Shown: piece by piece, positions 1-64,000 of the stretch
How positions within the stretch are numbered: position 1 is the first letter of the stretch
Layout: every line of letters starts with the position of its first letter
Assembly: GCA_039931065.1 (NCBI GenBank)
Contig: JBDTSP010000006.1
Span: 126,161 to 190,160, forward strand
Direction: 5' to 3'
Length of the DNA stretch: 64,000 bases
From: Pseudomonadota bacterium
GTDB taxonomy: Bacteria > Pseudomonadota > Gammaproteobacteria > Steroidobacterales > Steroidobacteraceae
Translations under genes and position numbers: made by a program
The notes under the pieces: model-generated
Database searches by the model: none
Told to the model about the DNA's origin: nothing
The model's input: only the letters and a program-made list of their open reading frames with translations

Positions 1-2935
1 CGCCAACGATGCGCTGTGCATACAACTCGAGTCGTCCGTCTTCGACCGCGCGCGCGATTCGCCCGACCCACTGCATCTCGCGATGGCGATTGGTACCGTG
101 ATCCCGCTCGTATATCTGGACGCGATTACGGCCGCCGTCCTTGGCCGCATAACAGGCAATGTCGGCGGCCGACAGCACCGATGCGGCACTGGTGGTCTCC
201 TTCGCAATGCGCACGACGCCAATGCTTGCGCCGACCGACAGGCTGTTGGCGCCCCAGAGAAACCGGTAACCGTGAATGGCCTGGCGAATGCTGTCCGCCA
301 CCCGCTCGGCCTGTTCCAGCGAGCAGCGCTCGAGCAGCAGGCCGAATTCGTCACCGCCCAGCCGGGCAATGGTGTCCGAGGCACGCACGCGGGTCTGCAG
401 CAGGCTGGTGATGTCGCGCAACAACCGGTCACCGGCGCTGTGACCACAAGTGTCGTTCACTACCTTGAACTGATCGAGGTCGACGTACAGCAGCACGAAT
501 TCGCCCTCGCCGTGCTGCGCGGCGGTCACGGCCGTCTCGAGACGGGTGTCGAATTCGCGTCGATTGATGAGGCCGGTCAAAGCATCGTGGCTGGCCTGAT
601 AAGAAAGCGCGCGCTTGAGGCGGCGCTCCTTGGTCACGTCGCCGAACACGATGACCGCGCCGATGGCGACACCCTCGCGATTGCGGATGGGCGAGGAAGT
701 TTCCTGGATCGCGAGTTCCTCGCCGCGGCGGTTGACCAGCAGGTTGTGGTCGGAAGGCACCGAAATGTCGCCCGCGGTGAGCACACGATCGAGTGCGTAG
801 GCCACGGGCCGGCGCGTGGATTCGTCGATGAGCTGCAGCACCTCGCCGATCGGACGGCCGCGCGCCTCGTCGACCGACCAACCCGTCAGCCGTTCGGCGA
901 CCGGATTGAGGTAATCGATATTCGCACCCGCGTCGGTGGTGATCACCGCGTCGCCGATGGACTGCAACGTCACGTGGGCGCGATCCTTTTCCGCGTAGAT
1001 AGCCTGCTCGACGCGTTTGCGCTCGGTGATGTCCGACACCGTGCCTTCGTATCCGACGATGCGGCCGCCTCCATCGCGCACGCCGCGCGAATTCTCGAGC
1101 GCCACCACCTGCGAGCCGTCGCGCCGGCGCAGGATCACTTCCATCGAACGCACCTCGCCATCGGCATCGACGCGCCGCACGAAGTCGGTGCGGTCCGTCG
1201 GGCTCCAGTACAACATCACCGAACTCGGCAGCGCGTACATCTCCTCGGCCGAGCTGTAGCCGAGCATCTTCACGAAGGCGGTGTTGACCGAAACCAGCCG
1301 GCCGTCGCGCGTGCTCTGATACACGCCTTCGATGACGCCTTCGAACAAGCCGCGGAACTTGGCCTCGCTGTTGCGCAGCGCGTCCTCGGCGAGATTGCGT
1401 TCGATCGCGAGCGCGGCCAGCCGCGTGGCGTGTGACTGCAGCACCTGCTCGCGCGAGTCGGGCATACCTGGCTCGGGCCGGAAGATCGCGACCGAGCCTA
1501 ACAACTTGCCGCTGGCGCCCTTGATGGGCATCGACCAGACGGCGCGGAATCCGGAATCGAGCACGACCTGGCGCCGGTCCGCCCAGTGCGGATCGTTGGC
1601 GACGTCCTGGACGAACACGTCGCAGGCCGAATACACCGCGGCAGCGCACGAACCGCGTCGTGGCTCGATTGGCGTGCGCTCGAGCACGGCGGCCAGCATG
1701 GGTGGCAGCTGCCGCGCGATCGTCAGCGCAAAACAGCTCGCGTCCGGCGCGAGTACCGAAATCGTGCAGCGCGCGCGCGGGTAGACGGCCTGCACCAGCG
1801 CGGAGATGACGTCGAGTACCGCCGGCAAGCCCGCGTTCGAGGCGAGCAACGCGAAGAACGCGCGCTCGTTTTCCATGATGATTTCGGCGCGTTTGCGCTC
1901 GGATATGTCGGTGATGCTGACGCGCACCAGCGTCGATGCGCCGCCGGAAAGTTTCACCAGCCGCACGTCGCAGGGAATGTCGCGCCCGGTGGAATCCCGG
2001 TGTACCCATTCGAAAGCCTGGGGCTCGCCCGCGACCGCCTGGCGCAGATGTTGGCGATGAGGGGAGTTCGCCGGTTGCCCGTCCGGCTGCATCTCGGCGC
2101 TGACCGCAACCAGGTTCGAATTGAGCAGTTGATCGCGCGTCATCTTGAACAGGCGCAAAGCCGGCTCATTAGCCTCGATGAAGCGCCGTGTCTCGGAGTC
2201 GAGCACCGCGATCGCCTCGGGCGCATTGTCGACCAGCGATCGGTAGCGCGCCTCGCTGTCGCGCAGCGCTTCCTGCGCCATGTGGCGCTCGGAGATGTCG
2301 CGCAGGCAGATGACGAAGACTTCGGTGCGGCCGCTGCGCGCCCGGCTGACGGCGATCTCGGCCGGAAACAGCGTACCGTCACTGCGACGCGCCATGACTT
2401 CGGGGCTGACTCGCGCTCCGCGAAAGGTGTCGCTCGAGCCGGCCAGTTTCTCGAGCCCGGCGGGCACCGAACCATCGACGGCAATTTCCGGAACGAGCGC
2501 ATCGACGCACAGTCCTAACAACTCCGCGGTCGGATAGCCGAACACGCGTTCGGTCATCGGATTGGCGCGGTCGATGATGCCGTTGGCATTGGCGGTGATC
2601 ACCACGTCCTTGATGTGATCGAGGATGACCTGCAGCTGGGCCGCGCCCTGCTCTGCGATCTCGACCCCGAGCGAGCGGGCTTCGTCGGACATGAGCTGCA
2701 TCGAACGCACGATCGCGCGACGCTCGTCGTCGACCGTGTCGTAGTAGTGACTGAGCATCTCGAGCAGCTCGTGGGCGCCGATCCGCGAGCCCGTCACGCG
2801 CGCGCGCAGCTCCCGCAGCTGTGCCTGCAGCAGCGGATGCAGGCGCCGCGTCGACAAATCCTCGACAGCCACCGCGTCAGGCGCGGTGGACTCGGAACTT
2901 TCTTGCGAAGGGGACCCTTCGGCCGGTTTTGACAT
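1..2935 (-). CDS. multi-sensor PAS/GAF diguanylate cyclase-phosphodiesterase (GGDEF-EAL); C-terminal EAL part cut by the left window edge
   Basis: Absent from the ORF track because it runs off the edge. The reverse-strand frame from ATG at 2935 (MSKPAEGSPSQESS...) stays open to position 1. It contains several PAS-like blocks and a GAF-like block. An RxxD I-site plus GGDEF (RASDTIARLGGDEFG; GGDEF codons at 344-358) is present. The start of an EAL domain (RIARAVEDGRLELYAQRIVG) lies at 1-60. Plus-strand ORFs 83..1435, 1586..2518 and 2615..2932 are its antisense shadows. Confidence 0.9.
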   Translation of the reverse strand, partial: MSKPAEGSPSQESSESTAPDAVAVEDLSTRRLHPLLQAQLRELRARVTGSRIGAHELLEMLSHYYDTVDDERRAIVRSMQLMSDEARSLGVEIAEQGAAQLQVILDHIKDVVITANANGIIDRANPMTERVFGYPTAELLGLCVDALVPEIAVDGSVPAGLEKLAGSSDTFRGARVSPEVMARRSDGTLFPAEIAVSRARSGRTEVFVICLRDISERHMAQEALRDSEARYRSLVDNAPEAIAVLDSETRRFIEANEPALRLFKMTRDQLLNSNLVAVSAEMQPDGQPANSPHRQHLRQAVAGEPQAFEWVHRDSTGRDIPCDVRLVKLSGGASTLVRVSITDISERKRAEIIMENERAFFALLASNAGLPAVLDVISALVQAVYPRARCTISVLAPDASCFALTIARQLPPMLAAVLERTPIEPRRGSCAAAVYSACDVFVQDVANDPHWADRRQVVLDSGFRAVWSMPIKGASGKLLGSVAIFRPEPGMPDSREQVLQSHATRLAALAIERNLAEDALRNSEAKFRGLFEGVIEGVYQSTRDGRLVSVNTAFVKMLGYSSAEEMYALPSSVMLYWSPTDRTDFVRRVDADGEVRSMEVILRRRDGSQVVALENSRGVRDGGGRIVGYEGTVSDITERKRVEQAIYAEKDRAHVTLQSIGDAVITTDAGANIDYLNPVAERLTGWSVDEARGRPIGEVLQLIDESTRRPVAYALDRVLTAGDISVPSDHNLLVNRRGEELAIQETSSPIRNREGVAIGAVIVFGDVTKERRLKRALSYQASHDALTGLINRREFDTRLETAVTAAQHGEGEFVLLYVDLDQFKVVNDTCGHSAGDRLLRDITSLLQTRVRASDTIARLGGDEFGLLLERCSLEQAERVADSIRQAIHGYRFLWGANSLSVGASIGVVRIAKETTSAASVLSAADIACYAAKDGGRNRVQIYERDHGTNRHREMQWVGRIARAVEDGRLELYAQRIVG

Positions 2936-3017
2936 AACTATGCAATCGGAGTCCAAATTGCATGATATGTCCGTGCCCTGCGGGGCCACGTGAAGCGGCT
3001 CCCGGTTTTGGAGGCGC

Positions 3018-3575
3018 CTAGTTGGCGGCGGGTGCCGGCGTGACCGCGGGTTCGGCTGCCGTGGCAGCCTCTGCCGGGGCGACGATTACAGGAATGGAGA
3101 ACACGCGGGTTACCGTGCCCTCCTCGCCTTCGGTCTCGACGATCGCCGTGATCATGAAAAGGCCATCTTTGGCAGGCTGCAGCACCAGCTCGTGCGTCAG
3201 GGCCTTCTCCTTCGGTGAATCGCCGCGCGGCCCGAAGGCCTCGCCCGAAGTCATCGGCAGGCCGTCGCGGCTCTCGAAATGAGCTCGCAGCGCCGTGAAA
3301 TCGCGATGCGGGACGATGGCGATGTCGATCGGCAGCGGATGATCGACCGCCGGCACAGCCCGGATGGCGAAATGAACGCTGATCTTGCTCGCGGTCTTGC
3401 CCGCCGAAACGGCGGCGACCATGTCTGGCTCGAGGCCCGCGATCGTTGGAGCGGCACCAGGCTTGGCCACGGTAGTCGGGTTATCTGTCTGCTCGGGCGA
3501 GCCATCACACGCAGCCAGCATGCCGCCGCAGATAACCGCAGCGAACACCGATGCGCGTAAGCCAGTCCTGACCAT
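3018..3575 (-). CDS. hypothetical lipoprotein with Ala/Pro-rich C-terminus
   Basis: The N-terminus MVRTGLRASVFAAVICGGMLAAC carries a lipobox (LAAC). I recognise no family. Confidence 0.65.
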   Translation of the reverse strand: MVRTGLRASVFAAVICGGMLAACDGSPEQTDNPTTVAKPGAAPTIAGLEPDMVAAVSAGKTASKISVHFAIRAVPAVDHPLPIDIAIVPHRDFTALRAHFESRDGLPMTSGEAFGPRGDSPKEKALTHELVLQPAKDGLFMITAIVETEGEEGTVTRVFSIPVIVAPAEAATAAEPAVTPAPAAN

Positions 3576-3653
3576 CCTTAAACCCTCCGCTTCGTATACT
3601 AACAGGCCAACTACTCTCGACTGCCCAACGCCTCACAATACCGGCGGCTCGAG

Positions 3654-4649
3654 TCAGCGCGCGAGGATGGGTGGGTCGTCCATCGCCGACAGTTGCTCGA
3701 AAAGATCCGCGATGTGCCGTTCCCAGAACCGTGCGTCGCCGAACCATGGAAACGCGCGTGGAAACGCCGGGTCGTGCCAGCGGCTCGCGATCCAGGAAGC
3801 GTGATGCAGGATGCGCAAGGACCGCAGCGGCTCGACCAGCGTCAGCTCGGTGTAGTCGAATTCGCCAAACAACTCGTAGCCTTCCATGATCGCCGCCCAC
3901 GATTCCTGCTGACTGGCGGGGTCGCCGGAGAGAAACATCCATAGATCCTGGATGCGCGGTCCGGACATGCAGTCGTCGAGGTCGACGAACAGCGGACCGG
4001 TTTCGCGCCACAGGATGTTGCCGGCGTGACAGTCGCCATGGATTCGCAGCCGCGGCAGCGGTCCGAAATTCTCGAAGCTTTGCCGAATCCGTCCGAGGAC
4101 CTGGTCGCTCACGCGGTCGTATTGTTCCTCGAGGGCCTCAGGCACGAAGCCACTTGCGGCCACCAGTTCGCACGCCTGCACGCCCATGCGGTGGAGGTCG
4201 AGCGAAACGCGATGCTGGAATCGCTCGCGGCCGCCGACTGCGTGGATACGCGCCAGCGTGCGGCCGAGCAACGTGAGCGTGGCGCGATCGCCGAGTTCCG
4301 GCGCGCGACCGGCGAGATACGGGAAGGCCGCGAAACGCAAGCCATCGTGCGCGAACAAACTGTAGCCGTCGCGCGTGATCGGCGCCGCCACCGGCAACTC
4401 CGCCGCCGCCAGTTCCAGCGTGAAGGAATGCTCCTCGTCGATCTGCGCATCGCTCCAGCGCGCCGGGCGATAGAACTTGAGCACCCACAAGGCGCCGTCC
4501 TCGTCGCCCAGTTGATAGACGCGATTTTCATAGCTGTTGAGCGCGAACAGGCGGCCGGACGGGATCAGGCCGATACTCTCAGCCGCGTCGAATACCGCAC
4601 CCGGATGCAGGGAATCGAACGGCGCGGGTGCAGAATGCGTCACAGCCAC
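3654..4649 (-). CDS. srkA: stress response serine/threonine kinase SrkA (YihE/RdoA family)
   Basis: Full-length resemblance to E. coli SrkA as recalled. Shared blocks: LNSYENRVYQ, KFYRPARW, RIHGDCHAGNILW, FVDLDD, QDLWM and DPAFPRAFPWF. Confidence 0.9.
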   Translation of the reverse strand: MAVTHSAPAPFDSLHPGAVFDAAESIGLIPSGRLFALNSYENRVYQLGDEDGALWVLKFYRPARWSDAQIDEEHSFTLELAAAELPVAAPITRDGYSLFAHDGLRFAAFPYLAGRAPELGDRATLTLLGRTLARIHAVGGRERFQHRVSLDLHRMGVQACELVAASGFVPEALEEQYDRVSDQVLGRIRQSFENFGPLPRLRIHGDCHAGNILWRETGPLFVDLDDCMSGPRIQDLWMFLSGDPASQQESWAAIMEGYELFGEFDYTELTLVEPLRSLRILHHASWIASRWHDPAFPRAFPWFGDARFWERHIADLFEQLSAMDDPPILAR

Positions 4650-4705
4650 CGGGGCACATTAATGTAAAATCCGGCGGCCTAAAACCCCATGGAATCTTTA
4701 TTCGC

Positions 4706-5701
4706 ATGAGTTCTGCTCCAAGTGTTCTCGTTACCGGTGGCGCCGGCTACATCGGCAGCCACACCGTCCTGCAACTCGTGGCGCGTGGCGAACGTGTCGT
4801 GGTGCTCGATGATCTATCCACCGGCTTCCGTCAGGCGGTGCGCGACGTGCCGCTCGTCACCGGAAACGTCGGCAATCGCAAGCTCGTCGATCAGCTGCTG
4901 GCCGAACACAACGTCGACACCATCGTGCACTTCGCCGCGCACACGATCGTTCCGGAATCCGTCTCGGATCCGCTCAAGTACTACTGCAACAACACCGCCG
5001 CAACGCGCACGTTGCTCGAGGCCGCAAGTTTTGCCGGCGTGAAACACTTCGTGTTCTCGTCGACCGCGGCCGTTTATGGAATTCCCTCGGCTGGCATCGC
5101 CGCCGAAGAGACCCCGACCGCACCCATCAATCCTTACGGAACGTCGAAACTGATGTCCGAATGGATGCTGCGTGACCTCTGCGCGGTCACGCCGCTGCGC
5201 TCGGTGGTGCTGAGATACTTCAATGTCGCCGGTTCCGACACACAGGGCCGCATCGGCCAGTCGACCCGCAAGGCCACGCTGCTGGTTAAGGCGGCGGTCG
5301 AAGCGGCCGTGGGTAAGCGCACTCACCTGTCGATCTTCGGCACCGATTTCCCGACTCCCGACGGCACCGGCGTGCGCGACTACATTCACGTCGAAGATCT
5401 CGCCAGTGCCCACCTGAACGCTCTCGACTACCTGCGTGCGGGCGGAGAGTCGATCACCGCGAACTGCGGATACGGCCACGGCTACAGCGTGCGCGAGGTC
5501 CTTTCGAGCGTGGAGAAGATCGCGGGGGTCAAGCTCGACATCCGCGAAGAACCGCGCCGCGCCGGCGACCCGCCCGCGCTGATCGCCAAAGCGGAGAAAG
5601 CACGCCAGATCCTCGGCTGGAAGCCGAAACTCGACGACATCGACATCATCGTGCGGACTTCTCTCGACTGGGAAAAACGTCTGCAGCGGGAACCCTGGTA
5701 G
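4706..5701 (+). CDS. galE: UDP-glucose 4-epimerase
   Basis: VLVTGGAGYIGSH Rossmann motif and GalE-like sequence throughout. I chose ATG 4706 over the track start 4628, because 4628 would overlap the divergent srkA start. Confidence 0.9.
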   Translation: MSSAPSVLVTGGAGYIGSHTVLQLVARGERVVVLDDLSTGFRQAVRDVPLVTGNVGNRKLVDQLLAEHNVDTIVHFAAHTIVPESVSDPLKYYCNNTAATRTLLEAASFAGVKHFVFSSTAAVYGIPSAGIAAEETPTAPINPYGTSKLMSEWMLRDLCAVTPLRSVVLRYFNVAGSDTQGRIGQSTRKATLLVKAAVEAAVGKRTHLSIFGTDFPTPDGTGVRDYIHVEDLASAHLNALDYLRAGGESITANCGYGHGYSVREVLSSVEKIAGVKLDIREEPRRAGDPPALIAKAEKARQILGWKPKLDDIDIIVRTSLDWEKRLQREPW

Positions 5702-5717
5702 CTAGTTTCGCAGCGAC

Positions 5718-7184
5718 ATGCGGTGGGCCAGTCCAAAATCGTTGACCGGATTGATGCTGCTGGGCCTGGCGGTGATCGCGGGCCCGCTGCTGTTCGCGGT
5801 CATCGACGCCGCCATCCAGATCAGCAAACTTGCCAAGACCAGCGAAGAGCTCGTGCAGGAAGGTGTGCAGTCGGCGCGCCTGTCGCAGCTCATGTATGCC
5901 GACATCAACTCCCTGCAAAGAACGGTGCGGCTCTACAACGTGCTCGGTAACGTGAAGATGCTCGACTCTTACCGGACGACCGACCAGCGGCTCGCCTCGA
6001 CCCGCACGCAGCTGGCGCGCCTGCTCGAAGGTGAACCCACGCGCCGTAGCCTCGAGGACTTCCAGGCCACGCACAACGAGATCTCGCAGGCGGTAAGTTC
6101 GACACCGGCGGGCAGCGCAACCTTCACGACCATCCTCGCGCGCATCGATCGCCTCAACGAAATCGCCGACGCGATAGTAAAGAGCGGCAACGCGCAGATC
6201 GACGCGCGGCTCGATGAACTCAAGCAACAGACGGCGACCACGCAAAAACGGTTGTTCTGGCAATCGGCGCTGCTCGCGCCGCTCACGCTGGTCGCGATCC
6301 TGGCGTTGACGCTGTCGATCGGCCGGCCGCTGCGCGCGATCGATCGGGCGATCAGCGAACTCGGGCGCGGCACGTTTTCGCACTCCATCGAAGTTTCCGG
6401 TCCGCGCGACCTGGAGCGGCTCGGCGCGCAGCTCGAGTGGCTGCGCCTGCGCCTTCTCGACCTGGCACAGGAACGCAATCGCTTCCTGCGCCACATGTCG
6501 CACGAGCTGAAGACGCCGTTGGCCAACATCCGCGAGGGCGCGGAACTGCTCATGGACGGCGCGGTCGGACCCCTGGACAACACGCAACGCGAAGTCGTCG
6601 CCATCCTGCGTGACAACGGCATCAAGCTGCATCGGCTCATCGAAAACCTGCTGTCGTTCAGCGCCTGGCAGAAAGAAAGCGTCGGACTCGACCTTTCGGA
6701 GTTCCGGTTGCGGCCCCTCGTCAAACAGGTTCTCGAAAGCCAGCAACTCACGGTAGTCTCACAACGCGTCCGACTGGAGGTGAAGGTGGACGACCTGGTG
6801 CTGCGGGCCGACCGCGGCAAAGTTCGCCTCATCATCGAGAACCTGCTGTCCAATGCCATCAAATATTCACCCAAGGGCGGCACTGTCTATCTACACGCCG
6901 CCAAACAGGACACTCAGCTCATGATCGATGTCGCTGACACCGGTGCCGGCATTCCGTCCGAGGAACGCGCCCGCGTGTTCGAAGCTTTTTACACAGGCCG
7001 TCCACCCGCCGGCGTGCAGGTCAAGGGCACCGGCATCGGCCTGTCGGTGGTGCTCGAATTCGTCAACGCCCATGGTGGCACCATCGAAATCGTTGACGGG
7101 GCGTATGCCGGGGCGCATTTCCGCATCCGTATGCCGGTCTTGTCGGTCACTAAACCAGTCCGGTCGCAGGCGCATGCGGCATAA
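5718..7184 (+). CDS. glrK: sensor histidine kinase GlrK/QseE-type (2 TM, HAMP, HisKA, HATPase)
   Basis: The H-box region RFLRHMSHELKTPLANIREGAELLMDGAVGPLDNTQREVVAILRD closely parallels E. coli GlrK as recalled. The gene order kinase-lipoprotein-regulator supports the call. Confidence 0.85.
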   Translation: MRWASPKSLTGLMLLGLAVIAGPLLFAVIDAAIQISKLAKTSEELVQEGVQSARLSQLMYADINSLQRTVRLYNVLGNVKMLDSYRTTDQRLASTRTQLARLLEGEPTRRSLEDFQATHNEISQAVSSTPAGSATFTTILARIDRLNEIADAIVKSGNAQIDARLDELKQQTATTQKRLFWQSALLAPLTLVAILALTLSIGRPLRAIDRAISELGRGTFSHSIEVSGPRDLERLGAQLEWLRLRLLDLAQERNRFLRHMSHELKTPLANIREGAELLMDGAVGPLDNTQREVVAILRDNGIKLHRLIENLLSFSAWQKESVGLDLSEFRLRPLVKQVLESQQLTVVSQRVRLEVKVDDLVLRADRGKVRLIIENLLSNAIKYSPKGGTVYLHAAKQDTQLMIDVADTGAGIPSEERARVFEAFYTGRPPAGVQVKGTGIGLSVVLEFVNAHGGTIEIVDGAYAGAHFRIRMPVLSVTKPVRSQAHAA

Positions 7185-7812
7185 GCTCACCCTCGTCGTG
7201 ACGGTTGCGAGCCTGGCCGCCCTGCTGGTCGGTTGTGGCACGGGCCTCGGGTTGCCGGTCAAGCGTCCGGCGAAGGAATTGCCGTCGATCGACCGCAATT
7301 CCACTGAAACGACCGTCATCACCTCGTATCTGGACACGTGCCTGCGCCTCGCGCGCGGTACTCCGGCCGAACAGGCCGAGATTCTGGCAACCGCCAACAA
7401 CGACTACAGCGCCGCGCCCACTCCTAGCAGGGTTTTGCGTTACGCATTGGTGCTCTCCACCCCCGGCCATGCGGGCTTCGATCCTGTCGTCGCACAGCGA
7501 CTTTTGCATGAAGTCCTAGCAAGCCCCGAGACTCTGCTTCCTGCGGAACGCGCTCTCGCGTTCCTGCAGCTGCAGCAGGTCGAGCGCCAGCAATCCTTAC
7601 AAGCGGATGTGCGGCGCCTGCAGACAGGCGCCGAGCGATCAACCAACGATCGGATTGCACAGCTCACCAAGCGCCTGAGCACCGAGAGTGAGGAAAATAC
7701 CCGTCTCAAGAAGGCGCTTGCGGACGCCCAGGCAAAACTGGACGCCATCGCAAACATCGAACGCTCGTCTAACAACGGGCGCCCGACCGCGCCTGAGGGA
7801 CGGAAACCGTAG
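7174..7812 (+). CDS. qseG: QseG/YfhG-like lipoprotein, accessory component of the GlrK-GlrR system
   Basis: Internal ATG at 7174 of track ORF 6928..7812 gives MRHKLTLVVTVASLAALLVGC (lipobox). It overlaps the glrK stop by 11 nt. The coiled-coil C-terminus ending KLDAIANIERSS resembles the E. coli YfhG tail. Position between glrK and glrR also fits. Confidence 0.7.
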   Translation: MRHKLTLVVTVASLAALLVGCGTGLGLPVKRPAKELPSIDRNSTETTVITSYLDTCLRLARGTPAEQAEILATANNDYSAAPTPSRVLRYALVLSTPGHAGFDPVVAQRLLHEVLASPETLLPAERALAFLQLQQVERQQSLQADVRRLQTGAERSTNDRIAQLTKRLSTESEENTRLKKALADAQAKLDAIANIERSSNNGRPTAPEGRKP

Positions 7813-7821
7813 AGGTTTCTG

Positions 7822-9192
<1,371 letters not shown>

Positions 9193-9220
9193 CTCTCCCC
9201 GAGCGCTTCTTCGACTCCGG

Positions 9221-9257
9221 AAACAAACAAGCCCCGCGTTGCGGGGCTTGTTTGTTT
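9221..9257. terminator. bidirectional intrinsic terminator between convergent glrR and the PEP-CTERM gene
   Basis: AAACAAACAAGCCCCGC-GTT-GCGGGGCTTGTTTGTTT. A perfect GC stem is flanked by A-rich and T-rich arms on both strands. Confidence 0.8.
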
Positions 9258-9295
9258 GGACCCACCTGAAAGGTACGTCCGCGTTTCGAGGAGTC

Positions 9296-9961
9296 TTACG
9301 CCTTGCGCTGACGGCGCTTCGAGCCAAACCAGGTACCGAGCAGGCCCAGGCCGAGCAGGCCGAGCGTGGCGGGTTCCGGAACAGCCTTCGGCGTGAAGAC
9401 GGCCTTGATCAGCATGTCATCGTGGTTGTCATCCGGGCCGGCGCCCGAGTCATCCCAGAACAGCCATGCGGTGTTGCCGAAGATGCTGTACGCAATCGAC
9501 TGGAACGAGCCCAGGTTGAGGGCGTCGTTCTGAGCATTGGTGATGCAGCCCTGCGAGTGACCGGGCGAGCTGAATGCGCAAAACCCGAAGTCGAGCAGTC
9601 CGGCGCCCACATCGAGCGAGCCGATGAGCTTCGGAGCAGCAAAGAAGTTCTGCGTGGTAGGCGTGTAACCCGTGTTGTAGCTCAGGCTGCCCGAGGTGAA
9701 CACGTTCGCGTAACCGGCTTCTTTGCCGTAGTAGTAGAACGCGACCGATCCAGCCGAGTCGGTGGCGAGCGAGGCGCCGAGCGTGTACGTCGTGACACCC
9801 AGACCCGCGAAGATCGACTTGAAGTCGTTCGACGGGACGATGCCAATGGTTCCCTTGACGGGCGAAACCAGGTCGGACGTTACGAAACCGGCTTGGGCGG
9901 CTGAAGCCGAACCCAGCAGGATCGTGGCGGCGGCGAGTAATTTGATCTTGTTTGCGGTCAT
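9296..9961 (-). CDS. PEP-CTERM sorting domain-containing secreted protein
   Basis: The C-terminus VPEPATLGLLGLGLLGTWFGSKRRQRKA has the PEP motif, a TM helix and a basic tail. Signal peptide MTANKIKLLAAATILLGSASAAQA. Start taken at ATG 9961, which has RBS GAGGAAG. Confidence 0.85.
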   Translation of the reverse strand: MTANKIKLLAAATILLGSASAAQAGFVTSDLVSPVKGTIGIVPSNDFKSIFAGLGVTTYTLGASLATDSAGSVAFYYYGKEAGYANVFTSGSLSYNTGYTPTTQNFFAAPKLIGSLDVGAGLLDFGFCAFSSPGHSQGCITNAQNDALNLGSFQSIAYSIFGNTAWLFWDDSGAGPDDNHDDMLIKAVFTPKAVPEPATLGLLGLGLLGTWFGSKRRQRKA

Positions 9962-10006
9962 TTGCTCTTCCTCAGAAGGAAATTGCACTTCGGTTGCTTC
10001 AAGAGA

Positions 10007-10022
10007 TGCACTACATGTGCCA
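10007..10022 (-). promoter_or_regulatory. sigma-54 -24/-12 promoter (P1) for the PEP-CTERM gene
   Basis: The minus strand reads TGGCACATGTAGTGCA against the consensus TGGCACG-N4-TTGCW. GG and GC have the exact spacing. The -12 GC is about 47 nt upstream of ATG 9961. Confidence 0.7.
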
Positions 10023-10041
10023 TGGCAGAAAATCCTTATCT

Positions 10042-10054
10042 AATCAACTACTTG
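10042..10054 (+). promoter_or_regulatory. IHF-consensus site between the upstream motif and P1
   Basis: AATCAACTACTTG matches WATCAR-N4-TTR at every specified position. It lies in an AT-rich patch between the 10087-10103 motif and the -24 element. Confidence 0.4.
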
Positions 10055-10086
10055 TCCGTCCGGGCGTCTAACTAGATGCGGCCAGG

Positions 10087-10103
10087 TGTCAAGCCCGCCG
10101 ACA
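10087..10103 (-). promoter_or_regulatory. candidate enhancer-binding-protein site (UAS) for P1
   Basis: TGTCaagcccgccGACA (TGTC-N9-GACA). Its centre is 86.5 bp from the -12 GC of P1. The same motif sits at the same distance at two other sigma-54 promoters. Confidence 0.5.
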
Positions 10104-10114
10104 TCCGGGAGGCG

Positions 10115-11089
10115 TCAAGATGACAATAATCCTCGCGCCCTTAAGACGTTACGCATCGTCGTGAACCGGAAATCGCCCAGCAGCTGGCGCAGACGGCCCT
10201 CGCATTTCGAGAGATTCGTGTAGTGGCGGAAACGCGAAACCAGGCTGGTCTTCACCCGGGGTTGTTCGAAATCGATCTCCCACGGGTGCAGGTAGAAGGT
10301 GAATGGCAGGCGTTCCTGCTCGTTGATGCTGCGCAGGCCCGCGCGGGTGAACCAGTACGGCAGCAGGCGGAAGTAGCCGCCGCCCGACACCGGGACGCGC
10401 AGCGGCCCGACGGCCGCGGTGGACATCGGAAACTCGGCGATACGGCCACCCGAGGGAGCGTGCACGAATCCCGGTGCCCGGTCGGCACCCGGCATCCCGT
10501 AACGGTCGTGGCGGACCGGAAAGATGGACGAGTCATAAGCGAAGCCCTGCTCGATCAGGGTGTCGAGCGCCCAGCGCGAACGCGGCGTGATCGAAAAGCT
10601 GGCGGCGCGATAACCGATCACCGGCAGGCCGGTCAGGTCCTCGAGCAGCGCCTTGGAACGGTGGGTCTCTTCGGCGAAGACGGCCGGAGTTTGCCGGTAG
10701 ATGAGTTCATGCGAATAACCATGGCAGGCCACTTCATGGCCAAGCGAGGCAATACGTTTGACCAGCTGCGGCACTTTGTCCGCGACCCAGCCGAGCACGA
10801 AAAAAGTCCCCTTTATGCGCCGCTCGTCGAGCATGGCGAGCAACCGGTCAGTGCTCGCGGCGACGCGCGACTCACGGTCGCCCCAGGTCGAGCGCGGAAT
10901 CGCCGAGGCCAGCGCGGACACGTGGTAATAGTCTTCGACGTCGATCGTGAAGGCATTGGTGACGACCGCCTTCGACTCAACGGCTGAGGGGCCACGGACG
11001 CTGGAAGACGTCTTGGCGGCGTCGTTGACATCGTCGGCTGCAGCGCGCAGTTCAGTCCGCGGCATGGATAAGGTCGCCTTTGAATTCAT
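10115..11089 (-). CDS. polysaccharide deacetylase, XrtA/PEP-CTERM locus subfamily (TIGR03006-like, from memory)
   Basis: AFTIDVEDYYHV, GTFFVLGWVA, GHEVACHGYSHE, SGGGYFRLLPY and FYLHPWE are hallmarks of this subfamily. Confidence 0.85.
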   Translation of the reverse strand: MNSKATLSMPRTELRAAADDVNDAAKTSSSVRGPSAVESKAVVTNAFTIDVEDYYHVSALASAIPRSTWGDRESRVAASTDRLLAMLDERRIKGTFFVLGWVADKVPQLVKRIASLGHEVACHGYSHELIYRQTPAVFAEETHRSKALLEDLTGLPVIGYRAASFSITPRSRWALDTLIEQGFAYDSSIFPVRHDRYGMPGADRAPGFVHAPSGGRIAEFPMSTAAVGPLRVPVSGGGYFRLLPYWFTRAGLRSINEQERLPFTFYLHPWEIDFEQPRVKTSLVSRFRHYTNLSKCEGRLRQLLGDFRFTTMRNVLRARGLLSS

Positions 11090-11128
11090 GGATCGACGGG
11101 TCTCGTTTCAGGGAGTCAATCTGCATAA

Positions 11129-11144
11129 AGCACTGTTCGTACCA
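11129..11144 (-). promoter_or_regulatory. sigma-54 -24/-12 promoter (P4) for the deacetylase gene
   Basis: The minus strand reads TGGTACGAACAGTGCT with correct GG-N10-GC spacing. The -12 GC is about 41 nt upstream of ATG 11089. Confidence 0.6.
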
Positions 11145-11207
11145 ACTTTATTTATGCCAGTTTTTTCAGTAGCTTAAAGCTCATGCCTCCATTAATACAC
11201 CAATTCC

Positions 11208-11224
11208 TGTAAATGGCACCGACA
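11208..11224 (-). promoter_or_regulatory. candidate UAS for P4
   Basis: TGTAaatggcaccGACA (TGTA-N9-GACA). Its centre is 85.5 bp from the -12 GC of P4. Confidence 0.45.
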
Positions 11225-11344
11225 GACCTCCGGCCGAGGCCCATCGGGGACAACCCTGGCGGCGGTAATTGGGCCTGTCGAACGGCGCACGGAAAAGCGC
11301 CGGGCCGCACTGCAATATCCGCCATCACCCGCGGCTTCTGACCC

Positions 11345-12604
11345 ATGTATCGGATCGAGTGGATTGAACGACTGAAGCTCGGCGGCGTACCCGGCGCGCC
11401 TGACGCAACCCCCCTGCGGGTGAGCCCGGTCGTGATCAGCCTCGGGTTCACCAGTCTGTTCACGGACATATCGTCCGAGATGGTCAACAGCCTGTTGCCG
11501 GCGTGGCTGGTCCTGCACCTGCACATGAGCCCGATGCAATTCGGCGTCATCGACGGCCTCTACAACGGGTTCGCGATCGCGCTGCTGAGCCTCGCGGCCG
11601 GTTATCTGGCCGACCGCAGCGCGCGCCAGAAGGAAGTCGCGTTGGCGGGTTATTCGCTGTCCGGCCTGTGCAAGTTGCTGCTGCTCGGTGTCGGCGCGAC
11701 CTGGGGCTGGATCCTGCTGGTGGTTGGGCTCGACCGTGCCGGCAAGGGTATTCGCGCCGCGCCGCGCGATGCGCTGATCTCGCTCAACACGCCGCCGGCC
11801 GCCTACGCCATGGCGTTCTCGGTTCATCGCGCGATGGACGCATGCGGCTCATTGTTAGGTCCTATCACAGCCTTTGCATTGCTCGCGCTGCTACCCGGCG
11901 CCTACGACGCCGTCTGGGTGACCAGCTTTTTCTTCGCTGTGATCGGGGTCGCGGTGTTGTGGCTGTTCGTGCCGAGCGCCACGGCATTGGTCGCCGCGGC
12001 CCACTCCGCCGCTGTGACGCGGCCCGCCTGGTCGCCGTGGAAATCGCGCCGCTTCCTCGCGCTCACCGCGTGCGGCGCGCTGCTCGCCGGCACCACGATC
12101 AGCGACGGCTTTCTGTACCTGCTGCTGCAGCAGAAAAGCGCGGCTCCGACAGGTTTCTTCCCGCTGTTCTACGTGGTCACCGCCGCGGCCTACATGTTGC
12201 TGTCGATACCGGCCGGACGACTGGCCGATCGCACCAGCCGCAGCCGCGTGTTCCTCGGCGGCTATGCGGTGCTCGTGGTCCTGTACATCCTGCTGCTGTT
12301 CGTCGACCGCGTGAGCACCGTCGAACTGGTCGGCTGCCTGATCCTGTTCGGGCTTTTTTACGCCGGCACCGAAGGCATCCTGATGGCGCTCGTCAGCGTG
12401 GTGATTCCGCCCGCGCATCGCACCAGTGGCATCGCCATCGTGGGCACGGCGATCGGCATAACCAAACTACTGTCGTCGGTGGCTTTCGGCGCCTTGTGGC
12501 AGTGGATCGGCATACGCGGCGCGGTGATCACCTTCGTATTGATCCTGGGATTGGCGCTGGCGGTTTCGCTCGCGCTCATGAGGGCGACCGACAATGACTC
12601 GTAG
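11345..12604 (+). CDS. MFS transporter
   Basis: About 12 predicted hydrophobic segments. The motif GYLADRSARQK and the overall pattern are typical of the MFS_1 family. Confidence 0.85.
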   Translation: MYRIEWIERLKLGGVPGAPDATPLRVSPVVISLGFTSLFTDISSEMVNSLLPAWLVLHLHMSPMQFGVIDGLYNGFAIALLSLAAGYLADRSARQKEVALAGYSLSGLCKLLLLGVGATWGWILLVVGLDRAGKGIRAAPRDALISLNTPPAAYAMAFSVHRAMDACGSLLGPITAFALLALLPGAYDAVWVTSFFFAVIGVAVLWLFVPSATALVAAAHSAAVTRPAWSPWKSRRFLALTACGALLAGTTISDGFLYLLLQQKSAAPTGFFPLFYVVTAAAYMLLSIPAGRLADRTSRSRVFLGGYAVLVVLYILLLFVDRVSTVELVGCLILFGLFYAGTEGILMALVSVVIPPAHRTSGIAIVGTAIGITKLLSSVAFGALWQWIGIRGAVITFVLILGLALAVSLALMRATDNDS

Positions 12605-13745
12605 ACCCGCCGTCACTTTCGCGATCGTGTGTGTCGTCGCCGCGGGTGGTCTCGCCGCCTATCTACTTCACGCCGGCAAACGCATGCACCCGGCACCGGC
12701 CGCGCCCTCGCCTGCCGCAGCCGCTGCGCCCGCCGCACCGGCGGAAACCGAGTCCACAGTCACCGCCACTGACTCACCACCCGCTGCGCCCGCAGCCTCA
12801 GCCGCGCCAGCAGCGGCCGAATCGACTCCTTCAGCCCCTCATGGCGCGGTCGCCGCGCCCAGGAGCCAGCGCCTGTTTTTCCGCTACAACGGCGTCGACA
12901 ATCACTACGGCCGGGTCGCATGGGTGGAAACCGCCAATCTCGCGGACGTGCATTTCGTGGATTCACTGCGTTGCGAAGTCGTGCACGTGTCCGGCGGACA
13001 CGGCATCTGCCTGAGCGCGGAGCGCGGCGTATTCACGACGTACGCGGCGACCTTGTTCGACGCGCGGACTTTCGAGCAGCGCGGCACTTTCGCGCTCAAG
13101 GGAATTCCGAGCCGCACCCGCGTCTCGGCCGACGGCACACTCGCCGGACTCACGGTGTTCGTCTCCGGACACGGCTATTCCACGCTCGACTTCTCCACGC
13201 AGACGCTGCTGATAGATTTCGCGAGTGGTTCGGTACTCGCGGACCTCGAGAACTTCAAGGTCACGCACGACGGCGTGGCGATCGACAATGCGGATTTCAA
13301 TTTCTGGGGCATCACGTTCACGCCCGATGCGAAGAATTTCTTCGCCACGTTGTCGACCGGCGGCAAACACTACCTGGTGCGTGGCGACATCGCCGCGCGC
13401 AGCGCCATCGTCATCCATGAAAACGTCGAGTGCCCTTCCCTGTCGCCCGACGCGCGCCGCATTGCGTACAAGAAACGCCTCATGGTCGGCAATCGCGTGA
13501 TCTGGCAATTGCACGTGCTCGAATTGTCGAGCGGGCGTGAAATCGCGCTGTCGGAGAAGCGCAGCATCGACGATCAGCTCGAGTGGCTCGACAATCGCCA
13601 CGTCCTGTACTCGGTGCCGAGTGCCGATGACGGGTCGAGCCCGAGCACCGATGTCTGGGAAGTGGCCGTCGACGCCAGAAGCGCACCCCAGCTCTTCCTG
13701 CGCAACGCGTATTCGCCCGCGACCGCCCGCGGCGCCGCGCGCTGA
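12594..13745 (+). CDS. membrane-anchored protein with Ala/Pro-rich linker and TolB/PD40-like beta-propeller region
   Basis: N-terminal TM helix VTFAIVCVVAAGGLAAYLL, followed by a PAPAAPSPAAAAAPAAPA linker. A PD40-like motif LSPDARRIAYKK is present. It overlaps the MFS gene by 11 nt, suggesting an operon. Confidence 0.65.
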   Translation: MTRRPAVTFAIVCVVAAGGLAAYLLHAGKRMHPAPAAPSPAAAAAPAAPAETESTVTATDSPPAAPAASAAPAAAESTPSAPHGAVAAPRSQRLFFRYNGVDNHYGRVAWVETANLADVHFVDSLRCEVVHVSGGHGICLSAERGVFTTYAATLFDARTFEQRGTFALKGIPSRTRVSADGTLAGLTVFVSGHGYSTLDFSTQTLLIDFASGSVLADLENFKVTHDGVAIDNADFNFWGITFTPDAKNFFATLSTGGKHYLVRGDIAARSAIVIHENVECPSLSPDARRIAYKKRLMVGNRVIWQLHVLELSSGREIALSEKRSIDDQLEWLDNRHVLYSVPSADDGSSPSTDVWEVAVDARSAPQLFLRNAYSPATARGAAR

Positions 13746-13776
13746 AAAAAAAACGGGGCAGCCGAAGCTGCCCCGT
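13745..13776 (-). terminator. intrinsic terminator of the giant gene
   Basis: The minus strand reads ACGGGGCAGC-TTCG-GCTGCCCCGT followed by T9. It lies 25 nt downstream of the stop at 13801. Confidence 0.8.
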
Positions 13777-13800
13777 TCGATCTGCTTTAAGGTCTGCGCG

Positions 13801-16800
13801 TCAGTTGCGCGTTACGGTCAACACATCGGTCCGCGTGTTACCGGCGGCATCACGCGCCGTGACCGTGAGGATGTTCACGCCGGTCAACACCGAGATCGTG
13901 CCCGTCGACCACGACGTCGTACCCGTGGCATTGCCGCTGCCGCCACGGTTGTTGGTCCAGCTGACCTGCGTGACCGCGACGTTGTCGGAGGCCGAACCGC
14001 CGAGCGTGATCGTCGAGGCAGTCTGCGTCCGCGTCGAATTGCTGGTGGGTGACGTGATCGTGATCGACGGCCGAGTGGTGTCCGTGAAGGTCACGGTCAA
14101 CGTATCCGTCTGCGTATTGCCCGCGGCATCGCGCGCGGTGACCGTAAGGACGTTAGAACCGGTCTGCAACGCGAGATTGCTGACCGACCAGGAGGTGGTA
14201 CCCGTGGCGGTGCCACTGCCACCGCGGCTGTTCACCCACGTGACCTGCGTGACGGCGACGTTGTCGGAGGCCGTGCCGGAAAGCGTGATCGGTGAAGCCG
14301 TGACCGCGAGCGTGGTCGCACTGGTCGGGCCCGTGATCGTCACCACGGGCAAGCTCGTGTCCGGGTTGTACGTGACGCTGATCGAATCCGTGCCCGTATT
14401 GCCGGCCGCATCGCGCGAGCTGACCGTGAGCACGTTGACGCCCGACTGCAGCACGATGCCGCTGACGGTCCATGCCGTGGTGCCCGACGCGGTGCCGCTG
14501 CCGCCGCGGTTGTTGGCCCACGTGACCTGCGTGACGCCGACCGCATCCGATGAGGTGCCGCCGAGGTTGAGCGAAGCCGCCGTGACCGTGGTGCTCGATG
14601 CGCTGGTCGGCGATGTAATCGTAACCACCGGCGCCGTCGTGTCCGGCGTGTAAGTGACCGTGAGGATGTCCGTACTGGTGTTGCCGGCCGCGTCACGCGC
14701 GGTGACGGTGATCACGTTCGAGCCGGTCAGCAGCACGATGCCACTCGCCGACCACGCAGTCGTGCCGGTTGCCGTGCCGCTGCCACCGCGATTGTTCACC
14801 CAGGCGACTTGCGTGACACCCACCGCATCCGAAGCCGTTCCACCGATATTGATCGGAGTTGTCGCGACCGTCGTGGTCGCGGAGCTTGTCGGTGAAGTGA
14901 TCGTCACGGAAGGCGCCGTCGTGTCCGGTGCGTTGTAGGTCACGGTGAGCGAATCGGCGCTGCTGTTGCCAGCCGCGTCGCGCGCCGTGACCGTGAGGAT
15001 GTTGGCGCCCGACTGCAGGACGACGCCCGAGACCGACCAGCTGCCGGTTCCCGTGGCGTTGCCGCTACCGCCGCGATTGTTTGACCAGGAGACCAGCGTG
15101 ACGCCGACCGCATCGGTGGCGGTGCCACCGAGTGCGAACGGCGTGCTGGTCACCGTGGTGGTCGTGGCGCTGGTCGGCGTGGTGATCGTGACCACCGGCG
15201 CGGTCGTATCCGACGACCCGCCGCTGGTGTTGAACACCACGTCCACCCAGTAGTTTTCACCGTTGTACGTGTCGGTCGGGAACACGCTGCTGCTGCCGTA
15301 CTTGTACAGGCCGTTGGAACCGCCCGAACCGTCCTGCGGCGCAAGCAACGGACCGCTCGTCACGCCGCTGGTCGTGAAGTAGTTGTCGTCGCCCGTGTAG
15401 AAGCCCGAGCTCGTGTGATACGAAACGACGTAGTCCGTGTTCGCCGTGAGCGCCACCGGCGAGGCCAGGGTCTGCACCTGCCATCCCGACGCGCTTTCAC
15501 CCGCGAACGTGACCTGTCCTAACAAGGTGCCGCTTGCGCTCCACAGGCTGCCGACATGCGTGCCGGTATTCTGCGAGTGCTTGAAGAACCGCAGGGCCGT
15601 GACGTTGCCGGCGGCGCTGGTGCGGAACCGCACGCCGAGCTCGACCGAGTTCGAGTCCGCGTCCACGCCACCGGAGGGCGTCTCGGCGGGCCAGATCGAG
15701 CACGGGCAGGCTGCGCCGCCGACCGTGAACGAAACCGTCGTCGGCGAGCTCTGCAGGTTGCCGCTGTCGTCGACCGCACGGACACGGACCGTCTGGGCTC
15801 CCGTGGTCGGCGTCGTCCAGCTGTAAGACCAGGTGCCGCGACCCGTGGCCGGATGCCACGTGGTACCGCCATCGGTCGACACTTCGACACCCGCGACCTG
15901 ACCACCCACGTCGCTCGCGCTGCCGCTGATGACGAGACCGTTCTGCGGGACATTGGCTCCCGCGACCGGCGCGATGATGGTCACCGTCGGCGCTGCGCTG
16001 TCCGACGAAGGACTCTGGGCCGAGAGGCCCGCCTGCAGCGAGGCCGGCTGTACGTTCATGTCGGCGAACAGGTTCACCGTCGCCTGCTGCATGACCAGGC
16101 TGACCGGCGTGCCTGCGCGATCGTGATTCGCGTCGAGACCCCAGGCCCACTGCACCGTGCCGGCGCCGAACACCCGGGCGCCGCTCGCGTGCTTGTACAT
16201 CGTCAACGCATGGTTGGCGGTGTCCGAGGCGTAGGTCGAACCGAAGTCCTGGAGCTTGTCGACGTTGCTCACGGTCGTATCCGACAGGCGGAACAGACCG
16301 GCCGGGCGAGCGCCGTTGTCGAGATCCGAATCCCACTCGTACCCAAGCGTGCCGTTCGGCAGCGTCAGCGTGTTCGTGCCCGTGAGATTCGCGGCAGCAG
16401 TGCCGCGCCACAGGCGCAGCTTGCCTTCAGCGGCCGGGATCACGATCGCCGACGTTCCGGAATTCACCGTGAAGACCGTGCCGGTCAAACCGTTTTCCGG
16501 GCGGCCGCCATCGGACGGCGGGCTGAAGCGCGGATCGCGCCACGTGCCGGTCCACTCGGCGCTCGGATCGAGCTTGCCGTTGAAATGCGTCTCCTTGTAC
16601 GAGACCAGCGTGCGGTAAGGCGTACCCGAACCGTCGATGCTGTTCTCCCAGCGGGTCTTCCAGAACACTTCGTTGCCGCTGAAGAACGCCATGTTGACGC
16701 CCGCTGCACGCGCGGCTTCGACGTTGGCGCGCTGCTGGCCGGACCAGTACTCGTCGTGGCCGGTCGAGATGAACGCGCGATGGCTGGTCAGCAGGTTGGC

Positions 16801-19800
16801 GGCACGATCCGTGTCGACACCCGTGATGTACGTGACGTCGTAACCGTTCGACTCGAGCCAGCGGATCATCGGGTACTCGGCGTTGAACACCCAGTCCTGG
16901 CCACCGGCTTCGCCACGCGTGGCGAACGGACGGTTGTAGCTCACCTTGTAGGCGCGACCCGGGTTGGTGCCGGGCGAACCCACGTACAGGCTGTTGCCGC
17001 CGTAGGTGTTGTAAGCCTGCCAGGTGGTGTCCGAAGTCTGGAAGACCATGTCCGAGGTGCTCGCGTCGTTGCGGACGATGAACGCGATGTGGCTGGCACC
17101 TCCCGTGTCGGTACGCACGACTTTTGCGAAGTAGACGCCGGAGGTCGCATTTGCAGGCACCGTCCATGAGCCCGAAACCGCCCAGTTGCCGCAATCGATG
17201 AGACCGGTCGAAGGCTGCGTCAGGCAGTTCGGCTGGTTCTGCGGCAGGCTCGCCGTCGGGTTGACGGTCGTGATCTTGCGCGCGCCCAGGCCGCCGTAAT
17301 AACCCATGCGGTAGATGTCGAAGCGGTAGTTAGTGGCATTGGTATCCACCTTGAACTGCACCGTGCCGCCGCGGTTCACGCTGATCTGCGTGGCGAAGCC
17401 CTGGATGCTGGCGTCGCCGGCGCCGTTGATGTCCCACTCGCTCGACGGGTTACCCGTCAGGCAGTTTTCCGCGGTGATCGCGTTGGCGGCGCACGGGCCA
17501 CCGGCCGCGGCCGTGGTGAACGACCAGCTGTCGTTGGCGATCAGTGCATTGTTGGCCGCGTCCTTGACGCGCGGATCGGTCGCGCCACCGCGCACAGTGA
17601 CCGTGTAGATGGCCGAGTTGACCAGCGCGCTGGTCGGCGTGAGCGTGGCGACGTTGCCCGAGTACGAAACGCTCGCCGGGATCAACGTGTTGCCGGCGTT
17701 ACGCAGCTCGATCGTCGAGCTGTTGATCGTGCTGGCATTCATCGCCTCGCTGAAGGTCACCAGGACCGCGCCGTTGAGCGCGACATTGGTGGCACCGCTC
17801 GCCGGCTGACGCAGCGTGATCGTCGGGGCCGTCGTGTCCGGGCCCGTGACGTTCTGGAACACGAGGTCGACCCAGTAGTTGGTCGCGCCGAACGAGCTGG
17901 TCGGGAAACCGCCGCTCGCGCCGTAGGTGTACACACCGTTGCCGCCCGCCGCCGGGTCACTCAACGCGTGCAACACGCCGTTGTCGACGCCGGTCGAGGC
18001 GAAGAAATTCGCGTTGACGGAGTAGCCGCCGTTCGGCGCGAAATACGAGGCCACGTAGGTGGTGTTCGCATCGATCGCAACCGGCGACGAGAACAGGACT
18101 TCCTGCCAGCCAGTCGCGGTTTCGCTGCCGAAGGTCGCCTGTGCGAGCAAGGTGCCGGTCGAAGTCCACAACTTGCCGACATGTGTGCCGGTGTTGCTCG
18201 GGCCCTTGTAGAAGCGGATGCCCGCGACGCTGCCACTGGTGTCCGTGCGGAACTTCACGCCCAGCTCGACGGCACCCGTATCGCTTTCGGACGCAGTCGC
18301 AGGCGTAGTCGTGCTGGGCCAGAGGGTGAGCGTGGTGACCGACGAATTCGTGGTCGTGAACGACCAGCTGTCGTTCGCCGCCAGCGCATTCAACGCAACG
18401 TCCTTGACCCGCGGATCGGTCGCACCGCCGCGCACTGTCACCGTGTACACGGTGTTCACCGCGAGCGCAGCGCTCGGGGTCAGGGTCGCGACGTTCGTGG
18501 CCGCGTTGTAGCTGACCGCGGCCGGAACCAGGGTCACGCCGTTGCGCAGTTCGATTGAGCTCGTGCTGATCGTTGCGGCGCTCATTGCCTCGTTGAAGCC
18601 GACAGTTACGGTGGTCGCGAGCGCGACTCCCGTGGCGCCCGAAGCGGGCGTGCGCGCAGTGACCGTGGGCGGCGTCGTGTCCGCGGTCGGCGTGTACGTG
18701 ACGGTCAACGTGTTGGTCGAGGTGTTGTTGGCCGCATCGCGCGCCGTCACGGTGATGACGTTGGTGCCGGACAGCAGCGTGATGTTGGAGGCCGTCCAGG
18801 ACGTCGTGCCGGCGGCGGTACCCGAACCACCGCGGTCATTGGTCCAGGAGACCTGCGTGACGCCGACGTTGTCGGAGGCCGAGCCGCCGATCGCGAGCGG
18901 AGTCACGGTCGTGCTGTGGGTCGGGGTCGCGACCGGGGTAGAAATGGTCACGGTCGGCGCGGTCGTGTCGGCGACACCGCCCGAGGTGGTGTCGAACACC
19001 ACGTCCACCCAGTAGTTAGTGCCCTGCCAGGTGGAGGACGGGAATACGCTGCCCGGAGCGTAGGTGTAGACACCATTGCCGCCGGCCGCCGCGGTGCTGA
19101 GCGCGTGCAACGCGCCGTTGTCGACTCCGGCCGAAGTGAACTGGCCGGAAGTGGCCGAGTACCCGCCCGCGGGGGCGTGATAAGAGGCGACGTAGGTCAC
19201 GCCTGCCGAGACCGGCACGGCCGTGGTGAACAGGACCTGCTGCCAGCCGCTCGCCGTTTCGGTTGCGAAAGTCGCCTGCGCGAGTGCCGTCCCCGTGGAC
19301 GACCACAACGTGCCGACGTGGACACCGGTGTTCGAGGCGCCCTTGTAGAAGCGGATGCCCTTGATGAATCCATTGACGTCGCTGGTGAACTTCAGGCCGA
19401 GTTCGACGGACGTCACGTCCGAATCCGACGCGATTGCCGGGGTATCGGTCGCGCTGAAAATCGTGCACGGGCAGGTCGGGGCCGAAGCCGTCGTGAACGA
19501 CCAGGTGGCGTTCGCGGCCATGGCATTGCCCGACATGTCCTTCACACGCGGGTCGCTGCCGCCGCCGCGCACGGTCACGGAATACGTGGCGCCGCTCGAG
19601 AGTGCGCTCGAGGGCGTGAACGTCGCGGAAAGTGTGCTGGCGCTGTAGGCGACGCTGCCGGCGACGAGCGCGTTGCCCGCGTCGCGCACTTCGAACGTGC
19701 TACTGGTGACCGAGGCCGGATCGAGCGATTCGTTGAAGGTCGCGCGGATGGGCGTGACCGACGCGACGCCGGTCGCACCGGCGGCCGGAAGGCGCGTGGT

Positions 19801-21702
19801 GACGGTCGGGCCGACCGTGTCGATCGCGTAGCTGGCCGAGTAGCTGCCGCTCGCGGCCGGGAACACCGCGTACTCGACGCCCTTGACGTTCATGATCTCG
19901 TAAGTGACGTCGGCGCCGTTGCGCAGCAGGCTGGTGAGGAAACGCGTCCCGGAGCGCCACGGCAACATGCCGGAGAGGCCATTTGCGCCCGTCGCCTGCG
20001 TGACCGTGAAACTGAGCACGTTCGACGTGAAGCTCATCGAGCCGAAGGTCGAATTGCCGCGGCCATCGAGCCAGGTGAGCATCTGCCGGCCGGAGACGAC
20101 CGGAACGTTGCGCGCGAGTGCCGCTTCAACCGTCGTCGTCGACTGGTCCATGAAAGGCTGATCGGTGTGCGCGTTGATCGTGTAGACGCCGTACTGTTCT
20201 TCCGCGCCGGTGGCGCGATCAAGCAGGGTATTCGGGGTGAACGGGTATTGCTGATCGGACTCGTCGGTCATCTGTGTGACCGCCTGGTAGACGTCGATCA
20301 GGCTGCCGTCGAGGTCGGCAAAACGCATCGGCATGGCCGAGCCGGTGAAGTGTCCGGGCGTGTTCTGCACCCAGTCGCCGGGCCAGTAGTAGTAAGACGT
20401 ATCGAGACGGATGCCATTGGCGAGCTGCACTTTCGCGGCCGACGCCCAGTCGCTCCACACGATGCAGTGATGACGTTCGGTGCTGAGCGGCGAGACGCTG
20501 GCGAACTTGTTGAAGAACGCGAGCTTCTGGTCCGTGTATCCCTGCGCGAGCGAGCTCTGTGTGAAGTCCACGCAGGTGCCGCTTTCGAAGGTGTTGACGT
20601 GCAGGCCGATTTCGAACCCTTGTGCCTGGTACGCCGAGGCCTGGGTGTTGGTCAGCGCGCCGTCGGTGAACACGTAGGAAGTGCCGCGGATACATTCCCA
20701 GTTCGCAACGGAGCAGCCCGCGGGGCTCATCGCGAGGAACTGGTCGAAGCGCTGCGCCGTGCCGCCGCCCTGCGCGGTGAACAGGAAGCCGTGGTCATCG
20801 CCGCTCATCAGGACGACCGCGCGATGCGCGTTCGGGAAGTACCAGAAGCGCGGCAACGGCTTGCGGTCCGAATTCATGTCGGTGATCAGGTTTGCGAGGA
20901 AGCGCTGCTGTTCGTCGGCCTGCGGAATCGCGACCTTGCTGCGATTGATCCAGTCAGGCTGCGGATCGCTGGCCGACGCGCCGAAGAACATGTCGTCGGA
21001 GCGGCGCGGCGCGATGCCGTCGCGTTCCTGGCCTACCCAGGCCGGATTGCCCTGGCGCGTGTAAACGATGGAAGTCGCGAGGTCGAACATGAAAGCCGCG
21101 GCCTGGCCACCGCTCGCGCCGACGCTGCGCAGCGTGACCGCGGGGTTGGCGGTAGCGGTCGTCGCGGTCGAATACAAGGTGGCGATCGAGGTCGCCCCGG
21201 CGAGTGTGCTCAGCTGGGCACTGCCATGGAACTGCAGCGTCTGACCGATGATGCCGGCACCGGACTTGGTGGAATTGTCGACAAGTAGATAGCCGTTGGA
21301 GAGCGTCGTCGCTCCCGAATTGATGCCGAGCAGGCTGGCCAGCTGCGGCGCGGGGTCCATCGCGATCAGGTTGCCACCGGCGGTTACCCAGGTGCTCAAC
21401 ATCGAAGCCTGGGTGGTCGTGACCGACTGCTTCGAGAGGATCACCACGTCATAGTTATTGAGCGTGCTCGCGGTGACGGCGCCGATTTCGGCGACCGCGA
21501 ATTCGTTGAATCCTTCGGTGCGAAGGATCTCGGCGAAGAACTTGCCGAAGTTCTGATTCCCGTTGGTGATGACCAGAATCGGCCCTCCGGGCCCCTGGTT
21601 CGGATCCGCGTGTGCAGCCCCAAGGGGAGCTGTGATCGCGGCCAAAATCAGCAGCAGGGAACGGGCGAAGTTCTTGATATTCATGTTTTTCAAGGATTCC
21701 AT
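13801..21702 (-). CDS. 2633-aa secreted multidomain protein. Order: N-terminal region of unknown function, 3x Big5/SbsA-type Ig, 3x DUF4082, an N,N-dimethylformamidase-large-subunit-like domain, and 7 further Ig-like domains
   Basis: Single uninterrupted ORF. Signal peptide MNIKNFARSLLLILAAITAPLGAAHA. The internal domain repeats are listed as separate features. There is no PEP-CTERM tail; the protein ends ...TDVLTVTRN. Confidence 0.9.
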   Translation of the reverse strand: MESLKNMNIKNFARSLLLILAAITAPLGAAHADPNQGPGGPILVITNGNQNFGKFFAEILRTEGFNEFAVAEIGAVTASTLNNYDVVILSKQSVTTTQASMLSTWVTAGGNLIAMDPAPQLASLLGINSGATTLSNGYLLVDNSTKSGAGIIGQTLQFHGSAQLSTLAGATSIATLYSTATTATANPAVTLRSVGASGGQAAAFMFDLATSIVYTRQGNPAWVGQERDGIAPRRSDDMFFGASASDPQPDWINRSKVAIPQADEQQRFLANLITDMNSDRKPLPRFWYFPNAHRAVVLMSGDDHGFLFTAQGGGTAQRFDQFLAMSPAGCSVANWECIRGTSYVFTDGALTNTQASAYQAQGFEIGLHVNTFESGTCVDFTQSSLAQGYTDQKLAFFNKFASVSPLSTERHHCIVWSDWASAAKVQLANGIRLDTSYYYWPGDWVQNTPGHFTGSAMPMRFADLDGSLIDVYQAVTQMTDESDQQYPFTPNTLLDRATGAEEQYGVYTINAHTDQPFMDQSTTTVEAALARNVPVVSGRQMLTWLDGRGNSTFGSMSFTSNVLSFTVTQATGANGLSGMLPWRSGTRFLTSLLRNGADVTYEIMNVKGVEYAVFPAASGSYSASYAIDTVGPTVTTRLPAAGATGVASVTPIRATFNESLDPASVTSSTFEVRDAGNALVAGSVAYSASTLSATFTPSSALSSGATYSVTVRGGGSDPRVKDMSGNAMAANATWSFTTASAPTCPCTIFSATDTPAIASDSDVTSVELGLKFTSDVNGFIKGIRFYKGASNTGVHVGTLWSSTGTALAQATFATETASGWQQVLFTTAVPVSAGVTYVASYHAPAGGYSATSGQFTSAGVDNGALHALSTAAAGGNGVYTYAPGSVFPSSTWQGTNYWVDVVFDTTSGGVADTTAPTVTISTPVATPTHSTTVTPLAIGGSASDNVGVTQVSWTNDRGGSGTAAGTTSWTASNITLLSGTNVITVTARDAANNTSTNTLTVTYTPTADTTPPTVTARTPASGATGVALATTVTVGFNEAMSAATISTSSIELRNGVTLVPAAVSYNAATNVATLTPSAALAVNTVYTVTVRGGATDPRVKDVALNALAANDSWSFTTTNSSVTTLTLWPSTTTPATASESDTGAVELGVKFRTDTSGSVAGIRFYKGPSNTGTHVGKLWTSTGTLLAQATFGSETATGWQEVLFSSPVAIDANTTYVASYFAPNGGYSVNANFFASTGVDNGVLHALSDPAAGGNGVYTYGASGGFPTSSFGATNYWVDLVFQNVTGPDTTAPTITLRQPASGATNVALNGAVLVTFSEAMNASTINSSTIELRNAGNTLIPASVSYSGNVATLTPTSALVNSAIYTVTVRGGATDPRVKDAANNALIANDSWSFTTAAAGGPCAANAITAENCLTGNPSSEWDINGAGDASIQGFATQISVNRGGTVQFKVDTNATNYRFDIYRMGYYGGLGARKITTVNPTASLPQNQPNCLTQPSTGLIDCGNWAVSGSWTVPANATSGVYFAKVVRTDTGGASHIAFIVRNDASTSDMVFQTSDTTWQAYNTYGGNSLYVGSPGTNPGRAYKVSYNRPFATRGEAGGQDWVFNAEYPMIRWLESNGYDVTYITGVDTDRAANLLTSHRAFISTGHDEYWSGQQRANVEAARAAGVNMAFFSGNEVFWKTRWENSIDGSGTPYRTLVSYKETHFNGKLDPSAEWTGTWRDPRFSPPSDGGRPENGLTGTVFTVNSGTSAIVIPAAEGKLRLWRGTAAANLTGTNTLTLPNGTLGYEWDSDLDNGARPAGLFRLSDTTVSNVDKLQDFGSTYASDTANHALTMYKHASGARVFGAGTVQWAWGLDANHDRAGTPVSLVMQQATVNLFADMNVQPASLQAGLSAQSPSSDSAAPTVTIIAPVAGANVPQNGLVISGSASDVGGQVAGVEVSTDGGTTWHPATGRGTWSYSWTTPTTGAQTVRVRAVDDSGNLQSSPTTVSFTVGGAACPCSIWPAETPSGGVDADSNSVELGVRFRTSAAGNVTALRFFKHSQNTGTHVGSLWSASGTLLGQVTFAGESASGWQVQTLASPVALTANTDYVVSYHTSSGFYTGDDNYFTTSGVTSGPLLAPQDGSGGSNGLYKYGSSSVFPTDTYNGENYWVDVVFNTSGGSSDTTAPVVTITTPTSATTTTVTSTPFALGGTATDAVGVTLVSWSNNRGGSGNATGTGSWSVSGVVLQSGANILTVTARDAAGNSSADSLTVTYNAPDTTAPSVTITSPTSSATTTVATTPINIGGTASDAVGVTQVAWVNNRGGSGTATGTTAWSASGIVLLTGSNVITVTARDAAGNTSTDILTVTYTPDTTAPVVTITSPTSASSTTVTAASLNLGGTSSDAVGVTQVTWANNRGGSGTASGTTAWTVSGIVLQSGVNVLTVSSRDAAGNTGTDSISVTYNPDTSLPVVTITGPTSATTLAVTASPITLSGTASDNVAVTQVTWVNSRGGSGTATGTTSWSVSNLALQTGSNVLTVTARDAAGNTQTDTLTVTFTDTTRPSITITSPTSNSTRTQTASTITLGGSASDNVAVTQVSWTNNRGGSGNATGTTSWSTGTISVLTGVNILTVTARDAAGNTRTDVLTVTRN
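13804..15210 (-). repeat. five tandem ~94-aa (~282-nt) Ig-like repeats at the C-terminus of the giant protein
   Basis: The unit is DTTAPxVTITxPTSxxTxxVTxxPxxLGGTASDxVGVTQVxWxNNRGGSGxATGTTxWSxSxxxLxxGxNxxTVTARDAAGNxxTDxLTVTY. The DNA-level periodicity is visible, e.g. GTGACCTGCGTGAC near 13965, 14245, 14525, 14810 and 15095. A sixth dispersed copy lies at about 18690-18975. Confidence 0.85.
15216..15708 (-). repeat. DUF4082 copy 3 (approximate bounds)
   Basis: CPCSIWPAE...SVELGVRFRTSAAGNVTALRFFK...GWQVQTL...NYWVDVVFN. Confidence 0.7.
16011..17500 (-). other. N,N-dimethylformamidase large-subunit-like (DUF6605-type) domain of the giant protein (approximate bounds)
   Basis: NYRFDIYRMGYYGG, TWQAYNTYGGNSLY, ISTGHDEYWSGQQR and MAFFSGNEVFWKTRWE are, from memory, typical of this family. 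Confidence 0.6.
17850..18335 (-). repeat. DUF4082 copy 2 (approximate bounds)
   Basis: AVELGVKFRTDTSGSVAGIRFYKGPSNTGTHVGKLW...NYWVDLVFQN. Confidence 0.7.
18985..19473 (-). repeat. DUF4082 copy 1 (approximate bounds)
   Basis: CPCTIFSATD...SVELGLKFTSDVNGFIKGIRFYKGASNTGVHVGTLW...NYWVDVVFD. Confidence 0.7.
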
Positions 21703-21757
21703 TGCGGAAAGTCAGCCAACAGAGAGGGGGGCACAACGTTGTGTCCTACCCCCTCCA

Positions 21758-21773
21758 AGCAAAACCCGCGCCA
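21758..21773 (-). promoter_or_regulatory. sigma-54 -24/-12 promoter (P3) for the giant gene
   Basis: The minus strand reads TGGCGCGGGTTTTGCT, the best match in the window to TGGCACG-N4-TTGCW. The -12 GC is about 57 nt upstream of ATG 21702. Confidence 0.7.
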
Positions 21774-22094
21774 ATGTGAGACCCCCGTCACGGGAACCCC
21801 CCTCCCGACCCTCAAACTGTGAGCCGAATCGCAACCTTAGGTGCCCGCCGCAGGCCCGGCGGGGGCCGACGAGGTCCGGATGGCCCCAGACGGATGCGCG
21901 GCGCGGCAAAGCTGTAAAGTTCTCCGACGCAAAATCGGATGCTTGCCGACTTGCGTCGCGCGATATGTGCAACCGCCAGGTGGCAAGAATTTCGACACAA
22001 ACAAAGTGCCAATCGCGACAAGGTGCGACGCCAATCACATACCTATGCTTCGCGCGCCTTCAACGGCTGGCTAGCACAAACACAAGAGGTTCAA

Positions 22095-22571
22095 ATGCCT
22101 GTAGCTGATTCAGTACAACTTGGCGACAACGTGAAGATCTTTCATCCGTCGCTCGTCAACTTGTATGGCTGCGTCATTGGAAAGGACTCGAAGGTCGGCG
22201 CGTTCGTGGAGATACAGAAAGGCGCGACGATCGGTGAGCGCTGCAAGATTTCCTCGCACACCTTCATTTGTGAAGGCGTCGAAATCGAAAACGAAGTGTT
22301 CGTCGGCCACGGCGTGATGTTCACGAACGATCTGTTTCCGCGCGCTGCGAACCCCGATGGGTCGCTGCAGACGGAAGCGGACTGGAAGGTCGAGAAAACC
22401 GTGGTCAAACGCGGCGCTTCGATCGGCTCCAACGCCACGATTGTCGCCGGCATCACGATCGGCGAGTTCGCGCTGATCGGCGCGGGCGCGGTGGTGACGA
22501 AAGACGTACCGCCCTATGCGGTGGCGGTCGGTGTTCCGGCCAAGGTGATCGGCGATACGCGCAAGCGTTGA
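22095..22571 (+). CDS. left-handed beta-helix N-acetyltransferase of 3-amino sugar nucleotides (WbpD/WlbB/QdtC-like)
   Basis: Hexapeptide repeats and a ...GAGAVVTKDVPPYAVAVGVPAKVIG tail. Start ATG 22095 has RBS AAGAGG. The track start 21939 is an upstream extension. Confidence 0.85.
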   Translation: MPVADSVQLGDNVKIFHPSLVNLYGCVIGKDSKVGAFVEIQKGATIGERCKISSHTFICEGVEIENEVFVGHGVMFTNDLFPRAANPDGSLQTEADWKVEKTVVKRGASIGSNATIVAGITIGEFALIGAGAVVTKDVPPYAVAVGVPAKVIGDTRKR

Positions 22572-22618
22572 GTGGTAGTTAGTCAGGCATTTTTTCAAAG
22601 GGACTCGAGGAACAACAA

Positions 22619-23659
22619 ATGATCAAGATTGGCGTCATCGGCTACGGCTACTGGGGACCGAACCTCGTGCGGACCTTTGCGGAAGCGCAACTGGGCACGA
22701 TCGCCGCCGTCTCAGATCTCGATCCGAAAAAGCTCGCGCTGGTGAACAAGCGTTACCCGGCGGTTCAGACCACTAACGATTTCCAGGACATCCTGCGCAA
22801 CCCCGCGATCGACGCGGTCGCGATCGCGACGCCGGTCAGCACACATTTCGAATTCGCCATGGCCGCCCTCAAGGCAGGCAAACACGTCTGGCTCGAAAAG
22901 CCGATGACGGAAACCTCGCTGCAGGCCCGCAAGCTGGTCGATGAAGCGCACAAGCGCAATCTCATCGTGTTCGTCGACCACACGTTTGTTTATACCGGCG
23001 CCGTCCGCAAGATGGGCGAGGTCATCAAGAGCGGCGATCTCGGCCGCGTCTACTATTACGACTCGATCCGCGTGAACCTGGGACTGTTCCAGCGCGACGT
23101 GAACGTGATCTCCGATCTCGCCGTGCACGATTTCTCGATCCTCGACTACCTGCTCAATGAGCATCCGGTCGCGATCTCGGCGAGCGGCATCAACCACTTC
23201 CCGGGCACGCCCGAGAATCTCGCCTACATCACGCTGTTCTACGATTCGGGCACCATCGCGCACGTCAACGTGAGCTGGCTCGCGCCCGTCAAGGTGCGCC
23301 AGATCCTGCTCGGCGGCAGCAAGAAGATGATCACCTACGACGATCTCGAGCCCTCCGAGAAGGTCAAGATCTACGACAAGGGCATCAGCTTCACCGAGGA
23401 CCCGAAGCAGATCCAGGAAATGCGCGTGGGTTACCGCACCGGCGACATGTGGGCGCCGAAGCTCGACGGCACCGAGGCGCTGCGCCTCGCCGGCGATCAC
23501 TTCATCGATTGCATCATCAACAAGAAAACCCCGCAGACCGACGGAGCGTTGGGCCTGCGCGTGGTCGAACTCATCGAAGCCGCCACCAGCTCCATGCGCG
23601 GCCGCGGCGAAACCGTCTACATCCAGAAAGCACAAGCACCGCAGGAGAAAATAGCGTGA
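22619..23659 (+). CDS. Gfo/Idh/MocA oxidoreductase, sugar-nucleotide 3-dehydrogenase-like (WlbA/WbpB/GnnA-type)
   Basis: MIKIGVIGYGYWGPNLVRTF Rossmann N-terminus and an EKPM motif. It sits between the acetyltransferase and the aminotransferase. Confidence 0.85.
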   Translation: MIKIGVIGYGYWGPNLVRTFAEAQLGTIAAVSDLDPKKLALVNKRYPAVQTTNDFQDILRNPAIDAVAIATPVSTHFEFAMAALKAGKHVWLEKPMTETSLQARKLVDEAHKRNLIVFVDHTFVYTGAVRKMGEVIKSGDLGRVYYYDSIRVNLGLFQRDVNVISDLAVHDFSILDYLLNEHPVAISASGINHFPGTPENLAYITLFYDSGTIAHVNVSWLAPVKVRQILLGGSKKMITYDDLEPSEKVKIYDKGISFTEDPKQIQEMRVGYRTGDMWAPKLDGTEALRLAGDHFIDCIINKKTPQTDGALGLRVVELIEAATSSMRGRGETVYIQKAQAPQEKIA

Positions 23660-24771
23660 TTCCGTTCGTCGACCTGAAAGCCCAATACCTTTCCATCAAG
23701 AAAGAAGTCGATGCCGCAATCCTGAATGTCCTCGACACCTGCCAGTTCACGCTGGGCAGCGAAGTCGCCGCATTCGAAAAGGATTTCGCGGCCTATTCGC
23801 AGGTCAAACACGGCATCGCCGTGAACAACGGCACGAGCGCGCTGCACCTGGCGCTGCTTGCCGCCAACATCGGCGAAGGTGATGAAGTCATCACCGTTCC
23901 GTTCACCTTCGTGGCTTCCGTCGCGGCTATCTACTACTCGAGAGCGACACCGGTGTTCGTCGACATCGACCCGCGCACCTTCACGATGGATCCGGCCAAG
24001 ATTGAAGCGGCCATCACACCCAAGACCAAAGCCATCCTGCCCGTGCACCTGTACGGACAGTGCGCCGACATGGACGCGATCCTCGCGATCGCGAAGAAAC
24101 ACAAGCTGATCGTGATCGAAGACGCCTGCCAGGCGCACGGCGCCGAATACAAGGGCCGGCGCGCGGGCAGCATGGGCGACATGGGCGCCTTCAGCTTCTA
24201 CCCCGGCAAGAATCTCGGCGCGTACGGCGAAGGTGGTCTCGTCTCGACCAGCAACGACGAATACAACCGCACCATCCGCATGCTGCGTGACTGGGGCGCG
24301 GAGAAGAAATATCAGCACGTGCTCAAGGGCTACAACTACCGCATGGAAGGCATCCAGGGTGCCGTCCTCAAGGTGAAGCTCAAGTACCTCGAAGGCTGGA
24401 CCGAAGCGCGCCGCACCGCCGCGGCTAACTACGCGCAGTTCTTTTCGGGCAGCAACGTGCAGACCCCGGAAGCGCTCGCGCACAACCGGCACGTCTTCCA
24501 CATCTACGCCGTGCGCACGACCGAGCGCGCCCTGTGGCAGGAGAAACTGCAGGCGCAGGGAATCTCGACCGGCATCCACTATCCGATCCCCGTGCACCTG
24601 CTGCCCGCGTATGCCGACCTCGGCTACAAGGCTGGCCAGTTCCCGCACTCCGAGCGCGCGGCCAACGAGACTCTCTCGCTGCCCATGTTCCCGGAGATGA
24701 CCGCGCAGCAGTGCCAGACCGTGGCCACCGCGGTGAAGGCGCTGGCGGAAAAGAACGTCGCAGCCGCCTGA
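23656..24771 (+). CDS. DegT/DnrJ/EryC1/StrS family aminotransferase (WbpE/WlbC-like)
   Basis: IPFVDLKAQY..., FYPGKNLGAYGEGG (PLP lysine region). The GTG start at 23656 overlaps the upstream stop (GTGA). Confidence 0.85.
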   Translation: MIPFVDLKAQYLSIKKEVDAAILNVLDTCQFTLGSEVAAFEKDFAAYSQVKHGIAVNNGTSALHLALLAANIGEGDEVITVPFTFVASVAAIYYSRATPVFVDIDPRTFTMDPAKIEAAITPKTKAILPVHLYGQCADMDAILAIAKKHKLIVIEDACQAHGAEYKGRRAGSMGDMGAFSFYPGKNLGAYGEGGLVSTSNDEYNRTIRMLRDWGAEKKYQHVLKGYNYRMEGIQGAVLKVKLKYLEGWTEARRTAAANYAQFFSGSNVQTPEALAHNRHVFHIYAVRTTERALWQEKLQAQGISTGIHYPIPVHLLPAYADLGYKAGQFPHSERAANETLSLPMFPEMTAQQCQTVATAVKALAEKNVAAA

Positions 24772-24796
24772 ACCCAACCTGCAGGAAGCGCATCGC

Positions 24797-25435
24797 GTGA
24801 GTGCCCGTCGGCCGTTGCTGATTTTTCCGTGCAACGGCAACGGGCTCGAAGCGCTCGATTGCCTGGGCGATGAGTTCGAGTGCCTCGGATTCATCGATGA
24901 CACGCCCGGGAAACAACACGCTGGCGCTTATGGCCTGAGCGTATTTCCGCGCTCCGCGCTCGTCGAGATGCGCGACGCGGCGGTGCTCGCGGTGCCCGGC
25001 GGTCCTGCCTCCTACCAGGCGCGCCGCCAGATCATCGCGGGACTTGGGGTCGCGCCCGAGCGCTTCGCGACTGTCATTCACCCGGGCGCGCACGTGTCGA
25101 AGCTCGCCCGGCTTGGCCGCAACGTGCTCGTTATGGCCGGTGCGGTCATCACGAGTAATGCCGAGATCGGCGATCACGTGTGTGTGTTACCGAATACGGT
25201 AATCCACCACGATGTGACGGTCGGCAGCTTTTCGCTGATTGGCGCCAATGTGGCCATCGCGGGCAGCGTCCGGATTGGCGACAATTGCTATGTCGGCAGT
25301 GGCAGCAACGTGAAGAACGGCCTGACCATTGGCGCCCGTGCCTTGATCGGTCTCGGCAGCAACGTGACACGCGACGTGCCCGAGGGCGCTGTCGTCGCAG
25401 GTAATCCTGCGCGGCCTGTCTCGAAGCAAGGATAG
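24797..25435 (+). CDS. NeuD/PglD-family sugar acetyltransferase
   Basis: An N-terminal Rossmann-like region is followed by hexapeptide repeats ending GNPARPV. Confidence 0.8.
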   Translation: MSARRPLLIFPCNGNGLEALDCLGDEFECLGFIDDTPGKQHAGAYGLSVFPRSALVEMRDAAVLAVPGGPASYQARRQIIAGLGVAPERFATVIHPGAHVSKLARLGRNVLVMAGAVITSNAEIGDHVCVLPNTVIHHDVTVGSFSLIGANVAIAGSVRIGDNCYVGSGSNVKNGLTIGARALIGLGSNVTRDVPEGAVVAGNPARPVSKQG

Positions 25436-25474
25436 AGAAATGAATTTGAATGGAATTGTCTTGAGGGATCGCGA

Positions 25475-26449
25475 ATGAAAATCAACGGCTCGAAAATCCT
25501 GGTCACCGGCGGCTGCGGCCTCGTGGGCTCCACCACCATCGACCTGCTGCTGCGCGACTACTCGCCGGCGCAGATCGTGATCATCGACAACCTGAACCGC
25601 GGCACGCTGCACAACGTCGACGAGGCGCTCAAGGATCCGCGCGTCTCGCTGGTCCGCGGCGACATCCGCGACGTCGAGACGATGCACAAGGTCACCGCGG
25701 GAATGGACGCCGTGATTCACATGGCCACGCTGCGTATCACCGCCTGCGCCGCCGAACCGCGCGAAGCGCTGGGCGTGATGTGCGACGGCAGCTTCAACGT
25801 GCTCGAAGCCGCTCAGGCGGCGGGCGTCAAGAAAGTCGTCGCGGCCTCCTCGGCCTCCATTTACGGCCTCGCCGAAGAATTCCCGACGAAAGAAAGCCAT
25901 CACCCCTATGCGAACCGCACCTGGTATGGCGCGAGCAAGATCATGCTCGAGGGCCTGCTGCGTTCGTACAACGACATGTTCAAACTACCGTACGTCGCCT
26001 TGCGCTACTTCAACGTCTACGGCCCGCGCATGGATCTGCACGGCCGCTACACCGAAGTGTTGATCCGCTGGATGGATCGCATCGCGGCCGGACAGCCGCC
26101 GCTGATCCTGGGCGACGGCAAGACCACGATGGACTTCATCTACATCGAAGACGTAGCGCGTTCGAATATCCTCGCGCTCGAATCCGATCTGGCCGATGAC
26201 GTGTTCAACGTCGCGAGCGGCGTCGAGACCAGCCTCAACGATCTGGCGGACGCGCTGCTGCGCGTGATGGGCAGCAAGCTCAAGCCCGAATACGGCCCCG
26301 AGCGCAGCGTCAACCCGGTTTCGCGCCGGCTGGCCTGCACGAAAAAGGCGGCCGAAAAACTCGGCTTCCGCTCGACCATCTCACTCGACGACGGTCTGTC
26401 GCGCCTGGTTGAATGGTGGCGCGCCAACAAAGACCGGATGGCAGCGTAA
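25475..26449 (+). CDS. NAD-dependent epimerase/dehydratase (extended SDR)
   Basis: ILVTGGCGLVGS, YGASK catalytic motif, RYFNVYGPR. Confidence 0.85.
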   Translation: MKINGSKILVTGGCGLVGSTTIDLLLRDYSPAQIVIIDNLNRGTLHNVDEALKDPRVSLVRGDIRDVETMHKVTAGMDAVIHMATLRITACAAEPREALGVMCDGSFNVLEAAQAAGVKKVVAASSASIYGLAEEFPTKESHHPYANRTWYGASKIMLEGLLRSYNDMFKLPYVALRYFNVYGPRMDLHGRYTEVLIRWMDRIAAGQPPLILGDGKTTMDFIYIEDVARSNILALESDLADDVFNVASGVETSLNDLADALLRVMGSKLKPEYGPERSVNPVSRRLACTKKAAEKLGFRSTISLDDGLSRLVEWWRANKDRMAA

Positions 26450-27603
26450 TGATCCCAATCATCAAGCCGATGATGGACGAGCGCGAGGCCGATGCGGCGC
26501 GCCGCGTCATTCTCTCCGGGTGGATCACCCAGGGCCCCGAGGTCGCGGCATTCGAAAAGGAATTCGCCGCCTATACGGGTGCCGACCACGCGGTCGCGGT
26601 CTCGAACTGCACGACCGCGCTGCACCTGGCGCTGATGGCGCTCGGCATCAAGCCGGGCGATGAAGTCATCACGGCCAGCCATTCGTTCATCGCGACCGCA
26701 AACGTCATCCGCTACTGCGGCGCGACGCCGGTGTTCGTCGACGTCGACCCGGTCACCTTCAACATCGATCCGGCCCGCATCGAAGCGGCGATCACTCCCA
26801 ACACGCGCGCCATCCTGTGCGTGCATCAGATGGGCATGCCCTGCGACCTTTCGGCCATCGTCAAACTCGCGCGCGCGCGCGGCCTCTACGTCATCGAAGA
26901 CGCGGCCTGCGCCATCGGCGCCGAGATCCGCTGGAACGGCCAGTGGGAAAAGATCGGCAAGGTGCACGGCGACATCGCCTGCTTCTCGTTCCATCCGCGC
27001 AAGGTGATGAGCACCGGCGACGGCGGCATGATCACCACGCCTAACAAAGAGTGGGCCGACAAATGCCGCCTGCTGCGCCAGCACGGCATGAGCGTGCCCG
27101 ACACCGTGCGTCACGGTTCGGCCAAGGTCATCTTCGAGTCGTATCCGGTCGTCGGCTACAACTTCCGCATGACGGACATCCAGGCGGCCGTCGGCCGCGA
27201 ACAGCTCAAGCGTCTCGCAGACATCGTGGCCGGGCGCCGCGCGATCGCGGATCAATATCGCGCGCTCATGAAAGACATTCCGGGGATCACCTTGCCGCAG
27301 GAGCCCGAGTGGGCCCGCAGCAACTGGCAGAGTTTCTGCGTACGCCTGCCTTCGACCCTCGATCAACGCGCGGTCATGCAACAGATGCTCGACGCGGGCG
27401 TTTCCACGCGCCGCGGCATCATGTGCAGTCATCGCGAGGAGCCGTATCGCGACGCGCGCCGTTCGGGAGACCTGAAACACTCCGAAGCCGCGCAGGATCA
27501 TTGCATCGTGTTGCCGCTGTACGGCCAGATGAGCACGGCGGACGTCCACGCCGTCGCGCAGGCGCTGCGCGGCGCTTGCGACGTCGCCAGCCGTGCGGCC
27601 TGA
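26449..27603 (+). CDS. DegT/DnrJ/EryC1/StrS family aminotransferase (second copy)
   Basis: MIPIIKPMMDEREADAARRVILSGWITQGPEV..., FSFHPRKVMSTGDGG. ATG 26449 overlaps the upstream stop (TAATG). Confidence 0.85.
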   Translation: MIPIIKPMMDEREADAARRVILSGWITQGPEVAAFEKEFAAYTGADHAVAVSNCTTALHLALMALGIKPGDEVITASHSFIATANVIRYCGATPVFVDVDPVTFNIDPARIEAAITPNTRAILCVHQMGMPCDLSAIVKLARARGLYVIEDAACAIGAEIRWNGQWEKIGKVHGDIACFSFHPRKVMSTGDGGMITTPNKEWADKCRLLRQHGMSVPDTVRHGSAKVIFESYPVVGYNFRMTDIQAAVGREQLKRLADIVAGRRAIADQYRALMKDIPGITLPQEPEWARSNWQSFCVRLPSTLDQRAVMQQMLDAGVSTRRGIMCSHREEPYRDARRSGDLKHSEAAQDHCIVLPLYGQMSTADVHAVAQALRGACDVASRAA

Positions 27604-28459
27604 GGCGCTGCCCGTGACGACAACCGCAGACACCGACCGGCCGATGGTGACGCTGATAAGGCCGAGCAGCGGCTGGTTCGACGTCGACCTGCGCGCCGTG
27701 TGGCGTTACCGCGAACTGTTGTTCTTCCTGGTGTGGCGCGAAGTGAAGATCCGCTACAAGCAGGCGGCGCTGGGCGTGGCCTGGGCGATCGTGCAGCCGT
27801 TGTTCACGGTGCTCATCTTCACGACCATCTTCGGCATCTTTGCGCGGTTTCCGTCCGATGGCCTGCCCTATCCGGTGTTCGCGCTCGCCGCGGTCCTGCC
27901 GTGGACGTACTTCGCCGAAGCATTGCGCCGTGGCGCGACCGGACTCGTGGCCGACGCCGATCTGGTCCGCAAGATCTACTTCCCGCGTCTGATCATTCCG
28001 ATCGCGGGCGTCACCTCACCGCTGGTCGACTTCCTGTTTGGCCTGCTGATCCTGATCGGCGTGATGTTCTGGTATGGCATCGTTCCGGGCTGGACCATCC
28101 TGCTGCTGCCCTTCTGGCTGTTCATCACGCTCGCCCTGGCGCTCTCGATTGGCCTGTGGCTCGGACCGATCAACGTGCGTTACCGCGACGTGATGCATAC
28201 GTTGCCGTTCGTCACGCAGGTGTGGATGTTCGCGACGCCGATCGTCTATCCGCTCAGCATGATCCCACCGAAATGGCAGGCCCTGTACAGCATCAATCCG
28301 ATGGTCGGAATCATCGAAGGGTTTCGCTGGTCGCTGCTCGGCACGGGCATGCCCAACCTGCTGTCGATCGGCATCAGCCTTTCCATCATCGTGATCGCCC
28401 TGGTGGGCGGTGCTATCTACTTCCGCAAAATGGAGCGGTCCTTCGCGGACGTCATATGA
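27593..28459 (+). CDS. wzm: ABC-2 type polysaccharide export permease
   Basis: YRELLFFLVWREVKIRYKQAALGVAWAIVQP signature and 6 hydrophobic segments. Alternative in-frame starts are GTG 27614 and ATG 27644. Confidence 0.85.
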   Translation: MRPEALPVTTTADTDRPMVTLIRPSSGWFDVDLRAVWRYRELLFFLVWREVKIRYKQAALGVAWAIVQPLFTVLIFTTIFGIFARFPSDGLPYPVFALAAVLPWTYFAEALRRGATGLVADADLVRKIYFPRLIIPIAGVTSPLVDFLFGLLILIGVMFWYGIVPGWTILLLPFWLFITLALALSIGLWLGPINVRYRDVMHTLPFVTQVWMFATPIVYPLSMIPPKWQALYSINPMVGIIEGFRWSLLGTGMPNLLSIGISLSIIVIALVGGAIYFRKMERSFADVI

Positions 28460-29706
28460 GTTCAGGAATCGCCATCCAGGCCCGCGGCCTCGGCAAACGT
28501 TATCTCCTTGGCGCAGCCGGAGCCCGCCACAACTCGCTGCGCGACGCATTGGTGTCGGGCGCGAAGTCGTTGATCGGTGCCAACAAGAAAACCGCCTTCA
28601 AGGAATTCTGGGCGCTCAAGGACGCCAACTTCGACATCGGCCACGGCGAAAACGTCGGCATCGTCGGGCTGAACGGCGCGGGCAAGAGCACTTTGCTCAA
28701 GATGTTGTCGCGCATCACCGAGCCCGCCACCGGCTCCGCCCGCATCGAAGGCCGCCTGGGCGCGTTGCTCGAAGTAGGTACGGGTTTCCACGGCGAACTC
28801 ACCGGCCGCGAGAACGTCTTCCTGTACGGCTCCATCCTCGGCATGCGCAAGGAAGAAGTACGCGCGAAGTTCGACGCCATCGTGGCGTTCTCTGGCATCG
28901 AGAACTTCATCGACACGCCGGTCAAACGATATTCGAGCGGTATGTACGTGCGCCTCGCCTTCTCGGTTGCGGCGCATCTCGAACCCGACATCTTGCTGCT
29001 GGACGAAGTTCTGGCCGTCGGCGACCTGGCCTTCCAGCGCAAGTGCATCGAACACGCCAAGGAGCTGCAGAAGCGCGACGCGACCATCCTGTTCGTCTCG
29101 CACAACATGTTCAGCATCAAGACGATGTGCGACCGGGTGATCTACCTGCGTCAGGGTCAGATCCAGTTCGACGGCAGCGTCGAAGGCGGCATCGAGCTGT
29201 ACGAAAAGGATTGCCGCATGGCGGCGCTGGCCTGGACAGAAACCAAGCCTGAGGAATGGCCGATCTTCATCACAAACTGCGAGCTGCGCGATGAACGTGG
29301 CGCGCCGAAGACCTTGTTCGAATTCGGCGAACGCATGCACGTGCGCCTGCACTACGACACGCGGCAGACGGTCGAAGATCCGAATTTCATCGTCGCGTTC
29401 GTTCGCTCCGATGGCGTCGCCGCGTGCAACTACAGCACCGAGCTCGACGGGCTGAATCTGGGCCAGGTCAACGGCGCCGGTTACATCGATCTCGAATTGC
29501 CGCCGCTCAAGCTCGTTTCCGAGATGTACACGATCTCGGTGATCATCCGCGAAAAGGGTTTCCAGCAAATCCTGTGCGGACAGATGGCCGGCACGTTCCA
29601 CGTCAAACACGACCTGTTCAACACGCACTTCGGTGTGTTCCACGAACCGGGGCAATGGTCGGCGAACGAGACCCCCAACGCAAAGGTGGCCGGTGCCAAG
29701 CGTTGA
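28456..29706 (+). CDS. wzt: polysaccharide export ABC ATP-binding protein with C-terminal Wzt-type carbohydrate-binding domain
   Basis: Walker A GLNGAGKST, signature YSSGMYVRLAF, Walker B ILLLDE. About 160 extra C-terminal residues look like a beta-sandwich. ATG 28456 overlaps the wzm stop (ATGA). The track ORF start at 27700 is an off-frame extension. Confidence 0.9.
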   Translation: MSSGIAIQARGLGKRYLLGAAGARHNSLRDALVSGAKSLIGANKKTAFKEFWALKDANFDIGHGENVGIVGLNGAGKSTLLKMLSRITEPATGSARIEGRLGALLEVGTGFHGELTGRENVFLYGSILGMRKEEVRAKFDAIVAFSGIENFIDTPVKRYSSGMYVRLAFSVAAHLEPDILLLDEVLAVGDLAFQRKCIEHAKELQKRDATILFVSHNMFSIKTMCDRVIYLRQGQIQFDGSVEGGIELYEKDCRMAALAWTETKPEEWPIFITNCELRDERGAPKTLFEFGERMHVRLHYDTRQTVEDPNFIVAFVRSDGVAACNYSTELDGLNLGQVNGAGYIDLELPPLKLVSEMYTISVIIREKGFQQILCGQMAGTFHVKHDLFNTHFGVFHEPGQWSANETPNAKVAGAKR

Positions 29707-30742
29707 CGTCGTAATCCCCTGTTACAACTACGCGAAGTACCTGCCACGTTGCATCGACAGCGTCCTCTCGCAACAAGGCGTCGAGGTTCGCGCGCTCATC
29801 ATCGACGACTGCTCGACGGATGACACACCCGCGGTCGGCGCGGCACTCGCACAACGCGATTCCCGCGTGTTGTACCGGCGTCACGCGAAGAACATGCGGC
29901 ACATCGCGACCTACAACGAAGGGCTCATCGATTGGGCGCAGGCCGACTATGTCCTGCTGCTTTCCGCCGATGACCTGCTGGCGCCACTCGGCCTGCAACG
30001 CGCGACCCGCGTCATGGAAGAAAATCCGAACGTGCACATGACGTACGGCATGGCGCTACTGTTCACCGAAGACGCGCAAGTCACGGACCTCCCCGCCGAT
30101 GCCAGCGCTGCCACTCACGCAATCGTGCGCGGCGCGGACTTCCTGCGCCGCTCGATCGTGGGAAATCCGGTGCCCACGCCCTCGGCCATCGCGCGTACGC
30201 GCATCCAGCACAAGGTCGGCGGATATTCCGCGGCGCTGCCGCACACCGCCGACATGGCCATGTGGATGCGGTTCGCCGTACAGGGTGACATCGGCGTGGT
30301 TCCCCAGGTGCTCGCTTACAAGCGAACCCACGCCACCAACATGAGCATCGCGTACGCCGCGCAACCGCTCGGCGATTTCCGCGAACGGGTCGATGCCTGT
30401 GACGAACTGCTGGGGAACGACGCCGGCGCTGGCGCGCCGACGCGGATCGAAGCGCGCGAGATCATCGGGAACCAGGTGTTCTGGTGGGCGAGCTCGTTGT
30501 TCGACGCCGGTGAAACGGCTGGTTGCGACGAGGCACTCAAACTCGCCGCGGAACTCGCGCCCAGTCTGCGCAGCTCCCCGGCCTGGCGGCGCCTCAAGTT
30601 GAAGCGTGTATTACCCGCCCCCGTGCGCCGCGCCATCGTTTCGCTTTCCGATCGCGCGCGCGGCACGGCATCGCCGGCCGCTGCGCTCTCGCCGACCCGC
30701 CAGATCGGCTGGTGGCCGGAAAATACAGCCGGCGCGAAGTAA
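29693..30742 (+). CDS. family 2 glycosyltransferase
   Basis: VDVVIPCYNYAKYL, DDCSTDDT and LLSADD motifs. GTG 29693 is preferred over the track start GTG 29633, which would overlap wzt by 74 nt. Confidence 0.8.
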   Translation: MPSVDVVIPCYNYAKYLPRCIDSVLSQQGVEVRALIIDDCSTDDTPAVGAALAQRDSRVLYRRHAKNMRHIATYNEGLIDWAQADYVLLLSADDLLAPLGLQRATRVMEENPNVHMTYGMALLFTEDAQVTDLPADASAATHAIVRGADFLRRSIVGNPVPTPSAIARTRIQHKVGGYSAALPHTADMAMWMRFAVQGDIGVVPQVLAYKRTHATNMSIAYAAQPLGDFRERVDACDELLGNDAGAGAPTRIEAREIIGNQVFWWASSLFDAGETAGCDEALKLAAELAPSLRSSPAWRRLKLKRVLPAPVRRAIVSLSDRARGTASPAAALSPTRQIGWWPENTAGAK

Positions 30743-30750
30743 TCGGTCGG

Positions 30751-31410
30751 TCAGACCGCTCGCCGGAAGCGCGTCCGCGCGCTCACCGCTACGCCTAACA
30801 AACCGAGCGCGAACAACGCCAGCGTGCCGGGTTCGGGGACGGCCTTGTAGAGGTAGACGCCTTGAGAGATTTCACGAATGTTCGTAGCGAGGCCGCCCAT
30901 GATCGTAAAGCTGTCCGAGCCGAATGGCGGGCTGTCGATGATGCCGCTGATGCCGTGGACCAGCCCGTCGGAACCGACATAGGTCCCCCGCGTGAGCCCA
31001 TTCAGGATGTTTTCAAAGGCCGGGCCCCAGTCGAACTGGATCGTGGGCTCGAGCACGCCGAATGCGGTTGCGCCGTGACCGGAAGCCATCGGAAACGCGG
31101 CGGAGTAGCCGTTGAGCGCCCCGGGCGGCAATCCGGCCACTTCGTAGAAGAGATCGCGGACGTCGTCGCGCGACGCCCAGGTGTAACCGGTGAGATCGAC
31201 GTCCGAACTCGAGCCGTTCGACGCCAGCACTCCGGAGCAATCGCCGGTGGCCGCGCTGCACACCGCGGAGGTGTCGTCCCAGGAGCGATAACGGGTGTCG
31301 TTGACGTCGAGCCATTCGCGACCCGAGGCGTCTATGTAGATAGGACCCGCGAAGGCCGCGCTTCCGACCAGACCCAGCACAGCCAACAGACTTGCCGCAT
31401 TCCTTTGCAT
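30751..31410 (-). CDS. PEP-CTERM sorting domain-containing secreted protein
   Basis: C-terminus VPEPGTLALFALGLLGVAVSARTRFRRAV. Signal peptide MQRNAASLLAVLGLVGSAAFA. ATG 31410 has RBS GAGG. Confidence 0.85.
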   Translation of the reverse strand: MQRNAASLLAVLGLVGSAAFAGPIYIDASGREWLDVNDTRYRSWDDTSAVCSAATGDCSGVLASNGSSSDVDLTGYTWASRDDVRDLFYEVAGLPPGALNGYSAAFPMASGHGATAFGVLEPTIQFDWGPAFENILNGLTRGTYVGSDGLVHGISGIIDSPPFGSDSFTIMGGLATNIREISQGVYLYKAVPEPGTLALFALGLLGVAVSARTRFRRAV

Positions 31411-31441
31411 TTTCGAACCTCGCTTAGTGATCACTTCGTAC

Positions 31442-31457
31442 TGCATCTTTCGCACCA
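31442..31457 (-). promoter_or_regulatory. sigma-54 -24/-12 promoter (P2) for the second PEP-CTERM gene
   Basis: The minus strand reads TGGTGCGAAAGATGCA with correct GG-N10-GC spacing. The -12 GC is about 33 nt upstream of ATG 31410. Confidence 0.6.
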
Positions 31458-31522
31458 ACCCGGAGGCATCGTTGCGCGTTCAGTTGCTTAGCCCGCATTG
31501 CGGAAAAAAAGCGACGCTCACG

Positions 31523-31539
31523 TGTAATAAACCTCGACG
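31523..31539 (-). promoter_or_regulatory. candidate UAS for P2
   Basis: TGTAataaacctcGACG (TGTA-N9-GACG). Its centre is 87.5 bp from the -12 GC of P2. The adjacent inverted repeat GGGCGAA-T-TTCGCCC lies at 31544-31558. Confidence 0.45.
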
Positions 31540-31651
31540 CCTCGGGCGAATTTCGCCCCGGGGTAACGCCTACGCCATTACGCGCCTCATCGAAAACGCG
31601 GCGACGTAGGACTCGCACAACGCGTGCGCGGCATGTGAAGTGCATCACATT

Positions 31652-31669
31652 TGTCGCTTAACGAGGACA
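31652..31669. promoter_or_regulatory. perfect TGTC-N10-GACA palindrome in the 436-bp divergent intergenic region
   Basis: TGTCgcttaacgagGACA. This is the same half-sites and spacing as the E. coli GlrR/QseF site consensus as I recall it. Confidence 0.4.
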
Positions 31670-31846
31670 GGGAAAAATTTACGAAACAGCGAACCCCTTA
31701 AAAACCAGCCTCGGTAGTGGTGCCGCAAACCGGCGACGTTTGCGATGAACGCGATACTAGGGCCACTATCTGCGGGCTTGCTTAGCCTTTGCCGGCCGCA
31801 TCCGTAGCCGTTCGAGCTGAATGCGCCCCACGAATCCAGGAGACGA

Positions 31847-33091
31847 ATGGTGCCAAGACGTTTTGGAAATCCCGCGAAGACCTTCGCGCGCCTCGGCGCC
31901 GCGCTTCTGTTTTGTGTCGCGCTGAACGTGCACGCGCAGACCACTATCAGCGTCAACAGCGCCGCCCAGTTGCAGAGTGCCGTGGGGACCGCCAACAGCG
32001 CGGGCGGCAATCGCATCATTTCGGTAGCCGATGGCACTTACACTTTGAGCGACACGTTGTACGTCAACGCGCCGAACGTCAGCATCATCGGCGCTTCGGG
32101 CAATCGCGACGGCGTGATCATCCAGGGCACCGGGATGAGCTCGACCGCGAGCGTCGGCACGATCATCCGCGTCGCGGCCAGCGGCTTCCAGCTGCGCTAC
32201 GTGACCGTGCAGAAGAGCAAGTACCACCTGATACAAATCGTCGGCGAAAGTAATGCCGACTCCCCGTCGTTGCGCGACTGCGTCCTGCGCGATGCCTATG
32301 AGCAGATGGTCAAGGTCAGCATCGACCAGTCGAACCTGAGTGTGGGCTCGGACAACGGCGTGGTCGAAAACTGCCTGTTCGAGTACACCGCCGGCATCGG
32401 CCCGCAGTACTACATTGGTGGCATCGATGCCCACGGCACCAAGAACTGGGTGGTTCGCGGCAATACCTTCCGCAACATCGCGAGCCCGAGCAACTCGGTG
32501 GCGGAATTCGCCGTGCACTTCTGGGACGGCTCCGCGAACAACACGGTCGAACGAAACGTGATCATCAACTGCGATCGGGGCATCGGTTTCGGCCTGCAGA
32601 CCTTTCCGAACAGCGGCGGCGTCATCCGCAACAACATGATTTATCACGCCGCCAACAATCACGCGTTTGCGGACAGCGCAATCGCGCTCGCCGAGAGCCC
32701 GAACTCGAAGGTCTACAACAACAGCGTCTATTACGAGAACAGCTACCCCTGGGCGATCGAATACCGCTTCGGCTCGACCACGGGCGTCGAGGTTTCCAAC
32801 AATCTCGTGAACAAGCAGATCCTGCCACGCGACGGGGCGACGGGCACCGCCTCTAACAACGTGACCAACGCGGTTTCGTCCTGGTTCGTCGCCGCCTCGA
32901 GCGGCAACCTGCACCTGGCTTCAGCGGTCGCGAGCGTGGTCGACAAGGGAAAGACCATCTCCGGCCTGGCCGACGATTTCGACGGCGAGGCGCGCCCCGC
33001 GGGCGCCGGGATAGACGTGGGCGCCGACGAATACGGCGGTGCCGCAGCTCCCCTCAAGCCCCAGCCCCCGACCAATGTTCGCGCGGAATGA
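31847..33091 (+). CDS. secreted right-handed parallel beta-helix protein (pectate-lyase-fold; putative polysaccharide lyase/hydrolase)
   Basis: Signal peptide ...LLFCVALNVHAQ. Repeated NxxxxNN/NNxI turns (VRGNTFRNI, ERNVIINCDRGIG, IRNNMIYH, VYNNSVYY, VSNNLV). RBS AGGAG. Confidence 0.75.
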   Translation: MVPRRFGNPAKTFARLGAALLFCVALNVHAQTTISVNSAAQLQSAVGTANSAGGNRIISVADGTYTLSDTLYVNAPNVSIIGASGNRDGVIIQGTGMSSTASVGTIIRVAASGFQLRYVTVQKSKYHLIQIVGESNADSPSLRDCVLRDAYEQMVKVSIDQSNLSVGSDNGVVENCLFEYTAGIGPQYYIGGIDAHGTKNWVVRGNTFRNIASPSNSVAEFAVHFWDGSANNTVERNVIINCDRGIGFGLQTFPNSGGVIRNNMIYHAANNHAFADSAIALAESPNSKVYNNSVYYENSYPWAIEYRFGSTTGVEVSNNLVNKQILPRDGATGTASNNVTNAVSSWFVAASSGNLHLASAVASVVDKGKTISGLADDFDGEARPAGAGIDVGADEYGGAAAPLKPQPPTNVRAE

Positions 33092-34308
33092 ACCCGCACG
33101 TTGACCGATCAATGAAATGGAGATATCACGCGATGATGCATAGAAATACCAGTCTGCTCGCCCTGCTCGGGGCGGCATTGACTCTCACCACCGGTCTCGC
33201 GCAAGCGCAGACCACCCAGCCGCTGGTGCGCTCGGAGAACCTCTCTTACAAGGGTTCGTTCAAGCTACCGACCATGAGCGGCAATGGCCTGACCTACGGT
33301 GGCACCGCCATCTCGTACAACCAGGCGAACGACTCTTTGTTCGTCGTCGGCCACGTCTACGACCAGGAAATGGTCGAAGTGAAGATCCCGGCGATGGGCG
33401 GAACCGCGACGCTGCTGCAGCCGCTCAAGGATCCGCTGGCCGGAAAACTCGGCTCGATCGGTGGCACCGGATCACGCCGCATCGGCGGCAGCCTGGTGTT
33501 CAAGAACAAGTTGTACGTCACCGGCTTCGTGTTTTATGACGCCGACAACGCGCAGCAGACCACGCACTTCTCGCGGTCGCTGACCTTGAGCGACACGAAT
33601 GTCACGGGGCCGTACAGCGTCGGCTCACAAGGCGCGGGTTTCTACTCGGGCTACATGGGCACTATTCCGGTCGAATGGCAGAGCCTGTTCGGCGGCCCGG
33701 CGCTCACTGGCAACTGCTGCCTGTCGATCATCAGCCGCACGTCTTACGGTCCGGCCGTCTCCGTATTCAATCCCGAGAGCACCTCGGCGACCGCGAAGGC
33801 ACTGGTGTACTACACGCAGAGCAACCAGACGCTCGGTACCTACGGCGCGTCCGGAATCCATCCAGTGTTCAACGGGACGACCCGCATCACGGGCGTGGTA
33901 TTCCCGAACGGCACGTCGACCGTGTTGTTCTTCGGTATGACGGGTGTCGGCAACTACTGCTACGGCGAAGCCGCGGCCTGCAACGATCCGTCCAACAACT
34001 CGAAAGGTGAACACGCCTACCCGTACCGCGCCTATGTCTGGGCATACAACGCGAACGATCTGCTCGCGGTGAAGAACGGCTCGAAGCAGCCGTATCAGGT
34101 CACGCCTTACCAGACGTTCGAGTTGTCGCAGCCTGACAATGTGATCGTCGACTTCGGTATCGGCGGCGCGGCGTACGACCCGGTGTCGAATCGCATCTTC
34201 GTGATTCGCAAGGGCACCGACTCCCCGCCGACCGTGTACGTCTACGAAGTCACGAACAGCACGGCCGTCGTTCGGCCGAACAGCCCCACGGCCGTCTCGG
34301 CGCAGTAA
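33088..34308 (+). CDS. secreted protein of unknown function
   Basis: Signal peptide ...LLALLGAALTLTTGLAQAQ. ATG 33088 overlaps the upstream stop (ATGA). Alternative start ATG 33133 has RBS GGAGA. I recognise no family. Confidence 0.7.
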   Translation: MNPHVDRSMKWRYHAMMHRNTSLLALLGAALTLTTGLAQAQTTQPLVRSENLSYKGSFKLPTMSGNGLTYGGTAISYNQANDSLFVVGHVYDQEMVEVKIPAMGGTATLLQPLKDPLAGKLGSIGGTGSRRIGGSLVFKNKLYVTGFVFYDADNAQQTTHFSRSLTLSDTNVTGPYSVGSQGAGFYSGYMGTIPVEWQSLFGGPALTGNCCLSIISRTSYGPAVSVFNPESTSATAKALVYYTQSNQTLGTYGASGIHPVFNGTTRITGVVFPNGTSTVLFFGMTGVGNYCYGEAAACNDPSNNSKGEHAYPYRAYVWAYNANDLLAVKNGSKQPYQVTPYQTFELSQPDNVIVDFGIGGAAYDPVSNRIFVIRKGTDSPPTVYVYEVTNSTAVVRPNSPTAVSAQ

Positions 34309-34314
34309 CGAACG

Positions 34315-34347
34315 ACACGCGGGCGGCGCACTGCCGCCCGCGTGTTT
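34315..34347. terminator. bidirectional terminator hairpin between convergent operons
   Basis: ACACGCGGGCGGC-GCACT-GCCGCCCGCGTGT, a 13-bp perfect stem, followed by TT. Confidence 0.7.
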
Positions 34348-34366
34348 GCCTCGAGGACCGTCGTTT

Positions 34367-35563
34367 TCAGATCAGAGAGCTCGTCGCGTCGAGCGTACGG
34401 GCGCAAACCTGGGCCCAGTCGAAGTCCGCCGCGAAGCGCCGGCCATTACGTCCCATCAAGCGACGCAACTCGGAATCCACGGCCAACGTTTTCAATGCCG
34501 CCGCGATGTTCGCCGGATCGCGTCCGTCGACCACTAGCCCGGTCTCGCCGTTTCGCACCGCTTCCGTCTGCCCGCCGCTGTCGCCGCAGATCGATGGCAC
34601 GCCGGACGCGGCCGCTTCGAGGAACACGATGCCGAATCCTTCGATCATTTCTCCGATCTGCACCGATGGCATCGCGTGGATGTCGACCGACGCGAACAAC
34701 AATCTCTTCTGCGCTTCGCTGACCGGGCCCGGGAACCGGACCCGATCCGCGATGCCGAGGTCGCTCGCGAGCTGCGTTAGCGCGGCGCGCTCCTGTCCGT
34801 CGCCCGCGCACACGTAGGCAACGTCGACTCCCACGCGGCGCAGTTCCGCGATCGCACGTAGCACCCCGGCCTGATTCTTGCGGGCTTCCATGCGCGCGAC
34901 CGTTCCGACGACGACGGTCCCCGCCGACCAGCCCCACGAGGCGCGGCATTCCACGATCTGCGCGTCGGGCACGACGAACGACTGCGCATCGACGCCCGGC
35001 GCGATGCAGACGATTTTCGCCGACGGCGCCAGATCCAGCACGATGCGGCGCGTGCTCTCGCTGTTGGCGATGACGAGATCGGCCCCGGCGTAAACCCGCT
35101 GCGCCATCCAGCGCAGCTGCGTGCTGAGTTTCGCAATGAGGATTTCCTCGCCGTGGGCGTAGGTCACGAGCTTTACGTTGCGATGGAGGCGTTTGCACAG
35201 CAGTCCGGTGAACCCTTCCGGCCAGGAGCGCAACGCATGCACGAGCGTGTGTTTCGCGGGCCGCGTGAGCCGGCGCAAGGCGCGCGCATGCTCGATGAAT
35301 CGGGTCACACAGCCCGGCGACACCAGGCTCAGCTGCGTGAACGGGCGCGCGCTGCGGTGCAGCTCGAGTGAACCGTGAGCGCGCGCATCGAAGTCGCGTT
35401 CCGACCTGGCGGTCGCCGCGTCTGCGGAGGGCTCGACGGTCAGGACCTGAACCGGTGCGGGCCAGCGCCGATACACCTCGTACAACCAGGAATGGGCGCC
35501 ACCGATTTTCGGCGCCCAGTCGTAACTCACGATGGCATGTGCGATTTCAGAGTGCGGCTTCAT
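34367..35563 (-). CDS. family 4 (GT-B) glycosyltransferase
   Basis: EGFGIVFLEAAASGVPSICGDSGGQTEAV is an E-x7-E region. Confidence 0.85.
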   Translation of the reverse strand: MKPHSEIAHAIVSYDWAPKIGGAHSWLYEVYRRWPAPVQVLTVEPSADAATARSERDFDARAHGSLELHRSARPFTQLSLVSPGCVTRFIEHARALRRLTRPAKHTLVHALRSWPEGFTGLLCKRLHRNVKLVTYAHGEEILIAKLSTQLRWMAQRVYAGADLVIANSESTRRIVLDLAPSAKIVCIAPGVDAQSFVVPDAQIVECRASWGWSAGTVVVGTVARMEARKNQAGVLRAIAELRRVGVDVAYVCAGDGQERAALTQLASDLGIADRVRFPGPVSEAQKRLLFASVDIHAMPSVQIGEMIEGFGIVFLEAAASGVPSICGDSGGQTEAVRNGETGLVVDGRDPANIAAALKTLAVDSELRRLMGRNGRRFAADFDWAQVCARTLDATSSLI

Positions 35564-36578
35564 AAATCTCGGCGTAGGACTTCATCGTGGCGCGCAGATC
35601 GAATTGCGCGCGGGATTCGCGAATGGCGTTTTCGCGGATGACTTGATAGCGGGACAACGCGGCGTCGATGGCGCCAGCGAAACTCTTCGGGTCGAGGGCG
35701 AACACCTGTCCGCAATCCCGCTCGCGTACGAACGCGCTGAACTGCGCGACTTCGGATATGAGCACCGGGACACCGCACGCCAGCGTCTCGACCAGACTGC
35801 GAGGGCATTCCTTGCCGCCGTCGGGCGTGGTGAACGGGATGACCGTGAAATCGTGCTGCAGGTACAACGCGCGCATGTCGTCCTGCACACCCTCGAGCAA
35901 CGTGACGTTGGTGAGATTGCCGGCCGCGATCAACTGCCGGGTGGTCTCGGCGGCCGTCCCGCCGGTACGCCACGGGCGTGACAACAGGCTGAACTCGATG
36001 CCGGGATACTCACGCGCCACGTCCATCAGGAACGACACGCCGCGTTCGGCCATTTCTTCGCTGGCGCGCGGAAATGTCGCCAGCAGTACCCGCGGCTTCG
36101 GGTTGGCGGGTTTACCGTCGCCAGGCTGGAATGCCTGCAGATCGATCCCCGGATAGATCATGCGGACGCGCGAACTATTTACTCCCTGCCGTTCGAGAGA
36201 GCGCGCCATGCCGTAGGTCTGCACGACCACGGCCGCACACCGTTCGAGGAATTCCGGTACGAGCTGCCCTTTTTCGGTCGCCATGGTGAGCACGATCGGC
36301 CGGCGCCGCAGCGTCTTGTGAAACACCCACGGCGAGGTCTCGCCGTAGACATGGTTCACGTCACCGCCGCGCTCGAGCAGCGGTATCGCGACTCGCAGCA
36401 GCGGGTCCCACGCTGGATTGAACCCGAGCACCCGCCCGCGGTCCTCCATCCGCAGCGACAAGTGCGGGTTCACGGCGAGTATCCGGCCGCGGAAATGCGT
36501 GGCGAGTTCGAGGACCTCCTTCGATACCGCTTCGATCTGCGGCTCGAGCGGCGCGGTGGTCCAGTAGTTGATCCGCAC
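35547..36578 (-). CDS. GT-B fold glycosyltransferase
   Basis: The C-terminal half (...ECPRSLVETLACGVPVLISE...) looks GT4-like. It overlaps the downstream gene by 17 nt. Confidence 0.7.
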   Translation of the reverse strand: MRINYWTTAPLEPQIEAVSKEVLELATHFRGRILAVNPHLSLRMEDRGRVLGFNPAWDPLLRVAIPLLERGGDVNHVYGETSPWVFHKTLRRRPIVLTMATEKGQLVPEFLERCAAVVVQTYGMARSLERQGVNSSRVRMIYPGIDLQAFQPGDGKPANPKPRVLLATFPRASEEMAERGVSFLMDVAREYPGIEFSLLSRPWRTGGTAAETTRQLIAAGNLTNVTLLEGVQDDMRALYLQHDFTVIPFTTPDGGKECPRSLVETLACGVPVLISEVAQFSAFVRERDCGQVFALDPKSFAGAIDAALSRYQVIRENAIRESRAQFDLRATMKSYAEIYEAAL

Positions 36579-36584
36579 TGGACC

Positions 36585-37370
36585 TCAATGCTTGCGGCAT
36601 ACCGCGACCCACTCGAGCGGCGCGCCGGAAGGCACGAGTTCGAGTAGTCGCAGCAGGGGCGGAATGACCGGCCCGATCACATCGTCGAGCTTGTAGCTCA
36701 ACAGCGATTGCGCGGTGAAGTGTTTGAGGATGGGGTGCAGGCTCACGACGTCGAAGCCATTTCCCTTCATCTCCTCGACGAACGACTTTGCGGTGTAGGT
36801 CACGTCGTAAATCGGAATTTCGCCGGCGGCGCGCTGCGGATTGCGGGCTTCGACCTGTTGGTACACCACCTCTCCCACCACGTCGAACACCAGCAGGCCA
36901 CCGGTCTTGAGCGATTGCCGCAGGTTTGCGTACAACTGCTCGCGCTCGGGGTTGCGGAAGTGCCGCAGGAAACGAAACGTGTAGGCGAAGTCGAAACTCT
37001 CAGGCGTCACGAACGCCGGTAGATTGAAGGCATCGCCCTGCAGGACCTTCCACTGATCGGAGAGTCCGGCGCCGGCGAGACGCTGGCGCGCGATCGCGAT
37101 CATCTCCTCACTGTTCTCGACCATCGTGCCTTTCACGTTGTGCGTCATCTCGACCGCGAGGCGCGCGGGACCGGGCGCCACTTCGAGCAGGCTCGCCGGC
37201 GCGTACTGCGTGATGGCGCGGTTCAGGATGGCGATCTGCTGCTTGTGCAGCATGCGTTGCCACGAGAACTGCATACGCTTGTCCAGATAGGCGCCGGCGA
37301 TGGCGCCGCTCTCGTAGATGGCGGCGACGCTGCGTTGCTGGTCGGCGAGCGGTTTTTGTTCACTGTTCAT
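36585..37370 (-). CDS. class I SAM-dependent methyltransferase
   Basis: LLEVAPGPARLAVEM (motif I) and GGLLVFD (post-I/II). The start overlaps the upstream stop (ATGA). Confidence 0.85.
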   Translation of the reverse strand: MNSEQKPLADQQRSVAAIYESGAIAGAYLDKRMQFSWQRMLHKQQIAILNRAITQYAPASLLEVAPGPARLAVEMTHNVKGTMVENSEEMIAIARQRLAGAGLSDQWKVLQGDAFNLPAFVTPESFDFAYTFRFLRHFRNPEREQLYANLRQSLKTGGLLVFDVVGEVVYQQVEARNPQRAAGEIPIYDVTYTAKSFVEEMKGNGFDVVSLHPILKHFTAQSLLSYKLDDVIGPVIPPLLRLLELVPSGAPLEWVAVCRKH

Positions 37371-38800
37371 GAAAGACTGTTCCTGTTGGGCTCGAATTCT
37401 TTGGGCTGATTGGGCGTGGATCGTGCAGCAACGCCGGCATTAGACGGCGGGGCACGGCGCAGCGCGGCTCGCCCGGGCTTCGCGCCCGCGGCCAGGGGCA
37501 ATCCCATTCGTTGGTGCGCAGTAACCAGCAGCACCACGTTCACGAGCAGGATCAGGCAGTAGAAGATTTCGGACAGCTGCAGCGAGAGAAAAAGCGCGCA
37601 GACGGCGAACCCGAAGAACGCGACCAGCACTGCTTCATTGATGAGGTAGAGCATGTCCCGCTCGCGATCGCCCGTCGCCTCCGCGCGTTGGTCGCGCAAG
37701 CGCGTGCCGTTGCGCCACAACGAGGTGATCGAGACGACGACGATCAGCACGTACATGAGTCCGGCGATGCCGCCGGATTCCGCGCTGATCTGCAGCGCCG
37801 TGTTGTGCGCCTCACGCGGCTTCTTGTCCGAGTAGTCAGGGAACGCAGGTCCGAGCGAGGCAAGGCCCACTCCGGTGACCGGATGGTCCTTGAGCATACC
37901 GATCGCAGCATGCCAGGCCTCGATGCGCGTGGATGCCGAGGTCTCGGTCTGGTATTCGCCGATCGTGCCGGCGCGCTCCTTCATCAGATCGCCCGCCTGC
38001 CAGTAATAAGCGCCGATGAAGGCCGGGATCAGCAGGAATCCGAGCACCTTGCTCTTGCCACGGATCGCCATCAGCAGGGTCGTCACGCCGATGCCGATGA
38101 GGCCGCCGCGCGAGGCGGTGAGGAACACTGCGTGCCAGCAGAACGGGATGACCAGCCAGATCGCGTATTTCAGCCAGCGCCGCTCCACCGCCTGCGCCAT
38201 GTACCAGAGGAACGGCTGCGCGACGACGAACAACATGGCGAACGCGTTTTCGTCCGAATACGAACCGACCCCATTGATGTCGACAGGGCCCGGCAACCGG
38301 CCCATCACGAAGCCCGACAGGTACATGTTGTTTGCCCAGTAAACGAGATACACGGCGGAGCCGAGGATCGTCAGCACCAGCACCCGCAGCTTCGCGAGAT
38401 CGTCGATGCAGACACAGGCGAGGAAGTACAGCAGGAAGATCTTGTTGAAGGTCGAGAACGCCCACTCCGGATCGGTGAAGCGGTACAGGTTGACGACTTC
38501 GGTGTACGGCCCGAAGTAGTAAGAGATCGCGAAACAGGTCCACAACGTGAGCATGAAGAAATTGAGCTTGTTCGCGAGCAGGGCCGGCTTGAGAACGCCG
38601 CGCAACACGCCGATGCCGAAGCCGATCAGTGTCGGAACGATCACCCACATCGCCGGACGCAGGTCCGCGAAGTTCCACCACCACACCGCCTGCGGCGCCA
38701 GGATCACGATGCCGTAGGCGGCGACGACGCCTATCCACGGGCGCACCAGCGCGACCAGCGAGATGCTCGAGAGAAGAGTGAGGAAGAACAGGCGACCCAT
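37367..38800 (-). CDS. O-antigen ligase/Wzy-like membrane protein, exosortase A locus type (TIGR03097-like, from memory)
   Basis: About 10-12 TM segments. FLTASRGGLIGIGV and AHNTALQISAESGGIAGL are Wzy_C hallmarks. Confidence 0.85.
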   Translation of the reverse strand: MGRLFFLTLLSSISLVALVRPWIGVVAAYGIVILAPQAVWWWNFADLRPAMWVIVPTLIGFGIGVLRGVLKPALLANKLNFFMLTLWTCFAISYYFGPYTEVVNLYRFTDPEWAFSTFNKIFLLYFLACVCIDDLAKLRVLVLTILGSAVYLVYWANNMYLSGFVMGRLPGPVDINGVGSYSDENAFAMLFVVAQPFLWYMAQAVERRWLKYAIWLVIPFCWHAVFLTASRGGLIGIGVTTLLMAIRGKSKVLGFLLIPAFIGAYYWQAGDLMKERAGTIGEYQTETSASTRIEAWHAAIGMLKDHPVTGVGLASLGPAFPDYSDKKPREAHNTALQISAESGGIAGLMYVLIVVVSITSLWRNGTRLRDQRAEATGDRERDMLYLINEAVLVAFFGFAVCALFLSLQLSEIFYCLILLVNVVLLVTAHQRMGLPLAAGAKPGRAALRRAPPSNAGVAARSTPNQPKEFEPNRNSLS

Positions 38801-38815
38801 GGCTGTGTTCGCTCG

Positions 38816-39946
38816 TCAGTGGACCGGCAGCAGGCGGTCGTATTCGGCCAGCACCCGGTCACCGTAGGATTTGAGGTCGTGATGGTCGCACACATGACGG
38901 TGCGCGGCTGTCGCGATGCCCTGCATGAGGTTCGCGTCGCGCAGCAGCGCCCCGATCTGCGCGGCGTATCCGGGCGCGTCACCGGCCGCGATCAGGAAAC
39001 CCGTGCGGCCGTGTTCGATGACTTCGGGAATACCTGCCGTGGGCGCCGCCAGGACGATGGCGCGCGATGCCTGCGCCTCCAGGATCGTGAGCGGCAGCCC
39101 CTCGCTGGTCGAGGGCAGCAGCACCATGTCGGCCGCGCTCAGCAACGCCGGCACGTCGTTGCGAAAACCAGCAAAGGTGACCCGCTCTTCGATTTGTAAT
39201 TCGCGCGTCAGCGCCTGCAGCCGCGCGAGAAAGCCCTGCCCCTCGCTGCGCTCAGCGCCGACGATCCACAGGCGCACCGCGTGGCCCGCGTCGCGCAGCC
39301 GCGCCACGGCCCGGATCGCCGTTTCCTGGCCTTTGTGAGGCGCGAGGTTGGCGACCACCATGAGCAGCGGCAGGTCTTCCGGAACACCGAGTGTGCGCTT
39401 GGCGGCGGCGCGGTCCGCGCCCTGGTATTGGCCCAGGTCAATGGCGTTACGAATGACGGAAACACGTGTCGCGGCCCGCGGCGGCAGCGCCGACTCGACC
39501 GCGCGGCGCATGAAATCCGCGCAGACGATGATCGTATCGGGTGGGGAACGGAGCGCCCACGACAGCTGCTCGACCGAGAAATCGAGATGCACGTGCAGGA
39601 CGGTTTTGATCCGCGCTGCGGCGAAGAACGGCCGCGCGGCTCCATACACGAACGGCGCGTGCACGTGGACCAGCGCCGCCCGCTTGTTAGGCACACGTCC
39701 GTAGAGACTGGCATTTTCGAACAACGAGCGCAGCCGGCTGGTGCCGGTCAGCCGGTCGACCCGATAACGCAGGTACGGGTATCCCGCGCCCTGCGCGCTG
39801 CGTTCGGCCTCGCCGCCACCCGGCAGCAGCAGGCGGCTCACCGCGCCACGCGCGCCGACGGCATGTGCATGCAGTTGCATGGCGAGTTTCGCCCCGCCGC
39901 CGACATGCGGCGACACGAGCATCTGAAAATACCGGGGCTCGCTCAT
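38816..39946 (-). CDS. family 4 glycosyltransferase
   Basis: LLPSTSEGLPLTILEAQASRAIVLAAPTAGIPEVI. ATG 39946 overlaps the asnB-like stop (ATGA). The track start at 40006 is an extension. Confidence 0.85.
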   Translation of the reverse strand: MSEPRYFQMLVSPHVGGGAKLAMQLHAHAVGARGAVSRLLLPGGGEAERSAQGAGYPYLRYRVDRLTGTSRLRSLFENASLYGRVPNKRAALVHVHAPFVYGAARPFFAAARIKTVLHVHLDFSVEQLSWALRSPPDTIIVCADFMRRAVESALPPRAATRVSVIRNAIDLGQYQGADRAAAKRTLGVPEDLPLLMVVANLAPHKGQETAIRAVARLRDAGHAVRLWIVGAERSEGQGFLARLQALTRELQIEERVTFAGFRNDVPALLSAADMVLLPSTSEGLPLTILEAQASRAIVLAAPTAGIPEVIEHGRTGFLIAAGDAPGYAAQIGALLRDANLMQGIATAAHRHVCDHHDLKSYGDRVLAEYDRLLPVH

Positions 39947-41847
39947 GTGGGACGACTCTCGGACGCACTGGTTCGCCGCCACAACGACAGCATCATGAGA
40001 CCCCACAGGAACACGCTGTGATCACGCGTGGCGCCCTGGTGTTCCTGCCACATGGTCCGCACGACCTGCTCGTCGAGCACGCCGCCAAAGGGTCGCGATG
40101 AATCGAACAGCAGCGACTCGGCCATCGGCGCCAGGTCGCCGCGCAGCCACTTGGCGGCCGGAATCGAGAAGCCCTGCTTCGGCTTGTTACGCACTTCGGC
40201 CGGCAGGCGCCGTGCCGCCAGCTCGCGCAGCAGTAGTTTGCCCGTGCGCCCCTTGATCTTGAGCTCGTCAGGCAGACGTGTGCCGAATTCGATCAGCCGG
40301 TAGTCGAGCAGCGGGCAACGCACTTCCAGCGAGTGCGCCATGCTCATGCGGTCGGCTTTCACCAGCACGTCGTCGGTCATGTAGACATGAATGTCGGCAT
40401 TCTGACTGCGCGCGAGCGGCGTACGCGCGTCGCTGCCGCTGTAGAACGGCATCACCATTTCCATCGGCGTGAAGCCCTTGAGTGCGCTCGCAAACTCCGG
40501 CGAATACAACGCGCTGCGCGCATCGCTGCGCAACCACACGAGGTCGCGGTAGTAAGCCTCGCCGTCAGAGACGGCGAGATTCTCGAAGATGGTCTTGAGT
40601 CGCAGCGGCTGCGGCAGACGCGCCGAGGCCGGCCAAACCGCGCCGAGCGCGCCGAATACGGGGCCGCGCAACGCCGCGGGCAAGGCCGCGCGCAGGCGCG
40701 ACTCGAACATGTGTGGCACGTAGCGGAAGGTGTAGCCGCCGAAACTCTCGTCGCCGCCGTCACCGGACAAGGCCACGGTGACGTTGCGGCGCGCCATCTC
40801 GCACACGTACCAGGTCGGAATGGCGCTCGAGTCGGCCAGCGGTTCGTCGAAATGCCAGGCGATCTTTTCGAGCACCTCGGTGGCCTTGGGCTGCACCACG
40901 AACTCGTGGTGATCCGTCTTGAGATGGCGCGCGATTTCGCCAGCGGTCGAGAGTTCGTTGAATTCACGATCGTCGAAGCCAATGGAATTCGTCACCACCT
41001 GGCGGCCCGACATTTTCGCCATCGACGCCACGACCAGCGAGGAATCGAGGCCACCCGACAGGAACGCGCCGAGCGGCACTTCGCTCATCAGCCGGCAGCG
41101 CACCGCCTCGTCGAGTAATGCCTCGAACTCGTCGGTTGCGGCCGCGAGGCTCATCGGGCGGGGCTCGCCGATGGCGAGCTTCCAGTACTCGCGTTCCTGC
41201 TCGGCGGACGCGCTGACCGTCAGGTGGCGCGCGGCCCGCAGTTTCTTCACGCCCTTGTAGATAGTCTTCGGTGCCGGGATGTAGCCGAACGAGAAATAAC
41301 AGTCGAGCGCTTCCGGATCGACTTCATCCGGCAGGCCGCCACCGGCGCGCAACGCCTTGAGCTCGGAGGCGAACGCGATGAACGAGCCCTTGCGGTAGTA
41401 ATACAGCGGCTTCTTGCCGACGCGGTCGCGCCCCAGCAGCAACGTCTGCGTGCGCGCGTCCCAGATCGCAAGCGCGAACATGCCGTTCAACCGTTCGATG
41501 CAGGCCGCCCCCCATTCGAGATAGCCGACGACGATGACCTCGGTATCCGAGTGAGTGCGGAACTGGTGCCCGCGCGCTTCCAGGTCGCGCCGCAGTTCGA
41601 GGTAGTTATAGATCTCGCCGTTGAAGACGATCTGCACCTGCTCCTGCGCCACGCCGATCGGCTGCTGGCCCGCCGCCACGTCGATGATCGCGAGCCGGCG
41701 GTGGCCGAGGGCCGCATGTGCGTCGACGAAGAACCCCGCGCCATCCGGTCCGCGGTGTTGAATGATCGTGGTCATGCGCTCGATGCGCGCACGGGCCGCT
41801 TCCTGCGAATGGCCTGCGAAGTCTACGAATCCTGCTATGCCGCACAT
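39943..41847 (-). CDS. asparagine synthase (glutamine-hydrolysing)-like amidotransferase, exosortase A system-associated type (TIGR03108-like)
   Basis: MCGIAGF N-terminal nucleophile, RGPDG, and the SGGLDSS PP-loop. Confidence 0.9.
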   Translation of the reverse strand: MCGIAGFVDFAGHSQEAARARIERMTTIIQHRGPDGAGFFVDAHAALGHRRLAIIDVAAGQQPIGVAQEQVQIVFNGEIYNYLELRRDLEARGHQFRTHSDTEVIVVGYLEWGAACIERLNGMFALAIWDARTQTLLLGRDRVGKKPLYYYRKGSFIAFASELKALRAGGGLPDEVDPEALDCYFSFGYIPAPKTIYKGVKKLRAARHLTVSASAEQEREYWKLAIGEPRPMSLAAATDEFEALLDEAVRCRLMSEVPLGAFLSGGLDSSLVVASMAKMSGRQVVTNSIGFDDREFNELSTAGEIARHLKTDHHEFVVQPKATEVLEKIAWHFDEPLADSSAIPTWYVCEMARRNVTVALSGDGGDESFGGYTFRYVPHMFESRLRAALPAALRGPVFGALGAVWPASARLPQPLRLKTIFENLAVSDGEAYYRDLVWLRSDARSALYSPEFASALKGFTPMEMVMPFYSGSDARTPLARSQNADIHVYMTDDVLVKADRMSMAHSLEVRCPLLDYRLIEFGTRLPDELKIKGRTGKLLLRELAARRLPAEVRNKPKQGFSIPAAKWLRGDLAPMAESLLFDSSRPFGGVLDEQVVRTMWQEHQGATRDHSVFLWGLMMLSLWRRTSASESRPT

Positions 41848-41862
41848 GGGTTGGTGACGCTC

Positions 41863-42984
41863 TCAGACTGGCTGCGCGAGCATTTCGCGGTACAGATCGC
41901 GGTAATGGTCGAGCATGCGCGAAAAAAGGAAACGCTCGTGGAAACGGCGGCGTCCGGCTTCGGCGCGTTGCTGGCGCAACACCTCGTCGCGGGCCGCTTC
42001 GCCGATCGCGGACACGAGCGCCGCGACGTCGTCCGACGCCACGACCCAACCCGTCTCGCCCGCGGTGACGATCTCGGGATTGCCACCGACGGCCGTGACC
42101 GCCACCGGCACCGCCGCGGACATCGCTTCGAGCAACGCCATCGACGTGCCTTCGCTGAAACTCGACAGCACGAACAGATCCATGCACTGCGCGAGCTGGC
42201 GCGCATCGTCGCGATAACCGGTGAACGTGATGCGGTCGCCGATGCCGAGCTCGGCGACCAATGCGCGGATGCTCGCCATCTCCGGACCATCGCCGACCAG
42301 CAATCCGCGTACGCGCGGATTCTGCTCGATGACCTGCGCGAGACTCCTGACCAGCATCGGCAGATTCTTGATCGGGTCGAAACGCCCGACGGTGCCGACG
42401 ACGAAATCGCCCGGCGCGATCGCGAGGCTCGCGCGCAAGCGCGCGCGCGCGGCGGCGTCGAGTTCGGTGGGCGCCGTGACGCCGTTGTAGATCACCCGAA
42501 TCTGCGCGGCATCGAGACCCTCATAGGTCTCGAGCCGTTGCCGCACGTCTTCCGACACCGCCACGAAGCGGTGCGTGAGGGGGCGGATCAGCGCGCGATT
42601 CACGAGCGCACGTTTGCGGTTACGGACCTCGGGATAGAACCGGCCGTGTTCTTCGAGCAGCAGTTTTGGCGCAGCGTTGCGTAACCGCGCAAGCGCGGCG
42701 TAGAACCACGGCGTGCACTGGTGTGCGTGTACCAGGCGCGTGCCCGCGGTCCGAAACAGGCGCGCGAGTTTGCCCGGCATCGAAAGATCCATGCCCGGCT
42801 GACGCCAGACGCAATGCACCGCGATTCCTTCGGCGCGCAGCGCCTGGCCCCACGAGCCCGGCTCGTCGAGACAGATCACCGCAAGGTCGAACTCGCGCGC
42901 GAACGCGCGGCTCATGTCGACCACCAGCCGCTCCGTGCCGCCGGGGTTCAAAGCATTCACCACATATGCGATCGCCTGGGACAT
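41863..42984 (-). CDS. PEP-CTERM/XrtA system glycosyltransferase (stp2/TIGR03088-like)
   Basis: GT4 fold: N-terminal NPGGTERLV, and SFSEGTSMALLEAMSAAVPVAVTAVGGNPEIV. It is adjacent to the amidotransferase. Confidence 0.8.
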   Translation of the reverse strand: MSQAIAYVVNALNPGGTERLVVDMSRAFAREFDLAVICLDEPGSWGQALRAEGIAVHCVWRQPGMDLSMPGKLARLFRTAGTRLVHAHQCTPWFYAALARLRNAAPKLLLEEHGRFYPEVRNRKRALVNRALIRPLTHRFVAVSEDVRQRLETYEGLDAAQIRVIYNGVTAPTELDAAARARLRASLAIAPGDFVVGTVGRFDPIKNLPMLVRSLAQVIEQNPRVRGLLVGDGPEMASIRALVAELGIGDRITFTGYRDDARQLAQCMDLFVLSSFSEGTSMALLEAMSAAVPVAVTAVGGNPEIVTAGETGWVVASDDVAALVSAIGEAARDEVLRQQRAEAGRRRFHERFLFSRMLDHYRDLYREMLAQPV

Positions 42985-42989
42985 TCCGT

Positions 42990-44159
42990 TCAGGCGCTCA
43001 TGAGCTTGCGGTACAGGTTCTCGATGGTCCGCGTGCGATGGGCGAAGCTGAACTGCGACTCGACCGTGGCGCGCGCCTGCCGTGCGAGCCGCTCGCGCAG
43101 CGCCGGGTCGCCCAGCATGCGTTCGATTCCCGCGGCCAACGCCTGCGAATCCTGCGGCGGCACGAGGAAGGCCTCCTTCTGATCGGTGACCGCTTCCTTC
43201 ACGCCATCGACATCGGTCGAAACGATCGGCACTTCCATCGCCATCGCTTCGAGCACGGTGTTGGGCAGCCCTTCACGGGTCGACGACAACACGTACAGAT
43301 CCATCAGCGAGAACACCTTGCGCACATCGTGGAAGTGACCCATGAAGATCACGCGCTCGGAAATCTTGAGCTCGTTCGCGAGCACTCTCAGTTCCTGCTC
43401 GAGCTCACCCTTGCCGGCGATGACGAAGTACAGGTCGGGCTGCTTCTGGAGCAGGATCTGCGCGGCGCGCAGCAGGTTCGGATAGTCCTTTTCGCCATTG
43501 AGGCGGCCCACCGCGCCGACCACGGTCGCGCCCGGCGGTATGCCGAGTTGCGCCCGGAACTCCGGATCCTTCGCGCCCGTGCGCCGGAAATATTTCGAGT
43601 CGATGGCATTGCGGATCCACATCATCTTCTGCGGATCGACGCCGTAGCGGCTGATGATGTCGCGCATCGTGTCCGAAACCATCAGCACCAGGTCGTATCG
43701 CTTGAGCAACCGCAGGTCGAGCTGGTCGTACAGGTAACGCACGCGCCAGTTCTTCGACGCCCAGAAGAACTTGAAACTCGCGAGCGGGCCGTGCGCCGTC
43801 GTGACCAGTTTCATCTTGTGGTAACGCGCGACGATGAGGCCGTAAAGGTCGGACTTGTAGCAATGCGCATGGAACACGTCGATCTGCTTGTCGCGGCACA
43901 ACTTGAGCAGCCGGCGAATCGCGCCGATGTCGAACTTGGACGTCTCTTCGATCGTGAAGAAGGATTCCACGCCCAACTTCTGCGCGCGTTCGTGCAGGTC
44001 GAATTCGGGATCGTCCTTGCTCTTGAGGTACGCGACCGACATGTTGAAATGTTCGCGGTCGGTTTCGAGCGCGGAGAACAGGATGGTTTTTTCAGGACCG
44101 CCGCCGCCGCCGCGGCAGCTGCGAACATCGAGTACGTTGATCTTTCTTTGCTCGCTCAT
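42990..44159 (-). CDS. family 4 glycosyltransferase
   Basis: GGGGGPEKTI and STREGLPNTVLEAMAMEVPIVSTDVDGVKEAV. ATG 44159 overlaps the upstream stop (ATGA). Confidence 0.85.
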   Translation of the reverse strand: MSEQRKINVLDVRSCRGGGGGPEKTILFSALETDREHFNMSVAYLKSKDDPEFDLHERAQKLGVESFFTIEETSKFDIGAIRRLLKLCRDKQIDVFHAHCYKSDLYGLIVARYHKMKLVTTAHGPLASFKFFWASKNWRVRYLYDQLDLRLLKRYDLVLMVSDTMRDIISRYGVDPQKMMWIRNAIDSKYFRRTGAKDPEFRAQLGIPPGATVVGAVGRLNGEKDYPNLLRAAQILLQKQPDLYFVIAGKGELEQELRVLANELKISERVIFMGHFHDVRKVFSLMDLYVLSSTREGLPNTVLEAMAMEVPIVSTDVDGVKEAVTDQKEAFLVPPQDSQALAAGIERMLGDPALRERLARQARATVESQFSFAHRTRTIENLYRKLMSA

Positions 44160-45286
44160 TCGTTGCTCGCCTTGCTGAATTCGACGGATGACTGCGGCTG
44201 CGCAACGGCAAGCCCCAGGGTTTCGATCCAAGTGATGGTGCGGCGGATCGCTTCGGGAAAACTGACCGGCGTGACGAAGCCGAACCGCGCGGCGAATTTA
44301 TGGACCGGTAGTTTGTGGCGCACGCGCTGCAGGTGCCACAGTTCGCGATTGACCGATGCGACCGATGTATAGGTGGTCGCATGACGATCGAAGCTGTACG
44401 CGCCTTCGAGACGCGCGCGGATCGCGGCCTTGAGACCATCGGGAATCCGCGTCTTGAGCTTGTGATAGAGCGCGTTCACGGGGCCGAGAGACTGCACCGC
44501 ATCGATGACGGCCCCGGTCGACCACGGAAATTTCTCGCCGCTGACCAAGGGCAGCTGCGCCGGATCGCAGCCGAGTGCACCACCGAGCGCGTCGTAGAAC
44601 TCACGCCAGGTGACGCGCTCCGCGTCGCCGGCATTGTAAAAGCCCGCCACTTCGCCGGGCGCGTCGCAGGCGGCACGTATCATCGCCACCAGGTTGGCGA
44701 TGTACACACCGTTGAACACGTGTGCGCCGCCGTCGACCAGAAAACTCGACTTGCCGGCCAGCGAGCGGGCGAATCCAAGCGTGTGCGGGGAGCGCACGCC
44801 CCAGACGATGCCCGGGCGGAGCACGACGACTTCGAGGCCGGGATGTGTCTGGGTGCGCAGCCAGCGTTCGGATTCGGCCTTGGCACGTGCGTACGGCATC
44901 CAGTGTTTGTCGAGCGGCATCGCATCGTCGTCGATGGGTCGTTCGACGTCGCCGTAGACTACCGCCGAGCTCAGGTGCACGAAGCGCGTCACGCCCGCCG
45001 TACGGCAGGCGTTGTAGATAGCCCGCGTTGATTCGACAATGCCAGCCGGCGGACCGGTCGTCACATTCACCACCACGCTGGCGCCGGCAAATGCCTTGAC
45101 GAGCGCTGCTTCGCGCGTCGCATCGGCGAGTTTCACTTCGACGGCGTCACCGAAGCGGCAGAATCCCGCCATGTTCCGGTAGCTGCGCACCACGGCCCGC
45201 GCACCGGTGTTGCCGCTCAGCACCAGAGATTCGATCAGGCTGGTACCGACGAATCCGCCGGCACCGACGATGGCGATGGCGCTCAT
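44156..45286 (-). CDS. NAD-dependent epimerase/dehydratase family protein
   Basis: IAIVGAGGFVGTSL and YARAK. ATG 45286 overlaps the upstream stop (ATGA). The track ORF extended to 45694 is an artefact. Confidence 0.85.
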   Translation of the reverse strand: MSAIAIVGAGGFVGTSLIESLVLSGNTGARAVVRSYRNMAGFCRFGDAVEVKLADATREAALVKAFAGASVVVNVTTGPPAGIVESTRAIYNACRTAGVTRFVHLSSAVVYGDVERPIDDDAMPLDKHWMPYARAKAESERWLRTQTHPGLEVVVLRPGIVWGVRSPHTLGFARSLAGKSSFLVDGGAHVFNGVYIANLVAMIRAACDAPGEVAGFYNAGDAERVTWREFYDALGGALGCDPAQLPLVSGEKFPWSTGAVIDAVQSLGPVNALYHKLKTRIPDGLKAAIRARLEGAYSFDRHATTYTSVASVNRELWHLQRVRHKLPVHKFAARFGFVTPVSFPEAIRRTITWIETLGLAVAQPQSSVEFSKASNE

Positions 45287-46365
45287 CGGGTGCTCCCGTG
45301 CAGCTGCGCCGCCGCAGCCTGTTCGCGCGGGGTGAGCCAAGGCTCCGGCAAGGCCGTGGACTTGGACAGCGCATTCTCCAGCAGGTTTATGCACGCCGCG
45401 CCGCCGACGCCATCCACGGCCGGACGCTCCTCGTACTTGATTGCGCGCAACACCTGCACGATCTGGCACAGCACCGCGTCGGAATAACTCAGCGGCACGA
45501 TGCGTTTCTGCGGTTTGCGCTCGAGATCGACGGGAAACGACACGTCGATCGCCTGCGGCACGAACGCGCCACGGCGTCCGATCGCAAGCTGATCGAACCG
45601 GTCGATGCGCAGGACAGCTTCGGCCTGGGTGCCGACGACGCGCAGCTCGTTCACCTGCGGCACGTCCCAGGCAAGGCTCATCGAACCATTGCACTTGGGC
45701 GAATGCAGTCGCATCGCCACCGTTGTTTCGATCCCGCCCGCAGCGTCGTCGGCGTAGTCGAGCACGGACAGATCACCGAACACCGACAAAAGGAAATCGA
45801 GCGCATGGGTGCCGATGTCGAACAACACGCCGGCGCCGCCCTTGGCGCGCGGCCTGAAAGCGGCCGGCGTCGTCACGGCCCATTCGAATTTGTGCCCTTC
45901 GCGATATTCGAACGACTCGAGTGAACCGAGTGCCCCGGCCTGGACCAGGTCGCGCAGGCGCGCGAAGGCAGGGAAGAAGCGGCGGATCATGCCGATGGCG
46001 AGCACGCGATTCGCGACCCGTGCCGCTTCGATCATGCGCAGGCACTCGGCGCTCGAATTGGCCATCGGTTTTTCGCACAACACGTGGCTGCCGTGCGCGA
46101 ATGCCATCTGGGTTTGCGCGCAGTGCAGATGCGGCGGAGTCAGGACGAGCGTGAGTTCGGGCCGCGCGGCCTTACAGGCCTCGTCGAGCGTCGTGAAATG
46201 CCGCGCGCCGGCGAAGGCGGCCGACAGTTCGTCGGCGTGTTCGCGCGCCGGGTCCACAAGGCCGACGATCTCGATCATCTTCTGCTTCGACAGTTGCACG
46301 AGAGGCTTGCGGTACAACCGCTGCGCCACTGCTCCACAACCGACGACTATTGTCCGGACACTCAT
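45283..46365 (-). CDS. Gfo/Idh/MocA family oxidoreductase
   Basis: TIVVGCGAVAQRLY and CEKPM. ATG 46365 has RBS GGAGAG. Confidence 0.85.
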   Translation of the reverse strand: MSVRTIVVGCGAVAQRLYRKPLVQLSKQKMIEIVGLVDPAREHADELSAAFAGARHFTTLDEACKAARPELTLVLTPPHLHCAQTQMAFAHGSHVLCEKPMANSSAECLRMIEAARVANRVLAIGMIRRFFPAFARLRDLVQAGALGSLESFEYREGHKFEWAVTTPAAFRPRAKGGAGVLFDIGTHALDFLLSVFGDLSVLDYADDAAGGIETTVAMRLHSPKCNGSMSLAWDVPQVNELRVVGTQAEAVLRIDRFDQLAIGRRGAFVPQAIDVSFPVDLERKPQKRIVPLSYSDAVLCQIVQVLRAIKYEERPAVDGVGGAACINLLENALSKSTALPEPWLTPREQAAAAQLHGSTR

Positions 46366-46372
46366 ACGATCC

Positions 46373-47620
46373 CTACTCTCCAAAAAGAATATCGGCGAAA
46401 CGCGCGGCCTTGGCGCTCCAGCTTTCGTTGGCCAGCCGCGCGCGCGCATTGGCCTGCGCTTGTGGCAGCGGTGCGCCGAGACGCGCCAGCACGCGCGTCG
46501 CGAACTCCTGCGGCTCATCGGCGACGTCCATGCAGTCTTCCCAGCCTGCCACCGCGGGCAGGCGCGTCACCACGACCGGCCGGTCGGTGACCAGGTATTC
46601 CTTCATCTTGAGCGGTTGCATCGCACGGGTTACCGGCAGATCGGCGTACGGCATCATCAGCACTGCCGCTGCGCGCGCGAGCGCCGGCAAGTCCTCGTAC
46701 GCACTTGGCCCAAGTAGATGGACGCGCGGGAGCTTCGCGAGCCGCGGATCGGGATCCTGCTGCGGCCCGACGATGGCGATGCTGCCGGAAGTCATGCGCC
46801 GGTCGAGCGCTTCGATGGCGTCGAAGTTCATGCGCCGGTCGACCAGGCCCCAGTACAACACCAGCGGCCGCGGCAGGTTGGCGAGCAACGCGGCGTTGCC
46901 GCGGACACTCTTCCAGTGATCGAGGTCGATGCCATGCGAAAGGACCTGCGACTGCCTGCCCATCTTCGTAATTCGCGCCGCGAGATTGTCACCCGCGGTG
47001 ACGATGCGATCGGCGCGCGCAACGAACTTCTGCTCCATCGCCTGCAGCGGCGCTGCGTCGAGACCCGGCCACGCGGAGAAATCGTCCACGCAGTAGTAGA
47101 CCCAGCGCTTCGCATCCACCCGCGCCGGCAAATCGGCGGTGATCGGCAACACGCTCAACACCACCGCGTCGCGCAGGTGGGAGATCCTGTCCGCGAGGTA
47201 GTTCGACAGCAGGCGCGCATTCAGGCGGCGCTGCCACGGCGAACGAAACCCGGGATACATGCGCGGGTTGTGCACCGCGGGCGCGGCGCCGCCCGGCTTG
47301 TGTATTTCCTTGTCCGACCGCGCACCCCACTGCATCAGTTTCTGTGCGCCCCTGCGCATGAGTTCGTAATCGAATGACAGACCCCGGGTGCCGATCGTGT
47401 TGATCCAGGAGACCTCGCACGTATCGAGGAGCTCGCGCACCAGATGCTGACAACTGGACGGATGCCGGCCCCAATCATCGGCAAACACCACCAGCCGCCG
47501 GTCGCTGCGCGGCGATCCCTTCTCATCCCGGACCAAAAAAGACTCCCTGCGGGCATCCAGACGTTGGTGCCCTGCTTCCACAAGCCCGCATAAATGCCGG
47601 TTCTGGCTCGCGGGCGCCAT
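46373..47620 (-). CDS. glycosyltransferase (TuaH-like GT-B); start uncertain
   Basis: RLVVFADDWGRHPSSCQHL..., VYYCVDDFSAWPG and PLKMKEYL resemble teichuronic-acid TuaH-type GTs, from memory. The RBS at 47620 is poor. Confidence 0.65.
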   Translation of the reverse strand: MAPASQNRHLCGLVEAGHQRLDARRESFLVRDEKGSPRSDRRLVVFADDWGRHPSSCQHLVRELLDTCEVSWINTIGTRGLSFDYELMRRGAQKLMQWGARSDKEIHKPGGAAPAVHNPRMYPGFRSPWQRRLNARLLSNYLADRISHLRDAVVLSVLPITADLPARVDAKRWVYYCVDDFSAWPGLDAAPLQAMEQKFVARADRIVTAGDNLAARITKMGRQSQVLSHGIDLDHWKSVRGNAALLANLPRPLVLYWGLVDRRMNFDAIEALDRRMTSGSIAIVGPQQDPDPRLAKLPRVHLLGPSAYEDLPALARAAAVLMMPYADLPVTRAMQPLKMKEYLVTDRPVVVTRLPAVAGWEDCMDVADEPQEFATRVLARLGAPLPQAQANARARLANESWSAKAARFADILFGE

Positions 47621-47775
47621 ACCCTTGACCGCAGGCGCGCTCGGATTCGTGAACTCGCCCCAATCCCGGCGCCGGATTCACATAAAAAACGATGAAAATT
47701 CCGAAACTTGGGAGTGGCTGACCCGATCGGACCGGATGGGGTCCGTGTGACCCCGCAGGGCGCGTTTTGCCGCCC

Positions 47776-48405
47776 TCAGGCAAGCGTTCGGAGCACCTGC
47801 GCAGGGTTGCCCCCGATCACGCTGCGCGCCGGCATGGCCTTCACCACGATGGCGCCCGCAGAGACGATGCATCCCTCGCCGACATCGGCCAGCAGGCAGG
47901 CTGCCTCCCCGATCCAGCAGCCGGCGCCGACGCTCACGGTGTCATAACGCGCTGCGGCGACGATGCCGCCTTCCTCACCGAAGTGCTGGCGTTTGCCGCT
48001 CGGGATGCTGACCCGGCTTCCCATCATCACGCCCGCACCCAGGTTGGCGTGCCCGATCACGCAGTACGCGCCCATCGATACATGCGGCGCGAGGGTCGCC
48101 CCGCGATGAGTGAACACGGAGCCGAAGCCGATGTTCGTCTCCCAACTGCAACGCTCGAGCGTGGCGCAATAAAACGCGCCGCGCATTTTGGCGCCCGGTG
48201 GTCCGGGCAGGTTCGCGAGTAGTTGGGCGCAGGTGAGAAAAACACCCTCGCCTTTCGTGATCACGGATTCGAGCCAGGTCACGAGGATCAGCGGCGAGAC
48301 GAGGAGCGCGGCGATTCCGAACACCAACGCCTTCAGCGCGCGCCGCACGGCGCTGCCGCGTGGCTCAGGTCTCGGCACGGTTGTTTGCTCTGCGGTCGCG
48401 GCCAT
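47776..48405 (-). CDS. membrane-anchored hexapeptide-repeat acyltransferase (WcaF/LbH-like)
   Basis: TM helix ALVFGIAALLVSPLILV followed by hexapeptide repeats, ending VIGGNPAQVL. ATG 48405 has RBS GAAGGA. Confidence 0.75.
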   Translation of the reverse strand: MAATAEQTTVPRPEPRGSAVRRALKALVFGIAALLVSPLILVTWLESVITKGEGVFLTCAQLLANLPGPPGAKMRGAFYCATLERCSWETNIGFGSVFTHRGATLAPHVSMGAYCVIGHANLGAGVMMGSRVSIPSGKRQHFGEEGGIVAAARYDTVSVGAGCWIGEAACLLADVGEGCIVSAGAIVVKAMPARSVIGGNPAQVLRTLA

Positions 48406-48421
48406 GTCCTTCGTTCCCGGC

Positions 48422-50998
48422 TTACCTGAAGCGCGCCAGCAGTCCGCGCACCCGGTCGCGAACCAGCCGCCCGAACTCCCGCTTGGTCGACGACACCTTA
48501 CGGCGCAACGCACTCTTCAGTCGAGCGCCCGGCACTGCGAACGGCACGGGCGCGCCGAAATCGTAGTCCGGCTCTGGCGGCAAACCGGCGTGGTGCGGAT
48601 CGCGCTGGTAGTAGCCGTGCGCGACACCGTAGGTCGCCAGGATGACCTGCGGACGGGTCACGTATGCGGTCGGGAATGACAACAGGTCGGCGAGACAACG
48701 GTCGAAATAAAACGTGGCCTGCGTGCTGAACTGCTCGCGTTCCGGCGCCGGCGCGTAACGCGCGGCCAGGTGGAAAACATGGCTCTTGCGGATGTCGTGC
48801 GCCGGCCAGGTCTCGGTCGGCAGCTCGACCTTGTGCAACACGTCGCGGTACGGCTGTTCGTGCGTGAACATCCAGCGCGCGTACGCCAGCAGGCCCGCGC
48901 GCGCGTACCAGAAGAGATAGTCGGTCTCGCCCCACTCGAGTTTGCGATCGAGATATTTGCCGAGCACCTGCAGGAACACCACGTAGGACCAGCGCGTTTC
49001 GGGTTGATCGAGCCCGATCGATGCGACGTCGTCGTGTGGATGGATGACGCGCTCGATCAGCTGCTCGGCGAACCGCAGATAACGTCGCTGCCGCGAGACC
49101 GCGTACGCATCCAGCAGCGCATTGATGGAATTGCCCGCACCACGCCCGGGCTTGTGGAAATCCATGTCACGGCTCTTGCTGGCAAGGCCGGTCGGACCGT
49201 CGTCGATGAAACCAAACAAAGTGTGCGCGCCATCGTCGGAGGCGATGACCCAATCGGCGAGTTCGAGGACGGCGCTGGCCGCTTCCGGATCGCCGGTCAG
49301 GTAGAAATACTGCAGCAGGCCCGAGGTGTAGTTCTGCTCATTGCTGGGGCCGCCCCCGTATGGGCCCTTCGCGTTCTGCTTGCTGTAGGTGCGATGGGTC
49401 GAGGTCGCCGCGGGTTGATAGTGATCGGTGTGCCAGAAGAGCCCGCCGCTGAAACCCGCCTTGTCCTCGCGCGTGTGATAGATGTCGATGTCGATCAGAT
49501 GGCGCGCGGCGTCGATCATCAGCTCGCGCCAGCGTTGCTCGCCCGTGCGCAGGAAATGCATGCCGGCGCTGTAAACGAAATCGTACTGGTTGTTGTAGTG
49601 CGAGATGAACGGCCCGGGGCCCTTGTGATTGACGGCTTCGTGGTCGGCGTACAGGTCGCCGAAGTTGCGCCAGCCGTATTCGTCGATGATCTCGCGTTTC
49701 GCGACGACGGAATTCTTCCCCTCGACCATCGAGCCGATGTAACGCAGGTATTCGGTGTTGCGATCGTCCGCGGCCGGCAGTAGATAGCCAACGGCGCCGG
49801 TCACGGCCGCTTCGTGCGGATCGAGAGCTACGGCGAGGGGCGCGTGCAGCGCCGCTGGCGCGCGCGGCTCACCGGCGCGGCCGAACTCGATCACCAGCGT
49901 GTGACGCTTCTTTTCACCCGGCTGCAGCTCGAAACCCGGCGCGCTCTCGGCAGGCAACAATCCGATGCTCAATGCGCCGGCATGCAGGCGCAGCGCCTTC
50001 GGAAAGTTTTGCCAGAATCTTTCGACGCTGGCGCAGATCCAGCCACCCGCGCCGGACACTTTTACGGCGGGGCTGGCGCGTTCACCTTGCGCGAGCACCG
50101 CGCCGCCGGCGCCCAGCACCCGGAAGCCGCGGAAAGTAACCGTCGATTTGCCCTTGGCGTCGATGTGGTTAGGCGAGTTCCATTGATCGCCGCCGCTCGA
50201 GTCCTGGTACAGCGACCAGTCCGGCGTGGTCTCTTCGCGCCATTCGCCGGGGGCCGATTGCCACGCTAGCCGCTGTGGCGGCTGCGCCGGATGTAGTTCG
50301 ATGGACAGATCCTGGAGGGCGACGGAGTTGGCATCGCCCAGATCCCACAAGCCACCGACGTGGCGCGCGGCGCGCGGATTCCAGATTTCGCACTCGACGC
50401 GCAGTGCCGCCGACGCCCGCACGAAGATCAGGCGCAGCTTGAGCCGCGCGACTTCACGGCCCGCGGATTCGATCGTGCCGGTGCAGACCACCGCGGTGCG
50501 GACGCGGCCGCGTTGCTCGATGTTCACCTGCGCGAGCCGCACCGCCAACGCCGCGCCGTGCGCCGTGGCGCGCACGGTCATGCCGCGCGCGAGACAGGCG
50601 GTGCCACCCAGCGTGACCTGCGCGAATTCGCCGCCACCACTGCGCGGCACTTCGAACACCGCGGCGCCGGTATCGATGCGCAGGCGTTCTTTCGACTCCT
50701 GCAAGTCGATGCCGGGACCGGCCGCGGGAACCGCGCCCTGGCGCAGCGCCAGTTTTTGTTCGGTATTCGCGCCGCTCGAAACGATGGCGTCCACCAGCAC
50801 CCATTTGATGCTGCGGTCGGGCCATCTGGCGAGCACCGTGAATTGCGCCTCGAGAGGCTGGTTGCCGTCATCGAACAGCGCGAGGTCGGCGGAGTCGTTC
50901 AGCGCGCCGCGCGCAAGCGGCACGCCGATGCGGATCGCTTCGTCCTGGCGCGCCATGCCGCCCTGCTCGCGCACGATGATGCTGGAAAGATGACTCAC
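48422..50998 (-). CDS. 858-aa uncharacterised protein without signal peptide; possibly PcRGLX/YetA-like (beta-sandwich plus alpha/alpha-toroid polysaccharide lyase fold)
   Basis: Clean long ORF in the operon. GTG 50998 overlaps the stp1 stop (GTGA); ATG 50956 is an alternative. The N-terminus IRIGVPLARGAL...LARWPDRSIKWVLVD and the central EYGWRNFGDLYADHE...GGLFWHTDHY remind me of the YetA/PcRGLX family. This was not verified. Confidence 0.8.
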   Translation of the reverse strand: MSHLSSIIVREQGGMARQDEAIRIGVPLARGALNDSADLALFDDGNQPLEAQFTVLARWPDRSIKWVLVDAIVSSGANTEQKLALRQGAVPAAGPGIDLQESKERLRIDTGAAVFEVPRSGGGEFAQVTLGGTACLARGMTVRATAHGAALAVRLAQVNIEQRGRVRTAVVCTGTIESAGREVARLKLRLIFVRASAALRVECEIWNPRAARHVGGLWDLGDANSVALQDLSIELHPAQPPQRLAWQSAPGEWREETTPDWSLYQDSSGGDQWNSPNHIDAKGKSTVTFRGFRVLGAGGAVLAQGERASPAVKVSGAGGWICASVERFWQNFPKALRLHAGALSIGLLPAESAPGFELQPGEKKRHTLVIEFGRAGEPRAPAALHAPLAVALDPHEAAVTGAVGYLLPAADDRNTEYLRYIGSMVEGKNSVVAKREIIDEYGWRNFGDLYADHEAVNHKGPGPFISHYNNQYDFVYSAGMHFLRTGEQRWRELMIDAARHLIDIDIYHTREDKAGFSGGLFWHTDHYQPAATSTHRTYSKQNAKGPYGGGPSNEQNYTSGLLQYFYLTGDPEAASAVLELADWVIASDDGAHTLFGFIDDGPTGLASKSRDMDFHKPGRGAGNSINALLDAYAVSRQRRYLRFAEQLIERVIHPHDDVASIGLDQPETRWSYVVFLQVLGKYLDRKLEWGETDYLFWYARAGLLAYARWMFTHEQPYRDVLHKVELPTETWPAHDIRKSHVFHLAARYAPAPEREQFSTQATFYFDRCLADLLSFPTAYVTRPQVILATYGVAHGYYQRDPHHAGLPPEPDYDFGAPVPFAVPGARLKSALRRKVSSTKREFGRLVRDRVRGLLARFR

Positions 50999-52248
50999 GA
51001 ATTCGCTCCACTGTGCGCTGCTGACATCGCAGCGCCTGGTTCCGGACCGAGCAATACATCGAGCTGCCGAAGGTTGGCTTCCCAGGAATAACCGCGCTCC
51101 ATGCAGCGCCGCGCCTGGCGGCCGATTTCCCCGGCACGCTCCGGCTGTCCCAGCAGGCTCACGACCTGCGCGGCGAACTCAGGCGCCTCCTCAGCCACCA
51201 CGACCTCAACACCATCGCGGGCGCGGATGCCTTCGAGCGATTGCGAGGTGCACACCACGGTCTTGCCCATCGCCATCGCTTCGAGCACCTTGTTCTGCAG
51301 GCCACGCGCGATCTTGAGGGGCACTACACACAAGGCGGCGGCGCTGACGTACACACGTACGTCGTCGACGAAGCCGGTGACCTCGATACCCGGACGCGCC
51401 CTGAGCTTGAGCACGGCCTCCGTCGGCTTGGAGCCGACGATGATGAAGCGGACCTCGGGTAGTTTGGCGCGGATGAGCGGCAGCACCTCGTCGGCGAACC
51501 ACTGCACGCCCTGCACGTTCGGCCAGTAATCCATGACTCCGGTGAACACCAGCGTCGGTGCGCCGCCACGCTCGAGCGCCCGCGGCGCGCCATGCGGCGA
51601 AAAATATTCCAGATCCACGCCGTTCGACAACGCCTGCAGGTGATCGAGGCGGGCACCGGCCGGCATGTATTCGCGTTCCTGCGCGCTCACCAGGAACAGG
51701 TGATCGAAGGCGCCGGCAATGCGGCGCTCGTAGTCGGCCAGCCGTGCCGCTTCGTAGGAGTAAACCCAGCTCTTGGGTGCGGAGGTGCGCTCCACGTACT
51801 GACGCCATTTGTACGAGTCGACGTCGATCAGGTCCATCAGACGCCGGGCGCGGGCTAACTTCCCGGTCCGATGCCGCGAGCGGAAGAAATATTCGGCCGT
51901 CGCCGAGGAGAAGCAGAAGATCGCGTCGATATCGTGTGTATCGAGGAATTCGTCGATGCGACGCTGCAGGTCGGCCGAGTGGAAGTGCCGCACGGTGATG
52001 GACGCGCCGGTCAGCAAGGCTCCAAGGCCCGACAAGGCCTTGCTGCGCCCGTCGATGCGCGCCGTGAATACGCGCGCGCAGCGGCGTTCCATCTCTGGCA
52101 CGTATGCGAGGTCGGCCGGATCGTCCACCGGGCAGGCCAGGAATACTTCGTGACGTTTCGCCAGGTACTCGAGCACGTTGAACGTGCGGATCTTGTCACC
52201 CTTGTTCGGCGGGTAAGGCAGGCGATGTGTGAGCAGCAGGATGCGCAT
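50995..52248 (-). CDS. PEP-CTERM/XrtA system glycosyltransferase (stp1/TIGR03087-like)
   Basis: MRILLLTHRLPYPPNKGDKIRTFNVLEYLA is the characteristic N-terminus of this family, from memory. Confidence 0.9.
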   Translation of the reverse strand: MRILLLTHRLPYPPNKGDKIRTFNVLEYLAKRHEVFLACPVDDPADLAYVPEMERRCARVFTARIDGRSKALSGLGALLTGASITVRHFHSADLQRRIDEFLDTHDIDAIFCFSSATAEYFFRSRHRTGKLARARRLMDLIDVDSYKWRQYVERTSAPKSWVYSYEAARLADYERRIAGAFDHLFLVSAQEREYMPAGARLDHLQALSNGVDLEYFSPHGAPRALERGGAPTLVFTGVMDYWPNVQGVQWFADEVLPLIRAKLPEVRFIIVGSKPTEAVLKLRARPGIEVTGFVDDVRVYVSAAALCVVPLKIARGLQNKVLEAMAMGKTVVCTSQSLEGIRARDGVEVVVAEEAPEFAAQVVSLLGQPERAGEIGRQARRCMERGYSWEANLRQLDVLLGPEPGAAMSAAHSGANS

Positions 52249-52326
52249 GAATGTTCGGATTGGCGGGGCTGCGGCCCGGTTCGGGGCGGCAAGACTAAAC
52301 GATCCAGCCGGGCCTAAATCAAGGTG

Positions 52327-53448
52327 TCAGGGGAGCATCCGGGCAGACTTGTGAGAGAGGTCGCGTCCCCGCCACTGGTCGAAGAACCGGAACAGCAGCC
52401 GCAGCACGGGTTTCCTCACCACGTGCAGCGTATGCAGAGGGTCGCTCGCGGCGGCAAAGTCCTGCTTGTAGTCGCGATTGAGCCCGGGGCCGGCCAGGAA
52501 ATCGAAGCTTCTCAGGCCATCGCGGCAGGCCGCTTCGATCGCGTATCCCAAATGCAGATAACCGGGCGAAAGCCCGCGCGCGAACGCCTCGTCGAAACCG
52601 GACTGCAGGTAATACTCCGTGCCGCCGACCCGCAGGTTGAGCATGACCGAGACGCAGGCGGCGCCTGAGCGCAACTCGGTGAGGCGCACGGTCTCGTCAG
52701 AACCGAGACGTTCGATCAGGTCGGCATGAAAGCGCGCGATGGAGGAGCGGCCCGATGACGGCGCTTCCCAGCGGCGCGCCACGAAAGCATCGAGGCGCTG
52801 GAGCGCCCCGCCGCGCAACGCCTGCGGCACCAAATCGACAGAAACATCGGCCAGCTTCTCGCGTTGATGCAGGACTTTGCGGCGCGTGTTGGACGACAGG
52901 CGCGTCACGAACGAAGCGAAAGTCGCAGGCAGCGGGATGTTCCAGCCGGTCATCGGCTCGACGCTGCGCACGTACGCCACCTTGCCCAAACTACCGGCGA
53001 GTTGCGCCGCGACGCTGCTCTCACGCACGTTGCACAACAACAGCTCGTCCCAGTCAGGGCTCGCGCGTAGCCAGCCATCGACCGCCGCGCAAACGGCGGC
53101 GCGCACCTCACCTGCCGCGATTACATCGAGATACTCGGAAAAGACTGCAGCCGGATCGCGCCAGGTATTGCCGAGCAGCTCGACTCGCCGCGCTGCGAAC
53201 ACGCCCCGGTGCACGGCGCGGTGCATATGGAACGGCGCGAGCCCGCACAGATCGCCGCTGTCGGCATAAACACCGAGCACACACAGCTCCGCCCCGAGCG
53301 TCACACCGTGATGCCGCCACCAGGTCGACAACCAGTCCCAGGACATGAACAAGGCATCGGCATCCGAGCGTGCGAGCAATTGCTGCCACACGGCGCGGTT
53401 CGCGAGGAATTCCTCGTCGCTCCAGCGGCGTACCCGGCAGGTATCCAT
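52327..53448 (-). CDS. GNAT/FemAB-fold acetyltransferase (CelD/BioF2-like)
   Basis: W..LL..S....F.SWDWL..WW N-terminus and a C-terminal FDFLAGPGLNRDYKQDF typical of CelD-like proteins. Confidence 0.8.
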   Translation of the reverse strand: MDTCRVRRWSDEEFLANRAVWQQLLARSDADALFMSWDWLSTWWRHHGVTLGAELCVLGVYADSGDLCGLAPFHMHRAVHRGVFAARRVELLGNTWRDPAAVFSEYLDVIAAGEVRAAVCAAVDGWLRASPDWDELLLCNVRESSVAAQLAGSLGKVAYVRSVEPMTGWNIPLPATFASFVTRLSSNTRRKVLHQREKLADVSVDLVPQALRGGALQRLDAFVARRWEAPSSGRSSIARFHADLIERLGSDETVRLTELRSGAACVSVMLNLRVGGTEYYLQSGFDEAFARGLSPGYLHLGYAIEAACRDGLRSFDFLAGPGLNRDYKQDFAAASDPLHTLHVVRKPVLRLLFRFFDQWRGRDLSHKSARMLP

Positions 53449-54908
53449 CAGTTACCCGACACCAGCAGGCGGGCGCGGGACTTGAGCAGCTCGAATGCGT
53501 TACGGTCCACGATCCACAGGGCCGCCGGATAGATAGCCGCGCCGGCGGCAATCAACACGAGCAGCTGGACGGCCGGCGGTGCGCGCGGCGCGAGCTCCGC
53601 CCAGTACTGCAGCGCCGCGACACTCGCCGCCATCACACCCGCCGCAATCGCGGGGCCGCGCAACACGGCAAACACCTGCGCGTAACTCAATCCAATCGCT
53701 CGCAACACCAGGCGGAACGCGAACGCATAGACCGGCGGAAACGCAAACAGCCATGCGAGCGAGACGCCGCGGACGCCGCCCAGGAATGCACCGGCAGCCA
53801 ATGCCGCCGTCATCACGGGCACGATGATCAACTTCGTCTGCAACAACACCGGCGCGCGGCCGATGCCGGTCATGGCCGGAGTCTCGACGCTGCCGATGAG
53901 CCGCAGCGGCGCAACCATCGCCATGGCAACCAGCGGAAATACCGCCGGCTGCCATTGCTCGCCGAAGATCACCGGCACGGCGGTGAGCGCGACGCTGGCG
54001 ATTCCCCAGAAGACCGGCAGACCGATCGCGCCATGGGTCCGGATGGTCTCGAGCATGAGGCTGCTGGTCTCGTCACGATCGGAGGCGAGCCGCGCGTACG
54101 CGGGCAATGACACATCGTTCACCACCGTCGAGATCTTCTCGAGTGGCGTGTTCGCGACTTGCTGGCCAAAGCTGAAGTTGCCGAGCTGCGCAGCACCGCT
54201 CCAGCGTCCCAGCAGGAAGACGTCGATCGATGTGTACCACCGGAACAGCAGGCCATCGGCGATCAACACCGCGCTGGTGCGCAGGTAGCGCAGCGCATTT
54301 GAGAACGAGTGGGTCGGCAGGTGCAGGCTCGGCACAGCGACATTGAGCATCACGGTGCGCACCAGCGCGCCGGTCACCTGCCCCCACACCAGCGACCACG
54401 CGCCGTAGCCGGCGCGTGCCAGCAACACCATCACGATCGACGAGAAGAGCGCCTGCACCGAAGACACCACCGCGAGCGGACCGAAGCGCATGTCATGGAT
54501 CAGCCGCGCGTGCGGCAGGATGCCGAGTGACGTGGTGACGAGGCTGGTGGCGAGCACCGCAATGATGGCCGCGACCTCGGGTGTATCGACCACGGTTGCG
54601 ATCGGACCCGAGAGCGCCGCAAGCACCACCGCCGAGCCCACGCCCATTGCCAGCAGCAGCGTGAATACCGCGCGCCGCTCGTCCAGCGACTGCGGGTGCT
54701 GCTGCACCAGTGTCTCGAGCATGCCGCCTTCGTACATGAGCTGCGCGTAGCCGAACGCCACGGCGGCGATGGCGAACACACCGACCGCGTGGGCATCCAG
54801 GGTTCGCAATACGTACACGGTGCCAAGCCAGGAGACGGCCTGCACCAGTACCTTCGCGAGCGTATGCGCCCGCAATCCGGCCCTGAACTTCTGATAGATC
54901 TCACGCAC
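53448..54908 (-). CDS. Wzx-type oligosaccharide flippase (MOP superfamily)
   Basis: About 12-14 TM segments and a polysaccharide-biosynthesis-protein-like N-terminus. The start is GTG. Confidence 0.85.
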   Translation of the reverse strand: MREIYQKFRAGLRAHTLAKVLVQAVSWLGTVYVLRTLDAHAVGVFAIAAVAFGYAQLMYEGGMLETLVQQHPQSLDERRAVFTLLLAMGVGSAVVLAALSGPIATVVDTPEVAAIIAVLATSLVTTSLGILPHARLIHDMRFGPLAVVSSVQALFSSIVMVLLARAGYGAWSLVWGQVTGALVRTVMLNVAVPSLHLPTHSFSNALRYLRTSAVLIADGLLFRWYTSIDVFLLGRWSGAAQLGNFSFGQQVANTPLEKISTVVNDVSLPAYARLASDRDETSSLMLETIRTHGAIGLPVFWGIASVALTAVPVIFGEQWQPAVFPLVAMAMVAPLRLIGSVETPAMTGIGRAPVLLQTKLIIVPVMTAALAAGAFLGGVRGVSLAWLFAFPPVYAFAFRLVLRAIGLSYAQVFAVLRGPAIAAGVMAASVAALQYWAELAPRAPPAVQLLVLIAAGAAIYPAALWIVDRNAFELLKSRARLLVSGN

Positions 54909-55021
54909 GCGTTTCAGGTCACAGTGGCGGGCGGCGCGTGAATGTTAGTATCGGCCGCAGCTCTTGCAGGGACACCATGTGTGTGCCGCGGGGCGCTGGA
55001 AAATTCAGCACGCTCGCGAAC

Positions 55022-56089
55022 ATGTCCACCAGTCACACTCGGCGCAAGAGCAAGCAGCAACGTCTCGCGGATGCGGTCCTCGGCACAGGAACCCTCGGCG
55101 GATTGCGCACGTTGCACGATCGCGGCCGCTCGCCGGTGCTGATCCTGAACTATCACCGAATCGCCGCGGCCGAGCAGACGCAAAACTACCCCCTCGATCT
55201 CGGGCTCATCAGCGCGACGCGCGATGAGTTCGACAGCCAGATGCGCGCGTTGCGCGAGTTCGCGAACCCGGTATCGCTCGACACGATCGCCGATGCCGTG
55301 ACTCACGGCCGTACTTTGCCGGAACGCGCCGTCGCGGTCACGTTCGACGACGGGTTTCTCGACACTTTCGAAGTCGCATTCCCGCTGCTCCAGCAGCACG
55401 AAGTTCCCGCCACCGTATTCGTCGCGACCGAACACGTCGAGAACCAGGAACCTTTCTGGTTCGAAATCACCGCCCACCTGATGCTGCGCGTGCCGGCGCG
55501 TGCGATCAGGTTCGCCGAGTGCCCGGAAGGTTTGCCCACAGCCGACGAGCCGGCGGCGCGGCGGGACTCGATCGCGGAACTGCACCGCGTGCTCAAGGCC
55601 TGCGCAAATGCGCGGCGGCGCGAACTCGTCGACGAATGGCGCGAGCGATTCGAGGGCAGTCTCGACCCGCGCGCGGTCGAGCTGAGCCGGCCGGTTTCGA
55701 AGCAGCAGATCCTCGAGATGGCACGCGCCGGCATCGAATTCGGATCACATACGGTGTCACATCCCAATCTTGCCCTGGCGACGAACGAAGTCATCGACCG
55801 CGAACTGGCGGACTCGAAGTCCTACCTCGAGCGATTGCTGGGGAAAGCGGTGCGTGCGCTCGCCTATCCATTCGGCACGCCCGATACATACGACGCGCGG
55901 GTGATGGACAGCGCCCGAGCGAACGGATACGAACTTGCGGTTTCGTTCCGGCAAGGCGTCAACTGGTTAGGCGCGCTCGACACGATGGAGTTGCGCCGCA
56001 TCGGCATCGGTCCCGGAGTCACGGAGTCGCAGTTCCGCGTGATGCTGGCATTGCCGGCCTGGTTGCACCCGAAGCTGCGCGACCATTAA
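55022..56089 (+). CDS. polysaccharide deacetylase (NodB family)
   Basis: VTFDDGFLDT and GSHTVSHPNL. It is the only plus-strand gene inside the minus-strand block. The start may be 54938 or ATG 55022. Confidence 0.8.
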   Translation: MSTSHTRRKSKQQRLADAVLGTGTLGGLRTLHDRGRSPVLILNYHRIAAAEQTQNYPLDLGLISATRDEFDSQMRALREFANPVSLDTIADAVTHGRTLPERAVAVTFDDGFLDTFEVAFPLLQQHEVPATVFVATEHVENQEPFWFEITAHLMLRVPARAIRFAECPEGLPTADEPAARRDSIAELHRVLKACANARRRELVDEWRERFEGSLDPRAVELSRPVSKQQILEMARAGIEFGSHTVSHPNLALATNEVIDRELADSKSYLERLLGKAVRALAYPFGTPDTYDARVMDSARANGYELAVSFRQGVNWLGALDTMELRRIGIGPGVTESQFRVMLALPAWLHPKLRDH

Positions 56090-56104
56090 ACGGCACTGGC
56101 GGGC

Positions 56105-57175
56105 TCAGGGAAGTTTGCGAACCAGCCAAGGGCCCACGAGGTTCGCGCTCCAGAGCGGCATGCGCCGCCAGACTTTCGCGGCGAGTTCGTATTTCGGATT
56201 CGACTGATTCAGCTTGGGGATCTCAGCTCCCTGGGGCAGCCAGTAGTACCAGTGCAACTGCAGCGGCTGCGCGCCCCACTGTGCCTTGAAGCGATAGGTG
56301 CCGCTGTCGACGGTCGAACGGCCGAAGTCGAAGGCACGCACGCCGCGCGACACGCACAACTTCAACATCTCCCAGTACATGCGCATGTTGAGCGCGCCGC
56401 GTTTGCCGGTATGGGAACAGGCCGCCCACGGCACCTCGATGCGCTCCCCGTGACGAACGATGATGGCGGCCGCTTCGGCGCGGCCCTTTACCCGGATGAC
56501 CAGCACGTCGATCGCGCCGCGCAACGCTTCGAGCGTGACGTCGAAGAAATGCCGTGGATAGACCGGCGTGCCAAGGTCGTGCATCGCGGCCGCGAATACC
56601 TGGTAGAAATCCGCCAGCAGTTCGGCCCCGCCCCAGTGGATCGTGGGTTCCTCGCGTTCGGCGCGTTTGATCTGCGAGCGCAGTTTCGAACCGAGCTGTT
56701 TCGAGAGGGCAGCTTCATCGCTTGGCAGCGGCAGCACCATCGACACCTTGTCGGTGCGGTCGGCCAGCGGCAACTGATCGAGCGGCGCGCTGTGCCGCAG
56801 CTCCACGTGTTTGGCGCCGCGTTTCCGGCCGAGATCACCCGCCGCCGCGGCCAGCGCCGCCGCGACCTGCGCATCGCGCGCGAGGATTCCGCCGTAGGTG
56901 AAAAAAGGCACCGAACTCAGGAAGCGGCCGAACAACAGGCTCGATTGCTCCACCAGCGGCAGCACGCCGGCGAGTTTTCCGTCGGCATCGGTCGCGGATA
57001 GATAGAAGGTGTCGAGGCCGAACGCCCGCTGGCCGATCGCCACGGCGTCGGCGCGATGGTAGGCGGTCGATTCCGGATGGCCGAGGACGAAATCATCCCA
57101 CCCCGGAGGCGCCGAGGACGCAATCGCGATCTGCACGATCTGGTTACGGTCCGCCGAATCCGCCGGCGGCGACAT
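56105..57175 (-). CDS. FemAB family protein, PEP-CTERM system-associated (TIGR03019-like)
   Basis: PGWDDFV..HP..T.YH, FFTYGGIL and FDFGRST.DSGTYRFKAQWGA. ATG 57175 overlaps the upstream gene by 32 nt. GTG 57136 is an alternative start. Confidence 0.85.
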   Translation of the reverse strand: MSPPADSADRNQIVQIAIASSAPPGWDDFVLGHPESTAYHRADAVAIGQRAFGLDTFYLSATDADGKLAGVLPLVEQSSLLFGRFLSSVPFFTYGGILARDAQVAAALAAAAGDLGRKRGAKHVELRHSAPLDQLPLADRTDKVSMVLPLPSDEAALSKQLGSKLRSQIKRAEREEPTIHWGGAELLADFYQVFAAAMHDLGTPVYPRHFFDVTLEALRGAIDVLVIRVKGRAEAAAIIVRHGERIEVPWAACSHTGKRGALNMRMYWEMLKLCVSRGVRAFDFGRSTVDSGTYRFKAQWGAQPLQLHWYYWLPQGAEIPKLNQSNPKYELAAKVWRRMPLWSANLVGPWLVRKLP

Positions 57176-58472
57176 TGTCGCCGACCAGGTAGGCAAACCG
57201 CACCCACAGTTCGTTGGCACGGAAATCCGCGCCGCTCTGATCGTCGTTGCGATCGAGGTAACGGTAATCGACACTCACGAAACTCGTACGGCTGACACCC
57301 CAGCGCAGGCCGAGAGTCGCGCTAATGTCGGCGAACTTGCGATCGAGTTCTTCGAATTCCTGGCGCGAGTAGTTGGTGCTGACGTGCGCGCTCAGGTAGG
57401 AATTCAGGCTGCGTTGCAGACTCAGGTCAAGACTGATGCGTTTGCGATCGAACAGCGGCTGGGCGTCGTAGCCCTCGTCCGTGTAGCCGAGCCGCAACTG
57501 CAGGCCCGTGCGGTTGCGCGAGAAACGCGCGAAGACGGCGCCATAATTGTTCTCGAATGGCGTAGCCGTTTGCTGCACCGGCACCGGATCGACCGAGCCC
57601 GGCTGCAGCGACTGCACCTGCGCGAACGCGCTGCCCGCATCCGAAAAATCGTGCCCGACTTCCAGTCCGACGTTGAGCGAAGGCGACGCCTGGCGCGTCA
57701 TCTCGACGCGGCCAAGCCAGCTGTCGTTCGATTGACCGGCCGCGCGAATCTCGGTGGCGCCGGCCTCGATCGACAGGCTGGTGCGCGCCGCCTGCAGGTT
57801 GTAACTCAGAAAGGCTTCGTTGTGATCGAACTCGACGAACTGTGCTTCGTCGTCATACGAGACGCGCTCCGAGGTCGCGTTGATGGACACGCTGCTGGCG
57901 TCCGACAATTCGCGCAGCAGCGCGAGTTCGCCACGGATGCGGTTGTTGCCGAGTGCGTTGTCCTCGTAGTGCACGTCGACGTAGCGGCCATGCACCAGCA
58001 ATTTGTTGCGCGACCCCAGCGGCAAGGTGAAATCGGGACCGGTCGAAAGATGGTTGACGTTCTCGCGGTTGTCGGGAGTTGCGGGCGCGAACTGGTTCGC
58101 CGTGGTCTGGCCGAACGTATCGTCCACCGTCCAGGTGAGGCGCTCCTCGACGAGGTCTAGCACCGCGTTGCCGATCAGGTTGCCGATCACTTCGCTGTCG
58201 AAGGAGTTGTCGAGGTAGTCGCGGTATTCGAACCGCGTGGCGACTTTGGCGGAGAGCCGCTTGGACTCGTGGTCGAGGCGCATCTGCGCACCGACCGTCG
58301 CGATCGTCTCCCCCTGCTTGTCGTCGGCGACCTTGGCGATGTTGTCGCTGTATCCAACGCCCGCATCGACGCCATAACTCAGCTCGGCGCCCCAACCCAC
58401 CTGCGCCGTGGCGCACAGGCCCGCGACGGCGGCGCCCAGCGCGGTCCGCGACCGTAGGCTCACTGGTTTCAT
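57144..58472 (-). CDS. PEP-CTERM locus outer-membrane beta-barrel protein (TIGR03016-like)
   Basis: Signal peptide MKPVSLRSRTALGAAVAGLCATAQV and alternating beta-strand pattern. The aromatic-rich C-terminal strand WVRFAYLV is followed by a short GDNVAAGGFGGP tail. The track ORF start at 58670 is an extension. Confidence 0.8.
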   Translation of the reverse strand: MKPVSLRSRTALGAAVAGLCATAQVGWGAELSYGVDAGVGYSDNIAKVADDKQGETIATVGAQMRLDHESKRLSAKVATRFEYRDYLDNSFDSEVIGNLIGNAVLDLVEERLTWTVDDTFGQTTANQFAPATPDNRENVNHLSTGPDFTLPLGSRNKLLVHGRYVDVHYEDNALGNNRIRGELALLRELSDASSVSINATSERVSYDDEAQFVEFDHNEAFLSYNLQAARTSLSIEAGATEIRAAGQSNDSWLGRVEMTRQASPSLNVGLEVGHDFSDAGSAFAQVQSLQPGSVDPVPVQQTATPFENNYGAVFARFSRNRTGLQLRLGYTDEGYDAQPLFDRKRISLDLSLQRSLNSYLSAHVSTNYSRQEFEELDRKFADISATLGLRWGVSRTSFVSVDYRYLDRNDDQSGADFRANELWVRFAYLVGDNVAAGGFGGP

Positions 58473-58518
58473 CGCTGATACTCCCCTGACTTGTTTGTTG
58501 GTCGGCGCGGCGGCCGCG

Positions 58519-59421
58519 TCACCCGTGCGTTTCGCCGTACTTCCCGTCGCCGTAGTAATAACCTTCGGAGGCGCGCACGTTGCACTGATTGAGAATGAAA
58601 CCGACCGACTTGTCGGACGGAATGTGACTGACCGCGTCCACCACCGCCTGCTGCGGCGTCGACTGCGCATTCACGACCACCACCACCTGCCCCACGATCG
58701 CCGCGAGCGCGCGCGATTCACTGGTCAAAAGCAGCGGCGGTGAATCGAGCAGCACTATGCGATTGGGACTGTGCGCGCCGAGCCGCGCCACGGTTCTTTC
58801 CATGTGCGAGCTCGACAGTAGTTCGGTCGCGATGTTGGTCCGGTTGCCCGCGGGCAGGATGTTCAGGCCCGGGATGTCGGTCGGGATGATGAGCGACTCG
58901 AGGTCGAGCGTTTCATCCTTGAGCGCGTCCAGCAGGCCCGCTTCCTTCTCGACGCCGAAAATGCGGCTTATGTGCCGCTTGGCGACGTCCGCATCCACCA
59001 GCAACACCGTGATGTCCTGCTCGAGCGCGAGGCTGAGCGCGAGGTTGATGCTGGTGAAAGTCTTGCCTTCGTTCGGCAGCGCGCTTGCGGTCATGATCAG
59101 GTGACCGCTCTGGATTTTCTTCGCGCCACGTCCGCCGGCATTGGCGATCAGGGGACGCTTGATCTGCCGGAACTGATCGGCGATCTGACGCTCCTGGTCG
59201 AGCGGCGCGAGAAAACCCGCGGCTCGCAGCGACTCGCGGTCGACCGTGATCGGCGCGTGTTGCGAAACCTTGCGCAGTACGGTCGGCGCCGGCAGCGGCT
59301 TCGCGGCCGCCGTTGGGGCACGGTCCGGCAAAGTCGGTGTACGGGCGGTGCCAGCGGCATCCGCGGCCTTTCCGGCTTGCGCGGATTGCAGTTTCTTGAG
59401 TGCGGTTTCTACGAGGCTCAT
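58519..59421 (-). CDS. exopolysaccharide/PEP-CTERM locus tyrosine autokinase (BY-kinase, TIGR03018-like)
   Basis: Walker A SALPNEGKT, Walker A' LLVDAD, Walker B IVLLDSPP. Tyr-rich tail EGYYYGDGKYG. Confidence 0.9.
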   Translation of the reverse strand: MSLVETALKKLQSAQAGKAADAAGTARTPTLPDRAPTAAAKPLPAPTVLRKVSQHAPITVDRESLRAAGFLAPLDQERQIADQFRQIKRPLIANAGGRGAKKIQSGHLIMTASALPNEGKTFTSINLALSLALEQDITVLLVDADVAKRHISRIFGVEKEAGLLDALKDETLDLESLIIPTDIPGLNILPAGNRTNIATELLSSSHMERTVARLGAHSPNRIVLLDSPPLLLTSESRALAAIVGQVVVVVNAQSTPQQAVVDAVSHIPSDKSVGFILNQCNVRASEGYYYGDGKYGETHG

Positions 59422-59445
59422 GCCAACTCCAAACTATTCGTGGTG

Positions 59446-60996
59446 TTACTGCACGAGGCGGACGAGAGATCCGCTGAATCGCAGGATGAACGCGAAGACT
59501 GCGAATAATGCGCCGGCGGCGATCGAATACCGAATCAGTTCGGCGCGACGGCGCTGCCGATGTTTGTCGAGCCAGGTCTCGCTCACCACGCCGAGCACGG
59601 GCAGGCCCGTGACTTCGCTCAACACGCGGCTGCTGGTGAAGACGGGGCGCAGCTGATGCAGCAGCACCGCGAGACCCGCGCCGGCCGCGAGGCCCAACAG
59701 CAGTCCACCGATGTGCAGCAGGGGACGGTTCGGAGCGATGGGCTCCATCTTGGCGGCCGGCGGATCGAGCACCTCGAACCGGATCGCATCGGTTTCTTCG
59801 GCCTGGTCGCCGATCTTCGCGCGCTCGGCACGATCGACGAACGCGGCATATCGTTCACGCATGCCGGCGTAATCACGATTGAGGCGCGTGAACTCGGCCT
59901 CGATTTCGGGGGCCGTGTCGACGAGCTTCTGCAGCTCGGCGACCTTGCGTTGGCCGTCGGCGATCCGGGCGCGTAAAGCCGCGATCTCGACATCCGAGCG
60001 GTTCATCGAAAGCTGGATGCTCTGCACCACGGGATTTGCCGACGCACCAGCGGGCAGTCCGCTGCCGCCGCGCATCGCCGCGAGTTCCGCCTTGCGGCGC
60101 TCTTCGAGCTGCGCGATGGTCTGGCGCAGCGCGAGCACGTCCGGATGTTTCTCGGTGTATTGCAGCAGCAGGTTGTCGAGTCGACCCTGCGCTTCCTGGA
60201 TTCGTTGTGCGGTTTCGCTGGTGATCGCACCGGCGCTCGAGCTCGAGTGTGCGGCCGTCGCTTCGCCACGCAATTGCCGCTGTAGTTCGTCGCGGCCCGA
60301 TTGGGCGATCGACAGATCCGCCTTGTTCTTTTCGATGGCCTGCAACTCGCCCTGCAGGCGGGTGAAGTAGTCGCCCTGCGCTCCGGGCATCAAGCCGACA
60401 TTGCGGCGCTTGAAGTCTGCCAGGCGCGCCTCGGACTCACGCAGGCGCTGCTCGTACTCTTCGATCTGCTCGCGCAGGAATTTCTGTCCGACTTCCGAAC
60501 CGGATTGTTTGCCGCCCAGCACTTCTTCGACGAAATTGTTCATGAGCAGCTCGACCACGCGCAGACTGGTCTGGCGGTCGCGATCCGAATAGGTGAGCGT
60601 GAACACCAGGCCGCCGGTTCCGGCGTCGGTCGCGGTGATCTTGATCGTCTTCAGCAGCGAATCGACCATGGCGATTCGGGCCTGCGGCGTCTTCGCGCGC
60701 AGGTCGAGATCCGTCTCGCGGATCACCTTCTCGAGTTGCGGGCGGCTCAGCAGCGACTGGCGCACGAAGTTGATCTGCGCGTTGAGATCCTGCTGGATCG
60801 CGAGATCCTTGACGTAGCGGTCGAGCGCCGTGCGCGTGTCGACGAACACGCGCGCGCTCGCGCCGTACTCGTCGGGCATCGCGAATACGACGGCCCAGCA
60901 GGCAATGCTGACGGCCCACGCCGCCGCGAGTGCGACCCGGCGAAAACGCCAAGCGCCGCGAAAATCGTCCAACAGTTTTTTGACTACTTCCTGCAT
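59446..60996 (-). CDS. polysaccharide chain length determinant (PCP), PEP-CTERM locus subfamily
   Basis: N-terminal and C-terminal TM helices flank a long coiled-coil periplasmic region. The N-terminus is Wzz-like. Confidence 0.9.
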   Translation of the reverse strand: MQEVVKKLLDDFRGAWRFRRVALAAAWAVSIACWAVVFAMPDEYGASARVFVDTRTALDRYVKDLAIQQDLNAQINFVRQSLLSRPQLEKVIRETDLDLRAKTPQARIAMVDSLLKTIKITATDAGTGGLVFTLTYSDRDRQTSLRVVELLMNNFVEEVLGGKQSGSEVGQKFLREQIEEYEQRLRESEARLADFKRRNVGLMPGAQGDYFTRLQGELQAIEKNKADLSIAQSGRDELQRQLRGEATAAHSSSSAGAITSETAQRIQEAQGRLDNLLLQYTEKHPDVLALRQTIAQLEERRKAELAAMRGGSGLPAGASANPVVQSIQLSMNRSDVEIAALRARIADGQRKVAELQKLVDTAPEIEAEFTRLNRDYAGMRERYAAFVDRAERAKIGDQAEETDAIRFEVLDPPAAKMEPIAPNRPLLHIGGLLLGLAAGAGLAVLLHQLRPVFTSSRVLSEVTGLPVLGVVSETWLDKHRQRRRAELIRYSIAAGALFAVFAFILRFSGSLVRLVQ

Positions 60997-61006
60997 GTCG
61001 CGACCC

Positions 61007-61642
61007 TCAGAACCGCGACTCGGGAACGACCAGTACGTCGCCCGGCTGCAGGAGGATGTTCTGGGCCATGTCGCCCTTGTTGATGAGGTCGTCGAGCTTC
61101 AGCTTGAGTTCGCGCTGCTTGCCCTTCTCCGACCGGACGATCTTGGCGCGATTGCCGGCGGCGAACGGCGCAAGTCCGCCGACCGCGAGCACGGCGTCGA
61201 GAGCGGTGATGCCTTCGCGAAACGGCAATGCCTGCGGCTTGGCGACCTGGCCGATGATCTTCACCTGGCTGAAGGTGCTGATCGGCTGGCTCACGATCAC
61301 GTTGACCTGCGGCGAGCGCACGTATTCGGACAGAACCTTTTCCATCTCGCGCGCGAGCTGCGAAGGCGTCTTGCCGACCGCGACGATGTCTTCGACCAGC
61401 GGCGTGGAGACCTTGCCATCCGGGCGAACGGGGACGGATACCGAGAGCTCCGGCTGGCGCCACACAAAGATCTGGAGGACGTCGCCCGGACCGATGATGT
61501 ATGTGGCGTCGAGCTTGACGGCTGGCAGCTCCGCGGATGCGGGGGCAACGGGTGCCGGATCGGCCGCCAGCACGGCGCGCGGGGCGACCGTCAGCAACAG
61601 CACGAAGGCAATTCTGGTCAGCAAGTTAGTGTAAAAATTCAT
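61007..61642 (-). CDS. polysaccharide export protein (OPX/Wza-like), PEP-CTERM system-associated
   Basis: YIIGPGDVLQIFVW (PES motif) and a SLBB-like C-terminus ending LQPGDVLVVPE. The start is ATG 61642 or 61657. Confidence 0.85.
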   Translation of the reverse strand: MNFYTNLLTRIAFVLLLTVAPRAVLAADPAPVAPASAELPAVKLDATYIIGPGDVLQIFVWRQPELSVSVPVRPDGKVSTPLVEDIVAVGKTPSQLAREMEKVLSEYVRSPQVNVIVSQPISTFSQVKIIGQVAKPQALPFREGITALDAVLAVGGLAPFAAGNRAKIVRSEKGKQRELKLKLDDLINKGDMAQNILLQPGDVLVVPESRF

Positions 61643-61787
61643 GAAGTTATTGAGCACCTTAAGCGCGGACGAAGGGTAACAGAGCGACTCCGTCGGGACG
61701 GTCGCAGCGACTGTGACTTGCTTCGCATTCGTTCAAGTTGGTTCAGGGTATGGGCGCCCTGTAAAGAACTTCGACAGCGCGCGATTA

Positions 61788-64000
61788 TTACCGGGTCGCG
61801 AGTTCCTGCAACAGGCGTCGCGCATCCGCTTGCGCTGTGGACGCATCACTGCTCTCGGCCAGCGTCTTGAGCAGCGGTTTCGCGGCATTCACGTTGCCGC
61901 TGCGGGCCAGGGCCGCGGCGTAGTGAAATTTCACGTCCGGGCCGGCCGTCGCCTGCACCTTCTCGATGATCTTGAGACCGTCGGCAACCTTGCCGCGTTC
62001 CACCAGGATCCATCCGTAGGTGTCTGCCACCGCCGCATTCGTGGGGCTCAGCTGAAATGCCTTCGCGGCGGTACTTTCGGCGCGCGCGTCGTTGGCCTCG
62101 TAGTAGAGCCACGCGAGGTTGTTGAGGATCACCGCGTTGGGGGTCGCGTTGTCGACCAGAAACTCGTATTTGGCCTGGGCGCGGCGGCTCTGGCCGCCAT
62201 TCATGTAGGCCTCGGCGAGCACGGCCTGCACCGGGAAATCGTCCGGCTTCTTCGCCACCCAGCTTTCGAGCGGTGCTGCTGCATCGCGCAAGTTTCCGTT
62301 CCGCCGTGCCTGGTACGCGCGAACGCTGATCGCTGCGCTCGGACGCATCGACATCGCGGCATCGAAAGCGCGGCTCGCCGCTTCGAAATCATGGTTGGCG
62401 GCATAGAAATCGCCTTCGAGCGCCAGCAGCGACGGATCGTCCGGGTGCGCCTTGCGCATCTCGGCGATCCGCTGCGCGCCGGCCGCGGGTTTGCCGTCGC
62501 GAACATCGAGCATCGCGAGCGATGCGATGACCATGACCGAGTCCGGACGGACCGCGTGCGCCTTCTCGAGCGACTCACGCGCCAGCGAGCGCCGATCGAG
62601 CGCGAGCTGCGCGCGCGCCTGGTTCAGCCAGTACTGTGCATTCGTGCCATCGATATCGATTGCCCGCTTGAATCGCGCCGCCGCTTCGTCGTAACGCGCC
62701 GAGTCGAGATACAGAAGGCCGATCGCGTTGGCGACGGCGGCATTTCCCGGCGTCAGCTTTTCGAGCTCAGTGATCACACCGGCGGCATCGTCTACGCGCT
62801 GATCGAGCATGTAGATACGCGCCAGAGCCAGGCGCGGAGAGATAGCCTTCGGGTCCTGCTTGCGCAGCGGCTCGATCACCGTCGCGGCGCCCTTCAGGTC
62901 GTTGGCCTGCAAAGAGAGCTGCGCGAGACCCATCCGTGCCGGCAAATTGTCGGGATGATCGGTCAGGATTCCCTGCAGACGCGCGGCGGCGGTCGCCGCA
63001 TCGCCGGCCGCGCTCTCGATACGCGCCGAATTCAACAACGTGTCCACGTCGCCCGGCTGCACCGCCAGCGCACGACCGAGCAGCACCCGCGCCCGCTCGA
63101 ACTCGCTGCGCTGCGCGAGGAACAGACTCGCGGCGTTCAGCAGTGCGAGGTCCTTCGGATGCGCATCGAGCAGGCCCTTCAATTCGGCATCGCTCTTCTC
63201 GAGCCCGTCGGCCGCGGCCACGGCGGCGATCAACAATGCATCGCGTTGCGAGTCGCCGTCGACGTGCGGGATTTCGCGCAACAGGAGCACGGCCTTGCGA
63301 AACGCCTGCGCCCGCAGATAGGTAGACGCCAGCTCGAGCTGTTTCTCGCGATTCGTACCCGCGCCGGACGCGTTGCGTTCGAGGAATGACAGCGCCTTGC
63401 CGGAGTCGCCGAGCTGCAGGTGCGCGAGCCCGATCAGTGAATTGACGTCGGCATCGGCCTCGCCCTGCAGCGGCGAAAGCAGCTCGAGCGCGGCGTCGGG
63501 CTGGCCCATGCGCAACCGCACCCGCGCCAGCAATTTGCGAGCCTCGAGGTTGTCAGGCGCCAGTTGCACGACACGCGTGAGATGCGACTCGGCCTGGTTC
63601 AGGTTGCCCTGCGCGATCAGGGAGGCGCCGAGCAGGAACCGCGCCGGAATGAAATCGGGCATGCCGGCGACCACGCGTTGCAATCCCGCGGTGGCGCTCG
63701 CGTAGTCCTGCGCGGCCATGGCGACCCTCGCGCCGAGCAGCAACGTGATTGGCGCATTGGGCGCGAGTTGTGCGAGCGACTTCAGGCTGGTGCGGGCCCC
63801 ATCGACATCGCCGGCGGCGAGCTTCGATTCGGTGAGGATCGCGAGCAGGTTCGCCTGCTGGAAGATCGTCAGGTTCGCGCGCACGGCGAGCGCCGCTTGC
63901 AGCGTGGTGCCGGCATCGGCGAAGCGGCCTTGTGCCGCCAGGATCTCGCCCCGGCACAACAACGCCGCGGCATGGTCAGGGGAATCTGCCGGCACACCGT
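61788..64000 (-). CDS. prsT: PEP-CTERM system TPR-repeat protein PrsT; N-terminal part lies beyond the right window edge
   Basis: More than 730 aa of consecutive TPR repeats lie immediately upstream of the OPX/PCP genes. The family is about 900 aa, so the Met at 63995 is probably internal. Confidence 0.85.
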   Translation of the reverse strand, partial: GVPADSPDHAAALLCRGEILAAQGRFADAGTTLQAALAVRANLTIFQQANLLAILTESKLAAGDVDGARTSLKSLAQLAPNAPITLLLGARVAMAAQDYASATAGLQRVVAGMPDFIPARFLLGASLIAQGNLNQAESHLTRVVQLAPDNLEARKLLARVRLRMGQPDAALELLSPLQGEADADVNSLIGLAHLQLGDSGKALSFLERNASGAGTNREKQLELASTYLRAQAFRKAVLLLREIPHVDGDSQRDALLIAAVAAADGLEKSDAELKGLLDAHPKDLALLNAASLFLAQRSEFERARVLLGRALAVQPGDVDTLLNSARIESAAGDAATAAARLQGILTDHPDNLPARMGLAQLSLQANDLKGAATVIEPLRKQDPKAISPRLALARIYMLDQRVDDAAGVITELEKLTPGNAAVANAIGLLYLDSARYDEAAARFKRAIDIDGTNAQYWLNQARAQLALDRRSLARESLEKAHAVRPDSVMVIASLAMLDVRDGKPAAGAQRIAEMRKAHPDDPSLLALEGDFYAANHDFEAASRAFDAAMSMRPSAAISVRAYQARRNGNLRDAAAPLESWVAKKPDDFPVQAVLAEAYMNGGQSRRAQAKYEFLVDNATPNAVILNNLAWLYYEANDARAESTAAKAFQLSPTNAAVADTYGWILVERGKVADGLKIIEKVQATAGPDVKFHYAAALARSGNVNAAKPLLKTLAESSDASTAQADARRLLQELATR

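Follow-up and report, generated by a model that had tools for sequence, protein, structure and literature searches.

Four minus-strand elements, P1 to P4, in a 64,000-nt stretch of DNA from a Steroidobacteraceae genome (here called the window) are very probably enhancer-dependent σ54 promoters of the 'PEP-CTERM box' class, with PrsR as their predicted activator. A preliminary description of this DNA had proposed that they are σ54 promoters forming one regulon. This proposal is supported in silico by phased upstream boxes, by IHF-like sites at three of the four promoters and by conserved footprints; in addition, no σ70-like promoter was found in the four gaps carrying P1 to P4.

Quality of the -24/-12 elements

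The elements and the genes which they are predicted to drive are as follows.

10022-10007, minus strand: P1 -24/-12 element TGGCACATGTAGTGCA; predicted start site near 9996; PEP-CTERM gene 9296-9961
11144-11129, minus strand: P4 -24/-12 element TGGTACGAACAGTGCT; predicted start site near 11118; XrtA-system deacetylase gene 10115-11089
21773-21758, minus strand: P3 -24/-12 element TGGCGCGGGTTTTGCT; predicted start site near 21747; 2633-aa gene 13801-21702
31457-31442, minus strand: P2 -24/-12 element TGGTGCGAAAGATGCA, a weak match; predicted start site near 31431; PEP-CTERM gene 30751-31410

All four 16-mers were present at the positions originally reported, and each of them has GG and GC at a distance of 10 nt, in the context TGG...TGC(A/T), which agrees with the canonical spacing claimed for them. 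The distance to the start codon had been given as 33-57 nt; counted between the last base of the 16-mer and the ATG it is 45 (P1), 39 (P4), 55 (P3) and 31 nt (P2), the last value falling just below that range.

To speak of four good matches overstates the case because only P3 is convincing by its σ54 element alone, P1 and P4 being modest and P2 poor. Sites with up to three mismatches to the σ54 consensus are not enriched in the window (106 found versus 124.5 expected). With GG and GC fixed and at least six of the other eight positions matched, seven sites were found in the window; three of these are P1, P3 and P4, and they fall in the approximately 4% of the window that is non-coding. P2 matches five of the eight non-fixed positions, as do 30 other window sites. 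When scored with a σ54 matrix trained on 30 independent sites of related genomes (training minimum 16.1 bits), P3 ranked first among about 128,000 window positions (17.8 bits), followed by P4 at rank 3 (12.1 bits), P1 at rank 7 (11.2 bits) and P2 at rank 36 (6.7 bits). P3 alone scored inside the range of the training sites, and P1 and P4 lay under every one of them. P1, P4 and P2 all have equals in the coding DNA of the window, but the top-ranking P3 does not. Other intergenic gaps were correctly said to hold no equivalent match: their best matrix score is at most 3.6, with the sole exception of a score of 8.3 at 31626-31647 (plus strand). The latter was rejected as a σ54 element, as it is really a CRP-like palindrome.

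As to the downstream genes, 9296-9961 and 30751-31410 do encode PEP-CTERM proteins (PF07589) and carry the only PEP-CTERM tails of the window. The P4 gene was likewise rightly named; its product is a TIGR03006 XrtA-system deacetylase (384 bits, cut-off 276). The 2633-aa protein is giant and secreted, as suggested, with a signal peptide and the domains DUF4082, Big_5 and DMFA2_C. Judged from its sequence, it does not qualify as an exosortase substrate, since it lacks a PEP-CTERM tail.

Upstream box, intervening sites and their conservation

A 17-nt putative activator box, (T/C)GTCGR-N5-(T/A)T(T/G)ACA, is located upstream of each of P1 to P4 on the same strand. This box was overlooked in the preliminary description, which hence did not identify the known PrsK/PrsR 'PEP-CTERM box' regulon.

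10087-10103, minus strand: P1 activator box (motif 1) TGTCGGCGGGCTTGACA, spacer 64 nt
11208-11224, minus strand: P4 activator box TGTCGGTGCCATTTACA, spacer 63 nt
21913-21929, minus strand: P3 activator box CGTCGGAGAACTTTACA, spacer 139 nt
21981-21997, minus strand: distal second box-like copy at P3 TGTCGAAATTCTTGCCA, within a conserved block
31523-31539, minus strand: P2 activator box CGTCGAGGTTTATTACA, spacer 65 nt
61760-61776, minus strand: orphan activator box TGTCGAAGTTCTTTACA in the gap that separates the prsT stop from the XrtA export operon, without a downstream σ54 element

The 5' end (T/C)GTCGR is common to all four promoters, and the 3' end reads TTTACA in P4 and P3, TTGACA in P1 and ATTACA in P2. 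The pattern was first derived from P1 to P4 and then validated on related loci picked by homology to window genes. A composite consisting of the box, 30-175 nt and a σ54 match occurs four times in the window versus 0.02 expected. In 80 related Steroidobacteraceae loci (1.24 Mb) it was found 43 times, whereas reversed sequences gave 0 and Markov controls 0-1. A slightly looser scan of the related loci yielded 45 sites, 30 of which lie in front of an ORF whose product has a PEP-CTERM tail and six in front of a deacetylase orthologue. The most common spacer between box and element is 63 nt, and smaller groups lie around 52, 74, 84 and 95 nt; those 18 that fall outside 61-66 nt keep phase with 63 for a periodicity of 10.5-11 nt (mean cosine 0.63-0.75). 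Once upstream box, spacing and conservation are added, all four sites are, as judged from the sequence, far beyond chance.

Further sites were located in the same intergenic regions.

10042-10054, minus strand: P1 IHF-like site CAAGTAGTTGATT (YAANNNNTTGATW), starting 32 nt before TGG
11164-11176, minus strand: P4 IHF-like site TAAGCTACTGAAA
31478-31490, minus strand: P2 IHF-like site TAAGCAACTGAAC
21818-21833, no strand assigned: CRP/FNR-like palindrome of P3, reading TGCGATTCGGCTCACA on the minus strand, located downstream of the box and upstream of the -24 element
31634-31649, no strand assigned: perfect CRP-like palindrome TGTGAAGTGCATCACA, placed about 184 nt before the TGG of P2

The IHF-like motif YAANNNNTTGA begins 32-33 nt before TGG in P1, P2 and P4. 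It is position-specific in 51 related sites, starting exactly 32 nt before TGG in 20 and 28-37 nt before it in 31 of them, against a background of 0.47 sites per offset. The palindrome of P3 takes roughly the position of the IHF-like site in the other promoters, yet is about 26 nt farther from TGG; it is nearly invariant across 12 aligned sequences.

Footprints were evident at all four promoters. For P4, comparison of six genomes with deacetylases 62-86% identical left only the box, the IHF-like site and the -24/-12 element conserved. P1 is conserved in three related loci (L001, L002 and L003). P3 is conserved in 13 homologous loci (protein at least 69% identical), and in 12 orthologous loci the arrangement is kept with a spacer of 128-129 nt. 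The -12 regions of P1, P2 and P4 read GTGC or ATGC rather than TTGC, and the same weak form is conserved in the orthologues.

P2 deserves separate consideration, as its low score and rank would fit a decayed site. Only some of the sites would then be functional, and the second PEP-CTERM gene would be transcribed from a σ70 promoter below the conserved CRP-like site. The CRP-like palindrome is indeed kept in seven of eight loci of the P2 gene family, including four (L136, L137, L138 and L140) in which both box and σ54 element are absent; therefore, such genes can be expressed otherwise. In L135, L139 and L141 (protein identity 63-87%), however, box, IHF-like site and -24/-12 element retain identical geometry despite diverged surroundings, with invariant GG, GC and TGC bases, and the P2 gap lacks a recognizable σ70-like promoter. 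Decay of P2 is thus improbable.

Nearby regulators and proposed mechanism

The genes rpoN, prsK and prsR are absent from the window, which ends within prsT.

61788-64000, minus strand: prsT (TIGR02917), N-terminus cut by the window end; 397 bits versus a cut-off of 312

In close syntenic relatives prsK, prsR and xrtA are located just upstream of prsT, where the window stops. The gene order in one of them (L144) is EpsB_2, PrsK (546 bits, cut-off 300), PrsR (708 bits, cut-off 502.6), XrtA/EpsI, PrsT and an export gene, and that in L143 is similar according to gene calls and Pfam listing. From this synteny we infer that prsK and prsR are present in the source genome. The presence of rpoN is likewise suggested by a gene for a σ54-dependent activator at 7822-9192 (PF00158, 239 bits) and by the PrsR of the syntenic relatives.

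This activator, a GlrR/QseF-like response regulator, might itself act on the four σ54 promoters in place of PrsR. Together with a kinase (5718-7184) it forms a complete two-component system adjoining the P1 PEP-CTERM gene, and of the families compared it matches GlrR best (613 bits). The site known for GlrR, TGTC-N10-GACA (PMC3045617), resembles the box and above all the TGTC-N9-GACA of P1, but the spacing in the box is N9. GlrR-type sites are no more frequent in the window than expected (23 versus 25.3), none of them lies at the four promoters, and the sole perfect one (31652-31669) lies 195 nt before the TGG of P2. Moreover, the identical box type precedes PEP-CTERM genes in dozens of genomes, and according to the original report the phylogenetic profile of the box matched PrsR (PMC1569441). 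The syntenic locus of relatives encodes a true PrsR, and the protein 7822-9192 scores 364 bits against the PrsR family, i.e., under its cut-off. Control by this or another activator than PrsR is therefore highly unlikely. Finally, the idea that the four sites are chance GG-N10-GC matches in intergenic DNA without promoter function, which the non-enriched consensus and the equal matches in coding DNA might suggest, is refuted as far as sequence analysis allows by the composite counts, the phased spacers, the position-specific IHF-like site, the four footprints and the association with PEP-CTERM genes in related genomes.

In the favoured reading, that of PrsR-activated σ54 promoters, the membrane kinase PrsK would phosphorylate the NtrC-type activator PrsR, which would then bind the 17-nt box. 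A DNA bend, at the IHF-like site in P1, P2 and P4 and at the CRP-like palindrome in P3, would deliver PrsR to the closed complex of σ54 RNA polymerase at -24/-12, and the promoter would be opened through ATP hydrolysis. The weak -12 regions of P1, P2 and P4 would keep these promoters silent without activator. The co-induced output would comprise two PEP-CTERM exosortase substrates, the XrtA-system polysaccharide deacetylase and the 2633-aa secreted multi-domain protein, the four products being expressed together as matrix components. The architecture and statistics of the sites, their conservation, the gene identities and the prsK/prsR synteny were observed directly in the sequences; RpoN dependence, binding of PrsR and IHF, and the start sites are predictions.

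The export operon had been placed outside the regulon. With respect to σ54 this holds, but the operon may not escape the reach of PrsR because of the perfect box copy at 61760-61776 just upstream. A tentative and rather doubtful extension would be a dual wiring of the XrtA/PEP-CTERM locus in this lineage, by PrsR with σ54 and by a CRP/FNR-family factor, possibly a c-di-GMP-responsive Clp-like protein. If so, (i) the conserved CRP-like site of P3 would replace IHF as the bender between an unusually distant box (129-139 nt) and -24/-12; (ii) the P2 gene family would have a CRP-like site upstream of its σ54 module; and (iii) the export operon would have a CRP-like site and a PrsR box without a σ54 promoter, PrsR acting there independently of σ54.

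Comparison with known systems

Environmental and wastewater bacteria require PEP-CTERM proteins and XrtA-type exopolysaccharide to form flocs and biofilms, and the PEP-CTERM box switches on cell-surface proteins of such floc and biofilm formers. Control by PrsK, PrsR and σ54 dates, as a prediction, from 2006, and its tests are confined to a few cultured betaproteobacteria. The window provides a well-resolved example from an uncultured soil member of the Steroidobacteraceae, with a base-level architecture of activator box, IHF-like site, -24/-12 element and helically phased spacers. In this lineage the predicted regulon extends to a polysaccharide-modifying enzyme and a giant secreted protein.

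Classical promoters of the NtrC/NifA type (nifH, Pu) have an activator site about 100 nt upstream with an IHF bend site in between, depend on the face of the helix, and are weak and silent without activator. The promoters described here would be similar with respect to activator site, intervening IHF-like site, apparent helix-face dependence and promoter weakness. They differ in box sequence and targets, and P3 has a CRP-like palindrome between box and -24.

In Aquincola tertiaricarbonis RN12 the pepA gene is RpoN1-dependent, based on a mutant and its complementation, and its start site has been mapped (PMC9850573). Similarities include a PEP-CTERM gene beside prsT, a -24/-12 promoter (TGGCAC...CTGCTT) and an upstream enhancer sequence. 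That work was experimental and concerned a betaproteobacterium, whereas the present evidence comes from the sequence of a gammaproteobacterium with weaker -12 regions.

The closest precedent is that of Haft et al. 2006 (PMC1569441). It describes a 17-nt motif ending in TTTACA, followed by a spacer of 62.8 +/- 10.6 nt (range 32-92) and a σ54 motif. Of 167 proteobacterial PEP-CTERM genes, 99 were preceded by this pair, which co-occurs with PrsK, PrsR and PrsT and is allowed a few targets other than PEP-CTERM genes. Our box was compared with this motif as the text describes it, by its TTTACA end. Shared features are (i) the motif ending in TTTACA, the spacer of about 63 nt and the -24 GG/-12 GC; (ii) sites before single-gene PEP-CTERM operons with long upstream regions; and (iii) a prsT adjoining EPS genes in the window, with prsK and prsR in the syntenic locus of relatives. 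The spacers of P1, P4 and P2 are within the range given there, whereas that of P3, also in its orthologues, exceeds the maximum of 92 nt. P1 and P2 have PEP-CTERM targets, but P4 (TIGR03006 deacetylase) and P3 (DUF4082/Big_5 protein) have targets without a PEP-CTERM domain, and here an orphan box without a σ54 site precedes the export operon. In the text of that paper the spacer appears as mean, spread and range, with no mention of helical phasing or of an IHF-like site. Modestly new are the two members without a PEP-CTERM tail, the long conserved P3 spacer and the conserved CRP-like sites in the same intergenic regions. These details aid sequence-based regulon prediction and leave the current understanding of the system unchanged; the four promoters add a good further instance to a system already described.

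The -24/-12 elements and their downstream genes

The preliminary description had placed four candidate sigma-54 promoters (P1 to P4) before genes associated with the XrtA/PEP-CTERM system. All four 16-mers were found exactly at the claimed positions on the minus strand, and the downstream genes had been identified correctly (PF07589 on both PEP-CTERM proteins, TIGR03006 on the deacetylase). All elements are intergenic and located 31-55 nt 5' of a minus-strand start codon.

-24/-12 elements, with sequences read at the coordinates
10022-10007, minus strand: P1, TGGCACATGTAGTGCA, before PEP-CTERM gene 9296-9961
11144-11129, minus strand: P4, TGGTACGAACAGTGCT, before deacetylase gene 10115-11089
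21773-21758, minus strand: P3, TGGCGCGGGTTTTGCT, before the gene for a 2633-aa protein (13801-21702)
31457-31442, minus strand: P2, TGGTGCGAAAGATGCA, before PEP-CTERM gene 30751-31410

The products of 9296-9961 and 30751-31410 carry the sole PEP-CTERM tails (PF07589) in the window. The protein encoded downstream of P4 is a TIGR03006 XrtA-system polysaccharide deacetylase (384 bits; cut-off 276). The 2633-aa protein has a signal peptide and DUF4082, Big_5, DMFA2_C and Ig-like domains, and lacks a PEP-CTERM tail. No sigma-70-like promoters were detected in the four gaps holding P1 to P4.

Outside these genes, the window is occupied by a large exopolysaccharide locus of the XrtA type. Its products include a TIGR03108 amidotransferase, stp1/stp2-type glycosyltransferases, a FemAB-family protein, a tyrosine autokinase, a chain-length determinant, a TIGR03027 export protein and the TPR protein PrsT. 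The nearest relatives are uncultured members of the gammaproteobacterial family Steroidobacteraceae. At the left end, a long minus-strand ORF (1 to ~2935) leaves the window; its translation, inspected by eye, reads as a PAS/GAF/PAS protein with GGDEF motif RLGGDEFGLLLE, which is likely a c-di-GMP signalling protein beside the exopolysaccharide locus.

By itself, the sigma-54 match exceeded chance only partly. The pattern TGGCACG-N4-TTGCW with up to three mismatches was not enriched (106 sites found, 124.5 expected in the window). When GG and GC were required and at least six of the eight other positions had to match, seven sites remained in the window: P1, P3 and P4 in non-coding DNA (~4% of the window, with positions 1 to ~2935 counted as coding), the other four in coding DNA. 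P2 matched at only five of eight positions, as did 30 other sites in the window. A matrix was trained on 30 elements from related genomes (16.1-26.2 bits), orthologues of P1 to P4 being excluded. P3 scored 17.8 bits, the top rank in the window and inside the training range, followed by P4 (12.1, rank 3), P1 (11.2, rank 7) and P2 (6.7, rank 36). To speak of four good matches was thus apt for P3 but too generous overall, as P1, P4 and P2 are equalled by matches in coding DNA. The view that other intergenic gaps hold no equivalent match was borne out by the matrix scan of the window's gaps, which gave no usable one. Two further matches were discarded: 274-295 (plus strand) lies antisense within the minus-strand PAS/GAF/GGDEF gene, and 31629-31644 (plus strand) is one half of a CRP-like palindrome.

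Box/IHF-like/-24/-12 architecture

The -24/-12 elements of P1, P2 and P4 are part of a box/IHF-like/-24/-12 architecture; P3 has the box and a CRP-like site. A 17-nt activator box, (T/C)GTCGR-N5-(T/A)T(T/G)ACA, was overlooked in the preliminary description and is present upstream of each of the four elements on the same strand.

Activator boxes, with spacer to the TGG of the -24 element
11224-11208, minus strand: P4 box TGTCGGTGCCATTTACA, spacer 63 nt
10103-10087, minus strand: P1 box TGTCGGCGGGCTTGACA, spacer 64 nt
21929-21913, minus strand: P3 box CGTCGGAGAACTTTACA, spacer 139 nt
31539-31523, minus strand: P2 box CGTCGAGGTTTATTACA, spacer 65 nt

A composite pattern was defined as GTCG-N7-T(T/G)ACA followed after 30-175 nt by a sigma-54 match of at least 5/8. 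It occurred four times in the window, compared to 0.02 expected, and 43 times in 80 related loci (1.24 Mb), where reversed sequences gave none and Markov controls 0-1. With a slightly looser scan of the relatives, 30 of 45 composites preceded ORFs whose products bear a PEP-CTERM tail, and six lay before deacetylase orthologues. The distribution of spacer lengths had a sharp maximum at 63 nt, and smaller groups fell near 52, 74, 84 and 95 nt. For a period of 10.5-11 nt, the 18 spacers that did not fall within 61-66 nt kept the phase of the 63-nt class (mean cosine 0.63-0.75), as expected of an activator confined to one helix face.

When 30 sites were aligned on their TGG, a third conserved element emerged, tAA....tTGA, which fits the IHF consensus YAANNNNTTGATW. 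This putative IHF site starts exactly 32 nt before TGG in 20 of 51 sites; in 31 of 51 its start falls 28-37 nt before TGG, where the background is 0.47 sites per offset. The corresponding sequences are CAAGTAGTTGATT (P1), TAAGCTACTGAAA (P4) and TAAGCAACTGAAC (P2).

In L002 (3738, minus strand) and L004 (2391, minus strand), two related loci, a composite with a 52-53-nt spacer precedes a 556-581-aa ORF without PEP-CTERM tail and with the C-terminus ...NCTPxALP, another candidate regulon member lacking the PEP-CTERM domain.

Each of the four promoters is kept in the upstream regions of close relatives. At P4, the box, the IHF-like site and GGTACG...TGCT are found at fixed distances in six genomes (deacetylase 62-86% identical), the other upstream DNA having diverged. 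Since no sigma-54 site was found upstream of the deacetylase in ~70 more distant genomes, the link between P4 and this gene is clade-specific. P1 is conserved in three related loci (L001-L003). The P3 -24/-12 element is kept ~55 nt before the ATG in 13 metagenomic loci (protein N-terminus at least 69% identical), and its box in 12 of them, 128-129 nt upstream; the thirteenth contig ends too early. The 139-nt spacer in the window results from a 10-nt insertion, one helical turn, relative to these loci. More distant homologues of the 2633-aa protein lack the P3 site. At P2, the box, the IHF-like site and TGGyGCGA....TGCA recur at identical geometry in L135, L139 and L141 (63-87% protein identity) and are absent from four other homologous loci. 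Conservation extends to the weak -12 regions of P1, P2 and P4. The composite statistics and this conservation support the earlier reading of P1 to P4 as sigma-54 promoters of one regulon. The sequences show the architecture, whereas activator binding, RpoN dependence and the start sites (predicted ~12 nt past the GC doublets, near 9996 for P1, 11118 for P4, 21747 for P3 and 31431 for P2) are inferred.

Two further features were noted around P3. A conserved distal block, TTGGCAsTTTGTTTGTGTCGAAATTCTTGCCA (21980-22011, minus strand), contains a second box-like copy and the inverted repeat TTGGCA...TGCCA. The block may serve as an additional activator site, or it may belong to the divergent promoter for a sugar-modification operon on the plus strand, which starts near 22095. 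After the predicted P3 start site comes a G-rich, seemingly conserved leader (21703-21748, minus strand) that includes a small hairpin, GGCACAACGTTGTGCC. A conserved 5' UTR hairpin was not supported, its folding energy being no better than that of shuffled sequences (z = +1.15) and covariation slight.

Candidate regulators

The window contains prsT, interrupted by the right end, and none of the genes for the kinase PrsK, the NtrC-type activator PrsR or the exosortase XrtA. By synteny, the exosortase and prsK/prsR would be expected just right of the window. In L144, which has the same gene order and an export protein 92% identical to that of the window, prsT is directly preceded by genes for EpsB_2, PrsK (546 bits; cut-off 300), PrsR (708 bits; cut-off 502.6) and an XrtA/EpsI fusion, in this order (261-9395; NCBIfam-scored). 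A similar order was read from gene calls and the Pfam listing alone in L143 (1470-9854; export protein 91% identical).

The sigma-54 activator encoded at 7822-9192 is GlrR-like: its GlrR score was 613 bits, and its PrsR score of 364 bits fell short of the cut-off for that family (502.6). GlrR sites are of the type TGTC-N10-GACA (PMC3045617); they were not enriched in the window, and none was found at P1 to P4. The protein is the sigma-54-dependent response regulator of a GlrK/GlrR (QseE/QseF)-like two-component system (5718-9192, plus strand) convergent with the P1 PEP-CTERM gene. One perfect GlrR-type site, TGTCGCTTAACGAGGACA (31652-31669), adjoins the CRP-like site that lies upstream of P2, and P2-family loci show partial conservation of this GlrR-type site.

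A further perfect box lies upstream of the export operon:
61760-61776, minus strand: orphan activator box TGTCGAAGTTCTTTACA, directly past the prsT stop

No GG-N10-GC element occurs within 175 nt of it, and 18 more distant relatives lack a box upstream of the export gene. The closest relatives, L142-L144, cannot set the box apart from its surroundings, because the whole 145-nt gap is ~97% identical in these loci (export protein just 91-92% in L143/L144).

CRP/FNR-like palindromes were scored as TGTGA-N6-TCACA, with the TGTGA half-site of CRP-like palindromes (PMC1635313).

CRP/FNR-like palindromes with at most one mismatch, from a pattern scan of the window
31634-31649
21818-21833
22024-22039
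61712-61727

All four are intergenic and adjoin PEP-CTERM boxes, and 1.18 such hits would be expected in the window as a whole. The palindromes are conserved in the gene families of P3 and P2, and in 10 of 18 related genomes a perfect copy precedes the XrtA export gene by 175-210 nt; loci with the palindrome at this gene include L013, L015, L019, L021, L024, L025, L031, L036 and L040. Apart from the main finding, this pattern suggests a candidate CRP/Clp-type co-regulator of the locus. A limited full-text search yielded no paper linking exosortase loci to CRP or Clp.

Proposed mechanism and relation to the known PEP-CTERM-box system

In the proposed mechanism, PrsK would phosphorylate PrsR, which would then bind the 17-nt box, ~100 nt before the start site. 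Bending of the DNA at the IHF-like site, or in P3 at the CRP-like site, would bring PrsR to sigma-54 RNA polymerase at -24/-12, and ATP hydrolysis would open the promoter. Two exosortase substrates, a polysaccharide-modifying enzyme and a giant secreted protein would thereby be induced together.

The window sites belong to the known PEP-CTERM-box/sigma-54 class and do not represent a new system. Before 99 of 167 proteobacterial PEP-CTERM genes, a 17-nt motif 1 with TTTACA at its end was described, separated by 62.8 +/- 10.6 nt (range 32-92) from a sigma-54 motif; the phylogenetic profile of this arrangement matches PrsR, PrsK and PrsT (Haft et al. 2006, PMC1569441). For Aquincola pepA, RpoN dependence was shown and the start site mapped (PMC9850573). 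P1, P2 and P4 show the same order of box, ~63-nt spacer and sigma-54 element as described in 2006, whereas the P3 spacer is long, conserved and outside the published range. Additions to that description are modest: (i) two conserved targets in the window without PEP-CTERM domain; (ii) the helical phasing made explicit; (iii) the IHF-like site; and (iv) an orphan box before the export operon that lacks a sigma-54 element.

Follow-up and report, generated by a model that had tools for sequence, protein, structure and literature searches.

In regulators of the NtrC family, phosphorylation drives the assembly of an AAA+ oligomer whose hydrolysis of ATP opens the promoter. At nif promoters, the upstream activator sequence (UAS) of NifA is TGT-N10-ACA (16 bp), and it works together with IHF. 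In Enterobacteriaceae, GlrR (QseF/YfhA) acts at glmY and glmZ through an 18-bp consensus, TGTC-N10-GACA, present in three sites (PMC3045617). For PEP-CTERM genes, an enhancer was described by Haft, Paulsen, Ward and Selengut in 2006 (BMC Biol 4:29, PMC1569441). As given in the text of that paper, their 17-nt motif 1 has the 3' end TTTACA and is followed, after a spacer averaging 62.8 nt (SD 10.6, range 32-92), by a 17-nt sigma-54 motif with -24(GG)/-12(GC). According to the same text, motif 1 precedes 99 of 167 proteobacterial PEP-CTERM genes, has exactly the phylogenetic profile of PrsK, PrsR and PrsT (13 of 13 proteobacterial genomes and none of the others), and is the predicted PrsR site. 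The PEP-CTERM genes of Zoogloea require both RpoN and PrsK-PrsR (PMC9012009). Transcription of pepA in Aquincola is RpoN1-dependent, with a start mapped downstream of -24/-12-like motifs and a predicted enhancer upstream (PMC9850573).

Here we analyzed a 64,000-nt stretch of bacterial DNA (the window) whose closest relatives belong to the gammaproteobacterial family Steroidobacteraceae. We find that a motif shared by its sigma-54 promoters is the PEP-CTERM box known since 2006. Because the same enhancer was described then as a predicted PrsR site, this is a correct rediscovery and nothing new in kind. We consider it very probable that these sites are the UAS of the XrtA/PEP-CTERM regulon, with the NtrC-family response regulator PrsR as the most likely binding protein.

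The box motif in the window

A first-pass annotation had reported three 17-bp sites, at promoters P1, P4 and P2, and their letters are as it gave them (Table 1). Its centre-to-GC distances, 86.5, 85.5 and 87.5 bp in the order of their coordinates, are identical when recomputed. Read on the sense (minus) strand, the three sites have the form YGTCGR-N5-TTTACA, and 63-65 nt separate each from the -24/-12 element downstream of it. The earlier pattern, TGTM-N9-GACR, also fits two sites that had been overlooked: TGTAAAGTTCTCCGACG at 21913-21929, in the intergenic region of the giant gene, and TGTAAAGAACTTCGACA at 61760-61776, 12 nt past the prsT stop and ahead of the XrtA EPS-export gene. The window holds six copies of the box, every one of them intergenic. 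On the sense strand, the boxes at P4, box B and the export site end in TTTACA, the P1 box in TTGACA and the P2 box in ATTACA.

The loose pattern is only mildly enriched (17 matches in the window versus 8.7 expected, a count reached in 2 of 100 shuffles; density about 1.3e-4 per position per strand), so it is where the matches lie, rather than how many there are, that makes them significant. By our own estimate, the chance of hits at three of four promoters within a 3-bp window is of the order of 1e-10 before post-hoc correction, in line with the earlier judgement that this coincidence of position is very unlikely to be accidental. The sharper pattern GTCG-N6-TTTACA has three exact matches in the window, all intergenic, for a naive expectation of about 0.05. 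Allowing up to two mismatches, there are 56 matches versus 31 expected, and none of 100 shuffles reaches 56. A control one nucleotide longer, GTCG-N7-TTTACA, recovers none of the sites and shows no enrichment.

The giant-gene promoter P3 had been taken to lack the motif at the common position and possibly to answer to another activator. It has two conserved boxes further upstream, with gaps of 139 and 207 nt, and therefore need not do so. The distal one, box A, had been recorded as a 7/8 variant; it is indeed present and, beyond what was claimed, is a conserved second box whose right half is degenerate (TTGCCA). For box B, the gap to TGG is 139 nt in the window and 129 nt in each of two related loci, L164 and L165. 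At 21844-21863 we also find the inverted repeat that had been described, CCCGCCG-N6-CGGCGGG; it is not conserved in relatives, and we dropped it as a second activator site. The CRP/Clp-type palindrome of this region is conserved and stands constantly 44 nt before TGG. An alternative -24/-12 candidate, TGGCTGACTTTCCGCA at 21703-21718, abuts the start codon and its GG/GC are not conserved, so the element in Table 1 is preferred. The giant secreted protein has no PEP-CTERM tail, and the deacetylase driven by P4 is likewise not a PEP-CTERM protein. We predict from the sequence that four transcription units here belong to one sigma-54/PrsR-type circuit: the PEP-CTERM protein genes under P1 and P2, the XrtA polysaccharide deacetylase gene under P4 and the gene for the giant secreted protein.

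The sixth copy lies before the EPS-export gene, the first gene of a long minus-strand EPS operon with XrtA-associated families downstream. It is conserved in the closest clade only (L083-L088 and L090), 132-134 nt upstream of the ATG and with a variable core, and is absent from more distant relatives (57-70% identity). There is no -24/-12 element within 110 nt of this box and no GG-N10-GC in the export intergenic region, so a simple enhancer model does not account for it. At least 15 related loci have a CRP/Clp-type palindrome upstream of their export gene. No Rfam family was found in the window, and the conserved blocks of the export leader match none. An exosortase gene was not identified among the window ORFs scanned at the thresholds used.

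Table 1. Boxes, promoter elements and genes in the window (positions in nt)
Feature	Position	Strand	Description
PEP-CTERM protein gene under P1	9296..9961	-	TIGR02595 match; C-terminal tail VPEPATLGLLGLGLLGTWFGSKRRQRKA
sigma-54 -24/-12 element P1	10007..10022	-	TGGCACATGTAGTGCA
IHF-like site P1	10042..10054	-	CAAGTAGTTGATT, perfect match to YAANNNNTTGATW; 32 nt after box, 19 nt before TGG
PEP-CTERM box of P1	10087..10103	-	sense TGTCGGCGGGCTTGACA; 64 nt upstream of sigma-54 TGG
XrtA-system polysaccharide deacetylase gene under P4	10115..11089	-	TIGR03006 384.5 bits vs cut-off 276
sigma-54 -24/-12 element P4	11129..11144	-	TGGTACGAACAGTGCT
Weak IHF-like site P4	11164..11176	-	TAAGCTACTGAAA, 2 mismatches, standard offset
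PEP-CTERM box of P4	11208..11224	-	sense TGTCGGTGCCATTTACA; gap to TGG 63 nt
Giant secreted protein gene	13801..21684	-	start 21684 supported by alignment with relatives
sigma-54 -24/-12 element P3	21758..21773	-	TGGCGCGGGTTTTGCT; top score in window; GG and GC kept in L164, L165
CRP/Clp-type palindrome	21818..21833	-	TGCGATTCGGCTCACA; between box B and sigma-54 element
PEP-CTERM box B	21913..21929	-	CGTCGGAGAACTTTACA; kept in L164 and in L165 (CGTCGAAGTTCTTTACA)
PEP-CTERM box A, distal degenerate copy	21981..21997	-	TGTCGAAATTCTTGCCA; kept in L164 and in L165 (TGTCGATTTTCTTGGCA)
PEP-CTERM protein gene under P2	30751..31410	-	driven by P2
sigma-54 -24/-12 element P2	31442..31457	-	TGGTGCGAAAGATGCA
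PEP-CTERM box of P2	31523..31539	-	sense CGTCGAGGTTTATTACA; gap to TGG 65 nt
XrtA/PEP-CTERM system EPS export gene	61007..61642	-	TIGR03027 225 bits vs cut-off 180
CRP/Clp-type palindrome	61712..61727	-	TGCGAAGCAAGTCACA; begins 32 nt after export box
PEP-CTERM box between prsT and EPS-export gene	61760..61776	-	TGTCGAAGTTCTTTACA
prsT (Prs-system TPR protein), truncated by window end	61788..63995	-	TIGR02917 397 bits vs cut-off 312

Conservation and geometry in relatives

We compared the window with 160 related loci, most of them from Steroidobacteraceae MAGs and from soil metagenome contigs. In these loci the box lies upstream of 31 of 43 PEP-CTERM ORFs versus 36 of 2778 other ORFs (odds ratio 197, p = 1.7e-44). 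The first-pass annotation had staked its reading on enrichment and positional conservation at PEP-CTERM genes or orthologous promoters of relatives, and both are found, with the spacing kept. For instance, orthologues of the P1 box in L003, L004 and L005 have gaps of 64, 64 and 63 nt, and at the deacetylase promoter P4 the gap is 63 nt in each of five orthologues (L003, L004, L005, L006 and L008). At both promoters, and likewise in the giant-gene and export intergenic regions, the two half-sites and their spacing are retained while the core varies. The IHF-like site of P4 has better consensus matches in the orthologues L004 and L005.

The internal spacing of the motif is equally specific. Across 1.3 Mb (80 relatives plus the window), GTCG-N6-TTTACA with at most one mismatch gives 109 matches, 38 of them exact, versus 27-40 matches and 0-2 exact ones for the spacing controls N5, N7 and N8. 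A sigma-54-like site follows 30-110 nt downstream of 60 of the 109 N6 matches, versus 1-3 in the controls. A logo of 48 sites, none of them in the window, shows a sharply bordered motif of 17 nt, in which positions 1 (T/C) and 6 (A/G) are informative though unused in site selection.

Between box and promoter, the spacers are random in sequence (identity 0.27 versus 0.26 expected) yet fixed in length. They contain an oriented IHF-like site, by consensus match a candidate for IHF, and both arms, from box to IHF-like site and from IHF-like site to promoter, vary only by whole helical turns. In the giant-gene and EPS-export regions a CRP-like palindrome takes the place of the IHF-like site.

The probable box-binding protein

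The core of the earlier reading, an upstream activator site of an enhancer-binding protein at sigma-54 promoters of PEP-CTERM genes, agrees both with Haft et al. (PMC1569441) and with the conservation and enrichment in relatives. As to the protein, PrsR is a prediction and a far better candidate than the GlrR homologue. The window contains prsT and lacks the genes for PrsK and PrsR, which are probably located just past its right end; an exact-protein look-up to extend the window toward prsK/prsR returned only contigs of 1-2.5 kb. We infer from relatives and from prsT that the source organism has PrsR. Among second-class enhancer-binding proteins in the related loci, all 11 tested are PrsR (TIGR02915, 582-704 bits versus a cut-off of 502.6), and L092 carries prsK and prsR 1.5 kb upstream of its prsT and export genes. 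Counting against the PrsR reading, EPS synthesis is unaffected in Zoogloea prsK and prsR mutants (PMC9012009).

It is unlikely that some other factor binds the boxes, whether another NtrC-family activator or a repressor recognizing TGT-N11-ACA, and that PrsR works at other places or plays no part. A literature search found no published footprint or gel-shift of PrsR on the motif, some relatives have two PrsR paralogues (about 585 bits and about 660-700 bits), and the export-region box lacks a sigma-54 partner. Against these points stand the coincident profiles of motif 1 and PrsK/PrsR/PrsT in the 2006 text, the genetic dependence seen in Zoogloea, and the PrsR genes that sit beside box-bearing loci in many relatives.

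The first-pass annotation had named the GlrR homologue as a candidate. The orthologue encoded at 7822-9192 is the sole enhancer-binding protein in the window, and its gene adjoins P1 and P4, an arrangement also found in L003-L006, L008, L073 and L057. E. coli GlrR sites (TGTCG...CGACA) have the left half-site in common with the boxes, and the P1 box is a perfect TGTC-N9-GACA, kept in L003-L005. That this protein binds the boxes and activates the four sigma-54 promoters is nevertheless very improbable, because its recognition helix, RNRT(D/E)FYKLLSRH, is that of E. coli GlrR (58% identity overall), which recognizes a different site, TGTC-N10-GACA in triplets. Each box spans 17 bp and is asymmetric (TGTCG / TGTAA), and most stand alone: P1, P4 and P2 have one each, and the giant gene has two; lengthening the pattern by 1 nt abolishes its enrichment. 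The control region upstream of E. coli glmY has three N10 sites, and the window has a single exact one (31652-31669; about 0.7 expected by chance). Exact N10 sites are unlinked to sigma-54 sites in 1.86 Mb, which weighs against GlrR, and we discarded them as the signal of another regulon. The recognition helix of PrsR is different (SRPTLYDLL), and the motif tracks PrsR across genomes in the work of Haft et al. (PMC1569441).

Chance or compositional coincidence has a negligible probability. The pattern was defined post hoc, and its loose form is only about 2-fold enriched in the window, but motif, orientation, spacing and PEP-CTERM gene association all recur in independent data sets, and the spacers are random in sequence yet fixed in length. 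Orthologue conservation, spacing controls and ORF enrichment already refute this reading.

Proposed mechanism and comparison with known systems

Based on these data, we propose that a PrsR dimer would occupy the box as an imperfect 17-bp inverted repeat, YGTCGR-N5-TTTACA. As established for the family, phosphorylation by PrsK would convert PrsR to an active AAA+ oligomer, and ATP hydrolysis would open the promoter. An IHF-type bend in the AT-rich spacer may bring the oligomer to the sigma-54 holoenzyme at the -24/-12 element. The near-invariant spacing could arise because box, bend site and promoter need fixed helix faces, so that changes by whole turns alone would be tolerated. What the data show is the sites themselves with their conservation, enrichment and geometry; binding by PrsR, the role of IHF and activation itself are inferred. 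If both arms are so quantized, these promoters would make a natural series for studying DNA-looping geometry.

Tentatively, and with low confidence, we suggest that in Steroidobacteraceae the box exceeds its role as a PEP-CTERM enhancer and is wired together with a CRP/Clp-type site at the giant gene and the XrtA EPS-export operon. A conserved export box without a sigma-54 promoter would imply sigma-54-independent action of its binding protein: PrsR or another box binder would also serve as a repressor, co-activator or architectural factor, coupling the output of matrix proteins and polysaccharide.

This element is of a known type and does not overturn current understanding. It does show that a genuine regulon signal can be recovered by a reader working without tools, and the known PEP-CTERM boxes gain well-resolved examples in an uncultured soil lineage. 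With the geometry seen in relatives, namely the oriented IHF-like site and the whole-turn changes in spacer length, the regulon, which controls the formation of floc and biofilm matrix, can be approached by concrete and inexpensive experiments.

Like the NifA UAS, the boxes form a TGT...ACA dyad that precedes a sigma-54 start by about 100 bp, with an IHF(-like) bend between and a dependence on the face of the helix. Unlike it, the dyad of the boxes has one base more (TGT-N11-ACA), the N5 box pattern, one nucleotide shorter, is not enriched, and the regulon is different; NifA is a GAF-domain protein, whereas PrsR is a response regulator. GlrR sites resemble the boxes as NtrC-family upstream sites at sigma-54 promoters that also use IHF, with TGTCG as a common left half; they differ in being 18 bp and symmetric and in occurring in threes, whereas the boxes have TTTACA as the right half. 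The closest match is the 2006 box. As in the text of Haft et al. (PMC1569441), the sites here are 17 nt, end in TTTACA on the sense strand and stand about 63 nt before a -24/-12 element (64 at P1, 63 at P4 and 65 at P2); box B, at 139 nt, and the export box, without such an element, depart from this spacing. Also as in that text, they are intergenic and never within coding regions, lie upstream of single-gene PEP-CTERM operons (P1 and P2 precede PEP-CTERM genes) in a prsT-bearing proteobacterium, are occasionally repeated and occasionally precede non-PEP-CTERM genes. Beyond what that text describes are the oriented IHF-like spacer site, the whole-turn quantization of both arms, the long-range copies (129-139 nt) joined with a CRP-like palindrome, and the conserved sigma-54-less copy before the EPS-export operon.

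The boxes and their locus

The window, which has a G+C content of 64%, is an XrtA/PEP-CTERM exopolysaccharide (EPS) locus. We took gene identities from NCBIfam equivalog models (table), and find that the operon headed by the export gene also encodes an XrtA chain-length determinant, a tyrosine autokinase, a FemAB-like protein, glycosyltransferases and an amidotransferase. Steroidobacteraceae MAGs are the closest relatives, and their deacetylases reach at most 86% identity.

A check of the sequence bore out the positions and distances that the first-pass annotation had assigned to three 17-bp boxes and their -24/-12 partners, upstream of two PEP-CTERM genes (P1 and P2) and of the deacetylase gene (P4). 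The gaps between box and the TGG of the -24/-12 element are 64, 63 and 65 nt at P1, P4 and P2. The degenerate pattern used there, TGT(C/A)-N9-GAC(A/G), also matches two sites that were not listed, the proximal box of the giant-gene intergenic region (box B) and the box between prsT and the export gene, which lies 12 nt past the prsT stop codon. GTCG-N6-TTTACA has three exact matches in the window, all intergenic; if as many as two mismatches are tolerated, the count rises to 56 (31 expected), and no shuffle gave 56.

Features of the window. Box sequences are those of the sense strand
Feature	Position	Strand	Sequence or remark
GlrR-like response regulator	7822-9192		sole enhancer-binding protein in window; downstream of histidine kinase gene
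Small PEP-CTERM protein	9296-9961	minus	NCBIfam equivalog
XrtA polysaccharide deacetylase	10115-11089	minus	NCBIfam equivalog
Giant secreted protein	13801-21684	minus	2633 residues; PEP-CTERM tail absent
Small PEP-CTERM protein	30751-31410	minus	NCBIfam equivalog
EPS export protein	61007-61642	minus	NCBIfam equivalog; first in long minus-strand operon
PrsT	61788-63995	minus	NCBIfam equivalog; truncated by window end
P1 box			TGTCGGCGGGCTTGACA
P4 box			TGTCGGTGCCATTTACA
P2 box			CGTCGAGGTTTATTACA
Giant-gene box B	21913-21929		CGTCGGAGAACTTTACA
Giant-gene box A			TGTCGAAATTCTTGCCA
Export-region box	61760-61776		TGTCGAAGTTCTTTACA
Perfect IHF-like copy at P1	10042-10054		
Best -24/-12 match of entire window	21758-21773		TGGCGCGGGTTTTGCT
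CRP/Clp-type palindrome, giant-gene region	21818-21833	minus	TGCGA-N6-TCACA
CRP/Clp-type palindrome, intergenic	22024-22039	plus	TGCGA-N6-TCACA
CRP/Clp-type palindrome, export region	61712-61727	minus	TGCGA-N6-TCACA
CRP/Clp-type site, P2 / 31847(+) intergenic region	31634-31649		perfect TGTGAAGTGCATCACA

Conservation and promoter geometry in related loci

For comparison we used 80 genome loci reached via the deacetylase and 80 metagenome loci reached via the export protein. In the deacetylase promoters of five of them (L003, L004, L005, L006 and L008), both half-sites and TGGTACG-N4-TGCT are kept and the gap is 63 nt in every case, while the six central bases of the box vary; P1 orthologues in L003-L005 likewise keep half-sites and spacing around a variable core. 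The N6 spacing inside the box is specific. Across 1.3 Mb of sequence, that pattern with at most one mismatch gives 109 matches (38 exact) versus 27-40 (0-2 exact) for N5, N7 and N8 controls, and a strong -24/-12 match follows 30-110 nt downstream of 60 N6 matches versus 1-3 for the controls. Among PEP-CTERM-tailed ORFs, 31 of 43 carry the box, versus 36 of the 2778 remaining ORFs (odds ratio 197, p = 1.7e-44). Forty-eight sites that lie outside the window give a logo that reads YGTCGR-N5-TTTACA with sharp borders at 17 nt, and its positions 1 (T/C) and 6 (A/G) are informative even though they were not used in site selection. The A after TGTN and the C before GAC, remarked on in the first pass, correspond to the near-invariant positions 13 and 5.

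Strong -24/-12 sites follow the box only at gaps of 50-53, 61-66 (mode 63), 73-77, 83-86 and 94-96 nt, with none at the intervening gaps (at each gap value, 0.017 sites are expected from background). Of the 22 gaps that do not belong to the main mode, 21 differ from it by a whole number of 10.7-bp turns to within 2.5 bp (binomial p = 1.4e-6). When the gap-63 promoters are aligned, a third element, YAANNNNTTGATW, emerges within the AT-rich spacer; it is the reverse complement of WATCAANNNNTTR, which PMC3045617 quotes as the IHF consensus. Of 54 composite promoters, 28 contain this IHF-like site with at most one mismatch in the orientation given, versus 5 of 54 in the opposite one, and its distances are quantised both from the box (21, 30-33, 41-43 or 52 nt) and to the TGG (18-20, 29-31 or 40 nt). 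The copy at P1 is perfect, and weaker ones occupy the corresponding offset at P4 and P2. Outside the IHF-like block, spacer identity is 0.27 versus 0.26 expected for random sequence; therefore, it is spacer length and not sequence that is conserved. Our literature search found no paper connecting IHF with PEP-CTERM box promoters. An IHF site between enhancer and sigma-54 promoter is a classical arrangement.

The giant-gene and export regions

The giant-gene promoter had been described as lacking the motif at the usual position, having a different inverted repeat there, and perhaps answering to another activator. An alignment with L164 and L165, two syntenic relatives reached via homologues of the N-terminal domain of the giant protein, shows four conserved elements in this region: box A (distal), box B, the palindrome TGCGA-N6-TCACA and the -24/-12 element. 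Box B lies 139 nt from the TGG in the window and 129 nt in both relatives, and the palindrome 44 nt before it in all three. Neither the inverted repeat nor an alternative -24/-12 candidate at 21703-21718, which we rejected, is conserved in this alignment. Given the conserved boxes further upstream and these non-conserved elements, the activator of the giant-gene promoter is most probably the one that serves the other promoters, acting here from further away. This promoter has no IHF-like site, and a CRP-type site lies between box B and the -24/-12 element.

A very widespread domain that is covered by no NCBIfam family makes up the N-terminal ~600 residues of the giant protein (19885-21684, minus strand). 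It shows 55-62% identity to proteins of Burkholderiales, cyanobacteria, actinobacteria and others, often alongside DUF4082 and Ig-like domains.

Members of the closest clade (L083-L088 and L090; protein identity 76-92%) have the export box 132-134 nt ahead of the ATG, with unchanged half-sites and a variable core; it is absent from the more distant relatives examined, and no GG-N10-GC element follows it in the export intergenic region. In Zoogloea, EPS synthesis is independent of PrsK/PrsR (PMC9012009). A TGCGA-N6-TCACA palindrome starts 32 nt past the box, and its conservation extends to at least 15 related loci. The window holds three exact copies of this palindrome, all intergenic, versus ~0.08 expected by a naive estimate. 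Together with the perfect site in the P2 / 31847(+) intergenic region and the conservation of the giant-gene and export-region copies, this suggests that a second regulator co-controls the EPS operon, the giant protein and an acetyltransferase operon. In the export-gene leader (61643-61760; compared across L083-L091), blocks of sequence are strongly conserved; one of them, GCTCTGTTACCCTTCG, lies ~35 nt from the ATG on its upstream side and may contain an extended -10 (TGtTACCCT). These blocks remain in relatives without the box (L089, L091) and gave no Rfam matches.

The predicted binding protein and the published PEP-CTERM box

PEP-CTERM genes of Zoogloea depend on RpoN and PrsK-PrsR (PMC9012009), and Aquincola pepA is RpoN1-dependent with a predicted enhancer upstream (PMC9850573); our literature search found no direct PrsR binding experiment. 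Of the enhancer-binding proteins tested from related loci, the 11 that are not GlrR all score above the cut-off of the PrsR equivalog model (582-704 versus 502.6 bits). The window ends inside prsT, and one related locus (L092) has the order prsK, prsR, a 1.5-kb interval, prsT and export gene, so the prsK and prsR genes of this organism probably lie just beyond the window end.

The GlrR-like protein of the window, named in the first pass as a candidate to test for binding, shares its recognition helix and 58% identity with E. coli GlrR; the HTH of PrsR is different. GlrR targets TGTC-N10-GACA in groups of three (PMC3045617), and the upstream region of E. coli glmY shows such sites. The boxes are asymmetric, shorter by one base and for the most part occur singly. 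No triplets of the GlrR type were found within the window, and N10 sites in related loci are not associated with sigma-54 sites. Based on these mismatches and the evidence for PrsR, we predict with good confidence that PrsR binds the boxes, and consider binding by the GlrR-like protein very improbable.

The single exact GlrR-type site of the window, TGTCGCTTAACGAGGACA (31652-31669, in the intergenic region flanked by the P2 and 31847(+) genes), is probably not meaningful, since ~0.7 are expected by chance. In a distant relative, L157, two TGTC-N10-GACA sites (4566-4621) lie 38 bp apart and 75-113 nt upstream of a sigma-54-like element, and may be a genuine site for a GlrR-type or other activator. 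In a comparison covering window regions 7822-9192 and 5718-7184, the GlrR orthologue keeps synteny beside the XrtA deacetylase gene and is 97-99% identical across MAGs (L003, L004, L005, L057, L073) whose deacetylases are only 58-86% identical. In L024 and L073 (also L044, L053, L054 and L057), PrsR proteins fall into two classes on TIGR02915, at ~660-700 and ~582-593 bits. The lower-scoring class usually directly adjoins the deacetylase gene; L024 has both classes in one locus, and in L073 the lower-scoring class accompanies the GlrR orthologue.

Haft et al. 2006 (PMC1569441) report a search of upstream regions of proteobacterial PEP-CTERM genes that gave a 17-nt "motif 1" with TTTACA at its 3' end, followed by a spacer of mean 62.8 nt (SD 10.6) and a 17-nt sigma-54 motif. 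In their data, the arrangement precedes 99 of 167 proteobacterial PEP-CTERM genes, a few extra copies occur before other genes and none within coding regions, and the motif's phylogenetic profile exactly matches that of PrsK, PrsR and PrsT. With this match, and with conservation and enrichment in relatives, the main original interpretation, of the motif as an enhancer-binding-protein UAS, was right; the subsidiary claims on the giant-gene promoter and the GlrR homologue find no support. What is new is limited to more instances from an uncultured lineage and details of promoter architecture. The element type is known since 2006: the window sites agree with the PEP-CTERM box in length, sequence, strand, spacing and context, and the finding is therefore a rediscovery of that box.

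Follow-up and report, generated by a model that had tools for sequence, protein, structure and literature searches.

The gene examined here lies in a 64,000-nucleotide stretch of a Pseudomonadota genome, which was analysed as a whole and is referred to below as the window. It is a complete reading frame on the minus strand (Table 1), and its GC3 of 0.86 over the full length indicates a real coding sequence. Orthologues do not keep the first ATG, and translation may instead begin at the ATG of codon 7. The signal peptide has no lipobox Cys and is modelled with low pLDDT. At the other end the protein finishes in ...VLTVTRN, and Thr and Ser together make up 25% of its residues. Two claims of the initial annotation concern these ends. 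The lack of a PEP-CTERM tail was confirmed, as a profile search of the 2633-aa protein gave no match to this signal (C-terminal PEP motif, TM helix and basic tail; TIGR02595/PF07589), and neither it nor any other anchor follows the last Ig domain. The clean terminator was also recovered, between the gene and the convergent gene 12594-13745.

Table 1. Features of the secreted mosaic protein gene and its surroundings (positions in the window)
Feature	Position	Strand	Basis or remark
Complete ORF, secreted mosaic protein	13801..21702	(-)	ATG start, 2633 aa, stop codon within 13801-13803
Intrinsic terminator hairpin, then T-run	13751..13778	(-)	12-bp stem, dG -25.9, z -3.97
Sigma-54-type -24/-12 element TGGCGCGGGTTTTGCT	21758..21773	(-)	TGGCGC-N5-TTGCT, 56-71 nt upstream of ATG
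Conserved upstream block AAGGTTGCGATTCGGCTCACAGTTTGAGGGT	21808..21841	(-)	about 35-70 nt upstream of -24 element
Sec-type signal peptide, residues 1-32 (...APLGAAHA/DPNQ)	21607..21702	(-)	read from translation
N-module domain 1, about residues 40-240, GATase1/ThuA fold, GH42-oligomerisation-like	20983..21585	(-)	AF2, Foldseek
N-module domain 2, about residues 285-550, NodB/CE4-fold beta/alpha barrel	20053..20850	(-)	AF2, Foldseek
N-module domain 3, residues 552-627, beta-sandwich	19822..20049	(-)	AF2 secondary structure
Big_5 Ig-like domain 1, residues 628-738	19489..19821	(-)	Pfam, self-phmmer
DUF4082 copy 1, residues 753-899, preceded by CPC motif	19006..19446	(-)	Pfam, self-phmmer
Ig-like domain of the C-terminal tandem type, residues 916-1002	18697..18957	(-)	self-phmmer
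Big_5 Ig-like domain 2, residues 1008-1117	18352..18681	(-)	self-phmmer
DUF4082 copy 2, residues 1132-1278	17869..18309	(-)	Pfam (190 bits), self-phmmer
Big_5 Ig-like domain 3, residues 1289-1397	17512..17838	(-)	self-phmmer
DMFase-like region, residues 1400-1880, Ig-like sub-domain and ThuA-like catalytic domain	16063..17505	(-)	Pfam, profile vs PDB
Big_7 Ig-like domain, residues 1905-1991	15730..15990	(-)	Pfam, self-phmmer
DUF4082 copy 3, residues 2007-2153, preceded by CPC motif	15244..15684	(-)	Pfam, self-phmmer
Five tandem Ig-like domains, residues 2169-2631	13810..15198	(-)	self-phmmer
Six-gene amino-sugar cassette, divergently transcribed	22095..27603	(+)	NCBIfam matches
PEP-CTERM proteins	9296-9988 and 30751-31458		profile matches
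TIGR03006 deacetylase (XrtA system)	10115-11089		canonical CE4
Wzy_C/O-antigen-ligase-type match	37367-38800		sole one in window; inside XrtA locus
Core XrtA locus	39.9-64 kb		
Second canonical CE4 deacetylase	54938-56089		

The gene had been described as having the best sigma-54 promoter in the window. A promoter of this type is plausible here; "best" is only roughly right, because the element ties with one at 10007-10022 (-). It lies on the correct strand with one mismatch to TGGCAC-N5-TTGCW, and carries GG at -24 and GC at -12. Sigma-54 motifs are not above chance frequency in the window (26 observed and 29.5 expected at up to two mismatches; 4 observed and 2.0 expected at up to one). In L004 and L005, orthologous loci from Steroidobacteraceae, the motif stands at the same place (166-168 nt before residue 33), and its TTGGC...TTGCTT core is invariant across all three genes, which points to a phylogenetically conserved promoter. 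The upstream block is likewise invariant in the three-way alignment, with diverged intergenic DNA on either side, and is a candidate site for an enhancer-binding protein or IHF. The window also contains, at 7822-9192, a gene for a sigma-54-dependent response regulator.

Pfam searches of the protein identified three copies of DUF4082, a DMFA2_C domain, three Big_5 domains and further Ig domains of the Big_7, Glucodextran_B and Big_13 types; domain boundaries were taken from self-phmmer. The two methods agree on a secreted protein with ten Ig-like domains in exactly the order originally proposed, and every domain call proved right. DUF4082 (PF13313) reached 491 bits in total for its three copies, where the cutoff is 28.4, and the DMFase-like assignment was similarly well above the Pfam cutoff at 349 bits. 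The DUF4082 copies contain many invariant aromatic and polar residues, and the accessible literature barely mentions this domain.

The first reading had left about 630 residues at the N-terminus unassigned. It is correct that no Pfam family covers them, but they are not filler: residues 33-627 form a conserved unit of three domains (hereafter, the N-module) that shows 54-63% identity across phyla and is present at at least 529 genomic loci. Judged by this conservation, the N-module is the most conserved and most widespread part of the protein, family-defining and catalytic-looking. Many of its relatives are short (about 620-680 aa), stand-alone proteins without Ig repeats or DUF4082. Some homologues are fused to 3-keto-disaccharide-hydrolase or ConA-like domains.

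Structure prediction gave a model of the whole N-module with a pLDDT of 92.9. Its top Foldseek matches were the GATase1-like middle domains of GH42, GH35 and GH164 enzymes (E 4e-8), and the GH42-type matches spanned the GATase-like domain only (about 205-215 aligned columns). Sub-threshold Pfam matches of domain 1 to ThuA (E 1.7e-3), DUF4350 and Glyco_hydro_42M agree with this, so that the suggested ThuA-like stretch is backed by both model and fold search. No invariant Cys or His was found in domain 1 across the family, and it is therefore probably non-catalytic. Domain 3 had no Pfam match.

The suggestion of a NodB-like stretch was supported by domain 2, which was modelled with a pLDDT of 88. 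All of its top 10 Foldseek matches were CE4 structures (E 4e-5 to 1e-3, TMt 0.55-0.66), led by 3rxz, PdaC 6h8l, 2c71 and 2vyo (E 4e-5 to 6e-4, TM 0.53-0.66). Lower matches included GH38, Agd3 6nwz and NDST1, and BpsB 5bu6 was also among them. By sequence, domain 2 had no Pfam match even at E<=10, and none to Polysacc_deac_1 was seen in 35 family members. Alignment of the barrel with the window's own CE4 by hhalign gave a probability of 0.2, and a search of PDB sequences with the N-module profile found nothing. The sequence marks of CE4 (Polysacc_deac_1 or motifs MT1-MT5) were thus not found, whereas the distorted (beta/alpha)7 barrel fold was. Ten residues of domain 2 are invariant across phyla (D302, H304, H368, R410, H412, C413, D480, E481, H512 and D514) and fall at or just after the ends of predicted barrel strands. 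Candidates for CE4-like metal, acid and base residues are GDDHG 300-304, H368, R410/H412, SDW 417-419 and NAHTD 510-514. From its position relative to the strands of the model, the invariant Asp/His cluster probably binds a metal, and we regard domain 2 as a putative metal-dependent hydrolase or deacetylase centre.

These folds also bear on the possibility that the protein is a glycosidase or lyase-type depolymerase that trims, releases or disperses the cell's own polysaccharide or scavenges foreign glycans, with the barrel acting like the GH38/GH57 branch and DUF4082 serving as a carbohydrate-binding module. Because GH38 belongs to the same fold superfamily, the bond cleaved could be glycosidic instead of an amide, and GH38 alpha-mannosidase II is among the domain 2 matches (E 0.03-0.05, TMq about 0.5). 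The barrel, GATase-like domain and beta-sandwich of the N-module are the same kit that forms one catalytic unit in GH42, GH35 and GH164, and the fusions to 3-keto-disaccharide-hydrolase or ConA-like domains fit a glycan-cleaving role. Hydrolases are also common in exopolysaccharide loci, for instance as a domain of PelA or as a separate protein in Gram-positive pel loci (PMC7890745). However, the GH42-type match lies on the non-catalytic accessory domain only, and the CE4 E-values of the barrel beat those of GH38 by about three orders of magnitude. The N-module also departs from GH42 enzymes in its permuted domain order (GATase-like first) and in its seven-stranded NodB-type barrel, where theirs is a (beta/alpha)8 TIM barrel with two catalytic Glu. 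A depolymerase would also leave the DMFase-like module unexplained, as the only characterised members of that family are amidases, and would sit beside a gene cassette notable for N-acetylation steps. We consider this explanation unlikely.

In the DMFase-like region, Pfam DMFA2_C (PF20254) matches residues 1461-1860 with 348.7 bits against a cutoff of 27, over profile positions 2-372 of 374. A profile of this family searched against the PDB retrieved N-acetyl-(R)-beta-phenylalanine acylase (8i5a, E 6e-14) and the DMFase of Paracoccus (6lvb, E 2.6e-7), two characterised relatives that both cleave small N-acyl amides. DMFase carries a 2-Tyr-1-Glu mononuclear iron (Y399, Y440 and E521) and an essential H519; its Y440A, E521A and H519A mutants are inactive, and it requires a small subunit for activity (PMC7686228). 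The invariant Y1564, Y1573, H1649 and E1651 of our protein align to Y399, Y440, H519 and E521, the Y399-Y1564 equivalence coming from a local alignment that scores weakly, with 3 bits against DMFase and 13 bits against the acylase. A metal site had been named as something to seek in this domain; the residues aligned to the Tyr-Tyr-Glu ligands and to the catalytic His are kept throughout, and their invariance suggests that the domain is probably not a decayed relic. Like DMFase and the acylase, it combines a ThuA-like catalytic domain with a split Ig-like domain I, at low sequence similarity (33-55 bits). Unlike DMFase, it has no pentraxin domain II, and the alignment skips DMFase residues about 35-337. 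DMFase is a cytoplasmic alpha2beta2 enzyme, whereas this domain is embedded in a secreted protein of 2,633 residues; no candidate for a small subunit was noticed by annotation among the neighbouring ORFs. The presumed substrate also differs, being a glycan N-acyl group here and a small solvent molecule for DMFase. In the literature searched, DMFA2 occurs only in papers that are on DMF degradation or unrelated.

The initial annotation located the gene between exosortase-system genes, which is correct: the TIGR03006 deacetylase, the PEP-CTERM proteins and the core locus flank it, although the XrtA gene itself was not found among the window ORFs tested. Like XrtA substrates, it lies within an XrtA-type exopolysaccharide region, and it shares a promoter of the sigma-54 type with the PEP-CTERM and deacetylase genes nearby. 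Unlike such substrates, it lacks a PEP-CTERM signal, and the expected co-occurrence with the xrtA system did not hold up. We compared 80 N-module loci from different species, using a 10-kb neighbourhood (50 loci had full flanks), and XrtA-type markers were near only five. Instead, at least three of the six cassette genes lay within 10 kb at 28 of the 80, as a raw count, and at 22 of the 50 with full flanks. The cassette encodes a hexapeptide acetyltransferase, a Gfo/Idh/MocA oxidoreductase, a DegT aminotransferase, a NeuD/PglD-type acetyltransferase, an SDR epimerase/dehydratase and a second DegT aminotransferase. Cassette-linked loci occur in six phyla (Gammaproteobacteria, Burkholderiales, Cyanobacteria, Chloroflexota, Acidobacteriota and Actinomycetota). 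The cassette often directly adjoins the homologue, with a gene order that varies between loci, and its genes are 57-80% identical to those of the window even in Chloroflexota and Cyanobacteria. On this comparative evidence, the conserved genomic partner of the gene is the cassette and not the exosortase system. The other modules of the protein recur as well. DUF4082 shares an ORF with the N-module at 69 of the 80 loci, and DMFA2 is present in the same locus at 51, placed after the N-module in 26 ORFs and before it in 12. Presence of the cassette correlates with presence of DMFA2 (odds ratio 5.6, p 0.003).

Not all homologues have such neighbours. At 45 of the 80 loci, L001 and L003 among them, fewer than two polysaccharide-type genes lie within 10 kb; at L002, annotated with Pfam, the homologue is flanked by Polysacc_synt_2, Bac_transf and Wzc-like genes to one side and by genes for DegT, a flippase and GT2 to the other. 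The loci without polysaccharide genes, more than half of the sample, are what would be expected if the protein were an amidase or esterase whose substrate is not a carbohydrate (for example peptidoglycan stem peptides, N-acyl amines, lipids, or small environmental formamides and acetamides) and its link to the cassette were coincidental or regulatory, and the characterised DMFase-family substrates, DMF and N-acetyl-beta-phenylalanine, are indeed small. Such a coincidence is not easy to reconcile with cassette orthologues that adjoin the gene in six phyla in varied order. Furthermore, the N-module barrel is closest in fold to carbohydrate deacetylases, and CAZymes that act on insoluble polymers typically have such a multi-modular architecture, with beta-sandwich modules in several copies and Ig domains as spacers. 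We therefore hold a non-carbohydrate substrate to be highly improbable.

Another reading is that of a structural surface protein, an adhesin or matrix scaffold whose enzyme-like modules bind in a lectin-like way or whose Thr/Ser-rich Ig repeats are O-glycosylated with sugars made by the cassette. The ten Ig-like domains, the high Thr and Ser content and the invariant aromatic and polar residues of the three DUF4082 copies suit such a protein, and PEP-CTERM matrix proteins are encoded in the same locus. Di-N-acetylated sugars such as bacillosamine are known components of bacterial glycoprotein glycans. In contrast, potential catalytic residues, including every one aligned to the DMFase iron site, are strictly invariant across phyla at 54-75% overall identity, a pattern typical of active enzymes. 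The many stand-alone N-modules have no Ig or DUF4082 part, and no oligosaccharyltransferase-type gene was identified next to the gene, the only Wzy_C-type match being inside the XrtA locus. This makes a structural role quite improbable. The initial proposal of a matrix enzyme or adhesin acting on the exopolysaccharide can thus be narrowed: the enzyme half is the better supported, and a purely adhesive role is less likely, since the putative catalytic residues are invariant across phyla.

Removal of acyl groups from a surface polysaccharide appears most likely to us, because the trio of modules adjoins genes for N-acetylated amino sugars in six phyla. We favour, at a little below an even chance, an extracellular de-N-acylase that has two catalytic modules and acts on a polymer of multiply N-acetylated amino sugars. 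Expressed from the sigma-54 promoter, the protein would be exported by Sec and, we infer, pass on across the outer membrane. Its first module pairs the GH42-oligomerisation-like domain with the NodB/CE4-fold barrel, whose Asp/His cluster would bind a metal, and its second would be a dimethylformamidase-family amidase with a 2-Tyr-1-Glu iron site and a catalytic His. The three DUF4082 modules would bind glycan, and the ten Ig domains would act as spacers. The adjoining cassette, supplying WbpB/E/D-like enzymes together with dehydratase, aminotransferase and PglD-like ones, would specify the polymer. A Wzm/Wzt ABC transporter is encoded near the gene, and the polymer may leave the cell through it; N-acyl removal after export would then give free amines, as PgaB, IcaB, PelA and Agd3 do on their own polymers. 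Among the points against this reading are that canonical CE4 deacetylases are already encoded twice in the window, that no relation of the barrel to CE4 was detectable by sequence, that DMFase depends on a small subunit with no evident counterpart here, and that 45 of the 80 loci have few polysaccharide-type genes nearby.

Among known systems, the Gram-positive PelA deacetylase (Bacillus cereus type), which has a GH42-oligomerisation-like domain and a CE4 domain (PMC7890745), is the closest analogue. The N-module shares with it the pair of folds, an extracytoplasmic location and a gene within a polysaccharide biosynthesis locus. There is, however, no detectable sequence relation: DUF2194 (PF09960) matches only two of 35 family members (best E 0.13), and its match to the window protein covers domain 1 only, at an E of 0.078 that is below membership. 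PelA_DA is anchored by a TM helix, whereas our protein, with its cleavable signal peptide, is not anchored, and adds three DUF4082 copies, the DMFase-like module and ten Ig domains. The presumed substrates differ too, a di- or multi-N-acetylated amino-sugar polymer here and GalNAc-rich Pel for PelA. With PgaB, IcaB, Gram-negative PelA and Agd3 the protein shares a NodB-type barrel (Agd3 and BpsB being among its fold matches) and a proposed extracytoplasmic deacetylation after polymerisation that yields a cationic, adhesive polymer; like Agd3, it would have a module dedicated to binding beside a catalytic domain. The likeness to these CE4 and CE18 de-N-acetylases is at the level of fold only (Agd3 E 0.03), with CE4 motifs unrecognisable by profile, and none of the four has a second, DMFase-type amidase domain or DUF4082.

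A broader proposal is more speculative and, in our view, doubtful, namely that a so far unrecognised family, spread over at least six phyla, joins a new NodB-fold carbohydrate-esterase-like enzyme, a DMFase-type iron amidase and DUF4082 as a new glycan-binding module, which would act together outside the cell to de-N-acylate a polymer of multiply N-acetylated amino sugars whose six-gene cassette is inherited or transferred along with them. As judged by sequence searches, its barrel would have no relative in Pfam, CAZy or the PDB, making it a candidate new esterase family outside current domain databases.

Whether exopolysaccharides like PNAG, Pel and galactosaminogalactan adhere to cells and to surfaces is decided by their deacetylation after export. 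To our knowledge, the enzymes known to do this on exopolysaccharides all belong to CE4 or CE18, and the protein family described here points to a different set. The family is the first to link a putative DMFase-type 2-Tyr-1-Glu iron amidase with glycans. The origin of the DMFase family is puzzling, as DMF is a synthetic compound, and this link hints at a possible source of an enzyme that acts on a man-made solvent. If the broader proposal is true, glycan N-deacylation would be the natural, ancestral role of the DMFase family, and DUF4082, here given a testable role, would gain its first function. Because the gene is tightly linked to a defined sugar cassette, its substrate can be approached by experiment. 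Finally, since the family is widespread in lineages of soil, wastewater and freshwater (Steroidobacteraceae, Burkholderiales, methanotrophs, Competibacteraceae, Nostocales, Chloroflexota, Acidobacteriota and Solirubrobacterales), it may matter for the matrix chemistry of flocs, granules and biofilms.

The giant gene (13801-21702 (-)) begins with ATG, spans 2633 codons and keeps a GC3 of 0.81-0.90 in each 200-codon block. This coding signal along the full length indicates that the ORF is real. Pfam placed DUF4082 three times (491 bits), DMFA2_C once (residues 1461-1860, 349 bits), Big_5 three times and several further Ig-type families in the protein. When it was searched with its own domains, the order was signal peptide (1-32), N-module (33-627), Big_5, DUF4082, Ig, Big_5, DUF4082, Big_5, the N,N-dimethylformamidase (DMFase)-like domain, Ig, DUF4082 and five tandem Ig. 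These searches agree exactly with the order, including ten Ig domains, that the initial annotation had read from the translation, and its observation of the gene is confirmed: as it stated, the protein lacks a PEP-CTERM tail (none matched in domain searches) and the gene has its own terminator, here a GC-rich 12-bp hairpin with a T-run directly 3′ of the stop codon. The signal peptide is of the AXA type without a Cys lipobox, and we infer a secretion route across the outer membrane. A role in anti-phage defence was rejected, as PADLOC returned no match. A C-P-C-[TS]-I-[FW] motif precedes DUF4082 copies 1 and 3, is absent before copy 2, and could serve in disulfide formation or metal binding.

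No other part of the protein is as informative as the N-module. Among 5.8 billion proteins searched, 2899 are related to it at E<=1e-5. Of these, the top 120 share 54-63% identity over >90% of the query, belong to Burkholderiales, Cyanobacteria, Myxococcota, Actinomycetota, Chloroflexota, Geobacteraceae and Thermoanaerobaculia, and lack Pfam domains along this stretch. When 1.84 billion cluster representatives were scanned exhaustively with HMMER, 1871 clusters matched at E<=1e-3, of which 686 reached E<=1e-30. Many representatives are 1500-3900 aa long; stand-alone N-module proteins of ~620-680 aa exist, as do fusions to Big_5 and DUF4082, ConA-like/3-keto-disaccharide-hydrolase, Laminin_G_3 or FN3 domains. 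In some homologous genomic loci (L057, ~9314; L083, ~12023) the N-module gene is immediately followed by a second one, a tandem paralogue. Across 78 N-module sequences ~80 positions are invariant, among them D302, H304, H368, R410, H412, C413, D480, E481, H512 and D514.

Structure prediction, recommended earlier for the first 630 aa, gave a confident AlphaFold2 model (pLDDT 92.9, pTM 0.92) with three domains. In Foldseek, residues ~40-240 match (E 4e-8) GATase1-like domains of the ‘oligomerisation’ type from GH42, GH35 and GH164 enzymes; they contain no invariant Cys or His. Residues 552-627 form a beta-sandwich in the model. The central barrel (~285-550; pLDDT 88 when modelled separately) best matches polysaccharide/peptidoglycan deacetylases of the NodB-type family CE4 (3rxz, PdaC, 2c71 and 2vyo; E 4e-5 to 6e-4, TM <=0.66), with GH38, Agd3 (CE18), NDST1 and BpsB among the lower matches. 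We regard it as unlikely that the giant protein is a depolymerase. NodB/CE4-type barrels have their active sites at or just after strands, and the invariant Asp and His residues of the N-module are predicted to lie in such positions. In our reading, its GDDHG and NAHTD motifs resemble CE4 motifs 1 and 5.

Judged by sequence, the central barrel is unrelated to curated families. It matched nothing in Pfam at E<=10, nor did the barrels of 35 family members, and the N-module matched nothing in the PDB with a single sequence or a 78-sequence profile. Profile comparison with hhalign found no relation between the N-module and the window’s own CE4 deacetylase, which rules out CE4 membership by sequence. 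Membership of DUF2194, the family of Gram-positive PelA, was likewise ruled out, as its matches were at noise level. The Gram-positive PelA deacetylase, described as combining a GH42-oligomerisation-like domain with CE4 (PMC7890745), is retained as the closest architectural analogue of the N-module.

The second putative catalytic region is the DMFase-like domain (residues 1400-1880). A profile of ten phylogenetically spread homologues (64-75% identical) matched N-acetyl-(R)-beta-phenylalanine acylase (8i5a, E 6e-14) and the DMFase large subunit (6lvb, E 2.6e-7) in the PDB. Y399, Y440, H519 and E521 of DMFase align with the invariant Y1564, Y1573, H1649 and E1651 of the giant protein, the Y399 column being a weak local alignment. 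In DMFase, Fe(III) is bound by two Tyr and a Glu, and the Y440A, E521A and H519A mutants are inactive (PMC7686228). Because the aligned site residues are invariant, the metal site for which the initial annotation had suggested a search appears intact. Like DMFase, the domain keeps a split Ig-like domain I; unlike DMFase, it has no pentraxin domain II, and a small subunit is not evident. Both characterised relatives cleave small N-acyl (formyl or acetyl) amides. A non-carbohydrate substrate for the giant protein strikes us as very improbable.

Seventeen copies of DUF4082 share 30 invariant positions, many of them aromatic or polar. No solved relative was found in the PDB with a single sequence or a 17-sequence profile. 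The literature mentions DUF4082 in a predicted secreted protein of Methylococcus, and we found no functional studies of DUF4082, DMFA2 or acylase-type proteins of such architecture in the accessible literature. From its composition and its position beside the putative catalytic modules, we propose that DUF4082 is a glycan-binding module. That a protein so rich in Ig domains is mainly structural, or a glycoprotein, seems improbable to us given the conserved residues of its two other modules.

The association of these modules is widespread. A scan of one genome per species yielded >529 N-module loci. The nearest are in Steroidobacteraceae MAGs (81% and 77% identity), which makes this family the probable origin of the window. 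Cultivable carriers include Methylobacter tundripaludum SV96 (L051), Rhizobacter sp. Root404 (L066), Aquincola agrisoli (L069) and Nostoc/Calothrix strains. In 80 of the loci six-frame ORFs were searched with the window’s own domains and neighbour proteins. DUF4082 and the N-module share an ORF in 69/80 loci. The DMFase-like domain occurs in 51/80, in 38 of them within the same ORF, following the N-module in 26 and preceding it in 12. Solirubrobacterales, Thermoleophilaceae, Rubrobacteraceae and Vicinamibacterales typically show the reversed order, DMFA2-DUF4082-Big_5-N-module, which was seen in Actinomycetota and some Acidobacteriota (L042, L050, L054, L057-L059, L063, L068, L070, L077, L078 and L080). 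The trio was thus assembled or rearranged at least twice, and fusion in both orders argues that its members work together. In Methylococcales and Competibacteraceae (L020, L022, L027, L029, L040, L041, L043 and L051) the N-module starts ~800 codons into a stop-to-stop ORF, and these homologues probably carry an extra N-terminal region unmatched by the window’s domains.

At least three of the six amino-sugar genes of the adjacent cassette lie within 10 kb of the N-module gene in 28/80 loci (22/50 with complete flanks), an enrichment judged against the expectation that the cassette takes up far less than 1% of a genome. The cassette directly follows the homologue on the same strand in Methylococcales and Competibacteraceae, and in Burkholderiales the homologue lies between the cassette halves and Wzc-like genes. 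Linkage also extends to Calothrix, Roseiflexaceae, Oscillochloris, Thermoflexales, Bryobacteraceae, Solibacteraceae, Thermoleophilaceae and Solirubrobacterales. At 57-80% identity to their window counterparts, the linked proteins lie far above generic family similarity, which indicates that they are orthologues travelling with the gene. The cassette is commoner where the DMFase-like domain is present (24/51 vs 4/29; odds ratio 5.6, p 0.003, phylogeny uncorrected).

The phylogenetic co-occurrence with exosortase A (XrtA) that had been put forward earlier was not borne out: XrtA-type markers lie near 5/80 loci, which rules out a general association. Export genes of any type lie near 19/80. Synteny between the L005 locus and window 9.3-31.5 kb is complete; by Pfam annotation the L002 homologue sits inside a polysaccharide locus, and the L001 and L003 homologues have no such context.

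In the window itself (table), the region from 34 kb to the end is a typical XrtA-type EPS locus. No exosortase gene was recognised among the window ORFs scanned despite many XrtA-system markers; it may be situated beyond the window or among the remaining ORFs. The PcRGLX-like protein may act as a polysaccharide lyase or hydrolase in the XrtA system. Left of the giant gene, the 12594-13745 product begins with a transmembrane segment, continues in an Ala/Pro-rich linker and ends in a C-terminal part that looks TolB-like by eye; it had no Pfam match. Its gene and the MFS gene (11345-13745 (+)) form an adjacent pair in three gammaproteobacterial loci, and homologues of both lie <=10 kb upstream in one Solirubrobacterales locus (44-88% identity; loci L004, L005, L030 and L078).

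Features of the giant gene and its surroundings (window coordinates unless stated otherwise)
Feature	Position	Strand	Remarks
PAS/GGDEF/EAL protein	left of giant gene
Kinase and GalE	left of giant gene
Histidine kinase	left of giant gene
Sigma-54-dependent response regulator	7822-9192		left of giant gene
PEP-CTERM protein	9296-9988		left of giant gene
Sigma-54-type element TGGCACATGTAGTGCA	10007-10022	(-)	upstream of PEP-CTERM protein gene 9296-9988
XrtA-system polysaccharide deacetylase	10115-11089		TIGR03006
Sigma-54-type element TGGTACGAACAGTGCT	11129-11144	(-)	upstream of XrtA-system deacetylase gene 10115-11089
MFS transporter	11345-12604	(+)	left of giant gene
Membrane-anchored protein	12594-13745	(+)	C-terminal part beta-propeller/TolB-like by eye
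Terminator hairpin and T-run	13778-13751	(-)	12-bp stem, dG -25.9 kcal/mol, z -3.97
C-P-C-[TS]-I-[FW] motifs	~19447-19470 and ~15685-15708	(-)	residues ~745-752 and ~1999-2006; from sequence
Hairpin/palindrome GGGGGTAGGACACAACGTTGTGCCCCCC	21725-21752; L004:1871-1924; L005:9932-9985	(-) in window	just downstream of -12 element
Sigma-54-type element TGGCGC-N5-TTGCT	56-71 nt upstream of giant gene ATG	(-)	motif search
Conserved 34-nt block AAGGTTGCGATTCGGCTCACAGTTTGAGGGT	21808-21841	(-)	upstream of sigma-54 element
Cassette, first half	right of giant gene, divergent		small hexapeptide acetyltransferase, Gfo/Idh/MocA oxidoreductase, DegT aminotransferase
Cassette, second half	right of giant gene, divergent		NeuD/PglD-type acetyltransferase, SDR epimerase/dehydratase, second DegT aminotransferase
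Wzm/Wzt ABC-exporter genes, GT2 glycosyltransferase, another PEP-CTERM protein	right of giant gene, divergent
XrtA-type locus genes	34 kb-end		glycosyltransferases, Wzy-like protein, XrtA-system amidotransferase, stp1/stp2 glycosyltransferases, FemAB
XrtA-type locus genes, rest	34 kb-end		outer-membrane protein, tyrosine kinase, chain-length determinant, export protein, PrsT
858-aa protein, PcRGLX-like (rhamnogalacturonan-lyase-like) N-terminal and central domains	48422-50998	(-)	inside XrtA EPS locus
Second canonical CE4 polysaccharide deacetylase	54938-56089	(+)	Pfam Polysacc_deac_1, 91 bits; in XrtA locus

The giant gene had been credited with the best sigma-54 promoter in the window. It does have a one-mismatch site, but this ties with a second one-mismatch site before the PEP-CTERM gene 9296-9988. 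Since consensus matches in the window are no more frequent than in shuffles, motif counts were rejected as statistical support. What supports the putative site is positional conservation in two close orthologues: the -24/-12 element lies at equal distance in the two nearest loci (Steroidobacteraceae MAGs L004 and L005), and its TTGGC...TTGCTT core is invariant across all three while the intergenic DNA around it diverges. Sigma-54-like matches upstream of the N-module in Methylococcales were discarded as probably within coding sequence, given its start ~800 codons into the ORF there. The GGGGGTAGGACACAACGTTGTGCCCCCC hairpin, located where the giant-gene mRNA is predicted to start, is kept in the three Steroidobacteraceae loci, with 2/13 pairs maintained by changes on both sides, and could either stabilise the mRNA as a stem or bind a regulator. 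The AAGGTTGCGATTCGGCTCACAGTTTGAGGGT block, nearly invariant in the same loci amid diverging flanks, may be bound by an enhancer-binding protein or IHF. Sigma-54-type GG-N10-GC elements also lie directly upstream of two more window genes, which suggests a small sigma-54 regulon around the giant gene.

By family-level matches, the cassette comprises two triads of oxidation/dehydration, transamination and N-acetylation steps, at that level resembling the chemistry of the WbpB/E/D and dehydratase/PglE/PglD pathways. With two N-acetylation triads, it should make sugars with two or more N-acetyl groups. Once exported, the giant protein, with its two putative amidohydrolase-type centres, three conserved beta-rich module copies and long Ig spacers, would bind the exported polymer and strip N-acyl groups from it. 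PgaB, IcaB, PelA and Agd3 remove N-acyl groups from other polymers. The simplest reading, which we hold tentatively, is that the giant protein is a polymer-binding enzyme that removes N-acyl groups from an exported polysaccharide. On this reading the N-module would hold a Zn/Co-type metal and the DMFase-like domain Fe. The data establish the folds, conservation at the positions aligned to the DMFase site, module coupling and cassette linkage; catalysis, substrate and chemistry are presumed. This sharpens the earlier suggestion of a matrix-associated enzyme or adhesin acting on the exopolysaccharide, which is partly supported. In the accessible literature, the catalytic families of the giant protein and their conserved tie to a specific sugar cassette are undescribed; enzymes of this general kind, encoded in EPS regions and modifying polysaccharides outside the cell, are known.
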